From Patescibacteria group bacterium (GTDB lineage: Bacteria; Patescibacteriota; Microgenomatia; Levybacterales; UBA12049): a DNA stretch of 38,267 nucleotides. The notes beneath the pieces are model-generated. The model saw only the letters and a program-made list of their open reading frames with translations. It was not told where the DNA came from and ran no database searches. The stretch covers positions 1 to 38,267 of the forward strand of contig DATFUR010000013.1 of the NCBI GenBank assembly GCA_035260725.1, given 5' to 3'. Below, piece after piece: positions 1-38,267 of the stretch. The position numbers and the translations under genes are program-made. Positions within the stretch are counted from its first letter, which is position 1. Every line of letters starts with the position of its first letter.

Positions 1-3000
1 ATTACCGCAACAGCAGGAGGAAATGCTGCAGCTAAGGTATCAACAACCAAATTATTCTTTAATCCATCCACCGGTCTTTTAACATCTACAGGATTCTCCG
101 GTCCATTAACAGGAAACGTAACAGGTAATGTTTCGGGAACTGCAGCAACAGTAACAGGAGCAGCACAGTCTGCTATTACCTCAGTCGGAAGTTTGGTTTC
201 GGGTACGGTAATTGCCTCGCAGACATTCAGTACAAACGCAATTTCCGACTCTGGAGCATTAACTATTACTTCCGCAACAGCGAGTAACTTAACTCTTGGT
301 GCAGCAGGTACAACCGGAACCTTAACTCTTGGTCTTTCAACAGATACCAATACTATTAGTATTGGTGCCGGAGCAACAGCTGACACAAAGATTCAGACAA
401 TCAACATTGGTACCGGAACCGGTGTTACAACAGGTAAGGCTGTTATTACAATTGGTGAAACAAATGGAGCATCCTCTCTTACCTTAAAAGCAGGAACAGG
501 TGACATTAACTTCTATTCAACTTCAAACAAGATTACAAGTTCAGGTGCATTAACAGTTGCATCCACCATTACAGCTGCAACAACTGGCACTATTAATGGA
601 ATCAATGTCAGCTCCTCTGCAGTCTCAGGAGTTACGACTCTTGGTCTTTCTGGAGCGATAACCGGTGCCACAGCAACAAATACAATCAATGGAATAGTTA
701 TCAACTCCGGCGCTGTATCAAGTGTTTCAACATTAGGATTATCCGGTGCAATTACGGGTGCAACCGCAACCAACACTATTAATGGTTTAATTATCAATGG
801 TTCTACGCAGACATTAGCTGCTGATGGAATAACTTTTGCCGCTGGGACAGGGAGCCACAATGTAACTTTGACAGCGGGAACCGGGGGAACAACAGCAGGA
901 CTTATTGTAATTCCTGATACAACTGCGAGTCAGGTAATAACGGCAACAACAGGAACTCTCAATAACGCGGTCGGAGTTGCAGTAAATTCTGTTTCGGGAG
1001 GAGCTGCGGCCAAAATTGCTATCTCCGGAGTAGTTTCTGCAGTTGCCGATAACGTGATTGCAGTAGGAGATTATATTGGTATTGGAACAACAACTGCCGG
1101 ACGCGCAAAAAGTTTGGGGTCTACATATCCTACGACTGCAAATATCCAGGTTTTAGGAAGAGCACTTACTGCACAAGCTAGTGCCGGATCTACATTTAAT
1201 TTACTTTTGTCCGCTTTGGATAATAACGTTTCGGCAGGAGCGGCTTGTACAACTTGTATAGTCCAGATTCCAACAGGAAATACTGCAAATACAGCTAACA
1301 ACAATGTTATTTCTCCGACTGCCGGCAGCGTAAAAGGATTAACTATTAACGGAACCACCGATGCTACGACTGCTGCGGACATTTTGAATTTGATATCCGG
1401 TGTTAATACTGGTCTAACCTCGACTAACGGAATTCTTTTTAATCAAAATTCTGCCGGAACAACTACAAATGGTTTGAATATAACTCAAACAACAGGTACA
1501 TTAATAAGCGGAATTTCTTTCTCAGGGACAATCGGGACAGATATTACTACCGCTTCAGGTAGGGTTCTAAGTATCGATTCTGGTACAACGGGAGGCATCA
1601 ACATAGGTACTTCGGCCAATGCTAAAACTCTAACTCTGGGTAACACAACCGCTCAAACTAACGTAATAATAAATGCCGGAGTAACAACCAATAACACTGC
1701 GGGTTTGGCTGTTAACGCAAACGGAGCTACAACCGATACGGCTGGAGCCGTCGGAATTTCTGCAACCGGCTTGACAACAGGTACGGGACTCGCGCTTACT
1801 GTTTCGGATCCAAAAGTCAATGCAAGTGGTGCCACGAATGCAAAATTATCGACGGGTAAAATAATCAGCGTCGTCGCAACCGACGGCAAAAATTACTTGT
1901 CTTTGGACAACAGGGATTTGACAGTTGGGGGACACACAAATCAAGTTACAGTTACAAACGTCAACGATATTTATGTCTATGATACGACAAGGGATTTAGA
2001 CGGCGGAAGATGGACTCAGGATGAAAGAGCAAAGCAAGCATCCTGGTATAACGAAACAAGGACAGCGGCTGACGCTTGTACGATTGGAACAAACCTTCGT
2101 TGTGGAGCCCAGGTATTTCCAAAAAAAGCGATTTTGGTCGTAACAGCCTCCGGTACAACCAAAAATCTTCTTATATTTGACGCAAAAGACAATTCCTTGT
2201 GGATGGAATTTGACGCTTCGGGAGCGCAGGTTGCATTAGGATCATCGTCGACCACTGTTAACACTCTGTCTTCAGTATTTGCGCTCAACGGGAATATCTA
2301 TGTCGGAACTAATGGAACGACCCCGACCGGAATGTACGAAATTAACTTCAAGAACGACAAAATTACAAGGTATAACACGACAGACGCCGAAGATTATTCC
2401 GGTGCGATTTCGTCAAGAAACACGACGCAGACCGCAGCCTACAACAGCCAGGGAAGAACGGCCATGGCTATTCTTAGCGCATCGGTTAACGACGTCTTCG
2501 CCCAGCCAATTAATGGAAAAACTTTTGTTGCGGTTGCAACGGCGGGAGGAACAAACGGAGGAATTTCGCTTATTAACGAAACCTCCCAGTCGGTTGCTAA
2601 CTTAGGAACAGCCAGCAAAGCTTATACGGCTGCCTGGTACAGCCCGGACGATAATGTTTATGGTTTGAATTCGACGGATAAAGAATTGGATGTTTGGTAT
2701 CAAGCCTCCACCAAGTCCGGTAATACAGTTGCTTTCTCCGCAATGTATGACGAAACGGGTACCAGTGCAACAAGCGGGACTGGAGTTTTGGGCCCCGCCT
2801 TATTCTCGGCAGCTCCCACAATCAACGCCTCCGCGCCCGACGCTTTGTACGTAACTAATGGAACATCGACTGTAGACGGACAGTCCAACACAATTTACGT
2901 TGCGTATAATGAAGGACTTACCGTTTTGCAGGAGAAAACCGGGAACGAAACTGCAGGGTCAGTTAAGTATTATTCTTCCAATAATATTTCGGAAGAGATG

Positions 3001-6000
3001 ATTGGAGATACCAGGGCAATGCTTCCCATGGCCGGGAATACGACGCTAAATAATGCCTTGATAAGTAATGCATCAGATAAAGATGTTTCTATTAAAGCTG
3101 TAGGTTTTACTTCAAAAGGCACAACTAATGTGACCTCTGTTTCCGGAGTAAGAGGTCTTGCAAAGAATTTTGATGGTACGGCAAACTATCTTTGTACTGG
3201 AACGGTTGCAAATACTTGTGCCGATAACACTAACCTATCTATTGCAACAAATACCTTCGCCCTTAGCTTTTGGATTAAGACAACGAGCGCTGTGACAACG
3301 AGGACTATTGTTAACAAGCAGGTAACCTCAAGCCCAACAGCAGGATCTGCCGGATATTATGTCGGAATTACAACGGGACATTTATTGACTGCAAACGTAA
3401 CCGATGGAACGACTGCAATAACGGCGACATCAACAAGAATCCTTGACGATAATCTTTGGCACCACGTTGTAATTTCGGAAAATAGATTGATTAACAATTC
3501 AGCTTGTAACGCTGCCGGTAACTCGTGCACTTTGACTCAATATATCGATGGTGTCCAGGATGGTCAATCCGCTGCAAATACAACTCAATCAGGTTCGATG
3601 ACCAATACAAACTTTATGACACTAATGGCAAACTCTGCCGCAACAGCAGCACAGTTTACGGGAGGAGTTCTGGACGAGTTCTCATTCTTTGCTAATTCGA
3701 TATCGGCAGCGCAGGTTCAGAAAATGTACCAAGTTGGCTACAGAGCTTTGTTCTCAAGCAATAATGGAAGCGGTACGTTCCATTCCGCTCAAACAATTCG
3801 TGGAGTTACGGTTGCGGCGGACGCATCCCAAGCACTAAACGGCTCGTCAGTTGTCAAAGCCGTTAGACCAATGATGGATAATGGACTCATCTATACGGGA
3901 GGAGCAGCCGGAGTTTCGGTAATAGGAATTGACAATGACACTTTGCAAGATCTTTATTCTACTTCGATTACGACTAAAGACGATGTCAATGCAGCTTACG
4001 ATGCGACAAACGGAAACGCGGTCGTTTCGGTATCCAATACAAAGGGTTATGGAACCGGAACACTTTTAGCAATTGGACAAAACAACTCCGGAGCGGGTGG
4101 AATTTGGGCAGAGAGTAACGACACAACCTTTAAAGATTTCCTTGCAACAAGCTATGACCCATTTGGCATGACCTTTACCCAGACAAACTTGAGCGTAGAC
4201 AGAGTTCTAAGAGTTAGTAACCAGGGGGGATCAAGGCTAGATAATCTTACGATAACCGGCACTACTCAACCAATTGTCCCGGATATATTTAGAGTGGACA
4301 ACAACGGTGTTGCAGTCAGTGTCCCGACGGAAGCTTTATACACCAATGGAACAAACACCATTGCCGGTGTGACAATTTCTGCAATGAATAATATAACTAT
4401 GAATGGAGGAACAGCAGTAACCTTCAATGGTATTAGTACGACTACGCCAAATATAACTGGAACCTCCGGTACGCCAACAGCAAATGGAGAAAATATTACT
4501 GTTGGAACAGTAACAACTGCCGGCACCAATGATGGAATAAAGATTACCTTGCCAACGGGATCGGGTTCAATTACGACTGCCGGAACTATTAGTGGTATTG
4601 AATTGCCAACCGTGGCGGCAGGTCCCGGAGCAGGATCTTTAAATGGAATCAAGATTGGTAGCATCACTACTCCAGGTGCTGGAACAGAAACAGGGTTAAA
4701 TATTGGTTCAGGCTGGGATACGGCTATAGGCGTGACTGATTCTCAAGCCGTAGCCAATACTTTGGTAAATATTACAACATCTAATACAGGTCAAACCGGT
4801 AATTCTCTTTTGACCCAAACTGCATCAACTGCTACGGTCACCAATGGCCTGGTCAGATTTAACTTTAACGGTATACGAACGACTGCTGGCAATGGTTTCC
4901 AGATTGATGATGTCTCCACCACTCTTGCTACAGCTATGCAAGTCAATGTTAACTCTCTGACTACTGGCTTGGGACTCTCGGTCATTAACACTGGTACTGG
5001 ACTTACTACTGCAGGTGTCAACACCGGTTCATTATTAAATATCAATTCTTCCGGCGCAACCACTGCCTTTACAGGTTCTCTGGCAAATATAAACTTTGCT
5101 GGTACCGCGGTTGCAAACACTGGTGCTCTTTTGAACATCAATGCCTCGGGTACCTCCCAAATAACTCAACCTATCCTTGTTACCGACGCATCAACCGGTG
5201 CCACTACCAACGGTATGGTCCGCTTCAACTTTACTGGTGCCCGCACCGCGGCTGGCAATGGTTTCCAAATCGATGACATTTCAACAACCCTTGCAACGAC
5301 TATGAAAATTAACACCAACTCTTTAACAACAGGTAACGGTTTGGTGGTATCGGCAACAGCCGCTGGATTAACCGGTAACGCCTTGTCAGTTACCACTGGT
5401 TCAACAGGTGCGCCTACAGCCGGGTTGGTCCGCTTTAACTTCAACGGCATCCGAACAGCCGCCGGAGTTGGTTTCCAGATCGACGATATTTCGACGACGC
5501 TGGCAACTGCTATGCAACTTAATGCTAACTCACTCACAAGCGGTCTTGGATTCACGATTGCTTCCTCCGCAACCGGCATTACTACTGCCGGAACTAACGT
5601 TGGTTCACTCTTAAACGTTAATGAAACAGGCGCGATGACTGGGATGACCGGGCAACTTGTCTCCATAAACGCTTCAGGCGCAAACGCTGTCGGTTCAACC
5701 GGTTCCGCTCTTAATATCAACCTTGCCGGTACCGCGCAACTGATGAAGGGTATTACTGTAACTAGTGCAACGACTGGGGTAACGACAGATATGATGACCA
5801 TGACTTACGGAGGTATTGCAACATTGGCAACCACCAATAAATTTATTCGCTTCATTAATAGCGGTGCTGCTACTCAAGGCCAAATATCCGGAACAGGTAC
5901 CACTGGTCAAGTGGTGTATACCACCACGTCTGATCTTCGTCTGAAGCACAACGTCACTGATACTCACTTTGGTCTGACTGATCTCATGAATCTCCACGTT

Positions 6001-7260
6001 CGAGATTATATTTTCAACGCTGATACTACCAATACAATACAAACTGGTTTCGTTGCTCAGGAATTGAATGGAATATATCCAGAAGCAGTTGCAACAAATG
6101 GCGATGATGGAATGGTGTCGCTTAGCAATGATGCAATTCCATGGTCAGTCGATTACGGTAAAGTTACTCCACTTCTTGTCAAAGCCATTCAAGACCAACA
6201 AGTTCTTGTAGTTGGTTTACAGACAAGTATTGCGGCGCTTAGAGAGCTTAAACAGTCGACCAGTTCCGCAGGATTGAATAATCAAATTACTCAAGCAAGT
6301 TCTTCTGCTCAAATCTCTACATCGTCCGCACAGCTTGCTCAAAAAATCATATTTGATAATGATTTTGTAAAGGTTTTAGGTTCACTTACAGTTGACAAGT
6401 CTGCGATAGTTTCATTAGATCTTTCCGTACTTGGAAAATTAACTGCAACGGGAGGATTAACAGTTTTTGGCCCTGCAGAATTTAAAGACAAAACAATCTT
6501 TGACTCGATTGCGGAATTCTTCGGAAATGTAATATTCCACAAGGATGTAGCTTTTGAAGGCCGTCCTACATTTAACAACGATACAGCAGGCTTTGCAATT
6601 GTTAAGAAAGATGCAGAAAGCGTTGACATAGTTTTTGATAAAGAATATACACAAACACCATTGGTAAATATCTCTGTAACAATAGACGACAATGTCAATG
6701 GAAGTGCAGATCCTGCAGTTTTGGCGGCCCAAACCAAACTGGAAAGCGACATATTAAACGGAGACATAAAATATGTAGTAACCAGAAGAAATACCCGCGG
6801 ATTTACAATAAAAATAAATAAGCCCGCTGTCGGGGATATTAAATTCTCATGGACGGCATTTGCTATAAAGGACGCAAAGACTGCGGTTAGTAGTGCTGTT
6901 TTGTCTACTCAAACATCAACGCCTACGCCCACGGCCACGCCGATTGCAACACCTGTCCCAACTGTAGTTCCCACCCCGACTCCATTGGTTTCTGCAAGTC
7001 CGACTCCCACACCAACTCCTACACCTAGCGCAACGCCGGTTGCATCTGTTCAGAGTGCATCGCAAACCTTAACGGTTAACCAAAACGATCTTGGATTTTT
7101 GAGAGTCAGAGATATTCCTGCTGCATCGGGGAGTGAGTTAGCGCAAGTTAACCCGGGCCAAACGTTTGAAATTAAAGGCACAGATAATGGATGGTATAAA
7201 ATTGAATATTCAACGGGCGCCTTCGGATGGGTTAGTGGAAGTTATGTAACTTTAAATTAA
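1..7260 (+). CDS. giant secreted/surface fibre- or adhesin-like protein, 5' end outside window (2419 aa in window)
   Basis: Frame 1 is open from nt 1 (ITATAGGNAAAKVSTTKLFFNPSTG...). The TTG at 193 used by the ORF track is therefore not the true start. Stop TAA 7258-7260. Composition is T/G/A/N/S-rich with fibre-like repeats. LamG-like, S74-like, PT-linker and SH3b-like blocks are listed separately. Confidence 0.9.
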   Translation: MTATAGGNAAAKVSTTKLFFNPSTGLLTSTGFSGPLTGNVTGNVSGTAATVTGAAQSAITSVGSLVSGTVIASQTFSTNAISDSGALTITSATASNLTLGAAGTTGTLTLGLSTDTNTISIGAGATADTKIQTINIGTGTGVTTGKAVITIGETNGASSLTLKAGTGDINFYSTSNKITSSGALTVASTITAATTGTINGINVSSSAVSGVTTLGLSGAITGATATNTINGIVINSGAVSSVSTLGLSGAITGATATNTINGLIINGSTQTLAADGITFAAGTGSHNVTLTAGTGGTTAGLIVIPDTTASQVITATTGTLNNAVGVAVNSVSGGAAAKIAISGVVSAVADNVIAVGDYIGIGTTTAGRAKSLGSTYPTTANIQVLGRALTAQASAGSTFNLLLSALDNNVSAGAACTTCIVQIPTGNTANTANNNVISPTAGSVKGLTINGTTDATTAADILNLISGVNTGLTSTNGILFNQNSAGTTTNGLNITQTTGTLISGISFSGTIGTDITTASGRVLSIDSGTTGGINIGTSANAKTLTLGNTTAQTNVIINAGVTTNNTAGLAVNANGATTDTAGAVGISATGLTTGTGLALTVSDPKVNASGATNAKLSTGKIISVVATDGKNYLSLDNRDLTVGGHTNQVTVTNVNDIYVYDTTRDLDGGRWTQDERAKQASWYNETRTAADACTIGTNLRCGAQVFPKKAILVVTASGTTKNLLIFDAKDNSLWMEFDASGAQVALGSSSTTVNTLSSVFALNGNIYVGTNGTTPTGMYEINFKNDKITRYNTTDAEDYSGAISSRNTTQTAAYNSQGRTAMAILSASVNDVFAQPINGKTFVAVATAGGTNGGISLINETSQSVANLGTASKAYTAAWYSPDDNVYGLNSTDKELDVWYQASTKSGNTVAFSAMYDETGTSATSGTGVLGPALFSAAPTINASAPDALYVTNGTSTVDGQSNTIYVAYNEGLTVLQEKTGNETAGSVKYYSSNNISEEMIGDTRAMLPMAGNTTLNNALISNASDKDVSIKAVGFTSKGTTNVTSVSGVRGLAKNFDGTANYLCTGTVANTCADNTNLSIATNTFALSFWIKTTSAVTTRTIVNKQVTSSPTAGSAGYYVGITTGHLLTANVTDGTTAITATSTRILDDNLWHHVVISENRLINNSACNAAGNSCTLTQYIDGVQDGQSAANTTQSGSMTNTNFMTLMANSAATAAQFTGGVLDEFSFFANSISAAQVQKMYQVGYRALFSSNNGSGTFHSAQTIRGVTVAADASQALNGSSVVKAVRPMMDNGLIYTGGAAGVSVIGIDNDTLQDLYSTSITTKDDVNAAYDATNGNAVVSVSNTKGYGTGTLLAIGQNNSGAGGIWAESNDTTFKDFLATSYDPFGMTFTQTNLSVDRVLRVSNQGGSRLDNLTITGTTQPIVPDIFRVDNNGVAVSVPTEALYTNGTNTIAGVTISAMNNITMNGGTAVTFNGISTTTPNITGTSGTPTANGENITVGTVTTAGTNDGIKITLPTGSGSITTAGTISGIELPTVAAGPGAGSLNGIKIGSITTPGAGTETGLNIGSGWDTAIGVTDSQAVANTLVNITTSNTGQTGNSLLTQTASTATVTNGLVRFNFNGIRTTAGNGFQIDDVSTTLATAMQVNVNSLTTGLGLSVINTGTGLTTAGVNTGSLLNINSSGATTAFTGSLANINFAGTAVANTGALLNINASGTSQITQPILVTDASTGATTNGMVRFNFTGARTAAGNGFQIDDISTTLATTMKINTNSLTTGNGLVVSATAAGLTGNALSVTTGSTGAPTAGLVRFNFNGIRTAAGVGFQIDDISTTLATAMQLNANSLTSGLGFTIASSATGITTAGTNVGSLLNVNETGAMTGMTGQLVSINASGANAVGSTGSALNINLAGTAQLMKGITVTSATTGVTTDMMTMTYGGIATLATTNKFIRFINSGAATQGQISGTGTTGQVVYTTTSDLRLKHNVTDTHFGLTDLMNLHVRDYIFNADTTNTIQTGFVAQELNGIYPEAVATNGDDGMVSLSNDAIPWSVDYGKVTPLLVKAIQDQQVLVVGLQTSIAALRELKQSTSSAGLNNQITQASSSAQISTSSAQLAQKIIFDNDFVKVLGSLTVDKSAIVSLDLSVLGKLTATGGLTVFGPAEFKDKTIFDSIAEFFGNVIFHKDVAFEGRPTFNNDTAGFAIVKKDAESVDIVFDKEYTQTPLVNISVTIDDNVNGSADPAVLAAQTKLESDILNGDIKYVVTRRNTRGFTIKINKPAVGDIKFSWTAFAIKDAKTAVSSAVLSTQTSTPTPTATPIATPVPTVVPTPTPLVSASPTPTPTPTPSATPVASVQSASQTLTVNQNDLGFLRVRDIPAASGSELAQVNPGQTFEIKGTDNGWYKIEYSTGAFGWVSGSYVTLN
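619..804 (+). repeat. two tandem 31-aa (93-nt) protein repeats inside the giant gene
   Basis: Unit 1 is 619-711 and unit 2 is 712-804. The core LGLSGAITGATATNTING is identical at protein level in both units, but 15 of its 18 codons differ synonymously (ctt/tta, ggt/gga, tct/tcc, ...). Confidence 0.85.
3166..3740 (+). other. LamG / concanavalin-A-like lectin domain (Laminin_G_3-like) within the giant protein
   Basis: The family's hallmark order of motifs is present: NFDGTANYL ... FALSFWIKT ... LWHHVVISE ... QYIDGVQ ... GVLDEFSFFANSISAAQVQKMY. Confidence 0.7.
4840..5560 (+). repeat. three diverged copies of a roughly 45-50-aa core repeat within the giant protein
   Basis: The core G[LM]VRFNF.G.RT.AG.GFQIDD[VI]STTLAT.M..N.NSLT.G.G starts near 4840, 5206 and 5413. 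Spacing is 366 and 207 nt. Protein identity is high and nucleotide identity is moderate. Confidence 0.85.
5920..6250 (+). other. Peptidase_S74-like intramolecular chaperone auto-processing domain (phage tail-fibre / endosialidase type)
   Basis: TTTSDLRLKHNV...LHVRDYIF...TGFVAQELNGIYPEAV...VDYGKVTPLLVKAIQDQQ. The Ser codon is at 5929-5931 and the Lys codon at 5944-5946. This gives the S-x4-K dyad spacing of endosialidase-type self-cleaving chaperone domains. Confidence 0.75.
6919..7039 (+). repeat. Pro/Thr-rich linker (TPTPTATPIATPVPTVVPTPTPLVSASPTPTPTPTPSATP)
   Basis: Direct translation. It is low-complexity at protein level, and codon usage varies between repeats. Confidence 0.9.
7090..7257 (+). 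other. bacterial SH3 (SH3b)-like C-terminal domain of the giant protein
   Basis: LRVRDIPAASGSELAQVNPGQTFEIKGTDNGWYKIEYSTGAFGWVSGSYVTL matches the usual SH3b pattern (LNVR..ps......l..G......... gWykV.....GWv...Yl). Confidence 0.65.
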
Positions 7261-7266
7261 TGGTGC

Positions 7267-7295
7267 TTGACAAGAAAATCTAATTACTTTACGAT
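7267..7295 (+). promoter_or_regulatory. sigma70-like promoter, leaderless configuration
   Basis: TTGACA(7267-7272)-N17-TACGAT(7290-7295)-N6-ATG(7302). Confidence 0.55.
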
Positions 7296-7301
7296 TTTTA
7301 T

Positions 7302-7739
7302 ATGAAGCTTTTATTGAAATGGTCGAAAAATCATTTTTTCCTCGTAATTCTTCTTGCCATAACTCTTCTTTCTTCGCTTTACTATTACACACAGCTTCAA
7401 AAAACCCAAAAAGAATTGGCAGATCTTAAGAAAAATCCAACAGTCGCAGCCCAAAATGAAAACAATGCTCTTATTGCAAAAGTAGGCCAGCTAGTAGTAT
7501 TGCCAACAGGAGAAACGCCAACAATCGCAACAGTTTCGGATATAAGTAAACTAAAAAATCAGCCGTTTTTCTCCAAAGCAGAGAACGGAGACAAAATTTT
7601 AATTTATACACAAGCTAAAAAAGCTTATCTTTACTCTGTTGGGTTGAATAAAATTCTAGACGTTGCACCGGTCAATATAGGAGCGCAAGGAAATAGCCCT
7701 CAAGTAGCAGGTGAATCAACCGGACCTATAAAAAAATAA
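7302..7739 (+). CDS. membrane-anchored hypothetical protein, tandem paralog 1
   Basis: ATG start. N-terminal hydrophobic helix (FFLVILLAITLLSSLYYY). Its core, LPTGETPTIATVSDISKLKNQPFFSKAENGDKILIYTQAKKAYLY...APVNIG, is shared with the next gene. A consensus promoter lies directly upstream. Confidence 0.8.
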   Translation: MKLLLKWSKNHFFLVILLAITLLSSLYYYTQLQKTQKELADLKKNPTVAAQNENNALIAKVGQLVVLPTGETPTIATVSDISKLKNQPFFSKAENGDKILIYTQAKKAYLYSVGLNKILDVAPVNIGAQGNSPQVAGESTGPIKK

Positions 7740-7740
7740 T

Positions 7741-8145
7741 ATGGCAAAACAAATAGTACTTATTGTTCTTTTGATTCTGGCCATAATCGGAGGAGTTTTT
7801 GCGTTCACAAAATATCAGGCAACGCAGACGGAACTTACAAAATTAAAGCAAAATCCTCAATCTGTTGCCCAACAGGAAGTAAAAGATTTAGTCGCTCAAG
7901 TTGGTAAAATAGTAGAGCTTCCAACAGGAGAAACGCCAACAGTTGCAACAATTACAGACAAATCAAAGCTTACAGATCAACAGTTTTTTGCTAATGCGCA
8001 AAACGGAGACAAGGTTTTAATCTATGTGCAGGCTAAAAAAGCTTATCTTTATAGACCTTCAACAAACAAGCTCATTGATATAGCGCCGGTAAATGTGGGA
8101 ACAGCTTCCGCAAGTCCATCCCCGTCAGCAACCCCTAAGAAATAG
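7741..8145 (+). CDS. membrane-anchored hypothetical protein, tandem paralog 2
   Basis: ATG one nt after the previous stop. N-terminal helix IVLIVLLILAIIGGVFAF. The core LPTGETPTVATITDKSKLTDQQFFANAQNGDKVLIYVQAKKAYLY...APVNVG is paralogous to 7302-7739. Confidence 0.8.
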   Translation: MAKQIVLIVLLILAIIGGVFAFTKYQATQTELTKLKQNPQSVAQQEVKDLVAQVGKIVELPTGETPTVATITDKSKLTDQQFFANAQNGDKVLIYVQAKKAYLYRPSTNKLIDIAPVNVGTASASPSPSATPKK

Positions 8146-8868
8146 TTATTTGGTAAACAATTTTTGTGCTTTAGCGTAGTCTTCGTGCGTGTCTATTTCC
8201 ACCCATTTTAAGCCGGAAATATCTACAGCGCCAAAAGGTATTCCAAGTTCAACCAAAGTCGTATAAGAATCATCGTAATACTCGTTCCATTTATTTGGAT
8301 CTTTGAGCAATTGTTCCAGCTCGCCGAATAATATTTTTCCGGCCTCCTTACCTATTTTTTCAATACCGATTGATTCTCCGGAAGCTCTATTGAAGTCAAT
8401 TTTTTTTCCTACTTTTAAAACTCGACCATCAGTTCCAAGTTGGACTTTTACTTCCTCTTTGTCCAAGTGGATGTTTTTATCTATGCAAAGTGCACTCTTA
8501 AATGGACTTTGAATAAGTTTTTCCAGAATTTTCTGTTCGAAAACAACATCGGCATCGAATTTTACAAAGTCCTCATCTCTAATAAATTTTTTAGTCAGCA
8601 TGAGAGAGTAGGCAGTATTTGTTTTGTCAAACTTGTCGTTTCTAACGTATTTGATATTAAGGCCGGTAAAGGAGGAGGCAAATTCCTTGATCTTTTCTTC
8701 CAAGTATCCGGTCACAATGGTCACATCTTTTATTCCGGATTTTTGAATATTTGTCAGCATTCGTCCAAGTATTGTTGAGCCGTTAATCTCAAGCAAAGAT
8801 TTTGGGGCTTGGTCGGTGAGAGGTCTTATTCTTGAGCCTACGCCTGCTGCCAAAATAACTGCTTTCAT
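8146..8868 (-). CDS. LicC/PntC-like sugar- or headgroup-phosphate cytidylyltransferase (MobA-like NTP transferase family)
   Basis: N-terminal MKAVILAAGVGSRIRPLTDQAPKSLLEING nucleotide-binding signature. YSLMLTK, SGESIGIEK and WVEIDTHEDY blocks are arranged as in LicC-type CTP:phosphocholine/phosphonate cytidylyltransferases. Confidence 0.7.
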   Translation of the reverse strand: MKAVILAAGVGSRIRPLTDQAPKSLLEINGSTILGRMLTNIQKSGIKDVTIVTGYLEEKIKEFASSFTGLNIKYVRNDKFDKTNTAYSLMLTKKFIRDEDFVKFDADVVFEQKILEKLIQSPFKSALCIDKNIHLDKEEVKVQLGTDGRVLKVGKKIDFNRASGESIGIEKIGKEAGKILFGELEQLLKDPNKWNEYYDDSYTTLVELGIPFGAVDISGLKWVEIDTHEDYAKAQKLFTK

Positions 8869-8889
8869 AGAAGAGCTACTATTGTATAG

Positions 8890-9654
8890 CTATTTTCTTA
8901 GAGGTTCAAGAAGCTTGCCCGAGTTCTTGCTTACTTGATGTCCTCTTTCCCAAAATCTCCAAAATGCGATTACGATTTGGCTTACGGCAAGTATCCAAAG
9001 AGCCAGATCCAGTCTATTAAATAAAGCTCCAAGTGAGGTGAAAACTGCAAATTCTGCCTCATCGACGAACAATATAATTCTATTTCTAATCCAAAGAGAA
9101 TTTAAAAACGTTAATTTATTAATTTTTTTCTCCAGCTGTTCTCTTTTTTGGGCGGATTTGGATAAATACGAAGAATCAAGATCTATTCGGCCAAAAAGGG
9201 TTGCGAGTTTTATATAATACCTAAACATAAAGAAAAAACACGCAGCAAAGCCCAGGTAAATAAACAAAATATTGTCTGTTTTAAGGAAAACGGCGAGAGA
9301 AAGAGAAAAAGTTATTATGAAGATTTTTAAAACGTCCAATACTTTGTCCAAAAAGTCTCCAAAATTTGAAGACATGTTTCTTTCGCGGGCCAACTGGCCA
9401 TCCAGATCGTCACCGATATAGCCTAAAAATATGCCAATGCTTGCAAAATAAAGGTGCATCGGATATTGGACAAAAAGAGAGAGGCATCCTGCGGTAAAAA
9501 TAAAAAAAGAAAACCAGGTAACGGCATTAGGGGTTATAAATTTTAGATTTTTTATTATTTGGAGGAGCAGATTTGCAAGCGGATATCCGAAAATATCGGC
9601 CCAATTGCCGTAGTAGGAAGATTTTATAACCTTGGATTCTTTTTGAATAGGCAT
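8890..9654 (-). CDS. CDP-alcohol phosphatidyltransferase family membrane protein
   Basis: Perfect family motif D-x2-D-G-x2-A-R-x8-G-x3-D-x3-D in DDLDGQLARERNMSSNFGDFLDKVLD, plus several hydrophobic helices. The ATG at 9654 is preferred over the track's TTG at 9669. It sits 1 nt after the upstream gene's TAA. Confidence 0.8.
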   Translation of the reverse strand: MPIQKESKVIKSSYYGNWADIFGYPLANLLLQIIKNLKFITPNAVTWFSFFIFTAGCLSLFVQYPMHLYFASIGIFLGYIGDDLDGQLARERNMSSNFGDFLDKVLDVLKIFIITFSLSLAVFLKTDNILFIYLGFAACFFFMFRYYIKLATLFGRIDLDSSYLSKSAQKREQLEKKINKLTFLNSLWIRNRIILFVDEAEFAVFTSLGALFNRLDLALWILAVSQIVIAFWRFWERGHQVSKNSGKLLEPLRK

Positions 9655-9655
9655 A

Positions 9656-10825
9656 TTACAATGTTCCAAAAAGCACAGGATCTTGGAGGTTAATATTTCT
9701 TATAGGTATAGCTAATTTATCGTCTTTGTCTTTTTGGATTTGTTGTAAAACTTCCTCGAGGTTGCGTAGGAAGAATTCGACGTTGTCTTTATTTATTGCG
9801 CCTATGTTTCCAACTTGGAAAACCTTGTTTAGGAATGGTCCCTTGCCGTTATAAACAATAATATTTCTTTCTCTAAGGTGCTGTTTTAGCTTTTCAAATT
9901 CTACGGAGTTAGGTAATTTTACTGTCGTTAAAACCGAGGACATATGCTCTTCGTCTATCAAAAACGAGAGGCCGAGTTTTTTTAGCCCTGTCCTTAGGAT
10001 TTGGGTCATATCGTCGATGTGTTTTCTTCTTTTTGCGATTCCCTCGTTTAAGACGTTTGTCAAAGCCTGATTAAAGGCAAAATACAGCTGTACTGCAGGG
10101 GTGTTGGGTGTTTGGGAAAATTGAGTAGAGTAACGGTAAAAATTGTAGAGGTTTAGGTAGGCGGTTTTGGCGGGAACGTCTTTAAGCTTCTCGAACTCTT
10201 CTTTTTTTCCAATAACAAAAGCAACGCCTGGAAGAGATCCAATTGCCTTGCCTGCCGTTCCTGTGCAAAATGCAACGTTGGCTTTTTCCAGGTCAATTTT
10301 TTCGGCCCCAGCGCTACTAATTGAATCTACGAAGAACATTTTGTTATACTTTTTGGTTATTAATCCTACTTTTTCGAGTGGGTTTAGCATTCCTGTCGAA
10401 GTTTCATGATGGACCATTGCAACAACGTCCACGCGGTTTCTCTTTATATATTTTTCTATTCTTTCTAAATCTAAATTCTCTGCCCAATCAAACTTTAAGA
10501 TTTTTGTGTTTTTGTTGTGGATTTTGGAAATATCGTACAATCTTTCCCCAAATTCACCATTGGACAAAACAAGAATATGCAAATCTCCGGGCAAGGAGGA
10601 GAGTACGGCTTCGTTAACTGCGGTTCCGGAGCCTGTTATAACAACAGGGTGGTATTCCTTTGTGTCTCGGATTTCATAAAGCTCTAAAAGTTTGGAGTTG
10701 ATGTTGCCTAAAAGCTGTGAGAATTCACTTTCCCTGTGCCCGATTTCGTTTTGAACAGCGTCTTTAACATTTGCTGCAATATTTACCGGTCCCGGACAGA
10801 ACAAAAAGTGCTTTTTTACCTTCAT
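9656..10825 (-). CDS. class V (AGXT/PhnW-like) pyridoxal-phosphate aminotransferase
   Basis: FCPGPVNI...IGHRESEF, AMVHHETSTGMLNP, the PLP-lysine block TGTAGKAIGSLPGVAFVI and FQVGNIG. This resembles both serine-pyruvate/AGXT enzymes and 2-aminoethylphosphonate-pyruvate transaminases. ATG 10825 (MKVKKHF...) is preferred because a TTGCAA-N17-TATAAT promoter lies inside the track's TTG-started extension. Confidence 0.75.
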   Translation of the reverse strand: MKVKKHFLFCPGPVNIAANVKDAVQNEIGHRESEFSQLLGNINSKLLELYEIRDTKEYHPVVITGSGTAVNEAVLSSLPGDLHILVLSNGEFGERLYDISKIHNKNTKILKFDWAENLDLERIEKYIKRNRVDVVAMVHHETSTGMLNPLEKVGLITKKYNKMFFVDSISSAGAEKIDLEKANVAFCTGTAGKAIGSLPGVAFVIGKKEEFEKLKDVPAKTAYLNLYNFYRYSTQFSQTPNTPAVQLYFAFNQALTNVLNEGIAKRRKHIDDMTQILRTGLKKLGLSFLIDEEHMSSVLTTVKLPNSVEFEKLKQHLRERNIIVYNGKGPFLNKVFQVGNIGAINKDNVEFFLRNLEEVLQQIQKDKDDKLAIPIRNINLQDPVLFGTL

Positions 10826-10850
10826 TTTCTGATAATTCACGTAAGTGAAG

Positions 10851-10879
10851 ATTATAGTCTTATTGTGCTTGGTTTGCAA
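10851..10879 (-). promoter_or_regulatory. sigma70-like promoter for the aminotransferase/CDP-alcohol PT/cytidylyltransferase operon
   Basis: Minus strand: TTGCAA(10879-10874)-N17-TATAAT(10856-10851), 25 nt before ATG 10825. Confidence 0.55.
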
Positions 10880-10903
10880 GAATTATGTAATAAAATTTAC
10901 CTC

Positions 10904-10933
10904 TTGCCTAAAATATAGTTTTGCGTTTATACT
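10904..10933 (+). promoter_or_regulatory. sigma70-like promoter for the dcd operon, leaderless configuration
   Basis: TTGCCT(10904-10909)-N18-TATACT(10928-10933)-N6-ATG(10940). Confidence 0.5.
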
Positions 10934-10939
10934 CTTTTC

Positions 10940-11509
10940 ATGATTTTGTCGGACCGCGACATCAAAAAGGCCTTAAATTCGGGCCGAATCAAGATAACCC
11001 CAACTCCGGACTTCAAAACCCAGCTTGGCTCATGCTCCGTCGATTTGCGCTTGGGAAACGTCTTCCGCGTATTTGAACACAGCAAAAATGCGTATCTTGA
11101 TCCGGCAAAAAAAGATTACACAAATGAAATAACAAGAGAAATAAAAGTTAAAAATGGCGATAAATTTATAATGCAGCCGGGGGATTTTGTTTTGGCGGTA
11201 ACCTTGGAGAAAGTAAAAATTCCTAATGATTTAATGGGAAGGCTCGAAGGGCGTTCGTCTTTGGGGCGTTTGGGAATAGTTGTCCATTCTACAGCTTCTA
11301 TTTTTGATCCGGGTTGGGACGGCAAATGCGTTCTAGAGCTTGGTAATCTGGGTCGAATGGCAGTATCCCTTACTCCCGGCATGAGAATATGTGCAATGAC
11401 CTTTGAAGAGCTCACAAGCTCTGCGGAAACACCCTACACAAAGAAAAAAAATGCTAAATACGTATTCCAAAAAGGACCGGGGGAGTCAAAAATTCACCAA
11501 GATTTATGA
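10940..11509 (+). CDS. dcd: dCTP deaminase (Dcd family)
   Basis: MILSDRDIKKAL...GSCSVDLRLGN...GRSSLGRLGIVVH...DPGWDG...LELGN and a C-terminal YTKKKNAKYVFQKGP tail typical of Dcd. Confidence 0.85.
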   Translation: MILSDRDIKKALNSGRIKITPTPDFKTQLGSCSVDLRLGNVFRVFEHSKNAYLDPAKKDYTNEITREIKVKNGDKFIMQPGDFVLAVTLEKVKIPNDLMGRLEGRSSLGRLGIVVHSTASIFDPGWDGKCVLELGNLGRMAVSLTPGMRICAMTFEELTSSAETPYTKKKNAKYVFQKGPGESKIHQDL

Positions 11510-12198
11510 AAAACCAAAAATATCACGTTGAATTCGATATAGATTTTAAAAGAAATTCTCACAGGGGTCTGTTTGTGGTTTTGGAGGGGATCGAAGCATC
11601 GGGGAAAACCACCCAAACCGAAAGATTAGGGAAAAAAATTTCAGAAAAATTAAATGTCCTCCTGACAAAAAATCCAACCGACAGCTATGTTGGTCAATTT
11701 ATAAGAAAAAGTTTGCTTGCAGGTAAGGTTAGAATGCCGCCGGTTGCCATACAATATTTATTTGGAGCAGATCGGGAAATTCAACAAGAAGAAATAAATG
11801 AACATTTAGAAAAAGGAGAGGTTGTAGTCTCTGATAGATACTTTTGGTCTTCGGTTGCGTATGGCATTGCGGACAAAAAAGAGTTTGATTACGAAAATTC
11901 TGCGGAACTTTCACTCGTGGCCTTTAGTCTTCTTTCCATGTATCACCAGTTTATTCTTCCGGATATTACTATTTACTTAGAAGTTCCTGTGGAGGAAGCA
12001 ATGAAGAGAATCACCGGTTCTAAAAAACATACCGAAATTTATGACAATGAAGAAATGAATGTTAGAGTGGAAAAGGGTTATAAATGGTTAATTAAAAAAT
12101 TTCCAAAAGAGTTTATAATTTTAGACGGAACAAAAAGCGAAGAAACTTTGGAAACAGAAATCCTTAAAATAATTAATTCAAAACTTAAAAACAAATGA
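11506..12198 (+). CDS. tmk: thymidylate (dTMP) kinase
   Basis: P-loop FVVLEGIEASGKTTQ and a DRY(F)WSS-type block (SDRYFWSSVAYG). ATGA overlap with dcd. Confidence 0.85.
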   Translation: MKNQKYHVEFDIDFKRNSHRGLFVVLEGIEASGKTTQTERLGKKISEKLNVLLTKNPTDSYVGQFIRKSLLAGKVRMPPVAIQYLFGADREIQQEEINEHLEKGEVVVSDRYFWSSVAYGIADKKEFDYENSAELSLVAFSLLSMYHQFILPDITIYLEVPVEEAMKRITGSKKHTEIYDNEEMNVRVEKGYKWLIKKFPKEFIILDGTKSEETLETEILKIINSKLKNK

Positions 12199-12734
12199 TT
12201 TTAGGACCTAAAAAATTATTGCAGTTGGTAAAAACAAAAAAACTGGTCGTTGGTTTGTCCGAGCGGGAACTGACAAATCCGGAAGGAGCGGGTTTTGACC
12301 TTCGTTTGGGGGAAGTTTATAAGATTTCGGGCACTGCTTTTTTAGGCGAAACAGAAAGAAAAACTCCTACTGTCAAACTAGTTAAAAAGTACTCAAAGAG
12401 TATCAAAAATAAGCTAATTTTGAAGCCGGGGGATTTTTATTTGGTAACGACGATAGAGAGTTTTAACGTTCCGCAAAACTTAACTGTCAATTTTAAACCG
12501 AGGACAACTACTTTTCGCTCGGGACTTTTTTTGCGGACGGGAAATGTTGCTCCCGGATACAAAGGGCCGGTTACTTTTGGTTTAAAAAACGAAGGAAAAG
12601 TAAAAGTGACAATCGAAATGGGGGCGCGGTTTGTCCACGCGCAGTTTGAAGAAGTAAAAGGCGGCGGTTCACTTTACCGTGGACAATGGCAAGGTGGTAG
12701 AATAACAACGCGCAAGCGCGAGAAGCAAGTATGA
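12195..12734 (+). CDS. second Dcd/dUTPase-superfamily protein (dCTP deaminase- or dUTPase-like)
   Basis: GAGFDLRLGEVY, PGYKGPVTFGLKNEG and GARFVHAQF, with the tail GSLYRGQWQGGRI. ATGA overlaps on both sides. Confidence 0.7.
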   Translation: MILGPKKLLQLVKTKKLVVGLSERELTNPEGAGFDLRLGEVYKISGTAFLGETERKTPTVKLVKKYSKSIKNKLILKPGDFYLVTTIESFNVPQNLTVNFKPRTTTFRSGLFLRTGNVAPGYKGPVTFGLKNEGKVKVTIEMGARFVHAQFEEVKGGGSLYRGQWQGGRITTRKREKQV

Positions 12735-13723
12735 AAAAAAATCAAAAAACAAAAATCAAAAATCAAAATCACCCCGAATACCAATACCTAAATCTAGCAC
12801 GTGAGATTCTTAAAAGTGGAATAAAACAAACCGACAGGGGAACCGGTGTTTCGGATTACAGTATTTTTGGAAGGCAGTCGGTTTACGACTTGTCCAAAGG
12901 TTTTCCTCTTCTTACCACGAAGAAAGTTTACTGGAACGGAGTAATTCAGGAGCTTTACTGGTTTTTCTCGGGACAGACAAACATTAAATATCTTGTAGAT
13001 CACAATGTCCACATCTGGGACGATTACCCCTACAAAATTTACAAATCAAAAAATCCAAAGACCAAAATGACAAAGGACGAGTTCATTCAAAAGATTCGTG
13101 ATAACAGTTCATTCGCAAAAAAATGGGGGGAATTGCCCCGGATTTACGGCGAGATGTGGCGCAAATGGCCGACCCGCAAAAAAGGCAAGACAATAGACCA
13201 GCTCAAATGGATTATTGATGAGCTGAAAGCAGATCCCAACGCCCATAACGCGATTGTAAACTCCTGGAACCCCGAATATTTGTATACAATGGCAGACAAG
13301 AAGGACGCTTCGAGGTTTCCGATTTGCCACAACATGTACCAGGTTAGTAACCGCGGGGGAAAACTCTCATTAATTCTTTATCAGAGGAGTTGCGATTTGT
13401 TTTTGGGAGTTCCTTTTAATATCGCGTCATACGCATTGTTAACGCTTATTCTAGCAAAAATTTTAAAACTTGAGCCCGGAGAGTTTGTTCACGTTTACGG
13501 CGACGTCCATATTTATGAAAACCACATAAAACAGTTTAAAGAACAACTAAAAAGGATTCCTCGGCCATTTCCTAAGGTAACGTTAAAAGGAAAATTAAAC
13601 AAGATCGAAGATTTTAAGCCCGAGATGGTAGTTTTGGAAAATTATGACCCCTACTCTCCGATTAAGGCCGAACTTACTGTTGCGGGAGGATATTATGAGG
13701 GAAGAAAAAGAAAACGAAAATAG
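12731..13723 (+). CDS. thyA: thymidylate synthase ThyA (long form with L. casei-type insertion)
   Basis: DRGTGVSDYSIFG, GELPRIYGEMWRKW, catalytic FPICHNMYQ, LYQRSCDLFLGVPFNIASYALL and GDVHIYENH. Confidence 0.85.
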   Translation: MKKNQKTKIKNQNHPEYQYLNLAREILKSGIKQTDRGTGVSDYSIFGRQSVYDLSKGFPLLTTKKVYWNGVIQELYWFFSGQTNIKYLVDHNVHIWDDYPYKIYKSKNPKTKMTKDEFIQKIRDNSSFAKKWGELPRIYGEMWRKWPTRKKGKTIDQLKWIIDELKADPNAHNAIVNSWNPEYLYTMADKKDASRFPICHNMYQVSNRGGKLSLILYQRSCDLFLGVPFNIASYALLTLILAKILKLEPGEFVHVYGDVHIYENHIKQFKEQLKRIPRPFPKVTLKGKLNKIEDFKPEMVVLENYDPYSPIKAELTVAGGYYEGRKRKRK

Positions 13724-14141
13724 AACACGGACAGCCGGAGTTGTTGTTATACGAAATGATGAGATTCTTCTTGTAGAACACAAGGAGGCAGCAAGGCATA
13801 TAAGTGGCGTTTGGGGATTCCCTGCAGGTAGATTGGAGGAAGGAGAAAGCGAGAAGGAGGCTGCGGTTAGGGAATTGGAGGAAGAAGCAGGGCTTAGGAC
13901 TTCGGAAGACGCACTTATCGATTTTAGAAATGGTGAGCCTTATCTAAGTGAATTAACTCTTAAACACGGACTAGAAAGAATGATATTTCATATTTTTCTT
14001 TGTACAAATTTCGAAGGAGAATTAAGAGAGACTGACGAAACGAGGCCTCAATGGGTTAAGATTTCCGAACTTTCAAGTTTGAATACTCTACCAAATATCG
14101 TGAGTTCAGTTGAGGAAGCGCAAAGATATCTCTCAAAATGA
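13695..14141 (+). CDS. NUDIX hydrolase
   Basis: Nudix box GFPAGRLEEGESEKEAAVRELEEEAGL. ATG 13695 is preceded by GGAGGA (13685-13690) and is preferred over the track start at 13644. It overlaps the thyA 3' end by 29 nt. Confidence 0.8.
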   Translation: MREEKENENRTRTAGVVVIRNDEILLVEHKEAARHISGVWGFPAGRLEEGESEKEAAVRELEEEAGLRTSEDALIDFRNGEPYLSELTLKHGLERMIFHIFLCTNFEGELRETDETRPQWVKISELSSLNTLPNIVSSVEEAQRYLSK

Positions 14142-14629
14142 ATTATCCAAAAATTAGCTTAATTGCGGCAATTGCATCAGACAATCGCGCTTTGGGACGC
14201 GATAACAAGCTTATTTATAAAATCCCGGAAGACCAGAAAAGATTTAAGGACCTAACAACAGGCCACGTAATTATAATGGGGCGAAAAACCTTCGAGTCCA
14301 TTGGCCGTGCGCTCCCGAATAGAATGAATATTGTTATTACAAGTCGGCCCGAAGAACTGGCGGGCAAAGGAGTTTTTCCTGTTTCCAGTCTTAGAGAGGC
14401 TTTTTACACGGCAGAAGACAAAGAAAAAAAAGAGATTTTTGTAATTGGGGGTGCCCAGATTTATGAGCAGACAATAGGACGTGCAGACAGGCTTTATTTA
14501 ACTGTTGTAGAGGGCAATCCCGACGCCGACGCCTATTTTCCCGACTATTCTGACTTTAAAACCGTGGTATTTGAAAAAAGCGGGGAATATGATAGTATAA
14601 GGTACAAGTTTTTAGACTTGGAGAAATAA
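14138..14629 (+). CDS. folA: dihydrofolate reductase
   Basis: ISLIAAIASDNRALGRDNKLIYKIPEDQKRFKDLTTGHVIIMGRKTFESIG and VIGGAQIYE. ATGA overlap with the Nudix gene. Confidence 0.85.
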   Translation: MNYPKISLIAAIASDNRALGRDNKLIYKIPEDQKRFKDLTTGHVIIMGRKTFESIGRALPNRMNIVITSRPEELAGKGVFPVSSLREAFYTAEDKEKKEIFVIGGAQIYEQTIGRADRLYLTVVEGNPDADAYFPDYSDFKTVVFEKSGEYDSIRYKFLDLEK

Positions 14630-14632
14630 ATT

Positions 14633-14806
14633 ATGACAGAAAGAATACAGCCGGCGTCGGAATCACCAATAGTTTTTTCAAGAGAGGCAGACGGAGTGCA
14701 CAGAAACAGTGAGGGTGTCGCATTTGCAGAGTGGAGAGCCCAGCAATCCGTGGAAGCCCCATCCCAACCCCAAATGCCTGACGAACAATCGGGAAGAGTT
14801 TATTAA
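14633..14806 (+). CDS. possible small acidic protein (57 aa), below the ORF-track length cut-off
   Basis: The ATG is 3 nt after the folA stop. Translation: MTERIQPASESPIVFSREADGVHRNSEGVAFAEWRAQQSVEAPSQPQMPDEQSGRVY. Stop TAA 14804-14806 shares a TTAA with the convergent gene's stop. No recognisable family. Confidence 0.3.
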   Translation: MTERIQPASESPIVFSREADGVHRNSEGVAFAEWRAQQSVEAPSQPQMPDEQSGRVY

Positions 14807-15540
14807 GCCACCCGTTTTATAAATCCCTTTTCTTTTAGGAATCTGTGGATTTCTTCAGCAACCTCATCGATACTTTTGCCTGTTGTTGAAAAATGCTTAT
14901 CATAGACTAGCTTTCCGCTTTTGTCTCTAAGTCCGGGATTGAAAGGATTGCCGGTAACTAATTCGGGGTGTGCCTTTTGCCAAGTCTCCAGATCTCTTTT
15001 TTCTCTTTCCAGTGTACCTTTTTTTACTTCTTGGAGAGTTTTCTGATCTTGGGGATATTTCTCGTTCCATCTATTTGTAAGGCGCGAAATCCTCTCTGTA
15101 AATTCGCAGATGAAAAGAAGCGAAACGACGGGTAAATCGATTCCTATCTCCTTAGCTTTTCTTACCTCTTCCGCTTTAAATATACCAGCTAAGCGGCCTT
15201 CGAGAATAAGTGGATTATCTACGGTCGCTTCTCTTATTAATAACGCCTGTAACTCATCAAGCTCTATGTCTTTGGAAAGAGGCCTATCTTGGTAGCCCAA
15301 CATGTCTCCAATGTCTTCCCGTAGTTCAGCGCCAACTTTTCTGAATCTCTTAACAGGAATGCCGTATTTAATTACCATTTCTAATCCAGTCGTGGTTTTT
15401 CCTGTCCCCGAAGGTCCCGATATTGTTAGGCCGCCAAAATTAGGGACCCATATTTCCGGAGGCTTCACGCTTTCTCCGGTGAGCCTTGCTTCTAGGCGTT
15501 TTTGCCTAAGTTTTAATTCTCTTGCTTCTATCTCTCTCAT
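14803..15540 (-). CDS. P-loop nucleoside-monophosphate kinase-like protein (cytidylate-kinase-like)
   Basis: Walker A ISGPSGTGKTTTG, an LILEGRLAG block as in CMP-kinase-like enzymes, and a consensus promoter upstream. Substrate unknown. Confidence 0.55.
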   Translation of the reverse strand: MREIEARELKLRQKRLEARLTGESVKPPEIWVPNFGGLTISGPSGTGKTTTGLEMVIKYGIPVKRFRKVGAELREDIGDMLGYQDRPLSKDIELDELQALLIREATVDNPLILEGRLAGIFKAEEVRKAKEIGIDLPVVSLLFICEFTERISRLTNRWNEKYPQDQKTLQEVKKGTLEREKRDLETWQKAHPELVTGNPFNPGLRDKSGKLVYDKHFSTTGKSIDEVAEEIHRFLKEKGFIKRVA

Positions 15541-15550
15541 AGTTGGGGGA

Positions 15551-15579
15551 ATTATAGGCTTTTAAATTTTCAAAATCAA
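15551..15579 (-). promoter_or_regulatory. sigma70-like promoter for the kinase-like gene
   Basis: Minus strand: TTGATT(15579-15574)-N17-TATAAT(15556-15551)-N10-ATG(15540). Confidence 0.5.
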
Positions 15580-15588
15580 ATTATCTTA

Positions 15589-15617
15589 TTGCAAAGACCA
15601 AATCTTGGAGTTATACT
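15589..15617 (+). promoter_or_regulatory. sigma70-like promoter for glyA
   Basis: TTGCAA(15589-15594)-N17-TATACT(15612-15617)-N13-ATG(15631). Confidence 0.5.
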
Positions 15618-15630
15618 TTTGGAAGATTTA

Positions 15631-16953
15631 ATGAAGTTCTTACAAAAAGAAGATCCCGAAATTTACCAGCTCATAAAAGAAGAGGAAAAAAGACAGCGCG
15701 ATGTCTTGGAAATGATTCCCTCCGAAAATTACACCTCGCAAGCAGTCATGGAAGCACTCGGAACTGTCCTTACCAACAAATATTCCGAAGGATATCCGCG
15801 GAGAAGATATTACCAGGGAAACAAAATAATCGATCAGGTCGAGCTGTTGGCAGAAGAAAGAGCAAAAAAATTGTTCGGTGTTCCGTACGTTAATGTCCAG
15901 GCTTTATCCGGATCTCCTGCAAATCTTGCAGTATACGTTGCCCTTTTGGAACCCTTAAAAGACAAGATAATGGGGCTGTCTCTTGCCTTTGGAGGGCATC
16001 TGACTCACGGACAACCGCAATCTTCTACAGGGAAATTTTTCCAATCGGTTCTTTATGAGTTGGGCAAAGATTCAACGCTGGATTTTGACGCAATCGAAGA
16101 ATTAGCCGAAAGAGAAAGACCCAAGATAATTGTCTGCGGATTTACAGCATATCCCCGAACAATCGATTTTGAAAGATTTGGGAAAATTGCAGACAAAGTC
16201 GGGGCATACCTTTTGGCCGACGTTTCCCATATTGCAGGCTTAATCGTAGCGGGAGCGCATCCTTCGCCTGTCCCTTACGCCGACATTGTTACAACAACGA
16301 CCCACAAGACACTGCGCGGACCCAGGGGGGCTTTAATAATGGTTACAGAAAAAGGACTTAAAAAAAACCCGGATTTGGGAAAACTAATAGACACCGCAAT
16401 TATTCCGGGGCTCCAAGGAGGTCCGCACGACAATCAAACTGCCGCAATCGCCGTTGCTCTAAAAGAGGCGGACACAAAAGTATTTAAAGCGTACGCCAAT
16501 CAGATTGTCAAAAACGCCAAAAAGCTCGCCGAAGAGCTGACGAAAAAAGGTTTTGAATTGGTTTCGGGCGGCACCGACAATCACCTTATCCTTATTGACT
16601 TAAGGGGTAAAAAGGTAAATGGAGCCGTGGCTGCGATAGCTTTGGAAATAGCAGGAATTGTTACCAACAAAAACGGCGTGCCGTTTGACACGATGCCTCC
16701 TTTTTATCCTTTCGGAATCCGCCTTGGTACTCCGGCCATAACAACAAGGGGCATGAAAGAAAAAGACATGGCAAAAATTGCCGGTTGGATGGAGCGGGCA
16801 GTGGAAGAAGTAAGAAAGGAAGAGTTGCCGGAGGAAAAAGCTGCCAGAAGTTATTTTATGAAGGATTTTAGAAAAAGAATAATTATAAACGAAAACCTAC
16901 TAAAAATCGCCGGGGAAGTAAAACAATTCTGCTCCAAATTCCCAGTTCCATGA
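15631..16953 (+). CDS. glyA: serine hydroxymethyltransferase
   Basis: SENYTSQAVMEALGTVLTNKYSEGYP and the PLP-lysine block TTTTHKTLRGPRG. ATG 15631 (MKFLQKEDPEIY) is preferred. The track's TTG at 15589 coincides with the -35 box of the predicted promoter. Confidence 0.9.
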   Translation: MKFLQKEDPEIYQLIKEEEKRQRDVLEMIPSENYTSQAVMEALGTVLTNKYSEGYPRRRYYQGNKIIDQVELLAEERAKKLFGVPYVNVQALSGSPANLAVYVALLEPLKDKIMGLSLAFGGHLTHGQPQSSTGKFFQSVLYELGKDSTLDFDAIEELAERERPKIIVCGFTAYPRTIDFERFGKIADKVGAYLLADVSHIAGLIVAGAHPSPVPYADIVTTTTHKTLRGPRGALIMVTEKGLKKNPDLGKLIDTAIIPGLQGGPHDNQTAAIAVALKEADTKVFKAYANQIVKNAKKLAEELTKKGFELVSGGTDNHLILIDLRGKKVNGAVAAIALEIAGIVTNKNGVPFDTMPPFYPFGIRLGTPAITTRGMKEKDMAKIAGWMERAVEEVRKEELPEEKAARSYFMKDFRKRIIINENLLKIAGEVKQFCSKFPVP

Positions 16954-16972
16954 ACCCAACCCTGTCAACCTC

Positions 16973-17299
16973 TTAAGCAGCCGGTTTCTTCTTTGTAAAA
17001 TTTATTATGTTTCTTCGGTCGACCCTATCGTGGATTCTTTTGGAAGCATAAGCTATACCGGTAAATCCAAGCGCCGCCCCCAGAACTAAAAGAGGGTAAT
17101 CGAAAAGGGCCCATGGAACTAATCCGGTTGCAAATCCTGAAGCTACTAAAGATACTCCTCTGGATCTATTCTTAACTTTCTCTGACTCTGCGGCCGATCG
17201 CCAGAATACATCGGTTGCTCCGTCGCTTGAGACTAGGGTAAAGGGTCGTCTGCGCGCCCTTTCAGATTCGATCCTTATTATATTATGCTCAAGTTCCAT
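16973..17299 (-). CDS. hypothetical small membrane protein
   Basis: ATG start 6 nt after the upstream gene. Two hydrophobic segments (VSLVASGFATGLVPWALF, LLVLGAALGFTGIAYA). No family recognised. Confidence 0.5.
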   Translation of the reverse strand: MELEHNIIRIESERARRRPFTLVSSDGATDVFWRSAAESEKVKNRSRGVSLVASGFATGLVPWALFDYPLLVLGAALGFTGIAYASKRIHDRVDRRNIINFTKKKPAA

Positions 17300-17305
17300 A
17301 AAAGA

Positions 17306-17506
17306 TTAAGTTTTCTTTGGAGGTTTTGAGACTTGATCTTGAGAGGCAGGTTTGGCTTCTTTCAAAAACAGTTGTCCGGGATTAATTGCCGAAAGAACTT
17401 TTGAAGCAAGGTAAATCCAAGCATTAAGAGTGAAATCAATCGCATCCTCGGCTATTTCCGATTCAATTATTTTATTTGCTATATTTGGGTGTCCCTCTAA
17501 ACTCAT
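17306..17506 (-). CDS. hypothetical small protein (66 aa)
   Basis: ATG start with TTGTAA-N17-TAACAT-N8 directly upstream. No family recognised. Confidence 0.5.
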   Translation of the reverse strand: MSLEGHPNIANKIIESEIAEDAIDFTLNAWIYLASKVLSAINPGQLFLKEAKPASQDQVSKPPKKT

Positions 17507-17514
17507 AAGAAAGA

Positions 17515-17543
17515 ATGTTACCAGAATTGGTTTTACTTTACAA
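17515..17543 (-). promoter_or_regulatory. sigma70-like promoter for the 66-aa/108-aa gene pair
   Basis: Minus strand: TTGTAA(17543-17538)-N17-TAACAT(17520-17515)-N8-ATG(17506). Confidence 0.45.
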
Positions 17544-19286
17544 TTAGGGGGCGATTTCCTGGTAGGTAAAATTGGCCTGTTTTAGAAAGTTTGGCGAATT
17601 AAGAATAAAGTCGGGCCGCTCCGCCGCGGAGAAAGCCGGGCATTGTACGTTTCCGGCGCAAAGGTCTCTTTGGTTTTGGAAACTTCCTCCGTTAAGACTG
17701 GCGTTTGTAATTACACTTCCGCCGACATTAAGCCTTAGATCGGTGCCCACAGAGCAGTCGTTTGTTCCCTGGACAATAAAGTTTTTATCAGCACTGTATA
17801 TTCCTTCTATGTCCGCGGTTGTAGAGGAATTAACCGCCTCGCCGACTGCTTTGTCTACTGTTATGTTGCCCGATGAGGAGAAAATCGCCGTAGATCCTAC
17901 GGGTACAAATATTTTTTCGGCGATTGTCAGGTCTCCATTTTTTACCAAGATTACAAAGTCTTGAGACGCTCCAAATGTGTATCCGCCGCCCACTAATTTG
18001 AGATTGCCGTTTGCAATATAAATTCCGTGGGGCAGAGAAGAAGACAAAGTGCAGCTGGAAATTCCGCCGGTGCAGTAAGAGGCAATATCCACGGGCTTGC
18101 CCTTGGAAAGAAGGAAACTGTATGAAGTTTTAATCTGCCCGCCGATTTTAGTCGGTGAATAAGTTTCGCCGTAGCTTATTCCACCTGCCACCCAGTCGTT
18201 TTGAGAAGCCCGGCCCTGTCCAAAATCCGCCGTTGTATTGCCTGTAAATACCAGTCCCGGTGTTCCACCTGACCCTGGCAAACTTGCGTAAGGCCCGCAA
18301 GAAGCGTTAGCCGGAATTTTGTTTATAAATCCGCTGTCTACTCTGCAGTCTGCGCCTATACATTGTATCCAAGGATTGGAATTGGTTATTCCAAAATTAA
18401 GATTTGCAATACTTCCTCCGCTACACGTCGCGGAATTTGATCCTCCTGTAGAGCATGTTCCTCCGACTGCAACCTGAAAAGACGGCGGAGGACCGTTTAG
18501 AGGATAAGTCAGTTGGTATCCGCTGGGCTTGTCTGTGTAGGAAATTGTGTAAGTCCCGGTATTGAGATTGCTGACCGTATAGGCCCCACCTGCGGAGCTG
18601 ACACTTCCTCCTGTTGAGGCAATTGTAATACTGCCGGTGTAATTTGTTTCGTTACTATCCTTTAGAGTATTTTTGTTGTTGTCCAAAAATACATTTCCGG
18701 AAATTGTGTAAGTGGGCGGGGGTGGCGGAGGTGGAGGCGTAGGGAGTGGAGTCGGAGTTGCTGTGGAGCAAGTTAAGTCGCAAGACTGGATAGTATCGTA
18801 TCTGGTGCCGGTTGAGTTACAAGTTTTGACTGTTTTGGTGTAGCCATTATTGCAAGAGGGGTCGGCATAACAAGTCGGATCTTGCCAAGAACATACTCCC
18901 GCAATAGTGCACGTTGCCTTATGACCTGTTTGTCCGCCAGCTGTTGTGCATCCACACGAATAACTCCAACTTCCGCCAATGCAGTTAGTATCGCAAACAG
19001 GAGCGGGAGTCGGAGTCGGGGTTGGTGGTGGTAACTGTGAACCATATTGGGATTGGTAAGTATATTCTTGGTAAGAATATTGGGATTGATAACTATATTG
19101 GGATTGGTACCCATACTCCTGGTAAGAATATTGACCTGGGTATTCACTTTCATAACCATATTGTGCACCATACTGACTAGAATACTCAGTTTCATAGCCA
19201 TAGTTTGCCGCTGAAGCTTTGTTAGCTAGATAAGAAGGAAAAAAAACCACAAACAAAATGAGGAGAATTTTTATAAGCTTACCCAC
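17544..19286 (-). CDS. secreted Tyr/Gln-rich, Cys-rich, PT-linker protein with Cna-B/SdrD-like and beta-helix-like regions
   Basis: GTG start followed by a signal-like KILLILFVVFFPSYLANKASA. Then a Y/Q-rich tract, PPPTPTPTPAP and TPTPLPTPPPPPPPPT linkers, a Cys-rich block, and ISGNVFLDNNKNTLKDSNETNYTG (SdrD B-like pattern). Confidence 0.8.
   Translation of the reverse strand: MGKLIKILLILFVVFFPSYLANKASAANYGYETEYSSQYGAQYGYESEYPGQYSYQEYGYQSQYSYQSQYSYQEYTYQSQYGSQLPPPTPTPTPAPVCDTNCIGGSWSYSCGCTTAGGQTGHKATCTIAGVCSWQDPTCYADPSCNNGYTKTVKTCNSTGTRYDTIQSCDLTCSTATPTPLPTPPPPPPPPTYTISGNVFLDNNKNTLKDSNETNYTGSITIASTGGSVSSAGGAYTVSNLNTGTYTISYTDKPSGYQLTYPLNGPPPSFQVAVGGTCSTGGSNSATCSGGSIANLNFGITNSNPWIQCIGADCRVDSGFINKIPANASCGPYASLPGSGGTPGLVFTGNTTADFGQGRASQNDWVAGGISYGETYSPTKIGGQIKTSYSFLLSKGKPVDIASYCTGGISSCTLSSSLPHGIYIANGNLKLVGGGYTFGASQDFVILVKNGDLTIAEKIFVPVGSTAIFSSSGNITVDKAVGEAVNSSTTADIEGIYSADKNFIVQGTNDCSVGTDLRLNVGGSVITNASLNGGSFQNQRDLCAGNVQCPAFSAAERPDFILNSPNFLKQANFTYQEIAP
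19035..19202 (-). repeat. Tyr/Gln-rich low-complexity tract (18 Tyr and 12 Gln in 56 aa)
   Basis: YGYETEYSSQYGAQYGYESEYPGQYSYQEYGYQSQYSYQSQYSYQEYTYQSQYGSQ. The plus strand carries three copies of ATATTGGGATTGRTA (about 19045, 19078 and 19095). Confidence 0.9.
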
Positions 19287-19292
19287 AATTTT

Positions 19293-19321
19293 ATATTGAT
19301 GTATTTATAAAAAGGTGTCAA
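19293..19321 (-). promoter_or_regulatory. sigma70-like promoter, leaderless configuration (GTG start)
   Basis: Minus strand: TTGACA(19321-19316)-N17-CAATAT(19298-19293)-N6-GTG(19286). Confidence 0.45.
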
Positions 19322-19324
19322 GTC

Positions 19325-19690
19325 TTAAGGATTTACGATTATTTTCCCATGAGTTGAGGGATTTAAGTGGTCATGATAAGGCCATTTTCCGATCCTATTA
19401 AATATAAAGCTCCAAGATTTACCAGGAGAGTATCCCTCTTTAGGGTCAAATTCCGGATAAATGCCATGTGTGGGGTGTAAGTCGGATGCGGGCCAAGCGG
19501 AACGGGAGGAGTCATTTTTAAAAATGACTTTTGTGCACTTTTTAATTGTTAAGGGATTAGGCGAAAAAGAGTCGTCCTTTATAGAAACCGTTGTGGATCC
19601 TTCGATTCTTAAACAATTATCAGGAATTTTATTAGCCAAAAGGAAGGCAAACAAGCCTGCTAGAGCCAAAAGAAGTATTAGAGTTCTCAT
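19325..19690 (-). CDS. secreted cupredoxin-fold-like protein lacking the type-1 copper cysteine
   Basis: Signal-like LILLLALAGLFAFLLA, a beta-sandwich-like VSIKDDSFSPNPLTIKKCTKVIFKNDS, and a C-terminal WPYHDHLNPSTHGKIIV. That tail aligns with the Y-x-C-x-x-H...M-x-G-x-I-x-V / HCH copper-site region, but with Asp in place of Cys. Confidence 0.5.
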   Translation of the reverse strand: MRTLILLLALAGLFAFLLANKIPDNCLRIEGSTTVSIKDDSFSPNPLTIKKCTKVIFKNDSSRSAWPASDLHPTHGIYPEFDPKEGYSPGKSWSFIFNRIGKWPYHDHLNPSTHGKIIVNP

Positions 19691-19710
19691 CTATTCCAGT
19701 CTAACATATA

Positions 19711-19740
19711 TTGCTTTTTTTTAGATAATGTAATTAAATA
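19711..19740 (+). promoter_or_regulatory. candidate promoter for the Cys-pair repeat gene
   Basis: TTGCTT(19711-19716)-N18-TAAATA(19735-19740)-N7-ATG(19748). The spacer contains a T8 run. Confidence 0.35.
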
Positions 19741-19747
19741 AAATCCA

Positions 19748-20953
19748 ATGGCTTTTAAAACAAAAATAACCCCCAAATGGGTATTTATAATTTTCTTTTT
19801 TCTAGAACTAATTTTTGTTACACAAATATTAAATCTTAATGGTCTTTCGAATCTTAAAACTGAGCCGCAAAAGGAGCAGTATAAAAAATCTGCGGAGGCT
19901 ATATTAAATGGCTGCAACAAGTTAAGTTTTAGGGAAACTTGTTACGCCCAACAATTCTACGACCTAACCAAAAAAACAAATATTCCTTATTCTATAGCAA
20001 CCCTTTCGGAGCTACAAAAACTGGATCCGAGACAGAGTACCGGGTGTCATTTTATTGCGCATAAAATAACAATTGCCGAAACCGAAAAGGATCCTTCTAA
20101 GTGGAAAGATATATTAAAAACCCTTCCAACATACGCTTGCACCGGAGGATATGTGCACGGAGTTATAGAAGTTCACACCGCGGTTGACCCAAATTTTAAA
20201 ATAAATGAAAATTCTGTCAACCTAATTTGTTCTCATGATCTTGAAGATAGAGGATTTGCAGAAACAAGCTGTTTTCACATAATGGGACACTTGATGATGG
20301 CACAAAACGATGGCGATATCAAAAAATCCGTAGAATCTTGTTTGCCGTATAAAAATGAAACCGCCAAATATGAGTGCCTTACTGGTACGTTTATGGAGAA
20401 TGAAACTCGGGAGAACCTTGCTTTGCATGAAATTGCGCCACATATACCATGGAATGACGAGACAACGCTTATTCAAGAGAATATATGTAGGCAGTATTCG
20501 GGAGAAGCAGCAAGGGCTTGTTGGCAGGAGATTTCACACATGTATTCAACCGTTTACAAAAACGAACCGTTAGATGTTTTTCAAGCATGCTCAAGAGCCC
20601 CGAATAAAGATTTTGCAACAGCCTGTTATTTGCACGCGATTGGAAATATGGTGGTCTCAAGTGATTTTAACGATGATAATTTTAATAAAGCCTGCGTTAT
20701 GTATTTAACAACTCCATCTCTTTACGGTCAGTGCACGAAACAGATTGTTGGAGCGTTAATTACCTCTTCCAGCCAAAATGTCAGCAGGGCAATAAATGCC
20801 TGTAATGATAGCTCTCAAGAAGTAAAAAGGGATTGTTTTTCCCATATCGTAAATACTCTCATAAACATCAAAAGCCCTTCAATAACGGTGCAAAATGCAT
20901 GTTTAAAGATTAAGGAAAAGTTTAAAGATATAGATTGTAAGGAAACTACTTAG
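19748..20953 (+). CDS. membrane-anchored or secreted Cys-pair repeat protein (18 Cys), unknown family
   Basis: ATG start and N-terminal helix WVFIIFFFLELIFV. At least 7 repeats of C-x(8-12)-C-[FYWL]-x-x-[IMV], for example CSHDLEDRGFAETSCFHIMGH, CRQYSGEAARACWQEISH and CSRAPNKDFATACYLHAIGN. Confidence 0.75.
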   Translation: MAFKTKITPKWVFIIFFFLELIFVTQILNLNGLSNLKTEPQKEQYKKSAEAILNGCNKLSFRETCYAQQFYDLTKKTNIPYSIATLSELQKLDPRQSTGCHFIAHKITIAETEKDPSKWKDILKTLPTYACTGGYVHGVIEVHTAVDPNFKINENSVNLICSHDLEDRGFAETSCFHIMGHLMMAQNDGDIKKSVESCLPYKNETAKYECLTGTFMENETRENLALHEIAPHIPWNDETTLIQENICRQYSGEAARACWQEISHMYSTVYKNEPLDVFQACSRAPNKDFATACYLHAIGNMVVSSDFNDDNFNKACVMYLTTPSLYGQCTKQIVGALITSSSQNVSRAINACNDSSQEVKRDCFSHIVNTLINIKSPSITVQNACLKIKEKFKDIDCKETT

Positions 20954-21419
20954 AAGGTACAGGTGTTGGCGAAGGAGCCGAAACTAAAAATATTGCCTTT
21001 AATCCCCACGATCTTTTGTTAAGATCATAAACCATTCCCATTGTTGCAAGAGATCCAATTTTAACTACATCAATTGTGGAGGGGGTTTGAGTTCCGCTCT
21101 TAACTTCAAAAACCTTTGTATCCTTTGTTGCTAAAAATTGCGGGATATCTCTATCTGATATATCTAAAGTTATCGCGGTATTTTCTCCTACAGGAGTTAT
21201 ATTTGTGACTTTGCCTGTAAAGTTATAGGAAAAAAAGATAGAAGAAATTCCTTTGTGTTTGGGATCTATGGGCAAGGCAATAGAGTTTTGTAATGTCTGT
21301 ATTTGCAAAGGTGCATTGTAGGTTGTTTTTGTAGAACTTTTATTATTAACAAAGAAAAAGAGGATTGCATTGAGAAGAACAAATATAATTACAAGAATTA
21401 AAAGTCGTTTAGAATTCAT
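20946..21419 (-). CDS. membrane-anchored hypothetical protein
   Basis: ATG start, N-terminal helix LLILVIIFVLLNAILFFFV and C-terminal SAPSPTPVPSK. Promoter with the -10 box 6 nt from the ATG. Confidence 0.7.
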   Translation of the reverse strand: MNSKRLLILVIIFVLLNAILFFFVNNKSSTKTTYNAPLQIQTLQNSIALPIDPKHKGISSIFFSYNFTGKVTNITPVGENTAITLDISDRDIPQFLATKDTKVFEVKSGTQTPSTIDVVKIGSLATMGMVYDLNKRSWGLKAIFLVSAPSPTPVPSK

Positions 21420-21425
21420 TAGTTT

Positions 21426-21456
21426 ATTTTAAGCATAAAGGTTATTAGTTTGTCAA
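21426..21456 (-). promoter_or_regulatory. candidate promoter, leaderless configuration
   Basis: Minus strand: TTGACA(21456-21451)-N19-TAAAAT(21431-21426)-N6-ATG(21419). An alternative reading is TGcTTAAAA with N18. Confidence 0.4.
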
Positions 21457-21461
21457 GAAAT

Positions 21462-22346
21462 TTAGGGACTGGGAACAGTGCATGCATTTGGACCGGAACA
21501 CGTTACTGTTTGGGTTCCTGGAATGCAGATTGTTCCGGAACAATTTAGACCTCTGCAAAAATTTGGGTCGTTGTAGCACTGACTCCTATCATTGTACCAG
21601 CAGTAAAGACTCCCTGAATACTGGAAACAGCTTTTTACAGAGCAAAAGTTACATGTAGTGGAATTGGCGCCGCTGCATGATTCGGGGGTATTGGGAGATC
21701 CTTGGGTACAAGGTCCTCCCTCCCATCCTCCTGTAGTCGGACAAACCCCCGGTGGAGGAGTCGTGCCAGGAGGCGTCGGTACACAGGCTCCATTGCTACA
21801 AGTTTGATCCGAAGGACAACTTCTTACGCTACCACCATCATAACACCCGTTGGTTTGTAGATCGCAAGTGTTATATGTCGTTGAACTCACGCACCAAGAA
21901 CTTCCAGGAGTACATTGATTTGTGCAGGTGCTTGGGTTTGGGGTTGGGGTAGGAGTCGGAGTGGGGCATGTAGATGTGCACAGTACAGAATCTGGAATAC
22001 TGTAATTGTCACATCCTAAAGTGCTGTAATTACAGACGGAATAATTATATATGCTGCAGCTACTTCCATTCCCGCAAGAACTATCTGTACACTGCCAAGT
22101 TTTTGTTGTTGTTGAAGTACATGCATAGCATTGAGCCTGTGATTGTCCAGGATTTGTGCAAGATTTATTAGGGCAGTCTCTTCCTAGTGCAGTATATTTA
22201 GTGCATCCCGCTGGAGGATTAAAATCGGCAGCGCACGCATAATCTGTTGTAGTAACATTAGTAGAGCAAGTGAAAGCTAAAGCATTAATTTTTACAGAAA
22301 ATAAAAATAAGAAAAAGAACAACAAGAATATTAATTTTATATACAT
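21462..22346 (-). CDS. secreted cysteine-rich protein (35 Cys in 294 aa) with PT linker
   Basis: Signal-like IKLIFLLFFFLFLFSVKINALA, CPTPTPTPTPNPS, and a CTNQCTPGSSWCVSSTTYNTCDLQTNGCYDGGSVRSCPSDQTCSNGACV module. TTGACA-N17-TACGAT promoter upstream. Confidence 0.8.
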   Translation of the reverse strand: MYIKLIFLLFFFLFLFSVKINALAFTCSTNVTTTDYACAADFNPPAGCTKYTALGRDCPNKSCTNPGQSQAQCYACTSTTTKTWQCTDSSCGNGSSCSIYNYSVCNYSTLGCDNYSIPDSVLCTSTCPTPTPTPTPNPSTCTNQCTPGSSWCVSSTTYNTCDLQTNGCYDGGSVRSCPSDQTCSNGACVPTPPGTTPPPGVCPTTGGWEGGPCTQGSPNTPESCSGANSTTCNFCSVKSCFQYSGSLYCWYNDRSQCYNDPNFCRGLNCSGTICIPGTQTVTCSGPNACTVPSP

Positions 22347-22364
22347 TAAAATTACTTCGATTTT

Positions 22365-22393
22365 ATCGTATTTGTTATTTTTTGGCTTGTCAA
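22365..22393 (-). promoter_or_regulatory. sigma70-like promoter for the 294-aa Cys-rich protein gene
   Basis: Minus strand: TTGACA(22393-22388)-N17-TACGAT(22370-22365), 18 nt before ATG 22346. Confidence 0.5.
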
Positions 22394-22394
22394 G

Positions 22395-23198
22395 TTATTG
22401 TGCGGGGGCTAAGTTAGCAAAATTTGCGATAAAAACAAAAGTTTGATCACTCCTATCATTGTTCGGCTTTTCTAGGTTTTTTGACAGATTTTGGTAGGAG
22501 TGCCAATTCATATCTTGATAGTTCTTTTCATTTTGATTTATGCTTGCATTAAAGCTTATGGTTTTCCCTACTTTTAGACTGTTCTCAACCGTGTTAATTC
22601 CCTGAGAGATTCCATGTCCAGGCCCATTCGGATAAACAAGTATATTATTAGTTACTAGAATCCATGCAGTGAAGCCTTTATATATATATTCTTTTGTTTT
22701 GGTTCCATCAAAGTTGATTGTAGATCTCCCAGTATCTTCTCTGTCTAGCTTTTCCCCGGGCATTGCAACTGCTACCCACATGGTTTTGTCTTTTTCGCCT
22801 TTTGTAACATCAACTATAGTTAGATCTTGAAAAGATAAGGAAAATCCATAAGGCTGTTCTGCTGTGATTGTTCCTCCAAATGGAACTATTGAAACAAAAC
22901 CTTGTTTTTTTGTAAGTTCTGCCAGAGGAACCTTGTTAATTGCTTTTTCGGAAGCAGGTTTGTCTGGTTCTACTACCGGAGGTTTTGGGAGTTCTCCTGA
23001 GGGTGCAGTGGCACTAGGGGGAGCAAGGAAATGATTGAGTTGATCTTTTCCCCAGAGTGCGCCGCCCACTCCTGCAGCCAGAATACCGGCAGCGATTACT
23101 CCGTTAACAATCCTGTTTGCCCTTCGCGACGGAGTAGGGATTTTTGGTTTTTCAACGGGAAGTTTTGACGCTTCATTATGTTCTGCAGTCACATCCAT
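22395..23198 (-). CDS. membrane-anchored hypothetical protein
   Basis: ATG start. A charged N-terminus is followed by the helix IVNGVIAAGILAAGVGGALW, a Pro-rich spacer and a globular C-terminal part. No family recognised. Confidence 0.7.
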   Translation of the reverse strand: MDVTAEHNEASKLPVEKPKIPTPSRRANRIVNGVIAAGILAAGVGGALWGKDQLNHFLAPPSATAPSGELPKPPVVEPDKPASEKAINKVPLAELTKKQGFVSIVPFGGTITAEQPYGFSLSFQDLTIVDVTKGEKDKTMWVAVAMPGEKLDREDTGRSTINFDGTKTKEYIYKGFTAWILVTNNILVYPNGPGHGISQGINTVENSLKVGKTISFNASINQNEKNYQDMNWHSYQNLSKNLEKPNNDRSDQTFVFIANFANLAPAQ

Positions 23199-23229
23199 AA
23201 TTATATCATATTAGGTTCAAAAATCAGTT

Positions 23230-23736
23230 TTACTCAATCATACTAAATGAGGAAACATATTGAATTTGTTTTGCAATATTAGACGAGGAAGAATAGATTA
23301 TAAGCAATAAGCTACCGGGTTTGATTTGTTGAAAAAAATCTGGGGCATTGGAGTATTGCTTTGTGTCGCTTGGAATCGTCGCAGTATTTGATGCAGTTTT
23401 ATTTTTGGGAAAAGTAACTTTTAGAAAAATTGTGTTTTTGTCCAGGTTAAAAGTCGTAATTCCTGTGGACCCAGCCACGGTAAAGTTTTTATCTGTTTTG
23501 GAGAGAAATAAGCTGTTAACAACCCATGTATTTGTCGATTTTGACAATTCTTGTGGTTTGGGGAAATGGGATTTAGCATATTGTTCGTAAGATATCTTGT
23601 GGGGGAGGGAGCCGAATTGGTTGGGGTAAAGGCTCGAAAGCGAGATTATATTAAAGTAGTTTAGAACTCCGAAGAAAAGAATAACTCCGAGGACAAGTAA
23701 GGCTATTGCGGCAACCCCAAATTTCGAATCGGCCAT
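23230..23736 (-). CDS. membrane-anchored hypothetical protein
   Basis: ATG start and N-terminal helix VAAIALLVLGVILFFGVLNYF. TTGACA-N17-TACGAT-N6-ATG. Confidence 0.7.
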   Translation of the reverse strand: MADSKFGVAAIALLVLGVILFFGVLNYFNIISLSSLYPNQFGSLPHKISYEQYAKSHFPKPQELSKSTNTWVVNSLFLSKTDKNFTVAGSTGITTFNLDKNTIFLKVTFPKNKTASNTATIPSDTKQYSNAPDFFQQIKPGSLLLIIYSSSSNIAKQIQYVSSFSMIE

Positions 23737-23742
23737 AAATTT

Positions 23743-23771
23743 ATCGTAAAGATTCTAGCTTCTCTTGTCAA
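23743..23771 (-). promoter_or_regulatory. sigma70-like promoter, leaderless configuration
   Basis: Minus strand: TTGACA(23771-23766)-N17-TACGAT(23748-23743)-N6-ATG(23736). The -35 box abuts the stop codon of the cohesin-like gene. Confidence 0.55.
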
Positions 23772-24323
23772 CTATCTTGCCGAGGGGGAAGAGTAGGCAG
23801 TAGACAGATCAAATTTTGTACCCAATGTTGACTTTAAGACGCTCTGGGCTATTCCTTCCGCACTTACAAGCGACTTGGCTGCAAAATCAATGGATGTTAT
23901 TCCGGCGGTTCTTAGTTTTCTAAAAGACAAAGTCGCGATAACTCCTTGTCCCGAAACCCCTTTTTGTCCAAGACCCACTCCAAGCGCGTAAGAAATTCTT
24001 CCGTTTGCAGTGTCGATCTTTTTAAGCAACTCATCCGGAGTCTTAAAGAAAGTTCCGGGTCTAACATCTACACTTGTTATGTCTTGAGGGTTATAGGAAA
24101 GCTCCAGTTGTACTGCTGTTGCTTTGTTACCCCTGGTGTCTATTACAACGTTAGATACAAAAGCGCTGCCAGAGGCACTAGGTGTTGTTAGAGACAAAGT
24201 TGTCTGTGCAACCGAAACAGGCACTGGCGTAGGTGTTTCTTTGGGTGTGAGGTTTAAAGACAAAGCCAGAAGCCCCGCAACCGAAACTATCAAAACTAAA
24301 ATTAAAATAAAAGTTCTACTCAT
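23772..24323 (-). CDS. membrane-anchored cohesin-domain-like protein (minimal anchoring scaffoldin candidate)
   Basis: N-terminal helix FILILVLIVSVAGLLALS. Then FVSNVVIDTRGNKATAVQLELSYNPQDITSVDVRPGTFF...ANGRISYALGVGLGQKGVSGQGVIATLSFRKL...TSIDF, which follows the cohesin pattern (v.idt.g..v.a.ql.l.Ydp..l....v..G.f ... G.i.fa......gvsG.G.la.i.F). Confidence 0.6.
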   Translation of the reverse strand: MSRTFILILVLIVSVAGLLALSLNLTPKETPTPVPVSVAQTTLSLTTPSASGSAFVSNVVIDTRGNKATAVQLELSYNPQDITSVDVRPGTFFKTPDELLKKIDTANGRISYALGVGLGQKGVSGQGVIATLSFRKLRTAGITSIDFAAKSLVSAEGIAQSVLKSTLGTKFDLSTAYSSPSAR

Positions 24324-24329
24324 CTTATT

Positions 24330-24358
24330 ATTATAACTATATTAATCTCCGTTTTGAA
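24330..24358 (-). promoter_or_regulatory. sigma70-like promoter for the cohesin-like gene, leaderless configuration
   Basis: Minus strand: TTCAAA(24358-24353)-N17-TATAAT(24335-24330)-N6-ATG(24323). The -35 box lies inside the 3' end of the dockerin-like gene. Confidence 0.5.
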
Positions 24359-25901
24359 TAACAGAGATTTCCCTTACAAATAAATTATAATCAAATTGGT
24401 CAATGACCCCATTGTCGTCGAGGTCCGCAGGAGCGCAGGCGCCGGACGCAGGTTTGAATAGACAACTTGAGAAGAAGTTGTAGTCCAAGGGCGAGAGTTT
24501 ATTGTCGTGGTCTATATCTCCTGTAGCTAAATTCACAGAAGAAATGTTATTTGGTAATCCAATACCCAGATTAACGAGGCCGGGGACAGTTTTTTTCAAA
24601 TATCCATCAGATTTTATCTTAATATTGTAATTACCACCTGTTATTATAGAAGTTGGTATATTGTCGACTCCTTTAAATTTACCCGATGCTTGATCATAGG
24701 TAAGATTAACCGAGGTAAATAATACTCTCGTATTGCTAGAATCAAAAACCTCATAGTCTATTTTTTTCGTAGGATGCATAGGATTCTTGTTGGGTCCTAT
24801 TGCTCCAGTTGCATTTGTGCAGCTGGCTTGAGTGCATTTTAGATCAACTGTCGTGCCAATTCCGTCAAGACCAATTGTAAAAGTAAGTTGGATTTTGGTT
24901 GCTGTAGGAGCTGCCGGAGTATTTGGACAAGTAAATGAAGGCGCGCTATTCACAGCGCTGTTAAACCAGCAGAGAGGATTGGTGGCAACACTGTTGAATT
25001 TTTCGCAGCTTACATAGTAGCATTGATTCGAACCTGCTACGGCTGCATATTGTTTTTCTCCCTCCGTTGGGCACAAACCGCCCCACGCAGATCCTCCTTG
25101 AGTTGTGGGCATTACTCCCGCTGCGGCGGGACAGACTGTAGCTATGGAACAAGGATCGGGTTTTCCAGGTTCGGCATAGCACCATCCGGAATTATTCTTG
25201 CCTTCGTCAATTTTGGTTGGAGTCTTATCGAAGTATGAGTCATACCAGCATAAATTTGTTTGGCACTGTTTGTATGAAACTCCGTCTACAACTTGTCCGG
25301 CTTTTGCTGTTGCCGCGGAGCATGTTCTTTTGCAAGGGCCGTTTATAACAGCACCCCTTTGCTGGTCTGCAGCGGTGCAGGTAGAAACAAATCCCTTGGA
25401 GGCATCGCAACTCACGGCTGGGGCTGTGGGGGAAACTGTGGGGGTGGGAGTTGAAGTGCAAAGGATTCCGGAACTGTTATAACATCCTGCATCAGTACAT
25501 TGTTTATCGTCCATAGGCCCAACGCATCGAGTCGGTTGAAAGGTGCATCCTGCGGGACAGTTTCCCCCCGTTGCCGGACCAGGAGATGTTGGAGGAGTGG
25601 CTGTGGGCGGTGCAGTTGGAGTGGTACAAGTTTGCTGTGTGCAGCTGTATGCTGTGGCGCCTGCCGGACAGCCGGGAGAAGTTCCCGCCGGACTGCAGGT
25701 TACGCCGCCGGGGCCTGTCACATCGGAGCAGAAAACTCCTAGATTTATGGTTTTGCAAGTATCTGCGCGTTGGCGGAGTTCCTGTTGTTTTTGGGCGATA
25801 TTTACCGTTAGGGGAATTGCAAGAACGACAATAAGAACCATCAAAACTCCAACGGTACGGGAATTGCTTGGATTGGTAATAAAATCAAAAATGCGACGCA
25901 T
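24342..25901 (-). CDS. secreted Cys-rich protein with C-terminal dockerin-like module
   Basis: N-terminal helix VGVLMVLIVVLAIPLTV, a long Cys-rich and PT-rich region, an Ig-like beta region, then a duplicated Ca-binding-loop pattern: GDIDHDNKLSPLDYNFF and ADLDDNGVIDQFDYNLF. Confidence 0.75.
   Translation of the reverse strand: MRRIFDFITNPSNSRTVGVLMVLIVVLAIPLTVNIAQKQQELRQRADTCKTINLGVFCSDVTGPGGVTCSPAGTSPGCPAGATAYSCTQQTCTTPTAPPTATPPTSPGPATGGNCPAGCTFQPTRCVGPMDDKQCTDAGCYNSSGILCTSTPTPTVSPTAPAVSCDASKGFVSTCTAADQQRGAVINGPCKRTCSAATAKAGQVVDGVSYKQCQTNLCWYDSYFDKTPTKIDEGKNNSGWCYAEPGKPDPCSIATVCPAAAGVMPTTQGGSAWGGLCPTEGEKQYAAVAGSNQCYYVSCEKFNSVATNPLCWFNSAVNSAPSFTCPNTPAAPTATKIQLTFTIGLDGIGTTVDLKCTQASCTNATGAIGPNKNPMHPTKKIDYEVFDSSNTRVLFTSVNLTYDQASGKFKGVDNIPTSIITGGNYNIKIKSDGYLKKTVPGLVNLGIGLPNNISSVNLATGDIDHDNKLSPLDYNFFSSCLFKPASGACAPADLDDNGVIDQFDYNLFVREISVIQNGD
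24345..24521 (-). other. dockerin type-I-like module (two EF-hand-like repeats)
   Basis: This is the last 59 aa: GDIDHDNKLSPLDYNFFSSCLFKPASGACAPADLDDNGVIDQFDYNLFVREISVIQNGD. Both halves fit D-x-[DN]-x-[DN]-x-x-[VIL]-x-x-x-D-x-x-x-[hydrophobic]. Confidence 0.65.
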
Positions 25902-25943
25902 TTTAATAAACGAATAACAGAATAATTAAATCCTGTTAATGAT

Positions 25944-25972
25944 AGAGTATTGAAATTAGGATATGTTGTCAA
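25944..25972 (-). promoter_or_regulatory. candidate promoter for the dockerin-bearing protein gene
   Basis: Minus strand: TTGACA(25972-25967)-N17-TACTCT(25949-25944), 42 nt before ATG 25901. It interdigitates with the divergent plus-strand promoter. Confidence 0.4.
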
Positions 25973-25978
25973 TACTAT
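25950..25978 (+). promoter_or_regulatory. sigma70-like promoter for the four-helix-bundle gene
   Basis: TTGAAA(25950-25955)-N17-TACTAT(25973-25978)-N9-ATG(25988). Confidence 0.5.
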
Positions 25979-25987
25979 TTAAAGTAG

Positions 25988-26362
25988 ATGAATAATCCAA
26001 TAAAAAAATCAAACGTGTCGATTAGGGATATTCATGAAAGGATTTATAAGTTTGTAATTCGAGTTTTAAATTTAATTAAATATATTCCTAAAACTTCCGA
26101 AAATATAGTTTTGATTGGACAAATAACGAGATCGGCAACTTCGATGGGAGCAAATGATCAAGAGGCAGATGGAGCAATTAATAGAAAAGATTTCGTTGCG
26201 AAATACTCAATTGTTAGAAAAGAGGGTAAGGAAATTAATTATTGGTTAAAAATAATTAGTGATACAAATCCAAAGCTTAAATCTAGAATGCAGGATTTAA
26301 TAGATGAAAGCGAGGAGCTTATAAAAATTGTCAGCACGATTATTTTTAAGACAAAAAGGTAA
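25988..26362 (+). CDS. four-helix-bundle protein (23S rRNA intervening-sequence protein family)
   Basis: IHERIYKFVIRVLNLIKYIPKT...IGQITRSATSMGANDQEADGAINRKDFVAKYSIVRKEGKEINYWLKII fits the family pattern (l..Ql.RsatSi.aNiaEg.....kdf...l.ia.gE..Et.ywl.l). Confidence 0.75.
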   Translation: MNNPIKKSNVSIRDIHERIYKFVIRVLNLIKYIPKTSENIVLIGQITRSATSMGANDQEADGAINRKDFVAKYSIVRKEGKEINYWLKIISDTNPKLKSRMQDLIDESEELIKIVSTIIFKTKR

Positions 26363-26387
26363 ATTTGGATATTCGTTTATTTGATTA

Positions 26388-26416
26388 TTGTCTTATTCTC
26401 AAAATTCTTGTATAAT
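26388..26416 (+). promoter_or_regulatory. sigma70-like promoter for the rpsB-tsf operon
   Basis: TTGTCT(26388-26393)-N17-TATAAT(26411-26416), 73 nt before ATG 26490. Confidence 0.55.
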
Positions 26417-26432
26417 TTTGAGCTATCACTCA

Positions 26433-26482
26433 CATCCGATGATGTCTCTGACTACGGTTTTCGGATGGCGGTTAAAGAGACA
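26433..26482 (+). promoter_or_regulatory. structured rpsB 5' leader (two interleaved 7-bp helices, pseudoknot topology)
   Basis: CATCCGA(26433-26439) pairs with TCGGATG(26461-26467). TGTCTCT(26443-26449) pairs with AGAGACA(26476-26482). The order is A-B-A'-B', and B' ends 7 nt before the start codon. Confidence 0.45.
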
Positions 26483-26489
26483 CAAAATT

Positions 26490-27344
26490 ATGCGCGAAAT
26501 TACCCTTGAAGAACTTCTTACAGCCGGGTGCCATTTTGGTCATCAGGTAACTCGTGCCAATCCAAAGGCCCGAGATTTTGTTTTTGAGGCTAGAGACAAT
26601 ATTCAAATTATAGATTTGGCCAAAACAAAAGAAGGTTTGGAGGAAGCGGGGCAATTTATAAAAGACCTTTCCTCAAGGGGCGGAACGCTTCTGGTTGTCG
26701 GAACAAAAAGACAAGCCCAGGAAATTGTAAAAACCCAAATGGAAAGAGTTGACCAGTCCCGAGGACAGGTTTTGTTTGTTTACAACAGGTGGATTGGAGG
26801 AATCCTCACAAACTTTTCCGAGGTTTCTAAAAATGTCAAAAAACTTACCGATTTGGAAAAGAAACTGCAGGACGAATCAGAAAAATCAGGGTTCACGAAA
26901 AAAGAAATAGGGCTTTGGGAAAAGGAAAAACAAAGATTGGAAATGCTCTACGGCGGAATTGCAAAAATGACCAAGGTTCCGGATGCACTATACATAATAG
27001 ATTCTCATCTGGAGGATTTGGCGGTAAGAGAAGCCAGAAACATGGGAGTTGCGACCGTTGCAATTGTAGACACAAACGCAGATCCGCACGTTATTGACTA
27101 TCCAATTCCTGCAAACGACGACGCAGCAGGCTCAATCGAGCTAATAACTGCATACTTAATAGACGCTTGGAACGAAGGAGCCAAGGCAACACCTGCGAAA
27201 AGTAAATCGGAAAAAGAGGAAGAGAAGCCGGAAGTTAAAGAAGAGAAGAAATCCTCCTCTAAAGCTTCGGAGGACAAAGTAAAAAAAGTTAAAGTTCAAA
27301 AGACAAAAACCGCTAAGAAGACAAAAGCAAAGAGCAAAAAGTAA
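26490..27344 (+). CDS. rpsB: 30S ribosomal protein S2 with Lys-rich C-terminal extension
   Basis: MREITLEELLTAGCHFGHQVTRANPKA matches the conserved S2 N-terminus, and VPDALYIIDSHLEDLAVREARNMGVATVAIVDTNADP is also present. ATG 26490 is preferred. The track's upstream extension covers the predicted promoter and leader. Confidence 0.9.
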   Translation: MREITLEELLTAGCHFGHQVTRANPKARDFVFEARDNIQIIDLAKTKEGLEEAGQFIKDLSSRGGTLLVVGTKRQAQEIVKTQMERVDQSRGQVLFVYNRWIGGILTNFSEVSKNVKKLTDLEKKLQDESEKSGFTKKEIGLWEKEKQRLEMLYGGIAKMTKVPDALYIIDSHLEDLAVREARNMGVATVAIVDTNADPHVIDYPIPANDDAAGSIELITAYLIDAWNEGAKATPAKSKSEKEEEKPEVKEEKKSSSKASEDKVKKVKVQKTKTAKKTKAKSKK

Positions 27345-27358
27345 TTCTAAATTGAACT

Positions 27359-27811
27359 ATGGCATACGATATTAAAGTTTTAAAAAAGTTAAGAGACGAA
27401 ACCCAAGCATCGGTTTCCGACATAAAAACTGCTTTGGAAGAATCAAAGGGCGACTTGGAAAAGGCCAGAGAATATCTTCAGAAAAGAGGATTGGAAAAAG
27501 CAGGAAAAAAAGAAGGGCGGGAAACTAATGCCGGAATCGTGGAAACATACATTCATCATAACGGGGCAACAGGATCTACTGTGGTTTTGACTTGTGAAAC
27601 TGATTTTGTGGGGAGAACAGACGAGTTTAAAAGTCTGGCGCACGAAATCGCAATGCAAATAAATGCACTTAATCCAAAAGACACAAAAGCACTTCTTGCA
27701 AGTCCTTACATAAGAGACGAGAAGAAAACAATCGAGGATCTTATAAAAGAACACATCGCAAAACTTGGAGAAAATATTCTAATTAAAGACTTCAAAAGAT
27801 TCGAAATCTAA
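27359..27811 (+). CDS. tsf: elongation factor Ts, very short form (150 aa)
   Basis: N-terminal UBA-like LKKLRDETQASVSDIKTALEESKGDLEKAREYLQKRG, then CETDFVGRTDEFKSLAHEIAMQI. Conserved position after rpsB. Confidence 0.85.
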   Translation: MAYDIKVLKKLRDETQASVSDIKTALEESKGDLEKAREYLQKRGLEKAGKKEGRETNAGIVETYIHHNGATGSTVVLTCETDFVGRTDEFKSLAHEIAMQINALNPKDTKALLASPYIRDEKKTIEDLIKEHIAKLGENILIKDFKRFEI

Positions 27812-27823
27812 TTGGGGCACTCC

Positions 27824-27840
27824 GATCGCTTCGCGAGTTC
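27824..27840. repeat. partial copy of the GC-rich intergenic motif family
   Basis: GATCGCTTCGCGAGTTC in the tsf-frr spacer. It resembles GATCGCTTCCCGCGC (31633-31647) and TCGCTTCGTCAGTTC (34861-34875). Confidence 0.4.
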
Positions 27841-27882
27841 ATACTCTTTTAAATAGTTCGTGGATATGATAATGTGGTTTTT

Positions 27883-28437
27883 ATGAACTTAGACACGGCC
27901 CGTTTGCAAATGGGCAAAATTATAGAGATTTTAAAAAGCGATCTCGGAACTGTTAGGACAGGCAGAGCCACCCCGTCTCTTGTAGAAAATATTGTTATTA
28001 ACGCATATGGGGGAACTCAAAAATTGCGCGTAATGGAGTTGGCAACAATCGGAACTTCCGATTCACAAACAATAATCATAACCCCTTTTGACGCATCGAT
28101 TATAGAAGAAATCCAAAAAGGAATTATGGAGACTAACGTGGGTCTTAATCCTGTTGTAGACGGCCAATTAATTAGAATTTCAATCCCACTTTTATCCGGA
28201 GAAAGAAGGGCAGAATTGGTTGCTTTGGTTAACCAAAAGTTAGAGGGAGGAAGAATCCAAGTGCGCCAAGTGCGCCACGAGGCAATGGACACAGTTAAAA
28301 AGCAATTCAACAACAAAGAAATCGGAGAAGATGATGTTTTAAGGTTGGAAAAAGAAATTCAAAATTTAACAGACGAAACAATAAAAACGATCGACGAGTT
28401 GGGAAAGAAAAAAGAAGAAGAATTAATGCAATTATGA
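27883..28437 (+). CDS. frr: ribosome recycling factor
   Basis: LKSDLGTVRTGRATPSLVENIVINAYG...PLLSGERRAELV...VRHEAMD. ATG 27883 is preferred over GTG 27874. Confidence 0.9.
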   Translation: MNLDTARLQMGKIIEILKSDLGTVRTGRATPSLVENIVINAYGGTQKLRVMELATIGTSDSQTIIITPFDASIIEEIQKGIMETNVGLNPVVDGQLIRISIPLLSGERRAELVALVNQKLEGGRIQVRQVRHEAMDTVKKQFNNKEIGEDDVLRLEKEIQNLTDETIKTIDELGKKKEEELMQL

Positions 28438-29546
28438 TAGTAACTGTTTTGGTTTTCTTACTGATATTAACAATTTTGGTTTTAATCCATGAAGCGGGCC
28501 ATTTTTTTGTAGCAAAGTTTTTTAATATAAAAGTCGAAGAATTTGGTGTTGGTTTTCCTCCGCGCGCTTGGGGAAAAAAAGTGGGCGAGACACTTTATTC
28601 CATTAACTGGCTTCCGATTGGAGGTTTCGTAAGACTTTATGGGGAGGACGAAGCGGGGTCCGGCAGAATCTCGATTGGCAAAAACAAAAAAATTACAAAT
28701 ACAAACCGCGCTTTTTTTGCAAAACCCTGGTGGCAGAGATTTTTGGTTGGGATAGCAGGAGTAGTCATGAATTTTTTGCTTGCTGTTTTGATATTTTCTT
28801 TTATGTTCGCTTTTGTCGGAGTCGCAATTCCGGGTCACAAAGTTATTGTTGGTCAGGTCGCCAAAGGTTCTCCGTCCGAATTGGCAGGTTTGAAACCGGG
28901 GGACACAATTGAATATGTAGGCAGTGTAAAAATTACCGATACACAACAACTGATTGCGGAAACAAAAAAACATTTGGGTCAGGAGATAGTTTTAAAATTA
29001 AATTCGAATGGCAAGGTTAGGGAGGTAAGAATAACTCCGAGGACTAATTATCCAAAAGGAGAAGGGCCAATAGGGGTTGCAATATCGCAAAATGCAGAAA
29101 TTAAAAAATACAGTTGGTACGAGGCGCCTGTTGCCGGAACAAAAGAGGCAATAAAGGCCTCCTGGCTTATTATCTCTGCTTTTGGAACTGTAATTTCTCA
29201 ACTATTTACCCAGGGCGCTATTCCTAAGGATATTGCGGGACCAATTGGAATCGCCCAATTAACGGGGCAAGTAGTGCAAGTCGGACCTTTCGCGGTTTTA
29301 TATTTTATTTCTATTTTGTCTTTAAATCTTGCTATTCTAAATGTTCTTCCAATTCCGGCTTTGGACGGAGGAAGATTATTTTTTATTTTAATCGAGGCAG
29401 TGACCCGAAAAAAAGTTCATCCAAAATTCGAAAGCTATGCTCATGCAATTGGAATGGCCCTTCTTTTGGCCCTCATTGCTTTAGTTACTTTGCACGATAT
29501 TTCAAGAATAATTTCTGGTCAATCATTAATTCCGGGTTCGCGCTGA
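28434..29546 (+). CDS. rseP: RIP (site-2) zinc metalloprotease RseP/M50 family with PDZ domain
   Basis: HEAGHFFVAK (HExxH), a PDZ-like GSPSELAGLKPGDTI, and NVLPIPALDGGRL. ATGA overlap with frr. Confidence 0.85.
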   Translation: MIVTVLVFLLILTILVLIHEAGHFFVAKFFNIKVEEFGVGFPPRAWGKKVGETLYSINWLPIGGFVRLYGEDEAGSGRISIGKNKKITNTNRAFFAKPWWQRFLVGIAGVVMNFLLAVLIFSFMFAFVGVAIPGHKVIVGQVAKGSPSELAGLKPGDTIEYVGSVKITDTQQLIAETKKHLGQEIVLKLNSNGKVREVRITPRTNYPKGEGPIGVAISQNAEIKKYSWYEAPVAGTKEAIKASWLIISAFGTVISQLFTQGAIPKDIAGPIGIAQLTGQVVQVGPFAVLYFISILSLNLAILNVLPIPALDGGRLFFILIEAVTRKKVHPKFESYAHAIGMALLLALIALVTLHDISRIISGQSLIPGSR

Positions 29547-29552
29547 GGTCGC
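29537..29552. repeat. copy of the 13-mer GCGCTGAGGTCGC at the rseP/pgl junction
   Basis: TTCGCGCTGAGGTCGC. The TGA inside it is the rseP stop codon, and the motif ends 1 nt before the pgl ATG. Confidence 0.55.
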
Positions 29553-30200
29553 ATGGATATTAGATTTGTTGAAAATTTAGAAGGGGGAATAGACACTGCT
29601 CTAAAAATTCTTATTGATGCAATCGACGAACAAACCGTTTTGTTCCTCTCCGGCGGTAAAACTCCAAAACCTCTTTATAAAAAAATAGCAGACTATAAAA
29701 GTCTAAAAGTTGGTGCAGTTGCTATGGTAGATGATAGATATACTTTTCATCAGCAATACAGTAATGAAATTATGATTGGCGAATCGGGACTTATTTCGTA
29801 TTTAAACAGTAAAAATATTGCTTTTTATAAAATTTTAAAATTCGGACTTTCCAGAGAAAAAACAGCGGAAGAGTACGATGAGACTGTAAGATTTTTGCTT
29901 ACACATTTTCGAAAAAGCATTGCAGTCTTGGGAATAGGAGCAGATGGGCATACGGCCGGAATTCCAATTGGTACCGATGAGAAGTTAACTGAGAATAGGT
30001 TGGTTGCAGAGTTTGACACTTTTTTAGAAGATCCAAAAGACCGCGTAACACTCACTTATCAGGCATTGTCTATGATGGATTTATTATTGGTTTTGGTTTT
30101 TGGAGAAGACAAAAAAGAAGCATTAAAAAATCTTCCGGAATTTTATCGAAAAGAGGATATAAGCAAAAAGACTATTTTAATTACAGATCAAAAGTTATAA
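29553..30200 (+). CDS. pgl: 6-phosphogluconolactonase
   Basis: LSGGKTPKPLY and LGIGADGHTAGIP motifs of the 6PGL/NagB family. Located directly upstream of zwf. Confidence 0.75.
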   Translation: MDIRFVENLEGGIDTALKILIDAIDEQTVLFLSGGKTPKPLYKKIADYKSLKVGAVAMVDDRYTFHQQYSNEIMIGESGLISYLNSKNIAFYKILKFGLSREKTAEEYDETVRFLLTHFRKSIAVLGIGADGHTAGIPIGTDEKLTENRLVAEFDTFLEDPKDRVTLTYQALSMMDLLLVLVFGEDKKEALKNLPEFYRKEDISKKTILITDQKL

Positions 30201-30210
30201 TATAAACCCT

Positions 30211-31602
30211 ATGAACTCTCCCTTTGTAATGGTAATTTTTGGAGCAACAGGAGACCTCTCTCAAAACAAACTAATTCCCGCACTCGCAGCTTTGCATAAA
30301 ACAAAAGTTCTCCCTGAAGATTTTTACATAATAGGATTTTCAAGGAGAGATATGACCGACGAAGAATTCAGAAAACTTTTTAACATTGACCCTTCCTTTG
30401 CCAAATATTTATCTTATCAAAGCGGAGAATTTTCGGACAAAAAAGGATACTCGGAATTAAATAAAAAATTAGAAGCAATTGACAAGAAAGTCGGCGCCTG
30501 CGTAACTCGCTTTTTCTACTTGGCAACTCCACCTGACCACTACGAAACAATTTTAGATAATCTTGTGGAGACAAAGTTGTCTGAGGGATGCGGTCACGAG
30601 GGAAGTAAATGGACCCGGATTATTGTTGAGAAACCTTTTGGAAAAGATTTGGAAACTGCAAGAAGCCTCGACAAAAAATTATCGGAAATTTTTGAAGAAA
30701 AACAGATTTTCAGAGTAGACCATTATCTTGGAAAAGAAACGGTCCAGAATGTACTGGCTTTCAGATTTGCCAACGGAATTTTCGAACCGGTTTGGAATAA
30801 AAATTTTATAGATCATGTGCAAATAACTTGGGGAGAGGAAGAGGGAATCAAAAATCGCGGAAAGTTTTTTGACGGCGTTGGACTTTTGCGAGATGTCGGG
30901 CAAAACCATATAATGCAGCTTTTGTCTGCAGTTGCTATGGAGAGTCCAAAAAGTTTTACCAAGGAAGATTTAAGAGACGCAAGAGCAAAAGTAATTCAAT
31001 CATTACGACCAACAGACGAAGTAATAAGAGGCCAGTACGAAGATTACGCAAAAGAAAAAGACGTTGCAGAGAATTCACAAACAGAAACTTTTGTTGCGAT
31101 GAAATTATTTGTAGACACGCCAAGATTTGAAGGAGTGCCGTTTTATATAAGAATGGGGAAGAAAACCCCCAAGAATTCAGTCGAAATATCTGTAGTTTTT
31201 ATTCAGACCTGTCACATTCTTTTTAAAGAATACGGATGTCCGGAGATTGGAAATGTTTTGACTTTTAGGATACAGCCGGACGAAGGAATATCGTTGCGAA
31301 TAATTGCAAAAAAACCCGGAGAAAAACTTTCCTTAGGTTCGACGGACCTAAAATTTACATACAAAGAAAGTTTTGGGACAAAAGGACTTGAAGCCTACGA
31401 AAAAGTACTTCTTGATATTTTTGCCGGAGACCAAATGCTCTTTAACCGGTCGGACGAATTGGAAAGCTCTTGGACATTTATCACAAAAATTTTGGAAAAA
31501 TTTAAAGAAGGAAAAATTTCGCTCAAAAAATATCAAAATGGAACTTGGGGTCCAAAGGAAGCAGATGAGTTGATCAAAAAAGATGGGAAGAATTGGCTGT
31601 AG
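30211..31602 (+). CDS. zwf: glucose-6-phosphate 1-dehydrogenase
   Basis: FGATGDLSQNKLIPAL dinucleotide motif, the active-site block FRVDHYLGKE, and EKPFG. Confidence 0.9.
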   Translation: MNSPFVMVIFGATGDLSQNKLIPALAALHKTKVLPEDFYIIGFSRRDMTDEEFRKLFNIDPSFAKYLSYQSGEFSDKKGYSELNKKLEAIDKKVGACVTRFFYLATPPDHYETILDNLVETKLSEGCGHEGSKWTRIIVEKPFGKDLETARSLDKKLSEIFEEKQIFRVDHYLGKETVQNVLAFRFANGIFEPVWNKNFIDHVQITWGEEEGIKNRGKFFDGVGLLRDVGQNHIMQLLSAVAMESPKSFTKEDLRDARAKVIQSLRPTDEVIRGQYEDYAKEKDVAENSQTETFVAMKLFVDTPRFEGVPFYIRMGKKTPKNSVEISVVFIQTCHILFKEYGCPEIGNVLTFRIQPDEGISLRIIAKKPGEKLSLGSTDLKFTYKESFGTKGLEAYEKVLLDIFAGDQMLFNRSDELESSWTFITKILEKFKEGKISLKKYQNGTWGPKEADELIKKDGKNWL

Positions 31603-31650
31603 TTTGCGCTGAGGTTGCTTTGCCAGCTCAACGATCGCTTCCCGCGCAAA
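31603..31650. repeat. compact 48-nt GC-rich element with 7-bp terminal inverted repeats
   Basis: TTTGCGCTGAGGTTGCTTTGCCAGCTCAACGATCGCTTCCCGCGCAAA. TTTGCGC and GCGCAAA form the terminal inverted repeat. It lies between the zwf stop and the next ATG. Confidence 0.6.
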
Positions 31651-31656
31651 TATATT

Positions 31657-31983
31657 ATGAATATAACTTTTGAGGAATTTAAAAAAGTAGAAATAAGGAT
31701 AGGTAAGGTTACTAAGGTTGAGAAAGTGGAAAATGCGGACAAACTTTTAAAGCTCCAAGTTGATTTTGGGCCGGAAGTGGGAGAAAGGCAAATTGTTTCC
31801 GGTATTGCAGAGTACTACTCAATAGCAGATTTGGAGGGGAAGAAGTTGCCGTTTATTGTAAATTTGGAACCCCGCAAATTTAAAGGAGTCGAAAGTCAAG
31901 GGATGTTAATGGCAGTGGATGCAGAAAAACCCGTTCTCCTCACCCCAGTTGAAGATGTAGCGGAGGGTTCAGAGATCGTATGA
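31657..31983 (+). CDS. tRNA-binding OB-fold protein (CsaA/Trbp111/EMAP-II-like)
   Basis: FKKVEIRIGKVTKVEKVENADKLLKLQVDFG...RQIVSGIAEYY...LEPRKFKGVESQGMLMA. ATG 31657 is preferred. The track's TTG at 31615 lies inside a GC-rich intergenic repeat. Confidence 0.75.
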   Translation: MNITFEEFKKVEIRIGKVTKVEKVENADKLLKLQVDFGPEVGERQIVSGIAEYYSIADLEGKKLPFIVNLEPRKFKGVESQGMLMAVDAEKPVLLTPVEDVAEGSEIV

Positions 31984-32891
31984 AAGTAGGAATTGTTGGT
32001 TTGGGAAAAATGGGATCACGAATTGCTCAAAAACTCATCAAAGACAGTCATGATGTAATTGTTTGGAACCGCACGAGAGAAGACGTAGAAAACCTCAAAA
32101 AAGAAATCCCAAATTTAAAATCCGCAGAAACAATAAAAGAGTTAGTTGAATCTTTGGAAACTCCTAGAATAATTTGGATTATGGTTCCATCGATTGCGAT
32201 AGATGAAGTTATTTCCGAAGTTCAAAAGTATCTTCAAAAAGGAGATATTGTTATAGATGGCGGAAATTCAGATTACAAGGAAACCGAAAAAAGATTTCAG
32301 AATTTTAAGAATAAAGGAATAAGATTTTTGGGAATTGGCGTAAGCGGAGGAATCCTGGCCTTTAAAAATGGTTATCCTTTAATGGCGGGCGGAGATAAAA
32401 GCGCATACGATTTAATCAAGCCAATTTTAGATTCACTGGCAAAACCAAATGGCGGTTACGAGTATTTTGGGGAGGGCGGCGCGGGACATTTTGTAAAAAT
32501 GGTTCACAACGGAATCGAATACGGGATGATGCAGGGGTTGGGCGAAGGCTTCGGTGTTTTGGAAAAAGCGCCATATAAATTTGATCTTCTAAAAGTTGCA
32601 AAAATCTGGCAAAAAGGGACAGTAATATCGGGATTTTTAATGGATCGCACAAAAGAAGTTTTCGAGAGCGATATAAAAAACGTTGTCGGAATAATAGATG
32701 CAACAGGAGAGGCAGAGTGGACAGTTGAGGCAGCCAAAGAAGAAGGCGTGCCTATTGAGGTTATCGAAAAATCATTGGAATTTAGAAAAAGATCAAAAAT
32801 AGATTCGAAAATCCAGAATTCGTTTGCAGCAAAAGTAATCGCAGGCCTTAGACATTCGTTTGGAGGGCACTCTGTTGTTCGGAAGGAATAA
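31980..32891 (+). CDS. gnd: 6-phosphogluconate dehydrogenase, short (YqeC/Gnd-like) form
   Basis: MKVGIVGLGKMGSRIAQKL Rossmann motif and GAGHFVKMVHNGIEYGMMQ. ATGA overlap with the upstream gene. Confidence 0.8.
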   Translation: MKVGIVGLGKMGSRIAQKLIKDSHDVIVWNRTREDVENLKKEIPNLKSAETIKELVESLETPRIIWIMVPSIAIDEVISEVQKYLQKGDIVIDGGNSDYKETEKRFQNFKNKGIRFLGIGVSGGILAFKNGYPLMAGGDKSAYDLIKPILDSLAKPNGGYEYFGEGGAGHFVKMVHNGIEYGMMQGLGEGFGVLEKAPYKFDLLKVAKIWQKGTVISGFLMDRTKEVFESDIKNVVGIIDATGEAEWTVEAAKEEGVPIEVIEKSLEFRKRSKIDSKIQNSFAAKVIAGLRHSFGGHSVVRKE

Positions 32892-33195
32892 TTCTTATTA
32901 TCGCTCTTATTGCTTTCTGTGTTAGATCGGAAAGAGCATTCACAATCGTATTCGGATTTTCTCCGCAATAAAATAAATCTCTTACTTTTTCGAAATTTTC
33001 AGGTGTTACTGTGACTGGATCCGATCCAGAATAAAATAGTGCTATCTCAAGGGGGACTCCTGATTGTAAATGTCCTCTATAGAGAGTTTGCAGATCTTCA
33101 AAAGGTGCGTGACCTTCAACAACCACTCCTGTAAATTTACCTTCTTCATCCGAAACCGGACTAATTTTCCCATTAATTATCAATCTTTCTCTCAT
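32848..33195 (-). CDS. hypothetical protein (115 aa)
   Basis: ATG start preceded by TTGAAA-N17-TATAAT-N9. The 3' end overlaps convergent gnd by 44 nt. No family recognised. Confidence 0.5.
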   Translation of the reverse strand: MRERLIINGKISPVSDEEGKFTGVVVEGHAPFEDLQTLYRGHLQSGVPLEIALFYSGSDPVTVTPENFEKVRDLFYCGENPNTIVNALSDLTQKAIRAIIRIIPSEQQSALQTNV

Positions 33196-33204
33196 AAGTT
33201 TGAG

Positions 33205-33233
33205 ATTATATCTAAGTGTTCACAATATTTCAA
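33205..33233 (-). promoter_or_regulatory. sigma70 consensus-like promoter for the 115-aa gene
   Basis: Minus strand: TTGAAA(33233-33228)-N17-TATAAT(33210-33205)-N9-ATG(33195). Confidence 0.55.
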
Positions 33234-33236
33234 GTG

Positions 33237-33245
33237 TGATATACT
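33237..33245 (+). promoter_or_regulatory. extended -10 promoter for proS, leaderless configuration
   Basis: TG(33237-33238)-a-TATACT(33240-33245)-N6-ATG(33252). Confidence 0.45.
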
Positions 33246-33251
33246 TTTTTC

Positions 33252-34469
33252 ATGAAGTATTCCAAGCTGTTTGGAAAAACCCGCCGGGAAGCGCCAAAAG
33301 ACGAAGTCTCCATAAACGCAAAATTACTCCTTCGAGCCGGATTTATAGACAAATTAATGGCGGGTTCTTTTACTCTTTTGCCCTTAGGTCTTAGAGTTGT
33401 TAAAAAAATCGAAGCAATTATCCGTGAAGAAATCGATAAAACAGGAGCAAACGAGGTTCTCATGCCGCTTTTGCATCCCAAATCTATTTGGAACGAAACC
33501 GGAAGATGGGATAGCGCAAAAGAAGTTATGTATCAGCTAAAAAAAGACGACAAAGAGTACGGGCTTTCTTTTACCCACGAGGAAATTGTTTTGGATTTGG
33601 TCCGCAGGCATAGCGGAAGTTTTCGCGATTACCCTATAAAAATCTACCATTTCTCAACGAAGTTTAGAGACGAACCAAGGGCAAAATCCGGAATTCTAAG
33701 AGGCCGGGAGTTTATTATGAAAGACCTTTACAGTTTGCACGAGACTAAAGAGGATTTAGAGAAATATTACGAAGAAATAAAACAAGTTTACCTGAAAATT
33801 TTTGAAAGATTCGGGTTAAGAGCGATTGTTACTGAAGCAGGCGGAGGAGTTTTTACCCAAAATACGACTCACGAATTCCAAGTACTGTCGGAGACCGGCG
33901 AAGACGAGATTATTTATTGCGAGGGCGGAGATTTTTCGCAAAATACGGAAATTGCAAAAGTAGAAGAAGGAAAAGAGTGCGATTTGGGTCACGGACCTTT
34001 AAAAAAAGCTAAGGCAATCGAGGTAGGTAATATTTTCCCTTATGGTCAGGATTACAGCAAAAAGATGAATGTTACTTTTACAAATAAAAAGGGAGAAAAA
34101 ACCTATCCATATTTTGGAAGTTACGGAATTGGCCTCACAAGGCTACTTGGAGTAATCGCCGAAGTACAAAGCGACGAAAAAGGCCTTGTCTGGCCAAATT
34201 CCATTGCACCTTTCCAGGTTTATTTAGTGGGATTAAATTCAAAAGCGGAAAAAGTTTACGAAGAGCTTCAAGAGGCTGGAGTTGAAGTTCTTTTTGACGA
34301 CCGGGAAGTTTCGGCTGGAGAAAAGTTCAAAGACGCAGATTTAATCGGAATTCCTGTTAGATTGGTTGTTTCGGATAAGACAGGAGACAAAGTCGAGTTT
34401 AAACACAGAAAAAGTGAAGAAACAGAGTTGCTTAGCTTAGACGAAGTTTTGAAGAAGATTAAAAAATAG
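33252..34469 (+). CDS. proS: prolyl-tRNA synthetase, bacterial-type N-terminus but short (405 aa, no INS editing domain)
   Basis: MKYSKLFGKTRREAPKDEVSINAKLLLRAGFIDKLMAGSFTLLPLGLRV, class II motif 2 FRDEPRAKSGILRGREFIMKDLYS, and a C-terminal anticodon-binding-like FQVYLVGL...GEKFKDADLIGIPVRLVV. Confidence 0.85.
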   Translation: MKYSKLFGKTRREAPKDEVSINAKLLLRAGFIDKLMAGSFTLLPLGLRVVKKIEAIIREEIDKTGANEVLMPLLHPKSIWNETGRWDSAKEVMYQLKKDDKEYGLSFTHEEIVLDLVRRHSGSFRDYPIKIYHFSTKFRDEPRAKSGILRGREFIMKDLYSLHETKEDLEKYYEEIKQVYLKIFERFGLRAIVTEAGGGVFTQNTTHEFQVLSETGEDEIIYCEGGDFSQNTEIAKVEEGKECDLGHGPLKKAKAIEVGNIFPYGQDYSKKMNVTFTNKKGEKTYPYFGSYGIGLTRLLGVIAEVQSDEKGLVWPNSIAPFQVYLVGLNSKAEKVYEELQEAGVEVLFDDREVSAGEKFKDADLIGIPVRLVVSDKTGDKVEFKHRKSEETELLSLDEVLKKIKK

Positions 34470-34809
34470 CGAAGACCTTGAGCCAAACCACTGTATAAAC
34501 CACAAAAAATGCTAAGCCCACGACTATAAGAACAACAGGCGATAATTTCTTGCCATTTGAATTTTTCACTACAACTGTTTTGCCTGTGGGAGCAGCTGGA
34601 GTGGCAACAAAAACTTGGGCGGGGGGCGCAGCCGGGTGTTCGGCAGTTTGCGTCTGGGGCTGAACCGGAGCGGGAGATTGAACGGATGCGGACGGTTGTG
34701 GAATAGAAGCTGTTGCAGGCGAACTCGCTGCGTTTGGCATTTGTGTTCCCATTACGCGGTCATATGTCTCCTTAAGTTTTGGATCGAGTGTTTGCTGATT
34801 TGGGTTCAT
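34459..34809 (-). CDS. hypothetical tail-anchored membrane protein (Pro/Ala/Gln-rich)
   Basis: C-terminal helix LSPVVLIVVGLAFFVVYTVVWLKVFAIF. ATG 34809 (MNPNQQ...) is preferred over the track start at 34920, because TTGACA-N17-GAGTAT-N6 sits immediately upstream of it. Confidence 0.6.
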   Translation of the reverse strand: MNPNQQTLDPKLKETYDRVMGTQMPNAASSPATASIPQPSASVQSPAPVQPQTQTAEHPAAPPAQVFVATPAAPTGKTVVVKNSNGKKLSPVVLIVVGLAFFVVYTVVWLKVFAIF

Positions 34810-34815
34810 AAATCC

Positions 34816-34844
34816 ATACTCTAATAATAAAAACTTTTTGTCAA
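34816..34844 (-). promoter_or_regulatory. candidate promoter, leaderless configuration
   Basis: Minus strand: TTGACA(34844-34839)-N17-GAGTAT(34821-34816)-N6-ATG(34809). Confidence 0.4.
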
Positions 34845-34848
34845 GAGG

Positions 34849-34991
34849 GTTGCGCTGAGGTCGCTTCGTCAGTTCGGTGTTCACCAACTTATATTTAAAA
34901 CAAATCTCTTCGGGATGCACGAATAACTCTTCTTAAGTATTTGTAATTGGTATTATTCGTTCACATCTCACGCCAAAGCTTCCCGCGCAAC
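34849..34991. repeat. expanded 143-nt copy of the same element with nested inverted repeats
   Basis: GTTGCGCTGAGGTCGCTTCG...GCTTCCCGCGCAAC, with terminal inverted repeat GTTGCGC/GCGCAAC. An inner 8-bp inverted repeat pairs ACGAATAA(34919-34926) with TTATTCGT(34953-34960). It lies between divergent promoters. Confidence 0.55.
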
Positions 34992-35014
34992 TTTTAATTT
35001 TGAATTGAATTATA

Positions 35015-35023
35015 TGGTATACT
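35015..35023 (+). promoter_or_regulatory. extended -10 promoter for the DHH/HIT operon
   Basis: TG(35015-35016)-g-TATACT(35018-35023)-N13-ATG(35037). Confidence 0.4.
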
Positions 35024-35036
35024 TAAGGATCAATTT

Positions 35037-35921
35037 ATGAAAATAATAGTTACGCACGACAGCCCGGACATGGACGCTGTGACCTCGGTTTGGCTTATAA
35101 AAAGATTCTTGCCCAACTGGGAAAACGCCAAAGTCGAGTACGTTCCCGCGGGAGAGAGGTTAAATGGATCTAAAAATCCTCCTCTGGCGGCAATTGAAAA
35201 AATCAAAGACGACGAGATTATTCACGTTGACACGGGACTGGGTCCTTTGGATCACCATGAAACCTCGGACGATAAGGTTTGCGCTGCAAGTAGAACCTGG
35301 GACTTTGTAAAAGTTCAAAATTCAGGATTTGCAGATTTGTCCGACAAAGTTACCAAAAAAATAGAAGCACTCGATAGAATAGTCAGAGTTGTTGTAGACA
35401 TAGACCATTTTAAAGAGGCCTTATGGCCTAATCCCAGCGCTGATTATTTTGAATTCTTTCTAGAAAATATATTGGAAGGGCTGAAAGTTCAAAAACCCAA
35501 TCAGAACGAGCTTTACACAAAATTTATTATGGATTGCCTCGACGCTTTGCTTTATAACTTCGAAAATAGGGTTTGGGCAGAAGAGGAAATAAAAAAAGCC
35601 GAGAGATTTAAAACTTCAAAAGGAGAAGGACTAGGCTTTGAAATCATAAATGATTCAGCGGTTAAGCTTGCACAAAGAATGGGGTATGTTTTGGTAATTC
35701 GAAGGGATCCGAGAAAGGGGTACGTTCGGATAAAAGCGCGACCCGATAGCGGAATAGATTTGACCCCTGTCTATGAGCAGCTTAAAAAAATGGATCCGGA
35801 TGCAACCTGGTTTTTGCATGTTTCGAAAAAGATGCTTCTAAATGGATCTGCAAAAAACCCAAAAATGAGGCCGACAAAGCTTAAGCTTAGTGATATAATA
35901 AACGTATTAAAAAGTCTATGA
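35037..35921 (+). CDS. DHH-family phosphoesterase-like protein
   Basis: VTHDSPDMDAVTS (DHH motifs I/II style) and HVDTGLGPLDHHE (DHH motif III). Substrate unknown. Confidence 0.55.
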   Translation: MKIIVTHDSPDMDAVTSVWLIKRFLPNWENAKVEYVPAGERLNGSKNPPLAAIEKIKDDEIIHVDTGLGPLDHHETSDDKVCAASRTWDFVKVQNSGFADLSDKVTKKIEALDRIVRVVVDIDHFKEALWPNPSADYFEFFLENILEGLKVQKPNQNELYTKFIMDCLDALLYNFENRVWAEEEIKKAERFKTSKGEGLGFEIINDSAVKLAQRMGYVLVIRRDPRKGYVRIKARPDSGIDLTPVYEQLKKMDPDATWFLHVSKKMLLNGSAKNPKMRPTKLKLSDIINVLKSL

Positions 35922-36247
35922 ACGATTGTATTTTTTGCAAAATAAGGGATGGGGAAATTGGGAAAGAATTTATTTATCAAGACGAAGACGTAATGGTTTT
36001 TCCGGACATAAATCCCCTAAAACCGACTCATCTTTTAACGGTGCCCAAGAAGCATATTCCGGATTTTTCCAGCCTTGAAGACAATAATTTAAAAGTGAAG
36101 ATTTTAGACACTATTCAAAAAATGGTAAAGGAACAAGGTCTTGAGGACAAAGGTTACCGCGTAGTCGTAAACGGCGGAGGAGCCCAGCACGTTGATCATT
36201 TACACTTCCATCTGCTTGGGCCAATGGGTCTTAAGGTTGGATGGTAA
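35918..36247 (+). CDS. HIT (histidine triad) family nucleotide hydrolase
   Basis: CIFCKI...PTHLLTVPKKHI and the histidine triad HVDHLHFHLLG. ATGA overlap with the upstream gene. Confidence 0.85.
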   Translation: MNDCIFCKIRDGEIGKEFIYQDEDVMVFPDINPLKPTHLLTVPKKHIPDFSSLEDNNLKVKILDTIQKMVKEQGLEDKGYRVVVNGGGAQHVDHLHFHLLGPMGLKVGW

Positions 36248-36260
36248 AGGGGGTGTTTTT

Positions 36261-36452
36261 ATGGTAATTGTTAAAAAAATGCCGGGAGACAGTGACGAAG
36301 CATTAATCCGAAAATTTTCAAGGAAAGTAATGTCCGAGGGAATTTTGCAGGAAGCAAAAAGGAGAGAATTTCATCTAAAGCCCTCTGCTGCTAGAAAGCA
36401 AAAAGCGGAAGACCAAAGAAGAATGAAGAAGTTTTCGCATGGACAAAGTTAA
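36261..36452 (+). CDS. rpsU: 30S ribosomal protein S21
   Basis: MVIVKKMPGDSDEALIRKFSRKVMSEGILQEAKRREFHLKPSAARKQKAEDQRRMKKF fits the S21 pattern. AAGGGGG Shine-Dalgarno at 36247-36253. The track's upstream extension is rejected. Confidence 0.85.
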   Translation: MVIVKKMPGDSDEALIRKFSRKVMSEGILQEAKRREFHLKPSAARKQKAEDQRRMKKFSHGQS

Positions 36453-36855
36453 TGTTTTGATTTTTGTTGAGAGTAGGTACAGAATTAACCGGAAAAGGAT
36501 TAAATCTGTTGTGGAAAAAGTAATCGTTCAAAACGAAATAACAAGCCCTACCGAAGTCTCGGTAGCTGTTGTTGGGGATAGAAAAATGAAAGAACTTTCC
36601 AGAAAATATAAAGGCGAGGACAAAACCCACAACGTGCTTTCCTTTTCCCAGACAGACGGAACGGAGGCCAAGTCGAGTTCGCCTGCAATTAACTTTCCTA
36701 GATCCGCTGAGGTTTTGCAACTGGGGGACATTGTAATTTCTTTCCCCGAAGTTATAAGAGAGGCCTCCGCAGAAGAGGTATTAGTTGACGATAAGGTGGA
36801 CGAGTTGGTAGAACACGGTTTGCAGCATCTTTTGGGAATACATCACGAGGAATAA
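36439..36855 (+). CDS. ybeY: rRNA maturation endoribonuclease YbeY
   Basis: Zinc-binding H-G-x-x-H-L-x-G-x-x-H motif in EHGLQHLLGIHHEE. Overlaps rpsU by 14 nt. Confidence 0.8.
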   Translation: MDKVNVLIFVESRYRINRKRIKSVVEKVIVQNEITSPTEVSVAVVGDRKMKELSRKYKGEDKTHNVLSFSQTDGTEAKSSSPAINFPRSAEVLQLGDIVISFPEVIREASAEEVLVDDKVDELVEHGLQHLLGIHHEE

Positions 36856-36863
36856 GGCAGGTT

Positions 36864-38267
36864 ATGGTTTTTTATTTAAAATACAGGCCTCAAATCATTT
36901 CGGACTTGGACAGTACAAATGTCCGCGATACTCTAAAAGCAGTTTTGGCGGATGTAAAGACCAAGAAGAAAAGTTTGCCCTTTCATGCATTTCTTTTTAC
37001 CGGCCCCAAGGGCCTGGGCAAAACCTCAACAGCCCGAATTGTGGCCAAATTCTTAAATTGCGAGAAAAGAAAACCAGGAGATTTGGAGCCTTGCAATAAA
37101 TGTTATCAATGCACCTCTATTACGGCGGGCAACAATATGGATGTGGTAGAAATTGACGCTGCCTCCAACCGCGGAATCGACGAAATAAGAGAGTTAAAAG
37201 AAAGAATAAATTTATCTACAGTAGCGGCTTCCTACAAGGTTTACATAATAGACGAAGTCCACATGCTTACAACGGAGGCATTTAACGCACTTCTTAAGAC
37301 TTTGGAAGAACCCCCAAGCCATGTTGTTTTTGTTTTGTGCACAACCGAGCCGCAAAAGGTCCCGGCAACAATTGTATCCAGATGTTTGCACATTCCTTTT
37401 AGAGTTGCTACGAACGAAGAGCTAAAAAGATCGTTCAAGAGAATAATTAAAGGAGAAAATTTAAGTATAGAAGACGACGCTTTAAATATTATTGCCGACC
37501 TTTCGGATGGAAGTTTCAGAGATGGATCAAAAATTTTGCAGGAATTGTCGGTAAAGGCAAAAGGAAGAAAAATAATACCTGTTTTTGTCCAGGAAAACTT
37601 TAAAACCACAAGTGTTAGCGGCAAGGTCTCCCAACTTATTGAACTATTGGAAGAAAAAGATACAAAAAAGGCCTTGGAATTGGTTGGAAAAGTTGTAGAA
37701 GAGGGGATAGACGCCAAATATTTTGTGGAAGAGTTGATTTCGAGTCTCCACTTAACCTTATTGGCAAAAATTACAGAAAAAGACGATTCAAAATTTACAC
37801 TTGAAGAAGTCAAAAAACTTTTGGAGCTTTTAATCTCCGCCTCAAGCCAATTAAAATACTCTGTCTTGCCCCAATTGCCGCTTGAGTTGGCAATTGTGGA
37901 ATTTTGTTCGGTCGATCGGGGTCCTGTTCAAAGCGCCGTCTCCACGCCTGTCAAGCAGGCGAGCTCAGCTTCTTCGGAAGCTTCCGCTCCTTCCACCTCA
38001 CCCCTTGTTGCCAAAGCCGCCCGCGCCTCAAATTCAAGCGGGGATTTTTTAAATGATTTGATTCTAAAAATAAATCTTCAAAACCGTTCGGTTGCGGGAC
38101 TCTTGCGGGGAGTAAGTCTTAAAAGTACCAACGGGAAAAAAGTATCAATAGAAACAAAATTTAAATTTCACAAAGAAAAATTGGAAGAGCGAAAGACAAA
38201 AGAATTAATAGAAAAAATAGCCTCGGAAATTCTCAAGAAAAATGTTACAATAGATATCCTATTGAAC
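36864..38267 (+). CDS. dnaX: DNA polymerase III subunit gamma/tau, 3' end outside window
   Basis: Not in the ORF track because there is no stop in the window. The frame stays open for 468 codons from ATG 36864: MVFYLKYRPQIISDL...FTGPKGLGKTSTARI...CNKCYQC...VYIIDEVHMLT...SRC. Confidence 0.9.
   Translation, partial: MVFYLKYRPQIISDLDSTNVRDTLKAVLADVKTKKKSLPFHAFLFTGPKGLGKTSTARIVAKFLNCEKRKPGDLEPCNKCYQCTSITAGNNMDVVEIDAASNRGIDEIRELKERINLSTVAASYKVYIIDEVHMLTTEAFNALLKTLEEPPSHVVFVLCTTEPQKVPATIVSRCLHIPFRVATNEELKRSFKRIIKGENLSIEDDALNIIADLSDGSFRDGSKILQELSVKAKGRKIIPVFVQENFKTTSVSGKVSQLIELLEEKDTKKALELVGKVVEEGIDAKYFVEELISSLHLTLLAKITEKDDSKFTLEEVKKLLELLISASSQLKYSVLPQLPLELAIVEFCSVDRGPVQSAVSTPVKQASSASSEASAPSTSPLVAKAARASNSSGDFLNDLILKINLQNRSVAGLLRGVSLKSTNGKKVSIETKFKFHKEKLEERKTKELIEKIASEILKKNVTIDILLN

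Follow-up and report, generated by a model that had tools for sequence, protein, structure and literature searches.

A central question about ultrasmall Patescibacteria is by what means they locate their hosts and stay attached to them. Type IV pili and a small number of lectin-like proteins are all that is known so far to have been implicated by experiment. The stretch of DNA analysed in this study (38,267 bp; hereafter the window) is an entire contig of a Patescibacteria bacterium, and it begins inside a giant ORF which the first-pass annotation had described as a mosaic of lectin-type, phage-fibre-type and cell-wall-binding-type modules, and as a candidate for attachment to a host or partner cell. 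Is this a real gene, and what would such a protein do? In summary, the gene is real, and the window covers its 3′ 7.3 kb; it encodes a modular phage-tail-fibre-like surface protein of a Patescibacteria (CPR) bacterium. The gene belongs to a large family not described so far, which resembles the prey-recognition fibres of predatory Bdellovibrio.

Reading frame and assembly support

Frame 1 of the forward strand is open from nt 1 to nt 7257 (2,419 codons) and ends with the stop codon at nt 7258-7260, while the 5′ end of the gene is lost at the contig end. The ORF (nt 1-7260, + strand) occupies 7,260 of the 38,267 nucleotides, or 19% of the window. Base composition puts the chance of such an open frame at 1e-61 to 1e-71, and the other five frames stay open for at most 212 codons; these figures bear out the extent and the size first given for the gene. 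The GC3 of the giant gene is 0.355, compared with 0.366 in the other genes, indicating native codon usage. Horizontal acquisition, which a higher GC content had prompted, was rejected since GC3 is native and the excess GC sits at codon position 2.

An exact look-up of the neighbouring gene matched only two contigs, from the Logan and JGI assemblies. They begin at window nt 41 and nt 174 and are 100% identical to the window over about 7.1 kb of the giant gene; the source metagenomes are SRR10360644 and JGI 3300002917. Exact DNA scans of metagenome_contigs for an upstream continuation gave no match to window nt 1-48 or nt 45-92. All three assemblies end within 173 nt of one another in the N-terminal repeat zone, which makes plain that this region is hard to assemble. 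The shared break also speaks for an assembly chimera in which the long frame results from an artefactual join inside the repeats. However, two further assemblies agree perfectly with the window from nt 41 and nt 174 on, the internal DNA repeats are just 65-73% identical and form no tandem arrays (Tandem Repeats Finder), the closest relative (P0001) is collinear over aa 494-1576 and aa 2092-2289, and the order of propeller-like domain, LamG domain and C-terminal module is found in five loci. A chimera is therefore very hard to credit; a fusion artefact is not supported, and the relatives retain the module order.

Modules of the giant protein

All features described below lie on the + strand. 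The N-terminal part of the ORF (aa 1-640; nt 1-1920) is a Thr/Gly/Ala/Asn-rich fibre region of no known family, whose blocks are common piecewise to many giant relatives. It includes a threefold 31-aa repeat at aa 183-275 (nt 547-825), in which LGLSGAITGATATNTING is found at aa 214 and 245. The fibre-like repeats and motifs quoted in the first-pass annotation are thus present in the protein, but they are not tandem repeats at the DNA level. The central and distal fibre stalk (aa 1250-1976; nt 3748-5928), also of no known family, contains the three FQIDD-type repeats noticed earlier. They are 52-110 aa in length (aa 1591-1892) with the FQIDD motif at aa 1633, 1755 and 1825, and their DNA cores (nt 4813-4968, 5179-5334 and 5389-5544) share a mutual identity of 65-71%. 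The stalk travels with the following S74 domain as one cassette, which is also present in P0004 and P0005.

Between the fibre region and the stalk, a region of about 450 aa had been described as alternating beta-strand-like segments. It is indeed all-beta in the AlphaFold monomer model and contains a propeller-like domain (aa ~650-1010; nt 1948-3030) for which neither Pfam nor NCBIfam has a model. The name propeller is tentative, the hhalign blade-repeat test on the domain having given weak internal repeat signals. The family of this domain comprises 2,790 representative clusters, mostly within proteins of 1,400-6,000 aa, and has invariant acidic and Arg residues; a conserved acidic/aromatic cluster reads YDTxxDxDGGxW...SWYxE...R...FP...D...WM. 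The domain is almost always paired with a LamG domain, which here is a Laminin_G_3/ConA-like lectin jelly roll (aa ~1078-1240; nt 3232-3720), as the first reading of the sequence had suggested. When this segment was scanned alone, Laminin_G_3 (PF13385) scored 53.6 bits against a cut-off of 27.6; the whole-protein Pfam scan under-reports the domain, so that a segment-wise scan is required. The PDB profile search returned the S-layer-domain protein 4qvs as the best match (E 1.5e-13), and also neurexin and TeNT Hc-N, while Foldseek found TeNT and BoNT Hc-N at an rmsd of 3-6 A. A fold search of viral structures returned essentially LamG jelly rolls alone.

The top Foldseek matches for the propeller-LamG pair as a whole are trans-sialidases and GH43 arabinanases, which have the same propeller-plus-lectin layout (whole-model TM ~0.25). 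The catalytic residues are an Arg triad, Tyr and Glu in GH33 and Asp, Asp and Glu in GH43. Membership in the sialidase (GH33) or GH43 family was rejected: the likeness is one of fold at this low TM score, the blade repeats are weak, and no glycosidase family was matched in Pfam or NCBIfam by the giant protein or 10 relatives.

A Peptidase_S74 intramolecular chaperone/autoprotease domain (aa 1977-~2100; nt 5929-6300) follows the stalk, which upholds the phage tail-fibre-type motif named in the first-pass annotation. PF13884 matches aa 1977-2030 with 31.4 bits in the whole protein and 36.4 bits in the segment alone (cut-off 22). The domain starts with SDLRLK (aa 1977-1982), containing the putative nucleophile Ser1977 (nt 5929-5931) and Lys1982 (nt 5944-5946). 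This sequence agrees with the SDxxxK motif of the Ser-Lys dyad as defined for S74 (PMC10769870) and is kept as (T/S)SDxRLK in homologues. The motif and self-cleavage have been proven by experiment for the MAT protein Bd3182 and for phage proteins (PMC10769870). In PDB profile searches, the segment matches the solved chaperone domains 8jov (E 3e-9) and 6f45 (E 6.5e-9), and MyRF 7dc3 at E 0.012. A long helix is predicted after the S74 core (aa ~2052-2100), and the segment is 34-36% identical to tail-fibre proteins of Roseobacter, Pelagibacter and Staphylococcus phages. In the monomer model of the C-terminal block, the S74 part has low confidence, the SH3b part is moderately confident, and the core of the C-terminal module alone is confident.

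The S74 domain is not at the extreme C-terminus, a point overlooked in the first-pass annotation; about 320 residues follow, made up of a spacer, the C-terminal module, a PT linker and an SH3b domain. A position at the extreme C-terminus is typical of phage and MAT proteins but not universal, the domain being internal in MyRF. For a MAT-type fibre, an internal S74 with lectin-like and SH3b domains behind it is unusual. Since self-cleavage at this position would detach these domains, it fits poorly with a simple picture in which an SH3b tip binds the host wall.

The module behind the spacer (aa 2172-2296; nt 6514-6888), likewise overlooked at first, is conserved and has an H-type-lectin-like beta-sandwich core in the structure model. 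Its signature is GRPTFNxDTAGFA...GFxIxL...FSWxAxAxKDAKT. In a genome scan performed with a trimmed alignment, it was found no more than 200 residues from the stop codon of long ORFs in all 80 related Patescibacteria loci, Saccharibacteria MAGs among them, and it is present in Microgenomates, Parcubacteria and Saccharibacteria; no copy was found in IMG/VR or GenBank phages. The H-type lectin family PF09458 matches the module with 22.1 bits (E 1.7e-4), which is below the cut-off of 24, and the homologue P0054 bears a precomputed PF09458 H_lectin annotation. Foldseek returned HPA, HAA, SLL-2 and discoidin II at E values of just 0.02-0.05. The module may thus be called lectin-like, with a modelled fold resembling H-type lectins. 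Its conservation across lineages would be unexpected for a host-specific tip and suggests an interaction with a conserved component of the producer cell.

The PT linker and SH3b-like tail noticed earlier were both recovered. The flexible Pro/Thr-rich linker spans aa ~2303-2349 (nt 6907-7047), and a bacterial SH3 domain spans aa 2367-2416 (nt 7099-7248), where SH3_3 (PF08239) scores 38.6-45 bits against a cut-off of 27. The nearest relatives of this SH3b are those of M23, NlpC/P60 and PEGA cell-wall proteins, and Foldseek matched it to SH3b domains of Clostridium perfringens and to the phiSM101 endolysin.

Relatives and the downstream gene pair

Different relatives share different blocks of the giant protein. 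Of the 80 related loci, 7 have S74, 4 have SH3b and 5 have the propeller-LamG pair. The C-termini of relatives are diverse as well. S74 is terminal in P0004 and P0014 and is followed by the C-terminal module in others; further relatives end in the module by itself, or in the module with SH3b, or M23 and then SH3b, behind it. In P0008 and P0015, a Peptidase_M23 domain adjoins SH3b or the C-terminal module, a domain that Pfam does not detect in the giant protein itself. Thus, the lectin-, phage-fibre- and wall-binding-type modules are joined in one gene as first described, but the combination is not exceptional; it is the rule in a large cassette-shuffled family. The giant gene gives access to secreted mosaic fibres that form a very large family and whose core modules have no Pfam or NCBIfam model. 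A search with the whole protein gave no PHROGs match and no useful NCBIfam match. P0014 bears the JGI label of a trimeric autotransporter adhesin; this assignment was rejected, the whole-protein Pfam scan having found no YadA-type anchor and the C-terminus being an SH3b domain.

In full-length relatives, a signal peptide precedes a conserved N-terminal domain of about 145 aa, which has the motif A-A-T-G-I-N-x-Q-I-N-F-Q-G-K. This domain has no Pfam or PDB sequence match in the relatives. In P0001, the one relative tested, it matches NCBIfam NF053851 (Bdello_MAT_N) with E 2.9e-7, but the score of 30.4 bits falls short of the cut-off of 60. Comparison with P0001 suggests that the missing 5′ part of the giant ORF encodes about 400 or more residues, probably including the signal peptide and the conserved N-terminal domain.

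Downstream of the giant ORF lie two genes for small membrane proteins that the first-pass annotation had overlooked. The first (nt 7302-7739) encodes a bitopic membrane protein of 145 aa, with an N-terminal TM helix and a conserved external domain of about 90 aa belonging to no known family. The second (nt 7741-8145) encodes its tandem paralogue of 134 aa, which is 59% identical to it. Neither has a Pfam or PDB sequence match or a significant NCBIfam match. The pairing with the giant gene is conserved: in 55 of 80 loci, homologues of the small protein genes come after the giant gene. Farther downstream lie housekeeping and envelope genes, no phage gene family was recognized among these neighbours, and the loci of relatives are flanked by murD, uvrD and pheST. 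The first description of a chromosomal gene in a small-genome organism agrees with this Patescibacteria context; that of flanks without phage genes holds on the downstream side, the upstream side lying beyond the contig end.

Proposed role and known systems

What is the giant protein for? The reading I prefer, and consider rather probable, is a secreted, S74-assisted trimeric mosaic fibre that is the Patescibacteria counterpart of the MAT prey-recognition fibres of Bdellovibrio. The giant ORF would represent the C-terminal 2,419 residues of a Sec-exported and very probably homotrimeric surface fibre composed of exchangeable cassettes. By homology to full-length relatives, the missing N-terminus would consist of a signal peptide and the domain of about 145 aa that holds the fibre on the producer surface, as proposed for MAT. 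The Thr/Gly/Ala-rich stretches may form the shaft, on which the propeller-like and LamG pair would be a carbohydrate-binding and possibly carbohydrate-cleaving cassette. After export, the S74 domain (Ser1977/Lys1982) may act as an intramolecular chaperone that nucleates and registers the trimer from the C-terminal side, and may then cut the chain before Ser1977. Binding of glycan and peptidoglycan may fall to the lectin-like C-terminal module and the SH3b domain on the PT linker. Overall, the fibre, in a presumed orientation on the producer cell, would recognize the envelope of another cell, a host or partner, and adhere to it.

The attachment role proposed in the first-pass annotation is inferred, and it gains support from three sides: the remote link of the relatives' N-domain to MAT prey-recognition fibres, the relative P0235, in which the propeller-LamG pair is fused to a type IV pilin N-methylation motif and thus placed on a pilin, and published Tn-seq data, according to which lectin-like envelope proteins are essential for the epibiotic growth of Saccharibacteria (Southlakia).

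It is conceivable, although I hold it only tentatively, that the giant gene belongs to a phylum-wide and hitherto undescribed two-gene system of Patescibacteria, in which a giant MAT-like fibre has a dedicated small membrane partner, encoded directly downstream, that catches, assembles or docks its invariant lectin-like C-terminal module. The small protein would play a part like that of the tail-fibre assembly chaperones whose genes adjoin fibre genes in phages. In the S74 subset, which includes the giant gene, self-cleavage would free the fibre from its C-terminal fragment; the host-recognition fibre would be uncoupled from a glycan/peptidoglycan-binding fragment consisting of S74, the lectin-like module and SH3b. 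Such a cleavage would be a MyRF-like release switch on the bacterial cell surface.

A different and less likely reading is that the protein is a structural fibre or coat of the producer's own envelope, tethered to its own peptidoglycan via SH3b and the C-terminal module. It might be docked to the small membrane protein and would not be specifically concerned with recognizing a host. Several features would suit such a coat: the strong conservation of the always terminal C-terminal module across Patescibacteria, the linkage of the gene to that of a conserved membrane-anchored protein, an SH3b most like those of the lineage's own wall enzymes, and an S-layer-domain protein as the best PDB profile match of LamG. 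Moreover, the giant proteins of Vampirococcus lugosii, a CPR bacterium, were linked to a fibrous cell surface (PMC8080830). On the other hand, the extreme shuffling of lectin-type cassettes is typical of receptor-binding proteins under diversifying pressure and not of structural coats, an active S74 would sever the fibre from this C-terminal anchor, and the MAT-like N-domain of relatives points to N-terminal anchoring.

I regard as improbable that the protein is a depolymerase-like attack fibre, in which the propeller-LamG pair would be a glycoside hydrolase degrading host surface polymers and S74 cleavage would free a peptidoglycan-targeting C-terminal fragment. The trans-sialidase and arabinanase layout, the invariant acidic and Arg residues of the propeller, the M23 domains of P0008 and P0015, and the order of propeller, stalk and S74, known in general from endosialidase tailspikes such as endoNF, are consistent with an enzyme. 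Nevertheless, the TM scores are low, catalytic residues are not mappable, the glycosidase searches in the giant protein and 10 relatives were negative, and the giant protein has no M23 domain. A phage or prophage tail-fibre gene sitting in the chromosome by chance is scarcely plausible. Its S74 segment does resemble phage tail-fibre proteins, and structural proteins of phages often contain LamG domains; but no PHROG was matched, housekeeping genes surround it on the downstream side, relatives adjoin murD, uvrD and pheST and have Sec signal peptides, the C-terminal module is absent from IMG/VR and GenBank phages, and the codon usage is native.

The preferred reading, a MAT-like attachment fibre, may be placed among known systems. 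Lysostaphin and endolysins likewise have a C-terminal SH3_3 domain on a flexible linker, and relatives of the giant protein have an M23 peptidase directly before it; here, however, the SH3b is on a fibre of >2,400 aa which contains no catalytic wall hydrolase. Envelope proteins of very great size are also described in the reports on V. lugosii (PMC8080830), where host attachment was proposed, and on Omnitrophota giant genes (bioRxiv 10.1101/2023.11.21.568195). They belong to ultrasmall host-dependent bacteria, and their suggested role is attachment to the host or attack on its cell wall. Those proteins are reported there with WD40, TPR and PKD-type domains; the searched text of the two sources makes no mention of S74, SH3b, lectin modules, the C-terminal module or the small-protein gene pair.

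In MyRF (MYRF ICA), the S74-type domain is internal as well, and cleavage parts an N-terminal trimer from a tethered C-terminal part. MyRF is, however, a eukaryotic membrane-bound transcription factor, and there is no sequence relationship outside S74. Phage tailspikes and fibres with a C-terminal chaperone (endoNF of K1F, T5 pb1 and phi29 gp12) likewise have the Ser/Lys dyad motif of S74 and a following helix. The endosialidase tailspike endoNF is ordered as propeller, stalk and S74, to which the order of propeller-like domain, lectin, stalk and S74 in the giant protein is similar, and the C-terminal module resembles tailspike C-terminal knobs. In contrast to these proteins, the giant gene is not in a phage, a Sec signal is present in relatives, S74 is not terminal, and the giant protein has neither a virion-attachment domain nor PHROG matches.

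The closest likeness of the family is to the mosaic adhesive trimer (MAT) fibres of Bdellovibrio bacteriovorus, which bind prey glycans (Caulton et al. 2024, PMC10769870). In both, a signal peptide is followed by a conserved beta-rich N-domain (about 130 aa in MAT, and seen here in relatives) and by a long fibre with swappable lectin-type tip cassettes; some members end in S74 with SDxxxK, others in a beta-sandwich instead of S74; and the gene is chromosomal in a bacterium living on other bacteria. The Patescibacteria proteins are, however, 2-5 times longer (1,500-6,000 aa compared with about 1,000 aa), and their producers are monoderm-like and belong to a group absent from Table S3 of PMC10769870. 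The giant protein also differs in its propeller-LamG cassette in mid-fibre, in the internal S74 followed by a lectin-like module, PT linker and SH3b, in a C-terminal module that is conserved and not variable, and in the conserved small membrane-protein gene downstream; the MAT_N match is that of a relative, below the curated cut-off, the N-terminus of the giant protein lying outside the window. With these differences, the family looks like the Patescibacteria counterpart of both the MAT fibres and phage receptor-binding proteins. If this is true, host range could be predicted from cassette content, localisation and genetic work in manipulable Saccharibacteria could make general use of the conserved termini and of the small partner protein, and the internal S74 would be a testable processing switch.

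The giant reading frame and its chromosomal setting

Frame 1 of the forward strand has no stop codon from nt 1 to 7257 and is closed by a stop codon at 7258-7260. It comprises 2,419 codons without a start codon because it runs off the window edge, as the first-pass annotation had described. Since the window is the entire 38,267-bp contig (NCBI record; proteins HKC14529, HKC14550, HKC14553, and HKC14557), the 5′ truncation is the contig end. Given the base composition, a run of 2,419 codons without a stop would arise by chance with a probability of 1e-61 to 1e-71, and no open run in the remaining five frames exceeds 212 codons. Is the frame an assembly chimera, a fusion artefact of the kind considered in that annotation? 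This is unlikely, because three assemblies agree on about 7.1 kb of the gene, its DNA repeats are diverged (65-73% identity) with no tandem arrays found in the ORF, and collinear relatives match its module order. A Logan SRR10360644 contig (from window nt 174) and a JGI 3300002917 contig (from nt 41) are both 100% identical to the ORF, and all three assemblies end inside one N-terminal repeat zone. The closest relative, protein P0001, shares 59% identity across query aa 494-1576 (counted from nt 1), which align with P0001 residues 893-1937. Thus, about 400 or more N-terminal residues are probably absent from the ORF.

Elsewhere, the contig is an ordinary chromosomal region, with rpsB-tsf-frr-rseP, G6PD, 6PGD, a class II aminoacyl-tRNA synthetase, YbeY, several envelope proteins, and a dcd-tmk-dcd-thyA-NUDIX-folA cluster with SHMT (10940-14629 and 15589-16953, both +). 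Searches of the window for tRNA genes and Rfam families were negative, and the giant protein has no PHROG match. The contig annotation thus agrees with the reported setting among housekeeping and surface genes rather than phage genes. The GC content of the giant gene is 0.44-0.47 vs. about 0.38-0.42. The excess lies entirely at codon position 2 (0.53 vs. 0.38) and is therefore attributed to the Thr/Gly/Ala-rich composition, while GC3 (0.355) is near that of the other genes (0.366). Thus, a foreign origin based on the raised GC was rejected.

Several neighbors deserve mention in their own right. The compact dTMP/folate cluster encodes, in order, a dCTP deaminase-like protein, thymidylate kinase, a second dCTP deaminase-like paralogue, thymidylate synthase, NUDIX, DHFR, and then SHMT, with an overlap of about 80 nt between the thyA and NUDIX ORFs. 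Such a cluster is notable in a group whose nucleotide biosynthesis is usually regarded as limited. At 8146-10879 (-), directly after the small membrane-protein genes described below and convergent to the fibre operon, are genes for a nucleotidyltransferase, a CDP-alcohol phosphatidyltransferase, and a class V aminotransferase. They may have a role in surface glycopolymer or lipid head-group synthesis; the P0001 locus (L003) has glycosyltransferases in the equivalent place. Probable envelope proteins run along the minus strand (17544-19286, 19325-19690, and 21462-25901): a 580-aa Pro-rich protein with weak SdrD_B and SpaA-like matches, a cupredoxin-like protein, four ORFs without a family, a 183-aa cohesin-domain protein, and a 519-aa ORF without a family. 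Together, they may form a second surface-protein cluster. Just 5′ of rpsB, at 25988-26362 (+), is a gene for a '23S rRNA-intervening sequence protein' family member (PF05635), and the window has no rRNA gene.

Module anatomy of the giant fibre

The giant gene is one real gene, a mosaic of LamG, an S74 domain with an intact dyad motif, SH3b, and three modules without a Pfam or NCBIfam model. Residues 1-640 are Thr/Gly/Ala/Asn-rich and fibre-like, include a 31-aa unit present three times (aa 183-275), and match no known family. An all-beta domain follows at aa ~650-1010 in an AlphaFold model of aa 620-1260 (11-sequence alignment; pLDDT 72, pTM 0.62). The best PDB fold matches of this model are trypanosomal (trans-)sialidases and GH43 arabinanases, enzymes in which a beta-propeller precedes a lectin-like second domain (E ~2e-11, whole-model TM only ~0.25). 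Since this TM is low, the blade-to-blade profile similarity is weak, and no Pfam or NCBIfam model covers aa ~650-1010, the domain is tentatively termed 'propeller-like'. It carries a conserved acidic/aromatic cluster, YDTxxDxDGGxW...SWYxE.

The other modules named in the first-pass annotation hold up in profile searches. The LamG/ConA-like block is a Laminin_G_3 domain (aa ~1078-1240; 53.6 bits vs. a cut-off of 27.6), which in PDB profile searches matches 4qvs (E 1.5e-13) as well as neurexin LNS and the tetanus and botulinum Hc-N domains. Further fibre sequence at aa 1250-1976 contains the three FQIDD units. The chaperone motif belongs to a Peptidase_S74 domain (aa 1977-~2100; 31-36 bits vs. 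22), in which SDLRLK fits the SDxxxK Ser/Lys dyad motif and is followed by a predicted long helix. It matches solved chaperone domains (8jov, E 3e-9; T5 pb1 6f45, E 6.5e-9; MyRF; phi29 gp12). A PT linker (aa ~2303-2349) and an SH3_3 domain (aa 2367-2416; up to 45 bits vs. 27), similar to the SH3b of clostridial wall hydrolases and endolysins, form the tail.

Between S74 and the linker lies a C-terminal module (aa 2172-2296) with a strongly conserved 'GRPTFNxDTAGFA...GFxIxL...FSWxAxAxKDAKT' sequence and a model core of pLDDT 87-97. Its H_lectin score of 22.1 bits is just under the cut-off of 24. Its fold matches are Helix agglutinins, SLL-2, discoidin II, and the C-terminal knobs of tailspikes and pyocin fibres (E 0.01-0.05), and the homologue P0054 has a precomputed H_lectin and SH3_3 annotation.

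Cassette shuffling and the small membrane proteins

Members of the family occur widely across Patescibacteria, with shuffled cassettes. The 47 homologues of the first pass are all 1,476-4,182 aa in length, and those named are labeled as Patescibacteria or Saccharimonadales. The query blocks in common vary from homologue to homologue, which is a signature of cassette shuffling. In an exhaustive profile search, the propeller-like domain was found in 2,790 representative clusters at E <= 0.001 (631 at E <= 1e-30), mostly in proteins of 1,400-6,000 aa, some with 3-4 copies. P0122-P0126 are among the multi-copy relatives, with three or four such domains in single proteins of 2,100-4,600 aa. The domain occurs together with Laminin_G_3 in 8 of 10 shorter relatives, and in P0235 the pair is placed behind a type IV pilin N-methylation motif.

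One peptide pattern of the C-terminal module was searched against a species-representative genome set; 122 relatives were found and 80 loci were kept. Essentially all are Patescibacteria MAGs, including Daviesbacteria, Levybacteria, Collierbacteria, Woesebacteria, Nomurabacteria, Uhrbacteria, Yanofskybacteria, Saccharibacteria, and others. Many record titles (L004, L010-L012, L020, L027-L029, and others; binchicken, SRP co-assemblies) read 'uncultured Gammaproteobacteria' or 'uncultured Pseudomonadales bacterium', which are probably wrong or placeholder taxon labels. As counted with custom HMMs, the module lies 9-198 residues from the stop of a long ORF in every locus, S74 precedes it in seven, SH3b follows it in four, and the propeller-LamG pair is present in five, while none of the 80 loci combines all five modules. 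P0004 and P0014 end in a terminal S74, and P0008 ends with the C-terminal module, an M23 peptidase, a PT linker, and SH3b. No relatives of the C-terminal module were found in IMG/VR or GenBank phages; the similarity to phage tail fibres is confined to the S74 segment (34-36% identity). A small HTH_17/MerR-type gene lies directly 5′ of several giant fibre genes or is fused to them in the gene call (L086 4605-4916, L003 3331-3606; proteins P0013, P0017, P0018, and P0032) and may be a dedicated regulator.

Directly 3′ of the giant gene are two tandem paralogues (nt 7302-7739 and 7741-8145, +; 59% identical), each combining a TM helix at the N-terminus with a conserved external domain of ~90 aa, and with no match to a known family. 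It was revealed that genes for this small membrane protein are linked to those carrying the C-terminal module, a genetic coupling that is unreported. In 55 of the 80 loci, a same-strand homologue is encoded 3′ of the module-bearing ORF, and in 33 no other gene lies between the two, with 82-288 nt separating the stop codon from the beginning of the aligned segment; in none is it upstream or on the opposite strand. The P0008 and P0001 genes are also followed by one, while none was seen after P0004, which has the S74 end without the C-terminal module (n = 1). In L003, a separate 733-aa DUF2341/Laminin_G_3 protein (12583-14784) is encoded between the P0001 gene and the homologue. The 41-nt gap before the first paralogue has a promoter-like site and no terminator-like site, neither result being above chance expectation.

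Proposed mechanism and likeness to MAT fibres

Nearly all full-length relatives have a signal peptide followed by a conserved ~145-aa domain, 'AATGINxQINFQGK...'. Its HMM was positive in 78 proteins gathered with the full-length query or the propeller profile, which places the N-domain in the same superfamily. The P0001 N-domain matches NCBIfam NF053851 'Bdello_MAT_N, mosaic adhesive trimer family chimeric fiber protein' (E 2.9e-7; 30.4 bits, under the curated cut-off of 60). By analogy with MAT (mosaic adhesive trimer) fibres, the giant protein would be Sec-exported and held by the N-domain. Trimer folding would start from the C-terminal side, with S74, and probably also the lectin-like knob, as the registration nucleus, and S74 would next cleave the chain N-terminal to Ser1977. 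Envelope glycans and peptidoglycan of a host or partner cell would be bound, or possibly processed, by the propeller-LamG cassette, the lectin-like module, and SH3b.

Cleavage by an active S74 would separate the lectin-like module and SH3b from the shaft. This part may be a transient assembly platform attached to the wall or membrane of the producer itself, perhaps via the small partner proteins; the strong cross-lineage conservation of the C-terminal module favors contact with a conserved producer component. It may instead be a released peptidoglycan-binding fragment, and the M23 peptidase in relatives favors action on the target wall. As for the giant adhesin suggested by the first-pass annotation, the verified modules support the architecture, while the role in host or partner-cell attachment, which I infer, is plausible and now better grounded. 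Giant CPR surface proteins were already proposed as host-attachment factors in Vampirococcus (PMC8080830). In Southlakia, lectin-like envelope proteins are essential for epibiotic growth. A literature search found no description of S74-bearing giant fibres in CPR.

Bdellovibrio bacteriovorus has 21 MAT fibres, in which a signal peptide precedes an invariant, beta-rich N-domain (~130 aa) that was proposed to be located at the predator surface; the shaft is an intertwined trimer, and the C-terminal tips are swappable (PMC10769870). Thirteen end in a self-cleaving S74 (SDxxxK), with cleavage shown for Bd3182, and eight have beta-sandwich or lectin-type tips in its place; the fibres are surface-localised, and prey-glycan binding was shown for one member (PMC10769870). 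MAT-type proteins of other predator-associated lineages are 417-1,915 aa in length, and no Patescibacteria are included in that list (PMC10769870 Table S3). In contrast to MAT fibres, the giant fibre has an internal S74 followed by the lectin-like module and SH3b, and it is further distinguished by the invariant C-terminal module, the propeller-LamG cassette, and the conserved small membrane-protein partner gene. The giant fibre is not unique but one combination within a very large Patescibacteria family, which, on these likenesses, may be best described as a giant variant of the MAT-like, phage-fibre-like mosaic trimeric adhesins.

Follow-up and report, generated by a model that had tools for sequence, protein, structure and literature searches.

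Gene organization of the window

The window, i.e., the whole 38,267-nt stretch of DNA analyzed, harbored at its 5′ end a gene for a giant fibre-like surface protein, followed on the same strand by two genes for small single-pass membrane proteins (Table 1). The frame of the giant gene (frame 1) contained zero stop codons upstream of nt 193, so that the reading frame ran off the window; residues were numbered from the TTG at nt 193. An identical protein (100%) was present in two other assemblies, Logan SRR10360644 and JGI 3300002917, and the same repetitive N-terminal region was the break point in all three assemblies, with the gene incomplete in each. Most of the full-length relatives inspected carried a signal peptide or a transmembrane (TM) segment at the N-terminus. 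The C-terminal part of the protein displayed the order stalk repeats–S74–flexible linker–beta-rich segment–H-type-lectin-like domain–PT linker–SH3b. The stalk repeats, which matched the S74-type relative L021 in BLASTP, sat just upstream of the predicted cleavage site; they were visible at the protein level only, and Tandem Repeats Finder detected no DNA-level tandem repeats in the giant gene.

TABLE 1 Features annotated in the window, by nucleotide position and by residue of the giant protein
Feature	Position (nt)	Strand	Residues	Basis and remarks
Giant fibre-like surface protein gene	1..7260	+		5′ end open at window edge; stop codon 7258-7260; at least 2,419 aa
Stalk repeat, three copies of about 70-100 aa each ('TNGxVRFNFxGxRTxAGxGFQIDDxSTTLAT...')	4831..5613	+		Translation reading; overlapping BLASTP segments to L021
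Predicted scissile bond Thr1912/Ser1913	5926..5931	+	1912-1913	Profile alignment; Ser1913 (5929-5931) is the predicted nucleophile
Peptidase_S74 intramolecular chaperone domain, complete	5929..6255	+	1913-2021	Pfam PF13884, family alignment, AF2, Foldseek
Lys1918, predicted general base	5944..5946	+	1918	S+5 spacing; opposite K592 (MyRF) and K916 (endoNF) in alignments
Ser/Ala/Gln-rich low-complexity linker	6256..6345	+	2022-2051	Direct reading; pLDDT <50
Beta-rich segment, start of shared C-terminal cassette	6346..6558	+	2052-2122	pLDDT 40-65 as monomer
H-type-lectin-like beta-sandwich domain (predicted)	6559..6903	+	2123-2237	pLDDT 80-96; Foldseek
Pro/Thr-rich linker	6904..7065	+	2238-2291	Core about 40 aa; direct reading; pLDDT <50
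Bacterial SH3 domain (SH3b, SH3_3)	7066..7257	+	2292-2355	PF08239; pLDDT 95-98
Small single-pass membrane protein, paralog 1	7302..7739	+		56% identical to next gene; without Pfam family
Small single-pass membrane protein, paralog 2	7741..8145	+		At least 816 homologous clusters at 50-70% identity

The AF2 model of small membrane protein paralog 2 (pLDDT 85) consisted of a helix at the N-terminus and a small domain of beta sheet, without a fold match in the PDB. The small membrane protein belongs to a family that is a conserved partner of the giant gene: in 56 of the 80 Patescibacteria loci examined, a homolog was encoded downstream of it in the same orientation, at a distance of 600 nt or less in 40. 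The contig, which belonged to a Patescibacteria MAG, carried rpsB, G6PD, thyA, SHMT, and an aaRS, and searches for tRNA and Rfam features found none. The context was cellular, not phage.

The S74 domain and its Ser-Lys dyad

The giant protein contained a genuine and complete Peptidase_S74 domain, which was internal and had an intact catalytic dyad. PF13884 matched residues 1913-1966 over profile positions 1-57 of 58, with 31.5 bits (E 2e-7) for the whole protein and 34.1 bits (E 3.5e-8) for the C-terminal fragment, relative to a gathering score of 22. A chance match was excluded because a HMMER exhaustive search with the S74 region yielded 27,471 matches (top E 3.5e-42); identity to relatives was 45-67%, and 16/16 invariant columns of the family alignment were present. 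The earlier note had read here the motif S-D-L-R-L-K with its Ser at 5929-5931 and its Lys at 5944-5946 and had let the domain end near 6250; the motif (residues 1913-1918) was found at exactly these positions, and the last residue of the domain was 2021 (nt 6255).

Ser1913 aligned with profile position 1 of PF13884. In a family-profile alignment to structures, the Ser1913 column coincided with the residue at which the freed chaperone of the GA-1 neck appendage begins (3gud, 'SDERHK'), and the motif fell on MyRF 587-592 ('ADLRAK' in 7dc3). MyRF S587/K592 correspond to endoNF S911/K916, cleavage N-terminal of Ser has been shown experimentally for MyRF, and cleavage in endoNF requires Arg897 of the upstream beta-helix (PMC8326128). 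The Pfam alignment left Ser1913 and Lys1918 in place as the dyad; Lys1918 was invariant in the family alignment, and both it and the dyad as a whole were conserved in 149/150 closest representatives, a count that is partly circular for best-scoring matches because the dyad belongs to the most conserved, score-driving motif.

In the AF2 monomer model of the fragment, strands were accompanied by a helix of 38 residues (89-126 of the fragment), with pLDDT 60-86 in the S74 part; a long helix (about residues 1988-2025) closed the S74 domain, as in terminal relatives. With Foldseek, the S74 part of this monomer model hit 7dc3, the ICA domain of MyRF (E 4e-3, TMt 0.56), but at an rmsd of 10.8. A single-sequence phmmer search of the C-terminal fragment against the PDB retrieved SH3b only, and S74 structures were reached with the family profile.

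The region C-terminal to S74

The S74 domain was followed by 334 residues, and the distance from Ser to the stop was 443 aa, in agreement with the roughly 335 residues and the 443-aa putative product given earlier. The beta-rich segment was homologous to the equivalent segment of P0001-P0007. The earlier note had described a single beta-rich stretch in this part; its beta-rich character was borne out, but a predicted H-type-lectin-like domain within it (residues 2123-2237) had gone unrecognized. Foldseek matched this domain to SLL-2 (3wmp), the Helix agglutinins (4q56 and 2ccv), and discoidin II (2vm9) at E 0.013-0.03 and TMt 0.53-0.57; further matches were the RBD of the tailspike of cyanophage Pam1 (7eea) and the fibre of R2 pyocin (6cl6). 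Pfam H_lectin (PF09458) was sub-threshold in the window protein (19 bits vs a threshold of 24, E 0.0016), and the threshold was exceeded by the homologs P0006 (26.3 bits) and P0030 (32.4 bits). The H-type-lectin-like domain of residues 2123-2237 was well predicted by the model, and sugar binding is its putative function.

The 40-aa PT linker and the SH3b-like module noted earlier were both recovered, the former as the core of residues 2238-2291 and the latter by Pfam SH3_3 (PF08239; residues 2303-2352, E 4e-11, 43.3 bits vs 27) together with a Foldseek match to the cell-wall-binding SH3b domains of phage endolysin Psm (4krt; E 6.6e-5, rmsd 1.8), which phmmer matched too. Pfam detected no enzymatic domain in the 443-aa fragment, and no hydrophobic stretch of about 20 aa was seen by direct reading in residues 2022-2355. 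In the relative P0003, the lectin-like domain and SH3b were separated by an inserted peptidoglycan hydrolase of the Peptidase_M23 type. Judged from sequence and models, the modules C-terminal of S74 (SH3b and lectin-like) are candidate binding modules.

Comparison of S74 positions among relatives

S74 positions were compared in the 150 cluster representatives closest to this S74 domain, S74 being classified as internal when at least 160 aa lay between Ser and the C-terminus (88-159 aa in terminal relatives). S74 was internal in 63/150 representatives (42%) and terminal in 87, and the Ser and Lys were retained in 62/63 internal and 87/87 terminal relatives, counts subject to the same partial circularity as above. 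For the frequency of S74 domains followed by more than 300 aa, raised in the earlier note, the survey gave a Ser-to-end distance of at least 300 aa in 17 of the 150 and of at least 443 aa in 3. The tails of the other internal-S74 proteins were mostly another cassette: (i) weak similarity to the beta-rich part was found in only 2/150 and (ii) about half of the 63 internal tails shared a different module, 'W-L-A-D..N-G-I ... L-C-V-G..T-C-V-T', with PT/ST linkers and, in some cases, Ig-like domains behind it.

The earlier note had held that the internal position departs from the canonical arrangement. This stood insofar as the phage layout, with S74 at the extreme C-terminus, did not apply (443 aa in the window protein vs 88-159 aa in the 87 terminal relatives), but the departure was not surprising: the internal self-cleaving S74/ICA domain of MYRF and MrfA likewise leaves a long C-terminal fragment (PMC3742440, PMC8326128), and internal S74 is neither unprecedented nor rare. 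The layout is common in Patescibacteria, a lineage-wide design and not a one-off.

Comparison of the lectin-like cassette across Patescibacteria

The lectin-like cassette had 141 related loci in genomes across Patescibacteria, 80 of which were examined for architecture. A self-cleaving-type chaperone domain was located upstream in the same ORF in 74/80 loci: (i) a phi29-gp12-type Peptidase_G2 in 69 and (ii) S74 in 5. The S74-plus-lectin architecture was thus found in five other genomes, on contigs up to 733 kb, with the dyad retained in 5/5. Homology of the window protein to the G2-type relatives started at about the boundary of linker and beta segment (residues 2035-2066), just after S74 and the linker. 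The tails beyond the lectin-like domain were highly variable in relatives (Ig-like repeats, PT or acidic linkers, or SH3b), and SH3b followed the lectin-like domain in only 2/80 loci.

PF11962 matched 15 of 67 G2-like domains (E up to 0.01, best E 2e-8). A profile of 5 G2-like sequences had no match among solved structures, and the 67-sequence profile was needed to retrieve 6qz9, 3gqh, and 3suc from the PDB at E 7e-4 to 1e-2; its alignment placed the conserved 'D-L-A-E' on gp12 'D692-F-A-E', exactly at the S691/D692 autocleavage site, and the D and E of this D-x-x-E motif were at least 90% conserved in the G2-like domains. By profile comparison, the G2-like sibling domain is related to the phi29 gp12 autochaperone (PF11962). 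The presence of two unrelated autoproteolytic chaperones in one position suggests that trimer nucleation plus cleavage is the function under selection.

The cassette had no relative in 2.9 million IMG/VR viral contigs. No description of S74 or other intramolecular chaperones in Patescibacteria surface proteins was found in the literature searched, which lay mostly outside subscription journals. The lectin-like domain and its chaperone-linked cassette are new here.

Proposed mechanism and alternative explanations

The reading preferred here, with a probability of roughly 0.55, is that the window protein is a giant trimeric phage-fibre-like surface protein in which S74 nucleates the trimer and cuts at T1912/S1913, freeing the fibre from a wall-binding 443-aa cassette. 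Upon export of the protein, three C-terminal regions would gather, possibly concentrated on the cell wall by SH3b, and S74 and its terminal coiled-coil helix would form a trimer and template the folding of the upstream fibre; the Ser1913/Lys1918 dyad of the assembled trimer would then cut the Thr1912-Ser1913 bond, and the fibre (at least 1,976 aa) would part from a 443-aa trimeric fragment. By analogy with full-length relatives, from which export and anchoring of the window protein are inferred, the fibre would probably be held by an N-terminal membrane anchor; the fragment would keep the chaperone, the lectin-like domain, and the putatively peptidoglycan-binding SH3b and may remain on the wall or surface. 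Such a sequence of events would follow the MYRF-like logic 'assemble, then release from the tether'. Retained cleavage is favored because the dyad is kept in 62/63 internal relatives and in 5/5 other S74-plus-lectin proteins and because an unrelated Peptidase_G2-type self-cleaving chaperone interchangeably fills the same position.

Another origin of the ORF, as an assembly chimera, a gene fusion, or a prophage tail-fibre gene, would account for the contig breaking inside the gene in all assemblies and would fit phages being the best-known source of S74, but it is highly improbable. An assembly or fusion artefact was ruled out by the identical protein in three independent assemblies and by the recurrence of the S74-plus-lectin architecture in five other genomes; a phage or prophage origin was ruled out by the housekeeping genes flanking the giant gene and by the IMG/VR result. 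A different use of the same domains, possible but rather doubtful, is that S74 permanently holds the trimer together from an internal position, either without any cleavage or with a nick after which the parts stay tightly bound, and that the lectin-like domain and SH3b form a distal tip binding host-bacterium glycan or peptidoglycan in episymbiosis. Phage and eCIS fibres have beta-sandwich receptor-binding tips, the Foldseek matches to 7eea and 6cl6 are of this kind, H-lectin figures in a list of binding domains of eCIS fibres (PMC12923769), and cultivated Patescibacteria are episymbionts relying on adhesins (PMC10633639). The N-terminal signal or TM segment of most full-length relatives inspected would also make the C-terminus distal, and the high variability of the tails after the lectin-like domain is as expected of target-binding tips. 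A point against the preferred reading is that severing the lectin-like domain and SH3b would seem counterproductive if they form the far, receptor-binding end of the fibre in the way known from phage and eCIS fibres. Against the reading without release, the near-invariance of the catalytic Ser and Lys in internal copies would lack a reason, the G2-type siblings keep their D-x-x-E cleavage motif, and retained processing is the simpler account of a swap between two unrelated autoproteolytic chaperones. In phage systems, cleavage is followed by release of the chaperone. In the solved or tested S74 systems covered, cleavage takes place upon trimer formation (PMC8326128, PMC3742440).

It is also conceivable, though unlikely, that the protein is cleaved and that its giant N-terminal part serves as the carrier of the 443-aa fragment, which would act as the actual effector in the form of a trimeric lectin/SH3b factor, either secreted or associated with the wall. 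The M23 hydrolase of P0003 points in this direction, SH3b plus a hydrolase being the architecture of endolysins and autolysins, but the fragment of the window protein lacks an enzymatic domain, the rarity of SH3b after the lectin-like domain makes wall binding an accessory and not the cassette core, and a 2,000-aa fibre would be unnecessary as a carrier.

The preferred reading, assembly followed by cleavage, can be extended more tentatively to a conserved surface-fibre system, new to description, in which a giant trimeric fibre always ends C-terminally in a chaperone (S74 or G2, module-swapped) plus the H-type-lectin-like domain and has a conserved small membrane-protein partner encoded alongside; the cassette might be a wall- or membrane-docked platform, possibly on the small protein, that nucleates the fibre and is then cut off. 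SH3b, Ig-like domains, and the M23 hydrolase would be optional extras in such a system. If true, it would be a bacterial extracellular counterpart of the MYRF assemble-then-release switch and would account for how these episymbionts build long appendages.

Significance and comparison with known systems

The intramolecular chaperones S74 and G2 are the textbook case of a folding cap at the C-terminus of a phage fibre that is disposed of after use. The MYRF precedent indicates that the same device can serve as a release switch, and in Patescibacteria the caps are routinely internal, fused to lectin-like or wall-binding modules, and interchangeable between two unrelated chaperone families. The CPR radiation has almost no experimentally characterised surface biology, and the present analysis offers a testable hypothesis for the assembly of giant CPR fibres or adhesins; the S74/G2 interchange also provides a natural experiment for finding properties common to both types of chaperone. 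Annotators who meet the label 'tail fiber domain-containing protein' in a Patescibacteria MAG should read it as a chromosomal surface protein and not as prophage evidence.

The phage S74 proteins (K1F endoNF, GA-1 3gud, T5 pb1 8hqz, and the long tail fibre tip 6f45) and the window protein shared the family, the S-x4-K at the first residue, the terminal helix (predicted in the window protein), and the placement of the domain at the end of a long repetitive fibre. They differed in that 334 residues with folded binding domains followed S74 here and the gene was chromosomal in a bacterium; the piece released in phages is the chaperone only (about 90-160 aa) and is discarded, whereas here it would be 443 aa. 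A domain related to the phi29 gp12 autochaperone (Peptidase_G2, PF11962; 3gqh, 3suc, and 6qz9) filled the S74 position in 69/80 siblings; G2 is unlike S74 in fold and catalytic chemistry, was absent from the window protein, and is strictly C-terminal in phi29.

With H-type lectins (2ccv, 4q56, 3wmp, and 2vm9; PF09458) the window protein shared the predicted fold (TMt 0.53-0.57) at an identity of about 14-18%. H-type lectins form trimers, and placement behind a chaperone that trimerises would be in keeping with this. Its SH3b matched in family and fold those of endolysins and NlpC/P60 hydrolases (Psm 4krt and lysostaphin SH3b 5leo) but was joined by a PT linker to a fibre protein, not to a peptidoglycan hydrolase.

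MYRF/MrfA (ICA domain, 7dc3) harbors an internal S74-type domain as well, and there cleavage N-terminal of Ser parts a functional N-terminal trimer from a long anchor-bearing C-terminal piece, which makes MYRF the best functional analogy for reading the cut as a release from a tether. Unlike MYRF, the window protein had no Ndt80-type DNA-binding domain (Pfam) and no TM helix after S74; its putative tether would be SH3b plus the lectin-like domain, and its setting would be extracellular and bacterial.

Extent and domain layout of the giant protein

The giant ORF (+ strand, frame 1; stop codon at nt 7258-7260) encoded 2,355 aa when read from the TTG at nt 193, from which all residue numbers are counted. 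Translation of nt 1-330 was stop-free above nt 193, and the lack of an upstream stop in this stretch meant that the gene extended beyond the window and that the protein had at least 2,419 aa. Two further public assemblies, Logan SRR10360644 and JGI 3300002917, contained the gene for a 100% identical protein. At the 5′ end of the ORF, three independent assemblies (window 1-192 and the contig ends of L002 and L003) broke no more than about 60 codons apart among Thr/Gly/Ala-rich N-terminal repeats. For residues 1011-1124 (window ~3223-3564), the receptor-binding N-domain of clostridial neurotoxins (E 0.0015) and Laminin_G (E 0.012) scored weakly and below threshold, which suggests that the fibre contains a LamG or concanavalin-like lectin domain.

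The C-terminal region was delimited by translation and by an AF2 monomer model (residues 1900-2355, 26-sequence alignment). Ser and Lys of the S-D-L-R-L-K motif lay exactly where the earlier note had placed them, the Ser-to-stop fragment had the same length of 443 aa, and the S74 end expected near 6250 corresponded to the end of a long terminal helix. The beta-rich segment described there was recovered, but a lectin-like domain within it had gone unrecognised; the SH3b-like module was borne out by Pfam SH3_3 (residues 2303-2352; 43.3 bits versus a threshold of 27).

Features of the giant protein and of the associated small membrane proteins
Feature	Position	Strand	Basis or remark
Ser of S-D-L-R-L-K motif (residues 1913-1918)	nt 5929-5931	+	translation
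Lys of S-D-L-R-L-K motif (residues 1913-1918)	nt 5944-5946	+	translation
S74 domain, long terminal helix ending at residue 2021	to nt 6255	+	AF2 model and translation
S/A/Q-rich linker	residues 2022-2051	+	AF2 model and translation
Beta-rich segment	residues 2052-2122	+	AF2 model and translation
Compact beta domain, lectin-like	residues 2123-2237	+	AF2 model and translation
PT-rich linker	residues 2238-2291	+	AF2 model and translation
SH3b domain	residues 2292-2355	+	AF2 model and translation
Small single-pass membrane protein, paralog 1	7302-7739	+	directly downstream of giant gene
Small single-pass membrane protein, paralog 2 (56% identical to paralog 1)	7741-8145	+	directly downstream of giant gene
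Small membrane protein homologs	L021 7118-7540; L073 6696-7064; L046 2128-2715; L005 7640-8143	same strand	example loci

S74 domain and catalytic dyad

Pfam Peptidase_S74 covered residues 1913-1966 (profile positions 1-57 of 58) with 31.5 and 34.1 bits versus a gathering score of 22. Residues 1900-2035, used as HMMER query in an exhaustive search of 1.84 billion cluster representatives, gave 27,471 matches at E <= 1e-3 (best E 3.5e-42), and the S74 match was thus far above chance. Aligned with 22 diverse relatives, this domain matched every one of the 16 columns that did not vary; S14, D15, R17, and K19, from the S-D-x-R-x-K motif, were among them. Among PDB sequences, the S74 profile retrieved tail fibre 8jov (E 1e-8), MyRF ICA domain 7dc3 (E 7e-8), and long-tail-fibre tip 6f45 (E 5e-7), together with T5 L-shaped fibre 8hqz and GA-1 neck-appendage chaperone 3gud. 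Its Ser column coincided with the first residue of the GA-1 chaperone as released ('SDERHK'), and its S/K columns with MyRF residues 587-592. MyRF is cut between P586 and S587, S587A and K592A abolish cleavage, and S587/K592 are equivalent to endoNF S911/K916 (PMC8326128). The S74 part of the model had moderate confidence (pLDDT 60-86), and Foldseek matched the monomer to the ICA domain of MyRF (E 4e-3, TMt 0.56). The domain can be assigned to the S74 family at the levels of sequence, motif and, loosely, predicted fold.

Lectin-like and SH3b modules

The lectin-like domain was modelled at pLDDT 80-96, and Foldseek matched it with H-type lectins (SLL-2 3wmp, Helix agglutinins 4q56 and 2ccv, and discoidin II 2vm9; E 0.013-0.03, TMt 0.53-0.57) as well as with a cyanophage tailspike and a pyocin fibre at their beta-sandwich tips. 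Pfam H_lectin hit residues 2174-2223 below threshold, which was passed by the homologs P0006 and P0030. The SH3b domain (pLDDT 95-98) resembled the wall-binding SH3_3 of phage endolysin Psm (4krt) and of NlpC/P60 enzymes. The putative released fragment would hold two binding modules, as judged from profiles and model.

Three relatives displayed modular variations: (i) Peptidase_M23 inserted between lectin-like domain and SH3b in P0003 (477 aa), (ii) an intein splicing-domain fragment at the N-terminus, ahead of S74 and then the lectin-like domain, in P0009 (587 aa), and (iii) S74 at residue 114 followed by ~340 aa with a weak K1-lyase_C-like domain at the end in P0010 (536 aa).

Internal S74 domains among relatives

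Tail length was counted up to the C-terminus, starting at the residue that aligned with Ser1913, in the 150 best cluster representatives. The distances were bimodal: 88-159 aa in 87, representing the canonical terminal arrangement, and at least 160 aa in the remaining 63 (42%). Counted in this way from the Ser, tails reached at least 300 aa in 17 of these 150, at least 400 in five, and at least 443 in three, all counts being lower bounds since truncation of a protein can only shorten its tail. Ser and Lys were kept in 62/63 internal and 87/87 terminal domains, a conservation that is suggestive rather than independent because both residues add to the scores by which matches were picked.

The tails of the other internal-S74 representatives were mostly unrelated to that of the giant protein. 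A module 'W-[LF]-A-D..N-G-I ... L-C-[VI]-G..T-C-[VI]-T..Q-L' occurred in 31 of the 63 (e.g., P0081, P0098, P0112, and P0145), with PT/ST-rich linkers behind it and, in many cases, an Ig-like domain 'P-V-I-x-[LI]-N-G..P..I..G..Y.D.G-A'; this module may be a further standard way of extending internal S74 domains. Two to three S74-like stretches were found in each of P0063, P0064, P0074, P0076, P0091, P0095, P0159, P0184, P0189, and P0196, with a second 'SD.RLK' motif in the tails of, e.g., P0074, P0076, and P0095, a pattern that would imply tandem self-cleaving domains.

Cassette distribution and chaperone exchange

A search with the 456-aa C-terminal region gave two kinds of relatives: terminal-S74 proteins alike in the S74 part only and cassette proteins without S74. 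The lectin-like module alignment A3 was scanned against one genome per species of GTDB r232, yielding 141 confirmed loci; 80 of these were retained, and nearly all named records belonged to Patescibacteria lineages (Levyibacteriota, Collierbacteria, Saccharibacteria, Chisholmbacteria, Paceibacterota, Uhrbacteria, Yanofskybacteria, and others). Architectures were read from the ORF translated round each match, with HMMs built in this analysis: (i) G2-like domain(s) then lectin-like in 67/80, (ii) G2-like, lectin-like, and SH3b in 2/80, (iii) S74 then lectin-like in 5/80 (L021, L029, L046, L047, and L073), and (iv) lectin-like alone in 6/80. Chaperone-then-cassette thus recurred in 74/80 loci, and the S-x4-K dyad was kept in all five other S74-plus-lectin proteins.

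Pfam Peptidase_G2 was matched by 15 of the 67 G2-like copies (best E 2e-8), and the 67-sequence profile retrieved gp12 structures 6qz9, 3gqh, and 3suc (E 7e-4 to 1e-2) plus a tailspike chaperone domain; by sequence, the G2-like domain is related to the phi29 gp12 autochaperone. G2-like domains (alignment A4) were themselves internal in 69/80 loci (among L004-L083), with a median of ~513 aa from domain start to ORF end and two to three copies in some proteins, making an internal autochaperone of either type the rule for this protein class.

BLASTP of the giant protein with S74-type L021 covered stalk repeats, S74, and lectin-like domain (36% over 815 aa), while similarity to G2-type L004 (58%) and L005 (43%, PT linker and SH3b included) began only just past S74 and its linker. 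This boundary marks the cassette as a module joined to either of two unrelated self-cleaving chaperones.

About 25 loci were titled 'uncultured Gammaproteobacteria', 'Pseudomonadales', or 'Pseudobdellovibrionaceae' yet carried the Patescibacteria-type gene pair, including L069 (OZ246414.1), a complete chromosome of 915,171 bp, and L008, a 936-kb contig; these labels are probably wrong.

Genomic neighbourhood

The rest of the window encoded ribosomal protein S2, an M50 (RseP-type) protease, glucose-6-phosphate and 6-phosphogluconate dehydrogenases, a class II aminoacyl-tRNA synthetase, SHMT, ThyA, Tmk, two dCTP-deaminase-like proteins, a nucleotidyltransferase, a CDP-alcohol phosphatidyltransferase, and an aminotransferase. 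Scans of the window for tRNA genes and Rfam families gave no hits. A compact dTMP/dTTP cluster with overlapping start/stop codons occupied 10940-13723 (+) in the order dCTP-deaminase-like, thymidylate kinase, second more divergent dCTP-deaminase/dUTPase-like, and thymidylate synthase. The giant gene is a chromosomal gene of a CPR bacterium; phage origin was rejected given these housekeeping neighbours and a cassette for which 2.9 million IMG/VR viral contigs yielded no detectable relative.

In 56/80 loci, a small membrane protein homolog was encoded on the strand of the chaperone-lectin giant gene and downstream of it (within 600 nt in 40). The family comprised at least 816 clusters at 50-70% identity and contained no Pfam domain, some members adding LytR_C (PF13399); its AF2 model was confident (pLDDT 85) and had no fold match in PDB. 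This protein may partner with the fibre or the cassette, or anchor either of them.

Proposed mechanism and alternatives

Most full-length relatives inspected had signal or TM segments at the N-terminus; in the giant protein, the dyad was intact in a complete S74 domain with a flexible linker behind its terminal helix. The S74 trimer would nucleate folding of the fibre from its C-terminal side, in the manner of phage fibres, and cut T1912|S1913; the 443-aa trimeric fragment with lectin-like domain and SH3b would stay wall- or surface-associated, the fibre being held by its N-terminus. SH3b could gather C-termini on the wall ahead of trimerisation, and a wall-directed role of the cassette is supported by the peptidoglycan hydrolase inserted in that of P0003. 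We give cleavage with separation a probability of about 0.55. Alternatively, an S74 uncleaved or still attached would form a permanent node, with lectin and SH3b as a distal adhesive tip used on a host cell; this is possible though doubtful: it agrees with tails that vary and with cultivated Patescibacteria living as episymbionts (PMC10633639), but accounts more poorly for conservation of two different catalytic motifs. The 443-aa fragment is unlikely to be the effector, and it is very improbable that the architecture is an artefact.

Comparison with known systems

In the searchable literature, without most subscription-journal papers, no description was found of giant surface proteins of Patescibacteria that systematically carry S74 or G2 chaperones in an internal position, S74/G2 interchange upstream of a shared H-type-lectin-like cassette, the combination of S74, lectin, and SH3b (present only in this organism among the samples examined), or a small membrane-protein gene linked to the giant gene. 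The value lies in this lineage-wide pattern rather than in the single-gene oddity framed by the earlier note.

All domain families are known. The internal position departs from the canonical one relative to phages, as had been proposed, but it is neither rare among the relatives surveyed nor without precedent outside bacteria, where MYRF and MrfA are established to cleave themselves at an internal S74-type domain and to leave a C-terminal product that is long and anchored (PMC3742440). The likeness to phi29 gp12 concerns the sibling proteins, not the giant protein of the window: their near-invariant 'D-L-A-E' falls on 'D692-F-A-E' of gp12, with which the chaperone begins once released.

Follow-up and report, generated by a model that had tools for sequence, protein, structure and literature searches.

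Promoters abutting start codons suggest leaderless or near-leaderless mRNAs in a Levybacteria-group genome

Promoters and gene starts in the window

The window is a 38,267-nt stretch from the 630-kb, AT-rich genome of an uncultivated, ultrasmall member of the Patescibacteria (CPR), in the Microgenomates/Levybacteria group. An earlier note on this DNA described at least eight genes whose -10 hexamer lies exactly 6 nt from the start codon and read them as a sign of pervasive leaderless mRNAs. All eight sites listed are present as described (Table 1). Most have a -35 box 17 to 19 nt upstream, as spacings read in the window confirm, with only an extended -10 at the prolyl-tRNA synthetase gene (proS), and the literal string TTGACA-N17-TACGAT-N6-ATG is indeed common to two genes, those at 7302 and 23736. 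The 145-aa protein starting at 7302 has no Pfam match. The dCTP deaminase gene (dcd) is the first gene of a dTMP/folate operon, the GTG at 19286 opens an ORF for a 580-aa Pro/Thr-rich surface protein, and the promoter of 24323 lies partly within the 3' end of the preceding gene. Five further genes had been assigned spacers of 7 to 10 nt, and four of these hold (17506, 25988, 15540 and 33195, the last divergent from proS). The fifth, 19748, is weak, with no TANNNT hexamer at 5 to 10 nt, and was removed from the set.

The promoters had also been used to choose between alternative starts in three ORFs. The choice of 34809 over 34920 is confirmed by ortholog starts: 34809 is residue 38 of the long form, homology in relatives begins at residues 35 to 38, and alignments extending upstream of this region cross stop codons. 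Orthologs likewise confirm 15631 rather than 15589 for glyA, most of them starting at the equivalent of 15631 or at most one codon off, and the apparent TTG start codon at 15589 turns out to be the -35 box of the glyA promoter; the spacer is 13 nt, however, so that a short leader of about 6-7 nt is expected. The preference for 10825 over 10879 in the aminotransferase operon is weakly confirmed, but this ATG lies 25 nt from the -10 box, and the operon has either an SD-less leader of about 18 nt (ATG 10825) or a near-leaderless GTG at 10840. At 15631 and 10825 the mRNAs would thus carry short leaders rather than none at all.

Two Shine-Dalgarno-type sites lie ahead of internal genes. One precedes a Nudix gene whose true start is probably 13695, not 13644; the other serves a small ORF at 36261, which we take to be ribosomal protein bS21 (rpsU). 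The listed starts 34920, 15589, 10879, 13644 and 36192 are probably wrong.

Table 1. Promoters and ribosome-binding sites adjoining gene starts in the window
Coordinates	Strand	Feature	Gene or product	Score or basis
7267..7304	+	TTGACA(7267)-N17-TACGAT(7290)-N6-ATG(7302)	145-aa protein	PWM score 13.6
10823..10879	-	TTGCAA(10879)-N17-TATAAT-N25-ATG(10825), or N10-GTG(10840)	aminotransferase operon	
10904..10942	+	TTGCCT-N18-TATACT-N6-ATG(10940)	dCTP deaminase (dcd)	sequence, Pfam, orthologs
13685..13697	+	GGAGGA, 4 nt, ATG(13695): Shine-Dalgarno site	internal Nudix gene	
15538..15579	-	TTGATT-N17-TATAAT-N10-ATG(15540)	kinase-like P-loop protein	score 8.8
15589..15633	+	TTGCAA-N17-TATACT-N13-ATG(15631)	glyA (SHMT)	ortholog starts
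17504..17543	-	TTGTAA-N17-TAACAT-N8-ATG(17506)	66-aa ORF	score 11.3
19284..19321	-	TTGACA-N17-CAATAT-N6-GTG(19286)	580-aa surface protein	score 7.5, -10 box imperfect
21417..21456	-	TTGACA-N19-TAAAAT-N6-ATG(21419)	157-aa protein	score 14.1
23734..23771	-	TTGACA-N17-TACGAT-N6-ATG(23736)	168-aa protein	score 12.5
24321..24358	-	TTCAAA-N17-TATAAT-N6-ATG(24323)	cohesin-domain protein	score 10.7
25950..25990	+	TTGAAA-N17-TACTAT-N9-ATG(25988)	23S rRNA intervening-sequence family protein	score 10.6
33193..33233	-	TTGAAA-N17-TATAAT-N9-ATG(33195)	115-aa protein	score 15.3
33237..33254	+	extended -10 TGaTATACT-N6-ATG(33252)	prolyl-tRNA synthetase (proS)	without good -35 box
34807..34844	-	TTGACA-N17-GAGTAT-N6-ATG(34809)	true start of ORF listed as 34459-34920	
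36247..36263	+	AAGGGGGTG ... ATG(36261): SD-like site	small internal ORF	

Spacing of promoters and starts across the genome

With intergenic DNA of about 63% A+T in this genome and a motif as loose as TANNNT, a pattern-seeking reader might simply have picked out chance -10-like hexamers. Across the whole genome, however, promoter-like sites with a score of at least 8 number 10, 59, 28, 29, 19, 14, 8, 7 and 9 at spacers of 5 to 13 nt, on a background of about 2.7 per position at 14-59 nt; spacer 6 is the top class, double any other. Such a site stands at a spacer of 5-10 nt in 143 of 628 genes, compared with a mean of 9.0 in 100 dinucleotide shuffles (SD 2.8, maximum 16). The genome-wide scan against shuffled DNA that the earlier note had proposed thus gives a sharp peak with its onset at exactly 6 nt, about 16 times the shuffle expectation.

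Simpler counts give the same picture. After the 1281 TGNTANNNT sites of the genome, ATGs opening ORFs of at least 60 aa number 1, 5, 3, 3, 4 and 2 at offsets 0-5, then 39, 22, 17, 12, 12 and 11 at offsets 6-11, and about 3 thereafter. Of 662 longest-ORF starts, 86 have a TANNNT beginning at -12; adjacent positions give about 20, and internal ATGs 4-17. A start lies at 6 nt after 14 of 89 occurrences of TTGACA-N16-19-TANNNT. Hardly any promoters could be detected at a distance that would give an ordinary leader of 20-60 nt. The peak is reproduced by none of the controls, whether positional, internal-ATG decoys, permuted trinucleotides or dinucleotide shuffles; chance is refuted by the 143 observed genes and keeps a negligible probability.

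Promoter character of the hexamers

The 86 sites were selected solely by TANNNT at -12, and their other features are independent of that selection. G occupies -14 in 42 of them (background 19%) and T occupies -15 in 43; TTG appears at -35 to -33, and a perfect TTGACA at 16-19 nt, with 17 as the preferred spacer, is found in 12 where about 0.1 is expected. A pyrimidine stands at -1 in 63 of the 86. Together with the predicted A at +1 and T at +2, it corresponds to the YRY 'start element' described for initiation (PMC12641261). The wider set of 187 predicted leaderless starts (156 ATG, 24 GTG and 7 TTG) has TATAAT as its commonest -10 (47/187), TG at -15/-14 in 86, and T, A, C or G at -1 in 103, 41, 32 and 11 cases. 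In 180 of these the predicted transcription start falls on the A or G of the start codon, and in the seven TTG starts on the T. The promoter consensus is TTGACA-N17-(TGn)TAnAAT, usually with a clear -35 or extended -10. Judged by sequence, the hexamers are sigma-70 promoters and not just AT-rich DNA, since the TG at -15/-14, the TTGACA 17 nt upstream and the pyrimidine before the ATG played no part in the selection.

These same features bear on a different reading, in which TAnnnT is a translation signal on leadered mRNA, like the non-SD A/T-rich motif of Bacteroidota (GeneMarkS-2 group B). Its AT-rich composition and its position, where a ribosome-binding site would be expected, fit this reading, as does the rarity of SD-like motifs in this genome. 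Yet TG at -15/-14 and TTGACA at 17 nt are contacts of RNA polymerase, and gene context and the ribosome, described below, also argue against such a signal, which we consider very improbable.

Gene context and Shine-Dalgarno use

The leaderless-type signal follows transcription units. It precedes 83 of 164 divergently transcribed genes (decoy 11) and 65 of 157 same-strand genes with a gap of at least 25 nt (decoy 17), but only 39 of 307 internal genes whose distance to the preceding gene is below 25 nt (decoy 12). A ribosome-binding site should serve unit heads and internal genes alike, whereas the motif is 3-4 times rarer before the tight internal genes. Leaderless or near-leaderless starts are indicated for about 24% of all genes and, among unit-heading genes, for about 45%; these percentages are rough because the gene calls are crude (longest ORFs, greedy resolution) and because the spacer-6 subset served to train the PWM. 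Among divergently transcribed genes, about 38% have neither signal.

Internal operon genes had been said to carry GGAGG-like sites. This holds at 13685-13690 and 36247-36253, but for only about a quarter of close-spaced internal genes: an SD-like 4-mer precedes 84 of the 307 (about 27%), and 72 have an ATGA overlap. The 16S gene is absent from the MAG itself. In eight relatives of the same family or order in which the 16S 3' region was found, seven of them reaching the 3' end, both GGAUCACCUCCUUUCU and GGATCACCTCCTTTCT occur in 8/8. Judged from these relatives, the lineage has kept a canonical CCUCC anti-SD tail, which likewise speaks against a replacement motif of the Bacteroidota type.

Conservation among orthologs and relatives

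Twenty-five dcd orthologs of the same family or order were compared. When the first TANNNT between 4 and 15 nt from the ATG is taken, 11 have it at exactly 6 nt, and another three, that of the genome studied here among them, show hexamers at 4 as well as at 6 nt. The hexamers themselves vary between genomes, and the match to the Pfam DCD model begins at residue 2. Most proS orthologs across Patescibacteria have a -10-like box (TATACT, TATAAT and variants), in many cases directly preceded by TGn, at 6-9 nt from the conserved N-terminal MKY..., and in most glyA orthologs a -10 box lies 6-15 nt before the start. The predicted ATGs are also where the ProS and SHMT alignments begin. In all three families the position of the putative promoter is kept while its sequence drifts.

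Relatives were compared by 40-200-kb samples from elsewhere in their genomes and by whole-genome pattern counts. Five Microgenomates relatives show the same onset, with 12-20 sites per 100 kb (controls 4-6), and a ratio of pattern to reversed control of 3.5-5.5, against 1.06 in E. coli and 1.5 in Fusobacterium. The reversed-pattern control is imperfect: two Acidobacteria-labelled MAGs and one Methylomirabilota MAG score 2.6-2.8, so that ratios below about 3 are non-diagnostic. Pooled proS loci were dropped as a weak comparison because proS itself adds to the counts. Patescibacteria outside Microgenomates give a mixed pattern; samples from Saccharibacteria and Peregrinibacteria have little or no signal, though proS is promoter-adjacent there, and for this reason the trait is not claimed phylum-wide.

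Predicted transcripts and translation

From the observed geometry of the promoters, its statistics and its conservation, we infer the 5' ends and the route of translation. At most recognizable units, a housekeeping sigma-70-type promoter would place the seventh base after the -10 at the A of ATG or the G of GTG, giving mRNAs with no 5' leader or one of 1-7 nt, and therefore with no Shine-Dalgarno site. The ribosome with initiator tRNA would bind the 5'-terminal AUG. Downstream operon genes would be translated mostly by termination-reinitiation at the 4-nt ATGA overlaps, and a minority by conventional Shine-Dalgarno pairing, the anti-SD tail being intact in the lineage. We give this reading, leaderless or 1-7-nt-leader mRNAs from promoter-abutting starts with reinitiation or SD pairing inside operons, a probability of roughly 85%. 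The earlier proposal of pervasive leaderless mRNAs is to that extent supported.

The promoters could also be real while RNA polymerase starts variably, producing many mRNAs with SD-less leaders of 1-15 nt. These would then use a different SD-independent route of translation (unstructured, A/U-rich 5' ends assisted by bS1) or be accompanied by leadered isoforms from additional upstream promoters. Spacers of 7-13 nt, found in about 114 of 183 abutting promoters, are consistent with this, as are the range seen among glyA orthologs, the starts at 15631, 10825 and 22346 (13, 25 and 18 nt from the -10, with no SD) and a short bS1, encoded here by a 355-aa ORF with three S1-domain matches. However, exactly 6 nt is the sharpest class, the onset is abrupt with nearly nothing below it, dcd keeps this spacer across family and order, and RNA polymerase can start 7-9 nt past the -10 on a pyrimidine-preceded purine, as the ATG context supplies. 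This variable-initiation reading is unlikely. Under the leaderless reading, many mRNAs of the 7-13-nt class may carry 1-7 nt leaders, given those spacers, and upstream promoters could add leadered isoforms.

Implications

That leaderless initiation is the default for unit-first genes across class Microgenomatia and roughly a third or more of Patescibacteria is, in our judgment, an even bet. If so, the CPR would become the third bacterial lineage, and a very large one, with a mainly leaderless transcriptome. This would have a bearing on whether leaderless initiation goes back to an ancestor or arose repeatedly as genomes were streamlined; a deep-branching, species-rich lineage would join the debate on its age. 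Gene callers that expect SD sites misplace starts in these genomes, and promoter geometry is a cheap and accurate start predictor for CPR MAGs. The arrangement also offers a clue to gene expression in organisms whose ribosomes are minimal and whose initiation aids are few, and it predicts that CPR promoters fused straight to ATG should be the right design for the new genetic systems of Saccharibacteria and related bacteria.

Comparison with known systems

Leaderless gene starts are known elsewhere in bacteria, and the mechanism itself is not new. As cited in PMC6028130 and PMC12641261, a transcription start site map of M. tuberculosis was reportedly published by Cortes et al. in 2013, and Deinococcus deserti was reportedly treated by de Groot et al. 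in 2014. For Patescibacteria/CPR, no open paper linking them with leaderless initiation was found, only incidental mentions (YchF, reference lists, leaderless secretion). For CPR transcription start sites the literature yielded a single set, of low resolution and inferred from RNA-seq coverage in Nanosynbacter, and no dRNA-seq data for any CPR bacterium.

The closest known behavior is GeneMarkS-2 'group C', the leaderless-gene genomes of Actinobacteria and Deinococcus-Thermus (Lomsadze et al. 2018, PMC6028130), for which the Levybacteria-group case is a new lineage. In both, a Pribnow box lies 6-8 nt before the start of an operon's first gene, AUG or GUG stands at the 5' end, and remaining genes use ribosome-binding sites; 25-50% of operons are estimated to be leaderless in group C (PMC6028130), compared with the share of unit-heading genes given above. 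Here, the -10 motif about 6-10 nt before first genes and its much greater rarity at operon-internal genes were both found, while the ribosome-binding-site half of the pattern is weak. The sigma-70 features are also present, namely TTGACA/TATAAT about 17 bp apart with an optional TGn, and a predicted start purine about 7 nt after the -10 with a pyrimidine before it. Differences from group C are the lineage, which is unmentioned in PMC6028130, the tiny, AT-rich genome, the usual presence of a clear -35 TTGACA or extended -10, the near absence of promoters with 20-60 nt leaders, and the prevalence of ATGA overlaps over SD sites at internal genes.

Some Parcubacteria lack the anti-SD motif (Tsurumaki et al. 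2022, PMC9297842). They share with this genome CPR membership, reduced ribosomes, scant Shine-Dalgarno pairing and a short bS1 with 3-4 S1 domains; leaderless mRNAs are not discussed in that paper. The relatives examined here differ in carrying GGAUCACCUCCUUUCU, so that leaderless initiation would coexist with the anti-SD tail rather than replace a lost one. Archaeal leaderless transcription (GeneMarkS-2 group D) is similar in that most units lack a 5' UTR and SD sites occur internally, but it relies on a TATA/BRE box about 26 nt upstream, whereas the elements here are bacterial sigma-70 -35 and -10 boxes.

Genome and window content

The window corresponds to contig C13, one of 45 in a 630-kb MAG (38.9% GC, rated 99% complete). 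The encoded ProS shares 62-70% identity with proteins from MAGs that carry the labels Candidatus Levybacteria/Levyibacteriota, Microgenomates or 'Patescibacteria group', which places the organism in the Microgenomates lineage as an ultrasmall CPR bacterium. Some 30 window genes were annotated with Pfam and show a gene content ordinary for CPR, including a dcd-tmk-dcd-thyA-nudix-folA operon, glyA, rpsB-tsf, proS and a series of secreted or anchored proteins. Several MAGs titled 'uncultured Gammaproteobacteria bacterium' encode a ProS 48-66% identical to this CPR protein; their labels are probably wrong.

Promoters adjoining start codons

The earlier note proposed that leaderless mRNAs are pervasive, with promoters 6-10 nt before the start codons. 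Reading 60 nt upstream of each claimed start recovered all eight sites with a -10 hexamer 6 nt from the start codon (table), including the literal string said to be common to two genes and proS, described as having an extended -10 only. Four of the five starts assigned spacers of 7-10 nt also hold, but 19748 is a weak member, no TANNNT hexamer lying at a suitable distance. The 66-aa ORF at 17506 has its own promoter and lies within a 244-nt gap between ORFs at 17299 and 17544; it falls under the usual ORF length cut-offs. A third promoter with boxes identical to those of 7302 and 23736 precedes ATG 22346, with no Shine-Dalgarno (SD) site; either its mRNA would have a short leader lacking an SD, or the start has been mis-called.

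Start codons and upstream elements in the window (spacer: nt between the -10 hexamer and the start codon)
Start	Gene or region	Upstream element	Spacer
7302		TTGACA-N17-TACGAT-N6-ATG	6
23736		TTGACA-N17-TACGAT-N6-ATG	6
19286		TTGACA-N17-CAATAT-N6-GTG	6
21419		TTGACA-N19-TAAAAT-N6-ATG	6
34809		TTGACA-N17-GAGTAT-N6-ATG	6
10940		TTGCCT-N18-TATACT-N6-ATG	6
24323		TTCAAA-N17-TATAAT-N6-ATG	6
33252	proS	TGaTATACT-N6-ATG	6
17506	66-aa ORF, - strand, 17300-17543	TTGTAA-N17-TAACAT-N8-ATG	8
25988			9
33195			9
15540			10
22346	- strand, 22346-22395	TTGACA-N17-TACGAT	18
15631	glyA		13
10840	GTG, in frame with 10825		10
10825	ATG		25
13695	Nudix gene, 13644-13697	GGAGGA
36261	small ORF, 36192-36263	AAGGGGGTG
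26388	rpsB, TTG, 26388-27344

Genome-wide excess over chance

Across the genome, the promoter-start spacing peaks well above chance in three mutually independent approaches: promoter-first (which uses no gene calls), gene-first and position weight matrix. In the first, TGNTANNNT occurs at 1281 sites, followed by ATGs opening ORFs of at least 60 aa 1, 5, 3, 3, 4 and 2 times at offsets 0-5, 39, 22, 17, 12, 12 and 11 times at offsets 6-11, and about 3 times beyond; the profile for permuted trinucleotides is flat. A long-ORF start lies exactly 6 nt downstream of 14 of the 89 TTGACA-N16-19-TANNNT sites. In the gene-first approach, based on 692 crudely called ORFs that cover 92% of the genome, 86 of 662 longest-ORF starts have a TANNNT beginning at -12, against about 20 at neighbouring positions and 4-17 for in-frame internal ATGs. 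The matrix, which spans the extended -10 and -35 boxes, finds sites scoring at least 8 at spacers 5-13 in 10, 59, 28, 29, 19, 14, 8, 7 and 9 genes, compared with a mean of 2.7 per position at 14-59 nt; nearly all recognisable promoters within 60 nt of a gene thus abut its start codon. The 143 genes observed compare with 9.0 ± 2.8 (maximum 16) when the upstream regions are shuffled 100 times with dinucleotides preserved. The genome thus does not show the lack of a peak at 6-10 nt that the earlier note named as refuting its reading.

The 86 sites chosen solely for TANNNT at -12 share features that were not selected for. The extended -10 'TG' appears as G at -14 (42 sites) and T at -15 (43 sites), TTG is seen at -35 to -33, and perfect TTGACA boxes 16-19 nt away (modal spacer 17) number 12, about 0.1 being expected. 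TATAAT is the most frequent -10 hexamer. A pyrimidine at -1 (63 of 86), followed by A at +1 and T at +2, gives the same Y-R-Y as the 'start element' that sets the choice of transcription start 7 bp past the -10 box (2025 cross-phylum study, PMC12641261). That the hexamer is instead a ribosome-binding motif like the one in Bacteroidota is made unlikely by its dependence on gene context. After start refinement, an abutting promoter was scored in 83 of 164 divergently transcribed genes (decoy control count 11), 65 of 157 same-strand genes with a gap of at least 25 nt (decoy 17) and 39 of 307 tightly packed genes (decoy 12), a variation expected of a promoter.

Conservation among relatives

Alignments of dcd with its 25 family- or order-level orthologues all begin at residue 1. 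Within the 4-15 nt preceding the ATG, the first TANNNT sits exactly at 6 nt in 11 of them; three more, this MAG included, have hexamers at both 4 and 6 nt, and the remainder are mostly at 7-9 nt. The hexamers vary by genome (TATACT, TATAAT, TAAACT, TAGACT and others): spacing is conserved, but hexamer sequence is not. Most proS orthologues from Levybacteria, other Microgenomates, Saccharibacteria, Uhrbacteria, Parcubacteria and Peregrinibacteria carry a -10-like box (TATACT, TATAAT or variants), often with TGn just 5', 6-9 nt ahead of the conserved N-terminus.

Samples of 40-200 kb taken away from dcd, proS and glyA show the 6-nt onset in five Microgenomates relatives (12-20 sites per 100 kb) and an intermediate signal in Uhrbacteria and Magasanikbacteria. 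The onset is absent from the sampled Saccharibacteria and Peregrinibacteria, a CPR-like 1.27-Mb genome (about 4 per 100 kb), and Fusobacterium, E. coli and mixed non-CPR samples (4-6 per 100 kb). The whole-genome ratio of TGNTANNNT-N6-ATG to the reversed pattern is 4.25 in this MAG, 3.5-5.5 in the five relatives, 1.06 in E. coli, 1.5 in Fusobacterium and 1.1-2.8 in other non-CPR genomes. Among 151 evenly drawn Patescibacteria (median 2.4), 54 reach at least 3 and 28 fall below 1.5; the trait is thus widespread across the phylum, not uniform. Non-CPR controls labelled Sulfotelmatobacter, Methylomirabilota and Acidiferrales have ratios of 2.6-2.8, above E. coli and Fusobacterium, so that a substantial share of genes may be leaderless in these MAGs too.

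Disputed start codons

The preference for 34809 over 34920 is borne out: homology to relatives starts at residues 35-38 of the longer form, 34809 being residue 38, and alignments reaching further upstream (residues 26-30, a same-genus one included) cross stop codons. For glyA, the choice of 15631 over 15589 agrees with the orthologues, most of which begin at the equivalent position or at most one codon away, and TTG 15589 is the -35 box; the spacer, however, predicts a leader of about 6-7 nt rather than a leaderless mRNA. The -10 boxes of glyA orthologues lie 6-15 nt upstream, with an SD-like leader instead in three genomes. The rejection of 10879, whose TTG is likewise a -35 box, is plausible: distant homologues start at residue 19 or later. 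The start may be either ATG 10825, which would be leadered, without SD, or GTG 10840.

Initiation at other genes

Same-strand neighbours most commonly overlap by 4 nt (ATGA; 72 pairs genome-wide), which suggests termination-reinitiation, and 14 pairs overlap by 1 nt. Internal operon genes seem to be started chiefly by translational coupling. Both SD sites cited earlier for such genes are real, but SD-like 4-mers precede only about 27% of tightly packed genes. The Nudix gene probably starts at ATG 13695 and not at the longest-ORF start 13644. The small ORF, a putative ribosomal protein bS21 (rpsU) by its N-terminus MVIVKKMPGDSDEALIRKFSRKV, likely starts at ATG 36261, not at the longest-ORF TTG 36192. 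TTG 26388 is a doubtful start for rpsB, the Pfam Ribosomal_S2 match beginning only at residue 43; rpsB is apparently among the few genes with a true leader.

The MAG contains no 16S gene. GGATCACCTCCTTTCT is present in all eight same-family or same-order relatives in which the 16S 3' region was found, and the anti-SD tail is therefore retained. E. coli bS1 has six S1 domains. Here, a 355-aa ORF (contig C1:3885-4835, - strand) matches the S1 domain three times and is probably a short ribosomal protein bS1; it would fit the shortened bS1 described in CPR (PMC9297842).

Extent and comparison with known systems

The promoter-start spacing is confirmed, and both sequence and comparative evidence support the leaderless reading of these promoters. 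Once decoys are subtracted, about 150 of 628 genes (24%) and roughly 45% of genes heading a transcription unit are predicted to be leaderless or nearly so. Simple gene calls, and a matrix trained on the spacer-6 subset, make these percentages rough. Start codons of the predicted set are ATG (156), GTG (24) and TTG (7). The value is moderate: start calling improves, CPR genetics gains guidance for building expression constructs, and one data point is added on the evolution of leaderless initiation.

No paper tying leaderless mRNAs to CPR/Patescibacteria was found in the open literature; the nearest published case, some Parcubacteria without the anti-SD motif (PMC9297842), does not apply to this lineage. 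The predicted 45% of unit-heading genes falls inside the 25-50% reported for GeneMarkS-2 'group C', the class of bacteria with frequent leaderless transcription (PMC6028130), and every group C feature testable by sequence is present. By sequence, the architecture is that of the leaderless-rich Actinobacteria and Deinococcus-Thermus (PMC6028130), a class whose defining experimental feature is 5' ends on the start codon. The kind of system is already known, and this MAG adds a new member.

What the first reader, a model, noticed from the sequence alone, without database searches (positions are those of the whole stretch)
23772..25901. Adjacent cohesin-like and dockerin-like genes: a self-contained two-gene surface-display module
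The 519-aa Cys-rich secreted protein ends in a duplicated Ca-loop segment typical of type-I dockerins: GDIDHDNKLSPLDYNFF ... ADLDDNGVIDQFDYNLF.

The next gene starts 18 nt downstream. It encodes a 183-aa protein made only of an N-terminal membrane helix, a short spacer and one cohesin-like beta-sandwich: VVIDTRGNKATAVQLELSYNPQDI...GVSGQGVIATLSF.

Cohesin-dockerin pairs are the Lego connectors of cellulosomes. Here no glycoside hydrolase is attached. The simplest reading is a minimal anchoring scaffoldin that tethers one Cys-rich cargo protein to the cell surface. Other dockerin-bearing proteins elsewhere in the genome could share the anchor.

The cohesin gene also has its own TTCAAA-N17-TATAAT-N6-ATG promoter embedded in the dockerin coding region. 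Anchor and cargo could therefore be expressed at different ratios.
Basis: partly seen in the sequence, partly recalled or inferred. Interest (0 to 1): 0.7.

Follow-up and report, generated by a model that had tools for sequence, protein, structure and literature searches.

The report
Membrane cohesin with dockerin-tailed partner protein
Two neighbouring genes of an uncultured ultra-small (Patescibacteria/CPR) bacterium encode a membrane-anchored cohesin and a cysteine-rich exported protein ending in a dockerin, the plug-and-socket pair known from cellulosomes. No enzyme is attached here. The gene pair recurs in dozens of related species, so it probably holds adhesin-like proteins on the cell envelope, but binding has never been tested.

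Summary
Both genes lie on the minus strand: cargo 24342-25901 (519 aa) and cohesin 23772-24323 (183 aa), separated by 18 nt.

- **Cohesin.** It passes Pfam's threshold. Its AlphaFold model (pLDDT 93.6) matches only cohesins in the PDB.
- **Dockerin.** The window protein alone scores below Pfam's threshold. A profile of 27 homologous C-termini hits solved dockerins (E 1.8e-9). The Ca-loop aspartates at loop positions 1 and 12 are invariant or nearly so.
- **Refinement.** The dockerin is fused without a linker to a conserved beta-sandwich. The only significant fold matches are the X-module-dockerin dyads that anchor the Clostridium thermocellum cellulosome.
- **Family size.** This 188-aa unit ends at least 1125 protein clusters with variable heads.
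- **Conservation.** In 34 of 53 assessable species genomes, mostly Levybacteria, one to three dockerin-ending genes sit directly upstream of the small cohesin gene.
- **Promoter.** The proposed internal promoter fits a leaderless promoter pattern that is significantly tied to gene starts in this window.

Binding, Ca dependence and membrane retention remain inferred. This is a new variant of the known non-cellulosomal cohesin-dockerin theme, and NCBI already names the 183-aa protein as cohesin-domain-containing. Interest is moderate.

The parts
24342..25901 (-). Cargo gene, 519 aa: N-terminal leader, Cys-rich mosaic region, X-like beta-sandwich, dockerin
   Evidence: ORF. There are 47 homologs, many with precomputed Dockerin_1. 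NCBI calls it a hypothetical protein and models only 390 aa. The full 519-aa N-terminus is conserved in homologs.
25764..25901 (-). Cargo residues 1-46: conserved N-terminal leader (n-region, hydrophobic helix ending IPLTV, polar IAQKQQELRQRA)
   Evidence: The same leader occurs in most homologs. A46 is nearly invariant. AF2 models one helix over residues 14-48. The motif occurs on 15 dockerin ORFs and 7 other ORFs in related loci. Export and possible cleavage are inferred.
24897..25763 (-). Cargo residues 47-335: Cys-rich region (26 Cys) with P/T-rich linkers, made of small modules whose order differs between homologs
   Evidence: Cys positions. Module shuffling was seen by eye. No Pfam or NCBIfam family matches. 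AF2 confidence is mostly below 55. Function is unknown.
24522..24896 (-). Cargo residues 336-460: X-module-like beta-sandwich fused directly to the dockerin
   Evidence: pLDDT is mostly 93-98, with a loop dip around residues 351-370. Together with the dockerin it matches the X-Doc dyads 5g5d_B, 4fl4, 5m0y_B, 5k39_B and 2b59_B, the only hits with E<=1e-3. It is conserved as one unit with the dockerin in 1125 cluster representatives at E<=1e-10.
24345..24521 (-). Cargo residues 461-519: dockerin with two Ca-loop/helix segments (462-473, 493-504), a linker with conserved C480 and C489, and a conserved C-terminal Q-x-G-D
   Evidence: Alignment A1 shows invariant G461, D473, D493 and D504. The family profile hits PDB dockerins at 1.8e-9. 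23 of 27 members hit Dockerin_1. AF2 places helices at 471-480, 487-492 and 502-514.
24330..24358 (-). Promoter-like site TTCAAA-N17-TATAAT, ending 6 nt before the cohesin ATG (leaderless-type)
   Evidence: It scores 10 of 12 in the consensus scan. The same TAnnnT-N6-ATG layout occurs at 7 of 27 ATG gene starts against 13 of 815 other ATGs in the window, p=9e-7. Promoter-like sites are enriched upstream of cohesin orthologs, 21 of 41 against 4.8 expected. Not tested experimentally.
23772..24323 (-). Cohesin gene, 183 aa (NCBI HKC14544.1, 'cohesin domain-containing protein')
24255..24320 (-). Cohesin protein residues 2-23: N-terminal hydrophobic helix, a putative signal-anchor
   Evidence: AF2 helix over residues 2-23. 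The family shows basic residues, then a 19-aa hydrophobic stretch. A cleavable signal peptide cannot be excluded.
24204..24254 (-). Cohesin protein residues 24-40: P/T-rich stalk (NLTPKETPTPVPVSVAQ)
   Evidence: Across 105 family members the stalk is 17-34 aa, median 24, and 45% P/T/S.
23808..24203 (-). Cohesin protein residues 41-172: cohesin beta-sandwich
   Evidence: Pfam Cohesin at 37.8 bits. The family profile hits only cohesins in the PDB. AF2 pLDDT is 93.6. The top 50 Foldseek hits are all cohesins, with TM up to 0.76.
25944..25972 (-). Possible promoter of the cargo gene: TTGACA-N17-TACTCT, about 42 nt before the ATG
   Evidence: Read directly from the sequence. The -10 element matches only 3 of 6 positions and was not reported by the scan. 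Weak.

Best explanation
This is an enzyme-free cohesin-dockerin anchoring pair of a Patescibacteria (CPR) bacterium related to Levybacteria.

**Proposed mechanism**
- The 183-aa protein inserts in the cytoplasmic membrane by its N-terminal helix. It holds one cohesin domain on a 17-residue P/T-rich stalk outside the membrane.
- The 519-aa protein is exported through its N-terminal leader.
- Its C-terminal unit, a beta-sandwich fused rigidly to a two-loop Ca-binding dockerin, plugs into the cohesin. The arrangement resembles an X-module-dockerin dyad.
- This tethers the variable, disulfide-rich head to the cell envelope.
- The head is probably a binding or adhesion part, not an enzyme.

**Family behaviour**
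The anchor is constant and the heads are exchangeable. Related species place one to three different dockerin-ending genes (Cys-rich, vWA/SdrD-like, Ig-like) in front of the same small cohesin gene. Each gene probably has its own promoter, and the cohesin transcript is probably leaderless.

**Shown here**
- Domain identities and folds.
- Conservation of the Ca-ligand positions.
- Conserved gene adjacency.
- Single-chain fusions in relatives.
- Promoter-pattern statistics.

**Inferred**
- Physical binding and its Ca dependence.
- Membrane retention of the cohesin.
- Processing of the cargo leader.
- The adhesin role.
For: **Cohesin**
- Pfam above threshold.
- The 67-sequence profile hits only solved cohesins.
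- AF2 pLDDT 93.6, with helix 2-23, linker, and sandwich 41-172.
- All top 50 Foldseek PDB hits are cohesins, including the non-cellulosomal Archaeoglobus one, 2xdh.

**Dockerin**
- The family profile hits dockerins 2yik, 4fl4, 2y3n, 2b59, 1ohz and 2ccl, with E from 1.8e-9 to 2.4e-5.
- 23 of 27 members hit Dockerin_1.
- Loop positions D473, D493 and D504 are invariant, and D462 is nearly so.
- The C-terminal 185 aa are modelled at pLDDT mostly 93-98, with one loop dip at about residues 351-370.
- The only six significant fold hits are type II X-Doc dyads.

**Linkage**
- A dockerin-ending ORF lies immediately upstream on the same strand in 34 of 53 assessable GTDB species loci.
- The same holds in L001, L005 and L007.
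- Ten cohesin/cargo homolog pairs have matching contig lengths, suggesting they share a contig.
- A cohesin-family domain and the X-Doc unit occur in one chain in P0136 (hhalign probability 96%, E 3e-9) and in L035:2778-4235.

**Anchor anatomy**
The helix-stalk-domain layout is conserved in 105 relatives.

**Heads**
Cargo heads in other species are vWA, SdrD_B, SpaA and Ig-like domains, with no catalytic GH.

**Family size**
The X-Doc unit sits at the C-terminus in nearly all of the best 150 of 1125 cluster representatives; the proteins are 155-1440 aa long.

**Promoter**
Against: - No binding data exist, and no complex model could be run with these tools.
- The window's own dockerin scores below Pfam's gathering cut-off.
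- The cargo has its own conserved hydrophobic N-terminal leader. If it is not cleaved, tethering by the cohesin is not needed for retention.
- The cohesin's N-terminal helix could be a cleaved signal peptide. The protein would then be soluble and could not anchor anything.
- In 16 of 53 species loci no dockerin gene lies within 6 kb of the cohesin gene, as also in L004 and L006.
- A 17-residue stalk is short for reaching beyond a wall or S-layer, so 'surface display' may be overstated.
- The head region has no recognisable domain and a low-confidence model, so the adhesin role is a guess by analogy with the vWA/SdrD heads of relatives.
Confidence: 0.6

Rival explanations
1. The modules build a non-covalent surface polymer or layer instead of displaying one cargo. 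The membrane cohesin would be the base. Proteins that carry both a cohesin and an X-Doc would link head-to-tail, and X-Doc-only proteins such as this cargo would cap or decorate the chain.
For: Relatives encode a leader, a cohesin-family domain, a linker and X-Doc in one chain. Examples are P0136 and P0141, L035:2778-4235, and my HMM hits in L040, L041, L042, L048, L059 and L069. Tandem small cohesin genes occur in L021, L023, L026 and L041.
Against: The 38-kb window holds no protein with both modules, and only one cohesin and one dockerin. The rest of the genome could not be searched. Most species loci show the simple layout of a dockerin gene followed by the small cohesin gene.
Confidence: 0.15
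2. The two proteins do not form an anchoring complex. The dockerin-like segment would be only a Ca-dependent stability or other-ligand module. The small cohesin-like protein would be a soluble or membrane partner with another role, such as a chaperone or cap for exported X-Doc proteins, or an unrelated beta-sandwich protein. Adjacency would reflect shared regulation or envelope function.
For: - The window dockerin is below the Pfam cut-off.
- About a third of species have the cohesin gene alone, in a conserved position beside rpsB-tsf-frr.
- The cargo has its own membrane-type leader.
- Each gene seems to have its own promoter.
Against: - Every solved relative of both modules is a cohesin or a dockerin taken from binding pairs.
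- Adjacency with strict order and strand is conserved in 34 of 53 species.
- Fusion proteins exist.
- The stalk-plus-helix anatomy of the cohesin protein is conserved.
Confidence: 0.15
3. A remnant or minimal cellulosome for polysaccharide breakdown.
For: The modules are those of cellulosomes. One related cargo (L056) has a GH79 C-terminal beta-domain hit.
Against: - Neither protein has a glycoside hydrolase or CBM.
- The anchor carries a single cohesin.
- Related cargos carry vWA, SdrD or Ig-like heads.
- The published definition (a scaffoldin with two or more cohesins plus a dockerin-fused GH, PMC13487519) is not met.
Confidence: 0.03

Closest known systems
Type II cohesin / X-module-dockerin anchoring of the Clostridium thermocellum cellulosome (CipA X-Doc bound to SdbA, OlpB or Orf2p cohesins; PDB 2b59, 5g5d, 5k39, 5m0y, 4fl4)
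   Same: A beta-sandwich module fused to a two-loop dockerin forms the C-terminal unit. These dyads are the only significant fold matches of the cargo. The role of that pair is attachment to the cell, not enzyme recruitment (review PMC12484212). The partner is a cohesin on a cell-bound protein.
   Different: - The anchor here is a single N-terminal membrane helix, with no SLH domain or sortase signal (sequence).
- The cohesin model shows no helix inside the domain and is compact at about 132 aa. From my own knowledge, type II cohesins carry an extra helix and flaps.
- The X-Doc sits on non-catalytic Cys-rich or vWA heads, not on a multi-cohesin scaffoldin.
- Sequence identity to the solved dyads is only 15-18%.
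Non-cellulosomal cohesin- and dockerin-like modules (Peer, Smith, Bayer, Lamed, Borovok 2009, FEMS Microbiol Lett 291:1, cited as ref 32 in PMC13487519), e.g. the Archaeoglobus fulgidus cohesin 2xdh and the Clostridium perfringens cohesin-like modules 2jh2, 2vo8 and 2w1n
   Same: The modules occur outside cellulolytic organisms on predominantly non-catalytic parent proteins. 2xdh, 2jh2, 2vo8 and 2w1n are among the fold matches of the window cohesin.
   Different: I could not read that survey. Full-text searches found no paper describing a cohesin-dockerin pair in Patescibacteria/CPR. Here the pair forms a conserved ordered gene cassette, with a membrane-helix anchor and an X-Doc-type unit, across dozens of CPR species.
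Minimal cellulosome-like system of Cellulosilyticum lentocellum (PMC13487519)
   Same: One protein with a single cohesin plus one dockerin-bearing partner: a two-component system.
   Different: In that system the cohesin protein carries a CBM and the dockerin is fused to an active GH5 cellulase. Here there is no CBM and no enzyme, and the cohesin protein carries a membrane helix.
Essential dockerin-domain envelope protein SEML1_0315 of the saccharibacterium Southlakia epibionticum (Wang et al. 2023, PMC10633639)
   Same: It is a dockerin-domain, envelope-associated protein in a Patescibacteria member. The authors suggest it targets host-cell-associated glycans, for adhesion or for degradation.
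   Different: It comes from a different class (Saccharibacteria). That paper mentions no cohesin partner. I did not compare the sequences.

Membership tests
Cohesin domain (Pfam PF00963) | Sequence match to the family profile above the curated threshold | tested here: met
   37.8 bits against a gathering score of 24.1, E 2.7e-9, residues 48-153. A profile of 67 relatives hits only cohesin chains in the PDB.
Cohesin domain (Pfam PF00963) | Beta-sandwich (jelly-roll) fold of about 140 residues | tested here: met
   The AF2 model has pLDDT 93.6 and strands over residues 41-172. The top 50 Foldseek PDB matches are all cohesins, with E from 1.6e-7 and target TM up to 0.76.
Cohesin domain (Pfam PF00963) | Binds a dockerin | not testable with these tools
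   No complex prediction or experiment was available. Only indirect support exists, from conserved adjacency and fusions.
Dockerin (Pfam PF00404) | Sequence match to the family profile above the curated threshold | tested here: inconclusive
   The window protein scores 14 bits (17.4 for the C-terminus alone) against a 22.9 cut-off, although the match covers profile positions 2-55 of 57. 23 of 27 homologous C-termini hit at E<=0.01, best 4.6e-10. The family profile hits solved dockerins at 1.8e-9.
Dockerin (Pfam PF00404) | Tandem duplication of a Ca-binding loop (Asp/Asn at loop positions 1, 3, 5, 9, 12) followed by a helix | tested here: met
   Loops DIDHDNKLSPLD and DLDDNGVIDQFD. D473, D493 and D504 are invariant, and D462, D496 and G498 are at least 90% conserved. 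AF2 places helices at 471-480 and 502-514 after the loops.
Dockerin (Pfam PF00404) | Ca2+-dependent folding and binding | not testable with these tools
   Needs ITC, CD or pull-down with and without EDTA.
Type II X-module-dockerin / type II cohesin pair | Ig-like X module directly N-terminal to the dockerin, conserved as one unit | tested here: met
   The six significant fold hits are all X-Doc dyads, aligned over 185-198 columns. The 188-aa unit is matched nearly end to end in the best 150 of 1125 cluster representatives. No linker is present: strands run to residue 462 and loop 1 starts at 462.
Type II X-module-dockerin / type II cohesin pair | Partner cohesin has the type II additions: an alpha-helix within the sandwich and beta-flaps, in a domain of about 165-170 aa (feature list from my own knowledge of published type II cohesin structures) | tested here: not met
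   DSSP of the AF2 model shows no helix between residues 41 and 172, and the domain is about 132 aa. Fold matches mix type I and type II cohesins with similar scores.
Cellulosome in the strict sense | [quoted passage not shown] | tested here: not met
   There is one cohesin, one dockerin, and no GH or CBM in either protein.
Anchoring scaffoldins (SLH- or sortase-attached) | SLH repeats or a C-terminal LPXTG sorting signal | tested here: not met
   No SLH hit. The C-terminus is ...LSTAYSSPSAR, without LPXTG. Attachment would instead be by the N-terminal helix.

The most novel reading that the evidence does not exclude
Levybacteria-like CPR bacteria may use a lineage-wide, enzyme-free cohesin/X-Doc kit as their envelope-assembly and host- or substrate-attachment apparatus.
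- One small membrane cohesin serves as a universal socket.
- More than a thousand diverged X-Doc-tailed proteins carry exchangeable heads (Cys-rich modules, vWA, Ig-like) that act as plugs.
- Cohesin-plus-X-Doc adaptor proteins extend the assembly.
- A lineage-specific N-terminal leader (IPLTV...QKQQELRQRA) marks many of the clients for export and processing.
Probability: 0.3. Interest if true: 0.65.

Novelty: new variant of a known kind. Interest (0 to 1): 0.5.

Why it matters
CPR/Patescibacteria are thought to live attached to other cells, yet very little is known about how they build their envelope or hold adhesins. A conserved socket-and-plug cassette would give a concrete, testable handle on that question. 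It consists of a small membrane cohesin and a large family of X-Doc-tailed proteins with exchangeable heads. The two modules are small, can be made recombinantly, and their binding is easy to assay.

The finding would also extend cohesin-dockerin biology in three ways:
- to a membrane-helix anchor,
- to an X-Doc unit on non-scaffoldin proteins,
- to a major uncultured lineage.

It could also supply new orthogonal cohesin-dockerin pairs for protein engineering. It does not overturn anything. Non-cellulosomal cohesin-dockerin modules have been known since 2009, and the cohesin gene is already named as such in GenBank.

Tried and rejected
- **NCBIfam.** A scan of the six genes in the minus-strand run found nothing relevant.
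- **Neighbouring genes.** The four downstream minus-strand genes (168, 267, 294 and 157 aa) were tested as possible members of the module. They are not conserved next to the cassette in 69 related loci, apart from weak N-terminal hits for the 168-aa protein, so I left them out.
- **Cys-rich head.** The structure model has low confidence over residues 50-330, so no fold assignment was possible.
- **Profile search with the X-Doc alignment.** The word-indexed database returned only 7 proteins. The exhaustive search with the single sequence was the informative one.
- **Literature.** Four full-text searches found no description of a cohesin-dockerin pair in CPR. The 2009 survey of non-cellulosomal modules is not in the held library.
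- **Complex prediction.** It was not possible.
- **Co-evolution and mirror-tree tests.** I considered testing cohesin against the adjacent dockerin and dropped the idea. Adjacent genes share species history, so a correlation would not discriminate.
- **Cellulosome reading.** Rejected: no GH or CBM, and only one cohesin.
- **EF-hand or FG-GAP reading of the C-terminus.** Rejected. Dockerins outrank EF-hand proteins by at least four orders of magnitude in E-value, and up to seven for the best hit. Only 5 of 27 members touch FG-GAP_3.
Full report
**Observation**

The two ORFs are real and lie on the minus strand. The cargo is 24342-25901 (519 aa) and the second gene is 23772-24323 (183 aa), with an 18-nt gap. 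All quoted peptides are present. The cargo has 30 cysteines, 26 of them between residues 47 and 335. The string TTCAAA-N17-TATAAT-N6-ATG is at 24358-24330. Its first hexamer lies in the last cargo codons and its second lies in the gap.

The surrounding genes are rpsB, a 150-aa tsf, frr, an M50 protease and SHMT. GenBank labels the organism 'Patescibacteria group bacterium'. This places the window in an uncultured CPR bacterium.

**The cohesin**

- Pfam Cohesin is matched above the curated threshold: 37.8 against 24.1 bits, E 2.7e-9.
- The protein belongs to a family of at least 124 clusters of small proteins (136-236 aa among the 120 listed). Almost all carry precomputed Cohesin hits. GenBank already names the window protein 'cohesin domain-containing protein'.
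- A 67-sequence profile finds only cohesin chains in the PDB.
- The AlphaFold model built on that alignment has mean pLDDT 93.6. It shows a helix at 2-23, an unstructured P/T-rich stretch at 24-40, and a beta-sandwich at 41-172.
- The 50 best Foldseek matches in the PDB are all cohesins. They include type I and type II modules, the non-cellulosomal Archaeoglobus cohesin 2xdh and the Clostridium perfringens modules.
- Across 105 relatives the anatomy is constant: about two basic residues, a 19-residue hydrophobic stretch, a 17-34-residue linker that is 45% Pro/Thr/Ser, then the domain.

A conserved P/T-rich stalk after the helix argues for an uncleaved signal-anchor. No topology predictor was available, so cleavage is not excluded.

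**The dockerin**

On its own the window protein scores below Pfam's cut-off: 14 bits, or 17.4 for the last 75 residues, against 22.9. The match nevertheless spans nearly the whole profile. The family view settles the question.

- 23 of 27 homologous C-termini hit Dockerin_1 at E<=0.01, best 4.6e-10.
- Their profile hits solved dockerins first: 2yik at 1.8e-9, then 4fl4, 2y3n, 2b59, 1ohz and 2ccl. EF-hand proteins appear only at E>0.04.
- The two 12-residue loops are DIDHDNKLSPLD (462-473) and DLDDNGVIDQFD (493-504). Aspartates at loop positions 1 and 12 are invariant or nearly so across the family.
- Two features are family-specific: a conserved Cys pair (C480, C489) in the inter-segment linker, and a conserved Q-x-G-D at the very C-terminus.

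**A refinement: the dockerin is part of an X-Doc-like unit**

- The AlphaFold model of the whole cargo is poor for the Cys-rich part. It is very confident (pLDDT mostly 93-98, with one loop dip at about residues 351-370) for residues 335-519.
- That region is a beta-sandwich (336-462) running straight into the first Ca loop, followed by three helices.
- Only six PDB fold matches reach E<=1e-3. All are X-module-plus-type-II-dockerin dyads of Clostridium thermocellum (5g5d_B, 4fl4_I/C, 5m0y_B, 5k39_B, 2b59_B). They align over 185-198 columns with target TM 0.55-0.64.
- An exhaustive search with the last 188 residues finds 1821 cluster representatives at E<=1e-3 and 1125 at E<=1e-10.
- In the best 150, the match covers about 145-188 residues, usually around 180. 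It sits at the extreme C-terminus of proteins 155-1440 aa long in all but a few cases.

So the conserved unit is sandwich plus dockerin, and the N-terminal heads vary.

The cohesin does not look type II. From my own knowledge, type II cohesins carry an extra helix and flaps. The model here shows no helix inside the domain, and the domain is compact. I therefore describe the pair as X-Doc-like in architecture and do not file it as type II.

**Are the two genes a functional pair?**

- The cohesin pattern retrieved 62 loci from GTDB species-representative genomes. Most are titled Levybacteria/Levyibacteriota or Patescibacteria.
- I scanned these loci with HMMs built from the two families. Of 53 assessable loci, 34 have a dockerin-ending ORF immediately upstream on the same strand. 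My strict rule gave 31, and L021, L026 and L028 are evident in the listing. Three have one immediately downstream, and 16 have none within 6 kb.
- Seven species have two or three tandem dockerin genes before the one cohesin gene.
- Independent look-ups show the same order in L001, L005 and L007.
- Ten cohesin/cargo homolog pairs have matching contig lengths, which suggests each pair lies on one contig.
- Relatives also fuse a cohesin-family domain and the X-Doc unit in one chain. P0136 aligns to the cohesin profile with hhalign probability 96%, E 3e-9. L035:2778-4235 has Pfam Cohesin and Dockerin_1 hits, both weak.
- Where the cohesin gene stands alone, it keeps its place divergent from rpsB-tsf-frr. 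This suggests a core anchor gene next to which client genes are inserted.
- The four genes downstream in the window are not conserved with the cassette.

**What the clients are**

The window cargo's head has no Pfam or NCBIfam family. It appears to be a mosaic of small disulfide-rich modules separated by P/T linkers, and the order of these modules differs between homologs (by eye).

In other species the gene in the same slot carries one of the following:
- vWA plus SdrD_B/SpaA-type domains,
- Ig-like domains (NPCBM_assoc, FixG_C, Big_1),
- in one case, a GH79 C-terminal beta-domain.

None of the ten cohesin-adjacent dockerin proteins I scanned has a catalytic glycoside hydrolase. These are the domain types of adhesins and surface structures, not of cellulosomal enzymes. 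The adhesin role for the window protein is an inference by analogy.

**Export signals**

Many X-Doc proteins, including the window cargo, start with a conserved leader. It has a long n-region, a hydrophobic helix ending IPLTV, and a polar Q-rich stretch ending R-Q-R-A. A46 is nearly invariant, and sequence conservation stops right after it.

Other X-Doc proteins next to cohesin genes have N-termini that, by eye, look like ordinary cleavable signal peptides ending in an A-x-A-type site. If those are cleaved, the proteins would be released unless something holds them. That is the best argument that the cohesin acts as a retention socket for the family. For the window cargo, retention by the cohesin matters only if the leader is cleaved. 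This is unknown.

**Promoter**

- The site before the cohesin gene is one of the three best minus-strand matches in the region (10 of 12). All three sit just upstream of gene starts, and two of them end exactly 6 nt before the ATG.
- Window-wide, TAnnnT ends exactly 6 nt before the ATG at 7 of 27 ATG gene starts, against 13 of 815 other ATGs (p=9e-7). Adding a -35-like hexamer gives 4 of 27 against 4 of 815 (p=5e-5).
- Across species, 21 of 41 cohesin orthologs have a promoter-like site at 9 of 12 or better within 60 nt upstream. Shuffles give 4.8, with a maximum of 9 in 300.

A separate, probably leaderless transcript for the cohesin gene is therefore credible. The cargo has a perfect TTGACA 65 nt upstream, but the -10 element is weak.

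**Comparison with what is known**

- Cohesin-dockerin pairs outside cellulosomes, mostly on non-catalytic proteins, were surveyed in 2009 (Peer et al., as cited in PMC13487519).
- Type II X-Doc/cohesin pairs anchor cellulosomes to SLH- or sortase-bound proteins (PMC12484212).
- A one-cohesin, one-dockerin 'minimal' system with a GH5 has been described (PMC13487519).
- A dockerin-domain envelope protein is essential in a cultivated saccharibacterium (PMC10633639).
- I found no paper describing a cohesin-dockerin pair in CPR.

The present system works like an anchoring cohesin-dockerin pair. It differs in three respects: the anchor is a membrane helix, the client is an X-Doc on non-scaffoldin and non-enzymatic heads, and the lineage is CPR. 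It fails the definition of a cellulosome, and the type II cohesin hallmarks are not met.

**Verdict**

Binding and topology remain untested. This is a new variant of a known kind, and interest is moderate at 0.5.

Noticed in passing
window gene starts 7302(+), 10940(+), 20946-21419(-), 22395-23198(-), 23736(-), 24323(-), 33252(+): Many genes have a -10-like TAnnnT ending exactly 6 nt before the ATG: 7 of 27 ATG starts against 13 of 815 other ATGs, p=9e-7. It often comes with TTGACA at N17. Leaderless transcripts therefore seem common in this CPR genome.
   Followed up: partly
window 25764-25901 (-), cargo residues 1-46; also ORFs in L001, L007-L009, L013, L014, L018, L042, L056, L060: A conserved N-terminal leader (hydrophobic helix ending IPLTV, then xIAQKQQELRQRA with a nearly invariant final Ala) occurs on many X-Doc proteins and on some non-dockerin ORFs. 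No Pfam or NCBIfam model matches it. It may be a lineage-specific export or processing signal.
   Followed up: partly
window 24342-25901 (-): GenBank models this gene as only 390 aa (HKC14545.1, VKC89_01095), which implies a start at the internal Met130. The 519-aa ORF has an N-terminus conserved in homologs, so the deposited model is probably truncated.
   Followed up: partly
window 193-7260 (+): A 2355-aa ORF, possibly longer upstream, carries a Peptidase_S74 domain (intramolecular chaperone of endosialidase/tail-fibre type) at residues 1913-1966 and a C-terminal bacterial SH3 domain. It is a giant surface or fibre-like protein.
   Followed up: no
window 25988-26362 (+); L001 3967-4278, L006 6760-6981, L056 3397-3801, L015 3137-3595: A gene for a 23S rRNA-intervening-sequence protein family member (PF05635) sits beside the cassette here and recurs near it in several related loci.
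   Followed up: no
window 26388-29546 (+) versus 23772-25901 (-); L004, L006, L007, L001: The small cohesin gene keeps a conserved position divergent from rpsB-tsf-frr-rseP in several relatives, even where no dockerin gene is adjacent.
   Followed up: partly
window 21462-22346 (-) and 17544-19286 (-): By eye, the neighbouring secreted proteins of 294 aa and 580 aa carry Cys-rich modules resembling modules in cargo homologs, for example WEGGPC...CFQYSG..YCWYN and SYSCGCTT..GHKATC. BLAST found no significant hits for the 294-aa protein in related loci. The C-terminal 390 aa of the 580-aa protein recur in large proteins of L012, L041, L043 and L049.
   Followed up: partly
L008, L011, L013, L016, L022, L025-L027, L029, L030, L043, L045, L046 and others: Many third-party MAG records that carry this Levybacteria-type cassette are titled 'uncultured Gammaproteobacteria bacterium'. 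A few soil MAGs are titled Acidiferrales, Methylomirabilota and similar. These are probably placeholder or mis-binned labels.
   Followed up: no
L064, L066, L067 (Anaerolineae MAGs): ORFs of about 1600 aa with two hits to this cohesin family's HMM lie downstream of a weakly dockerin-like ORF. This is a different, scaffoldin-like use of related cohesins outside CPR.
   Followed up: no
window 24324-24344 (-): The cargo and cohesin ORFs are in the same reading frame, separated only by TAA plus six codons. This is probably coincidence, because natural fusions in relatives have the opposite domain order.
   Followed up: no
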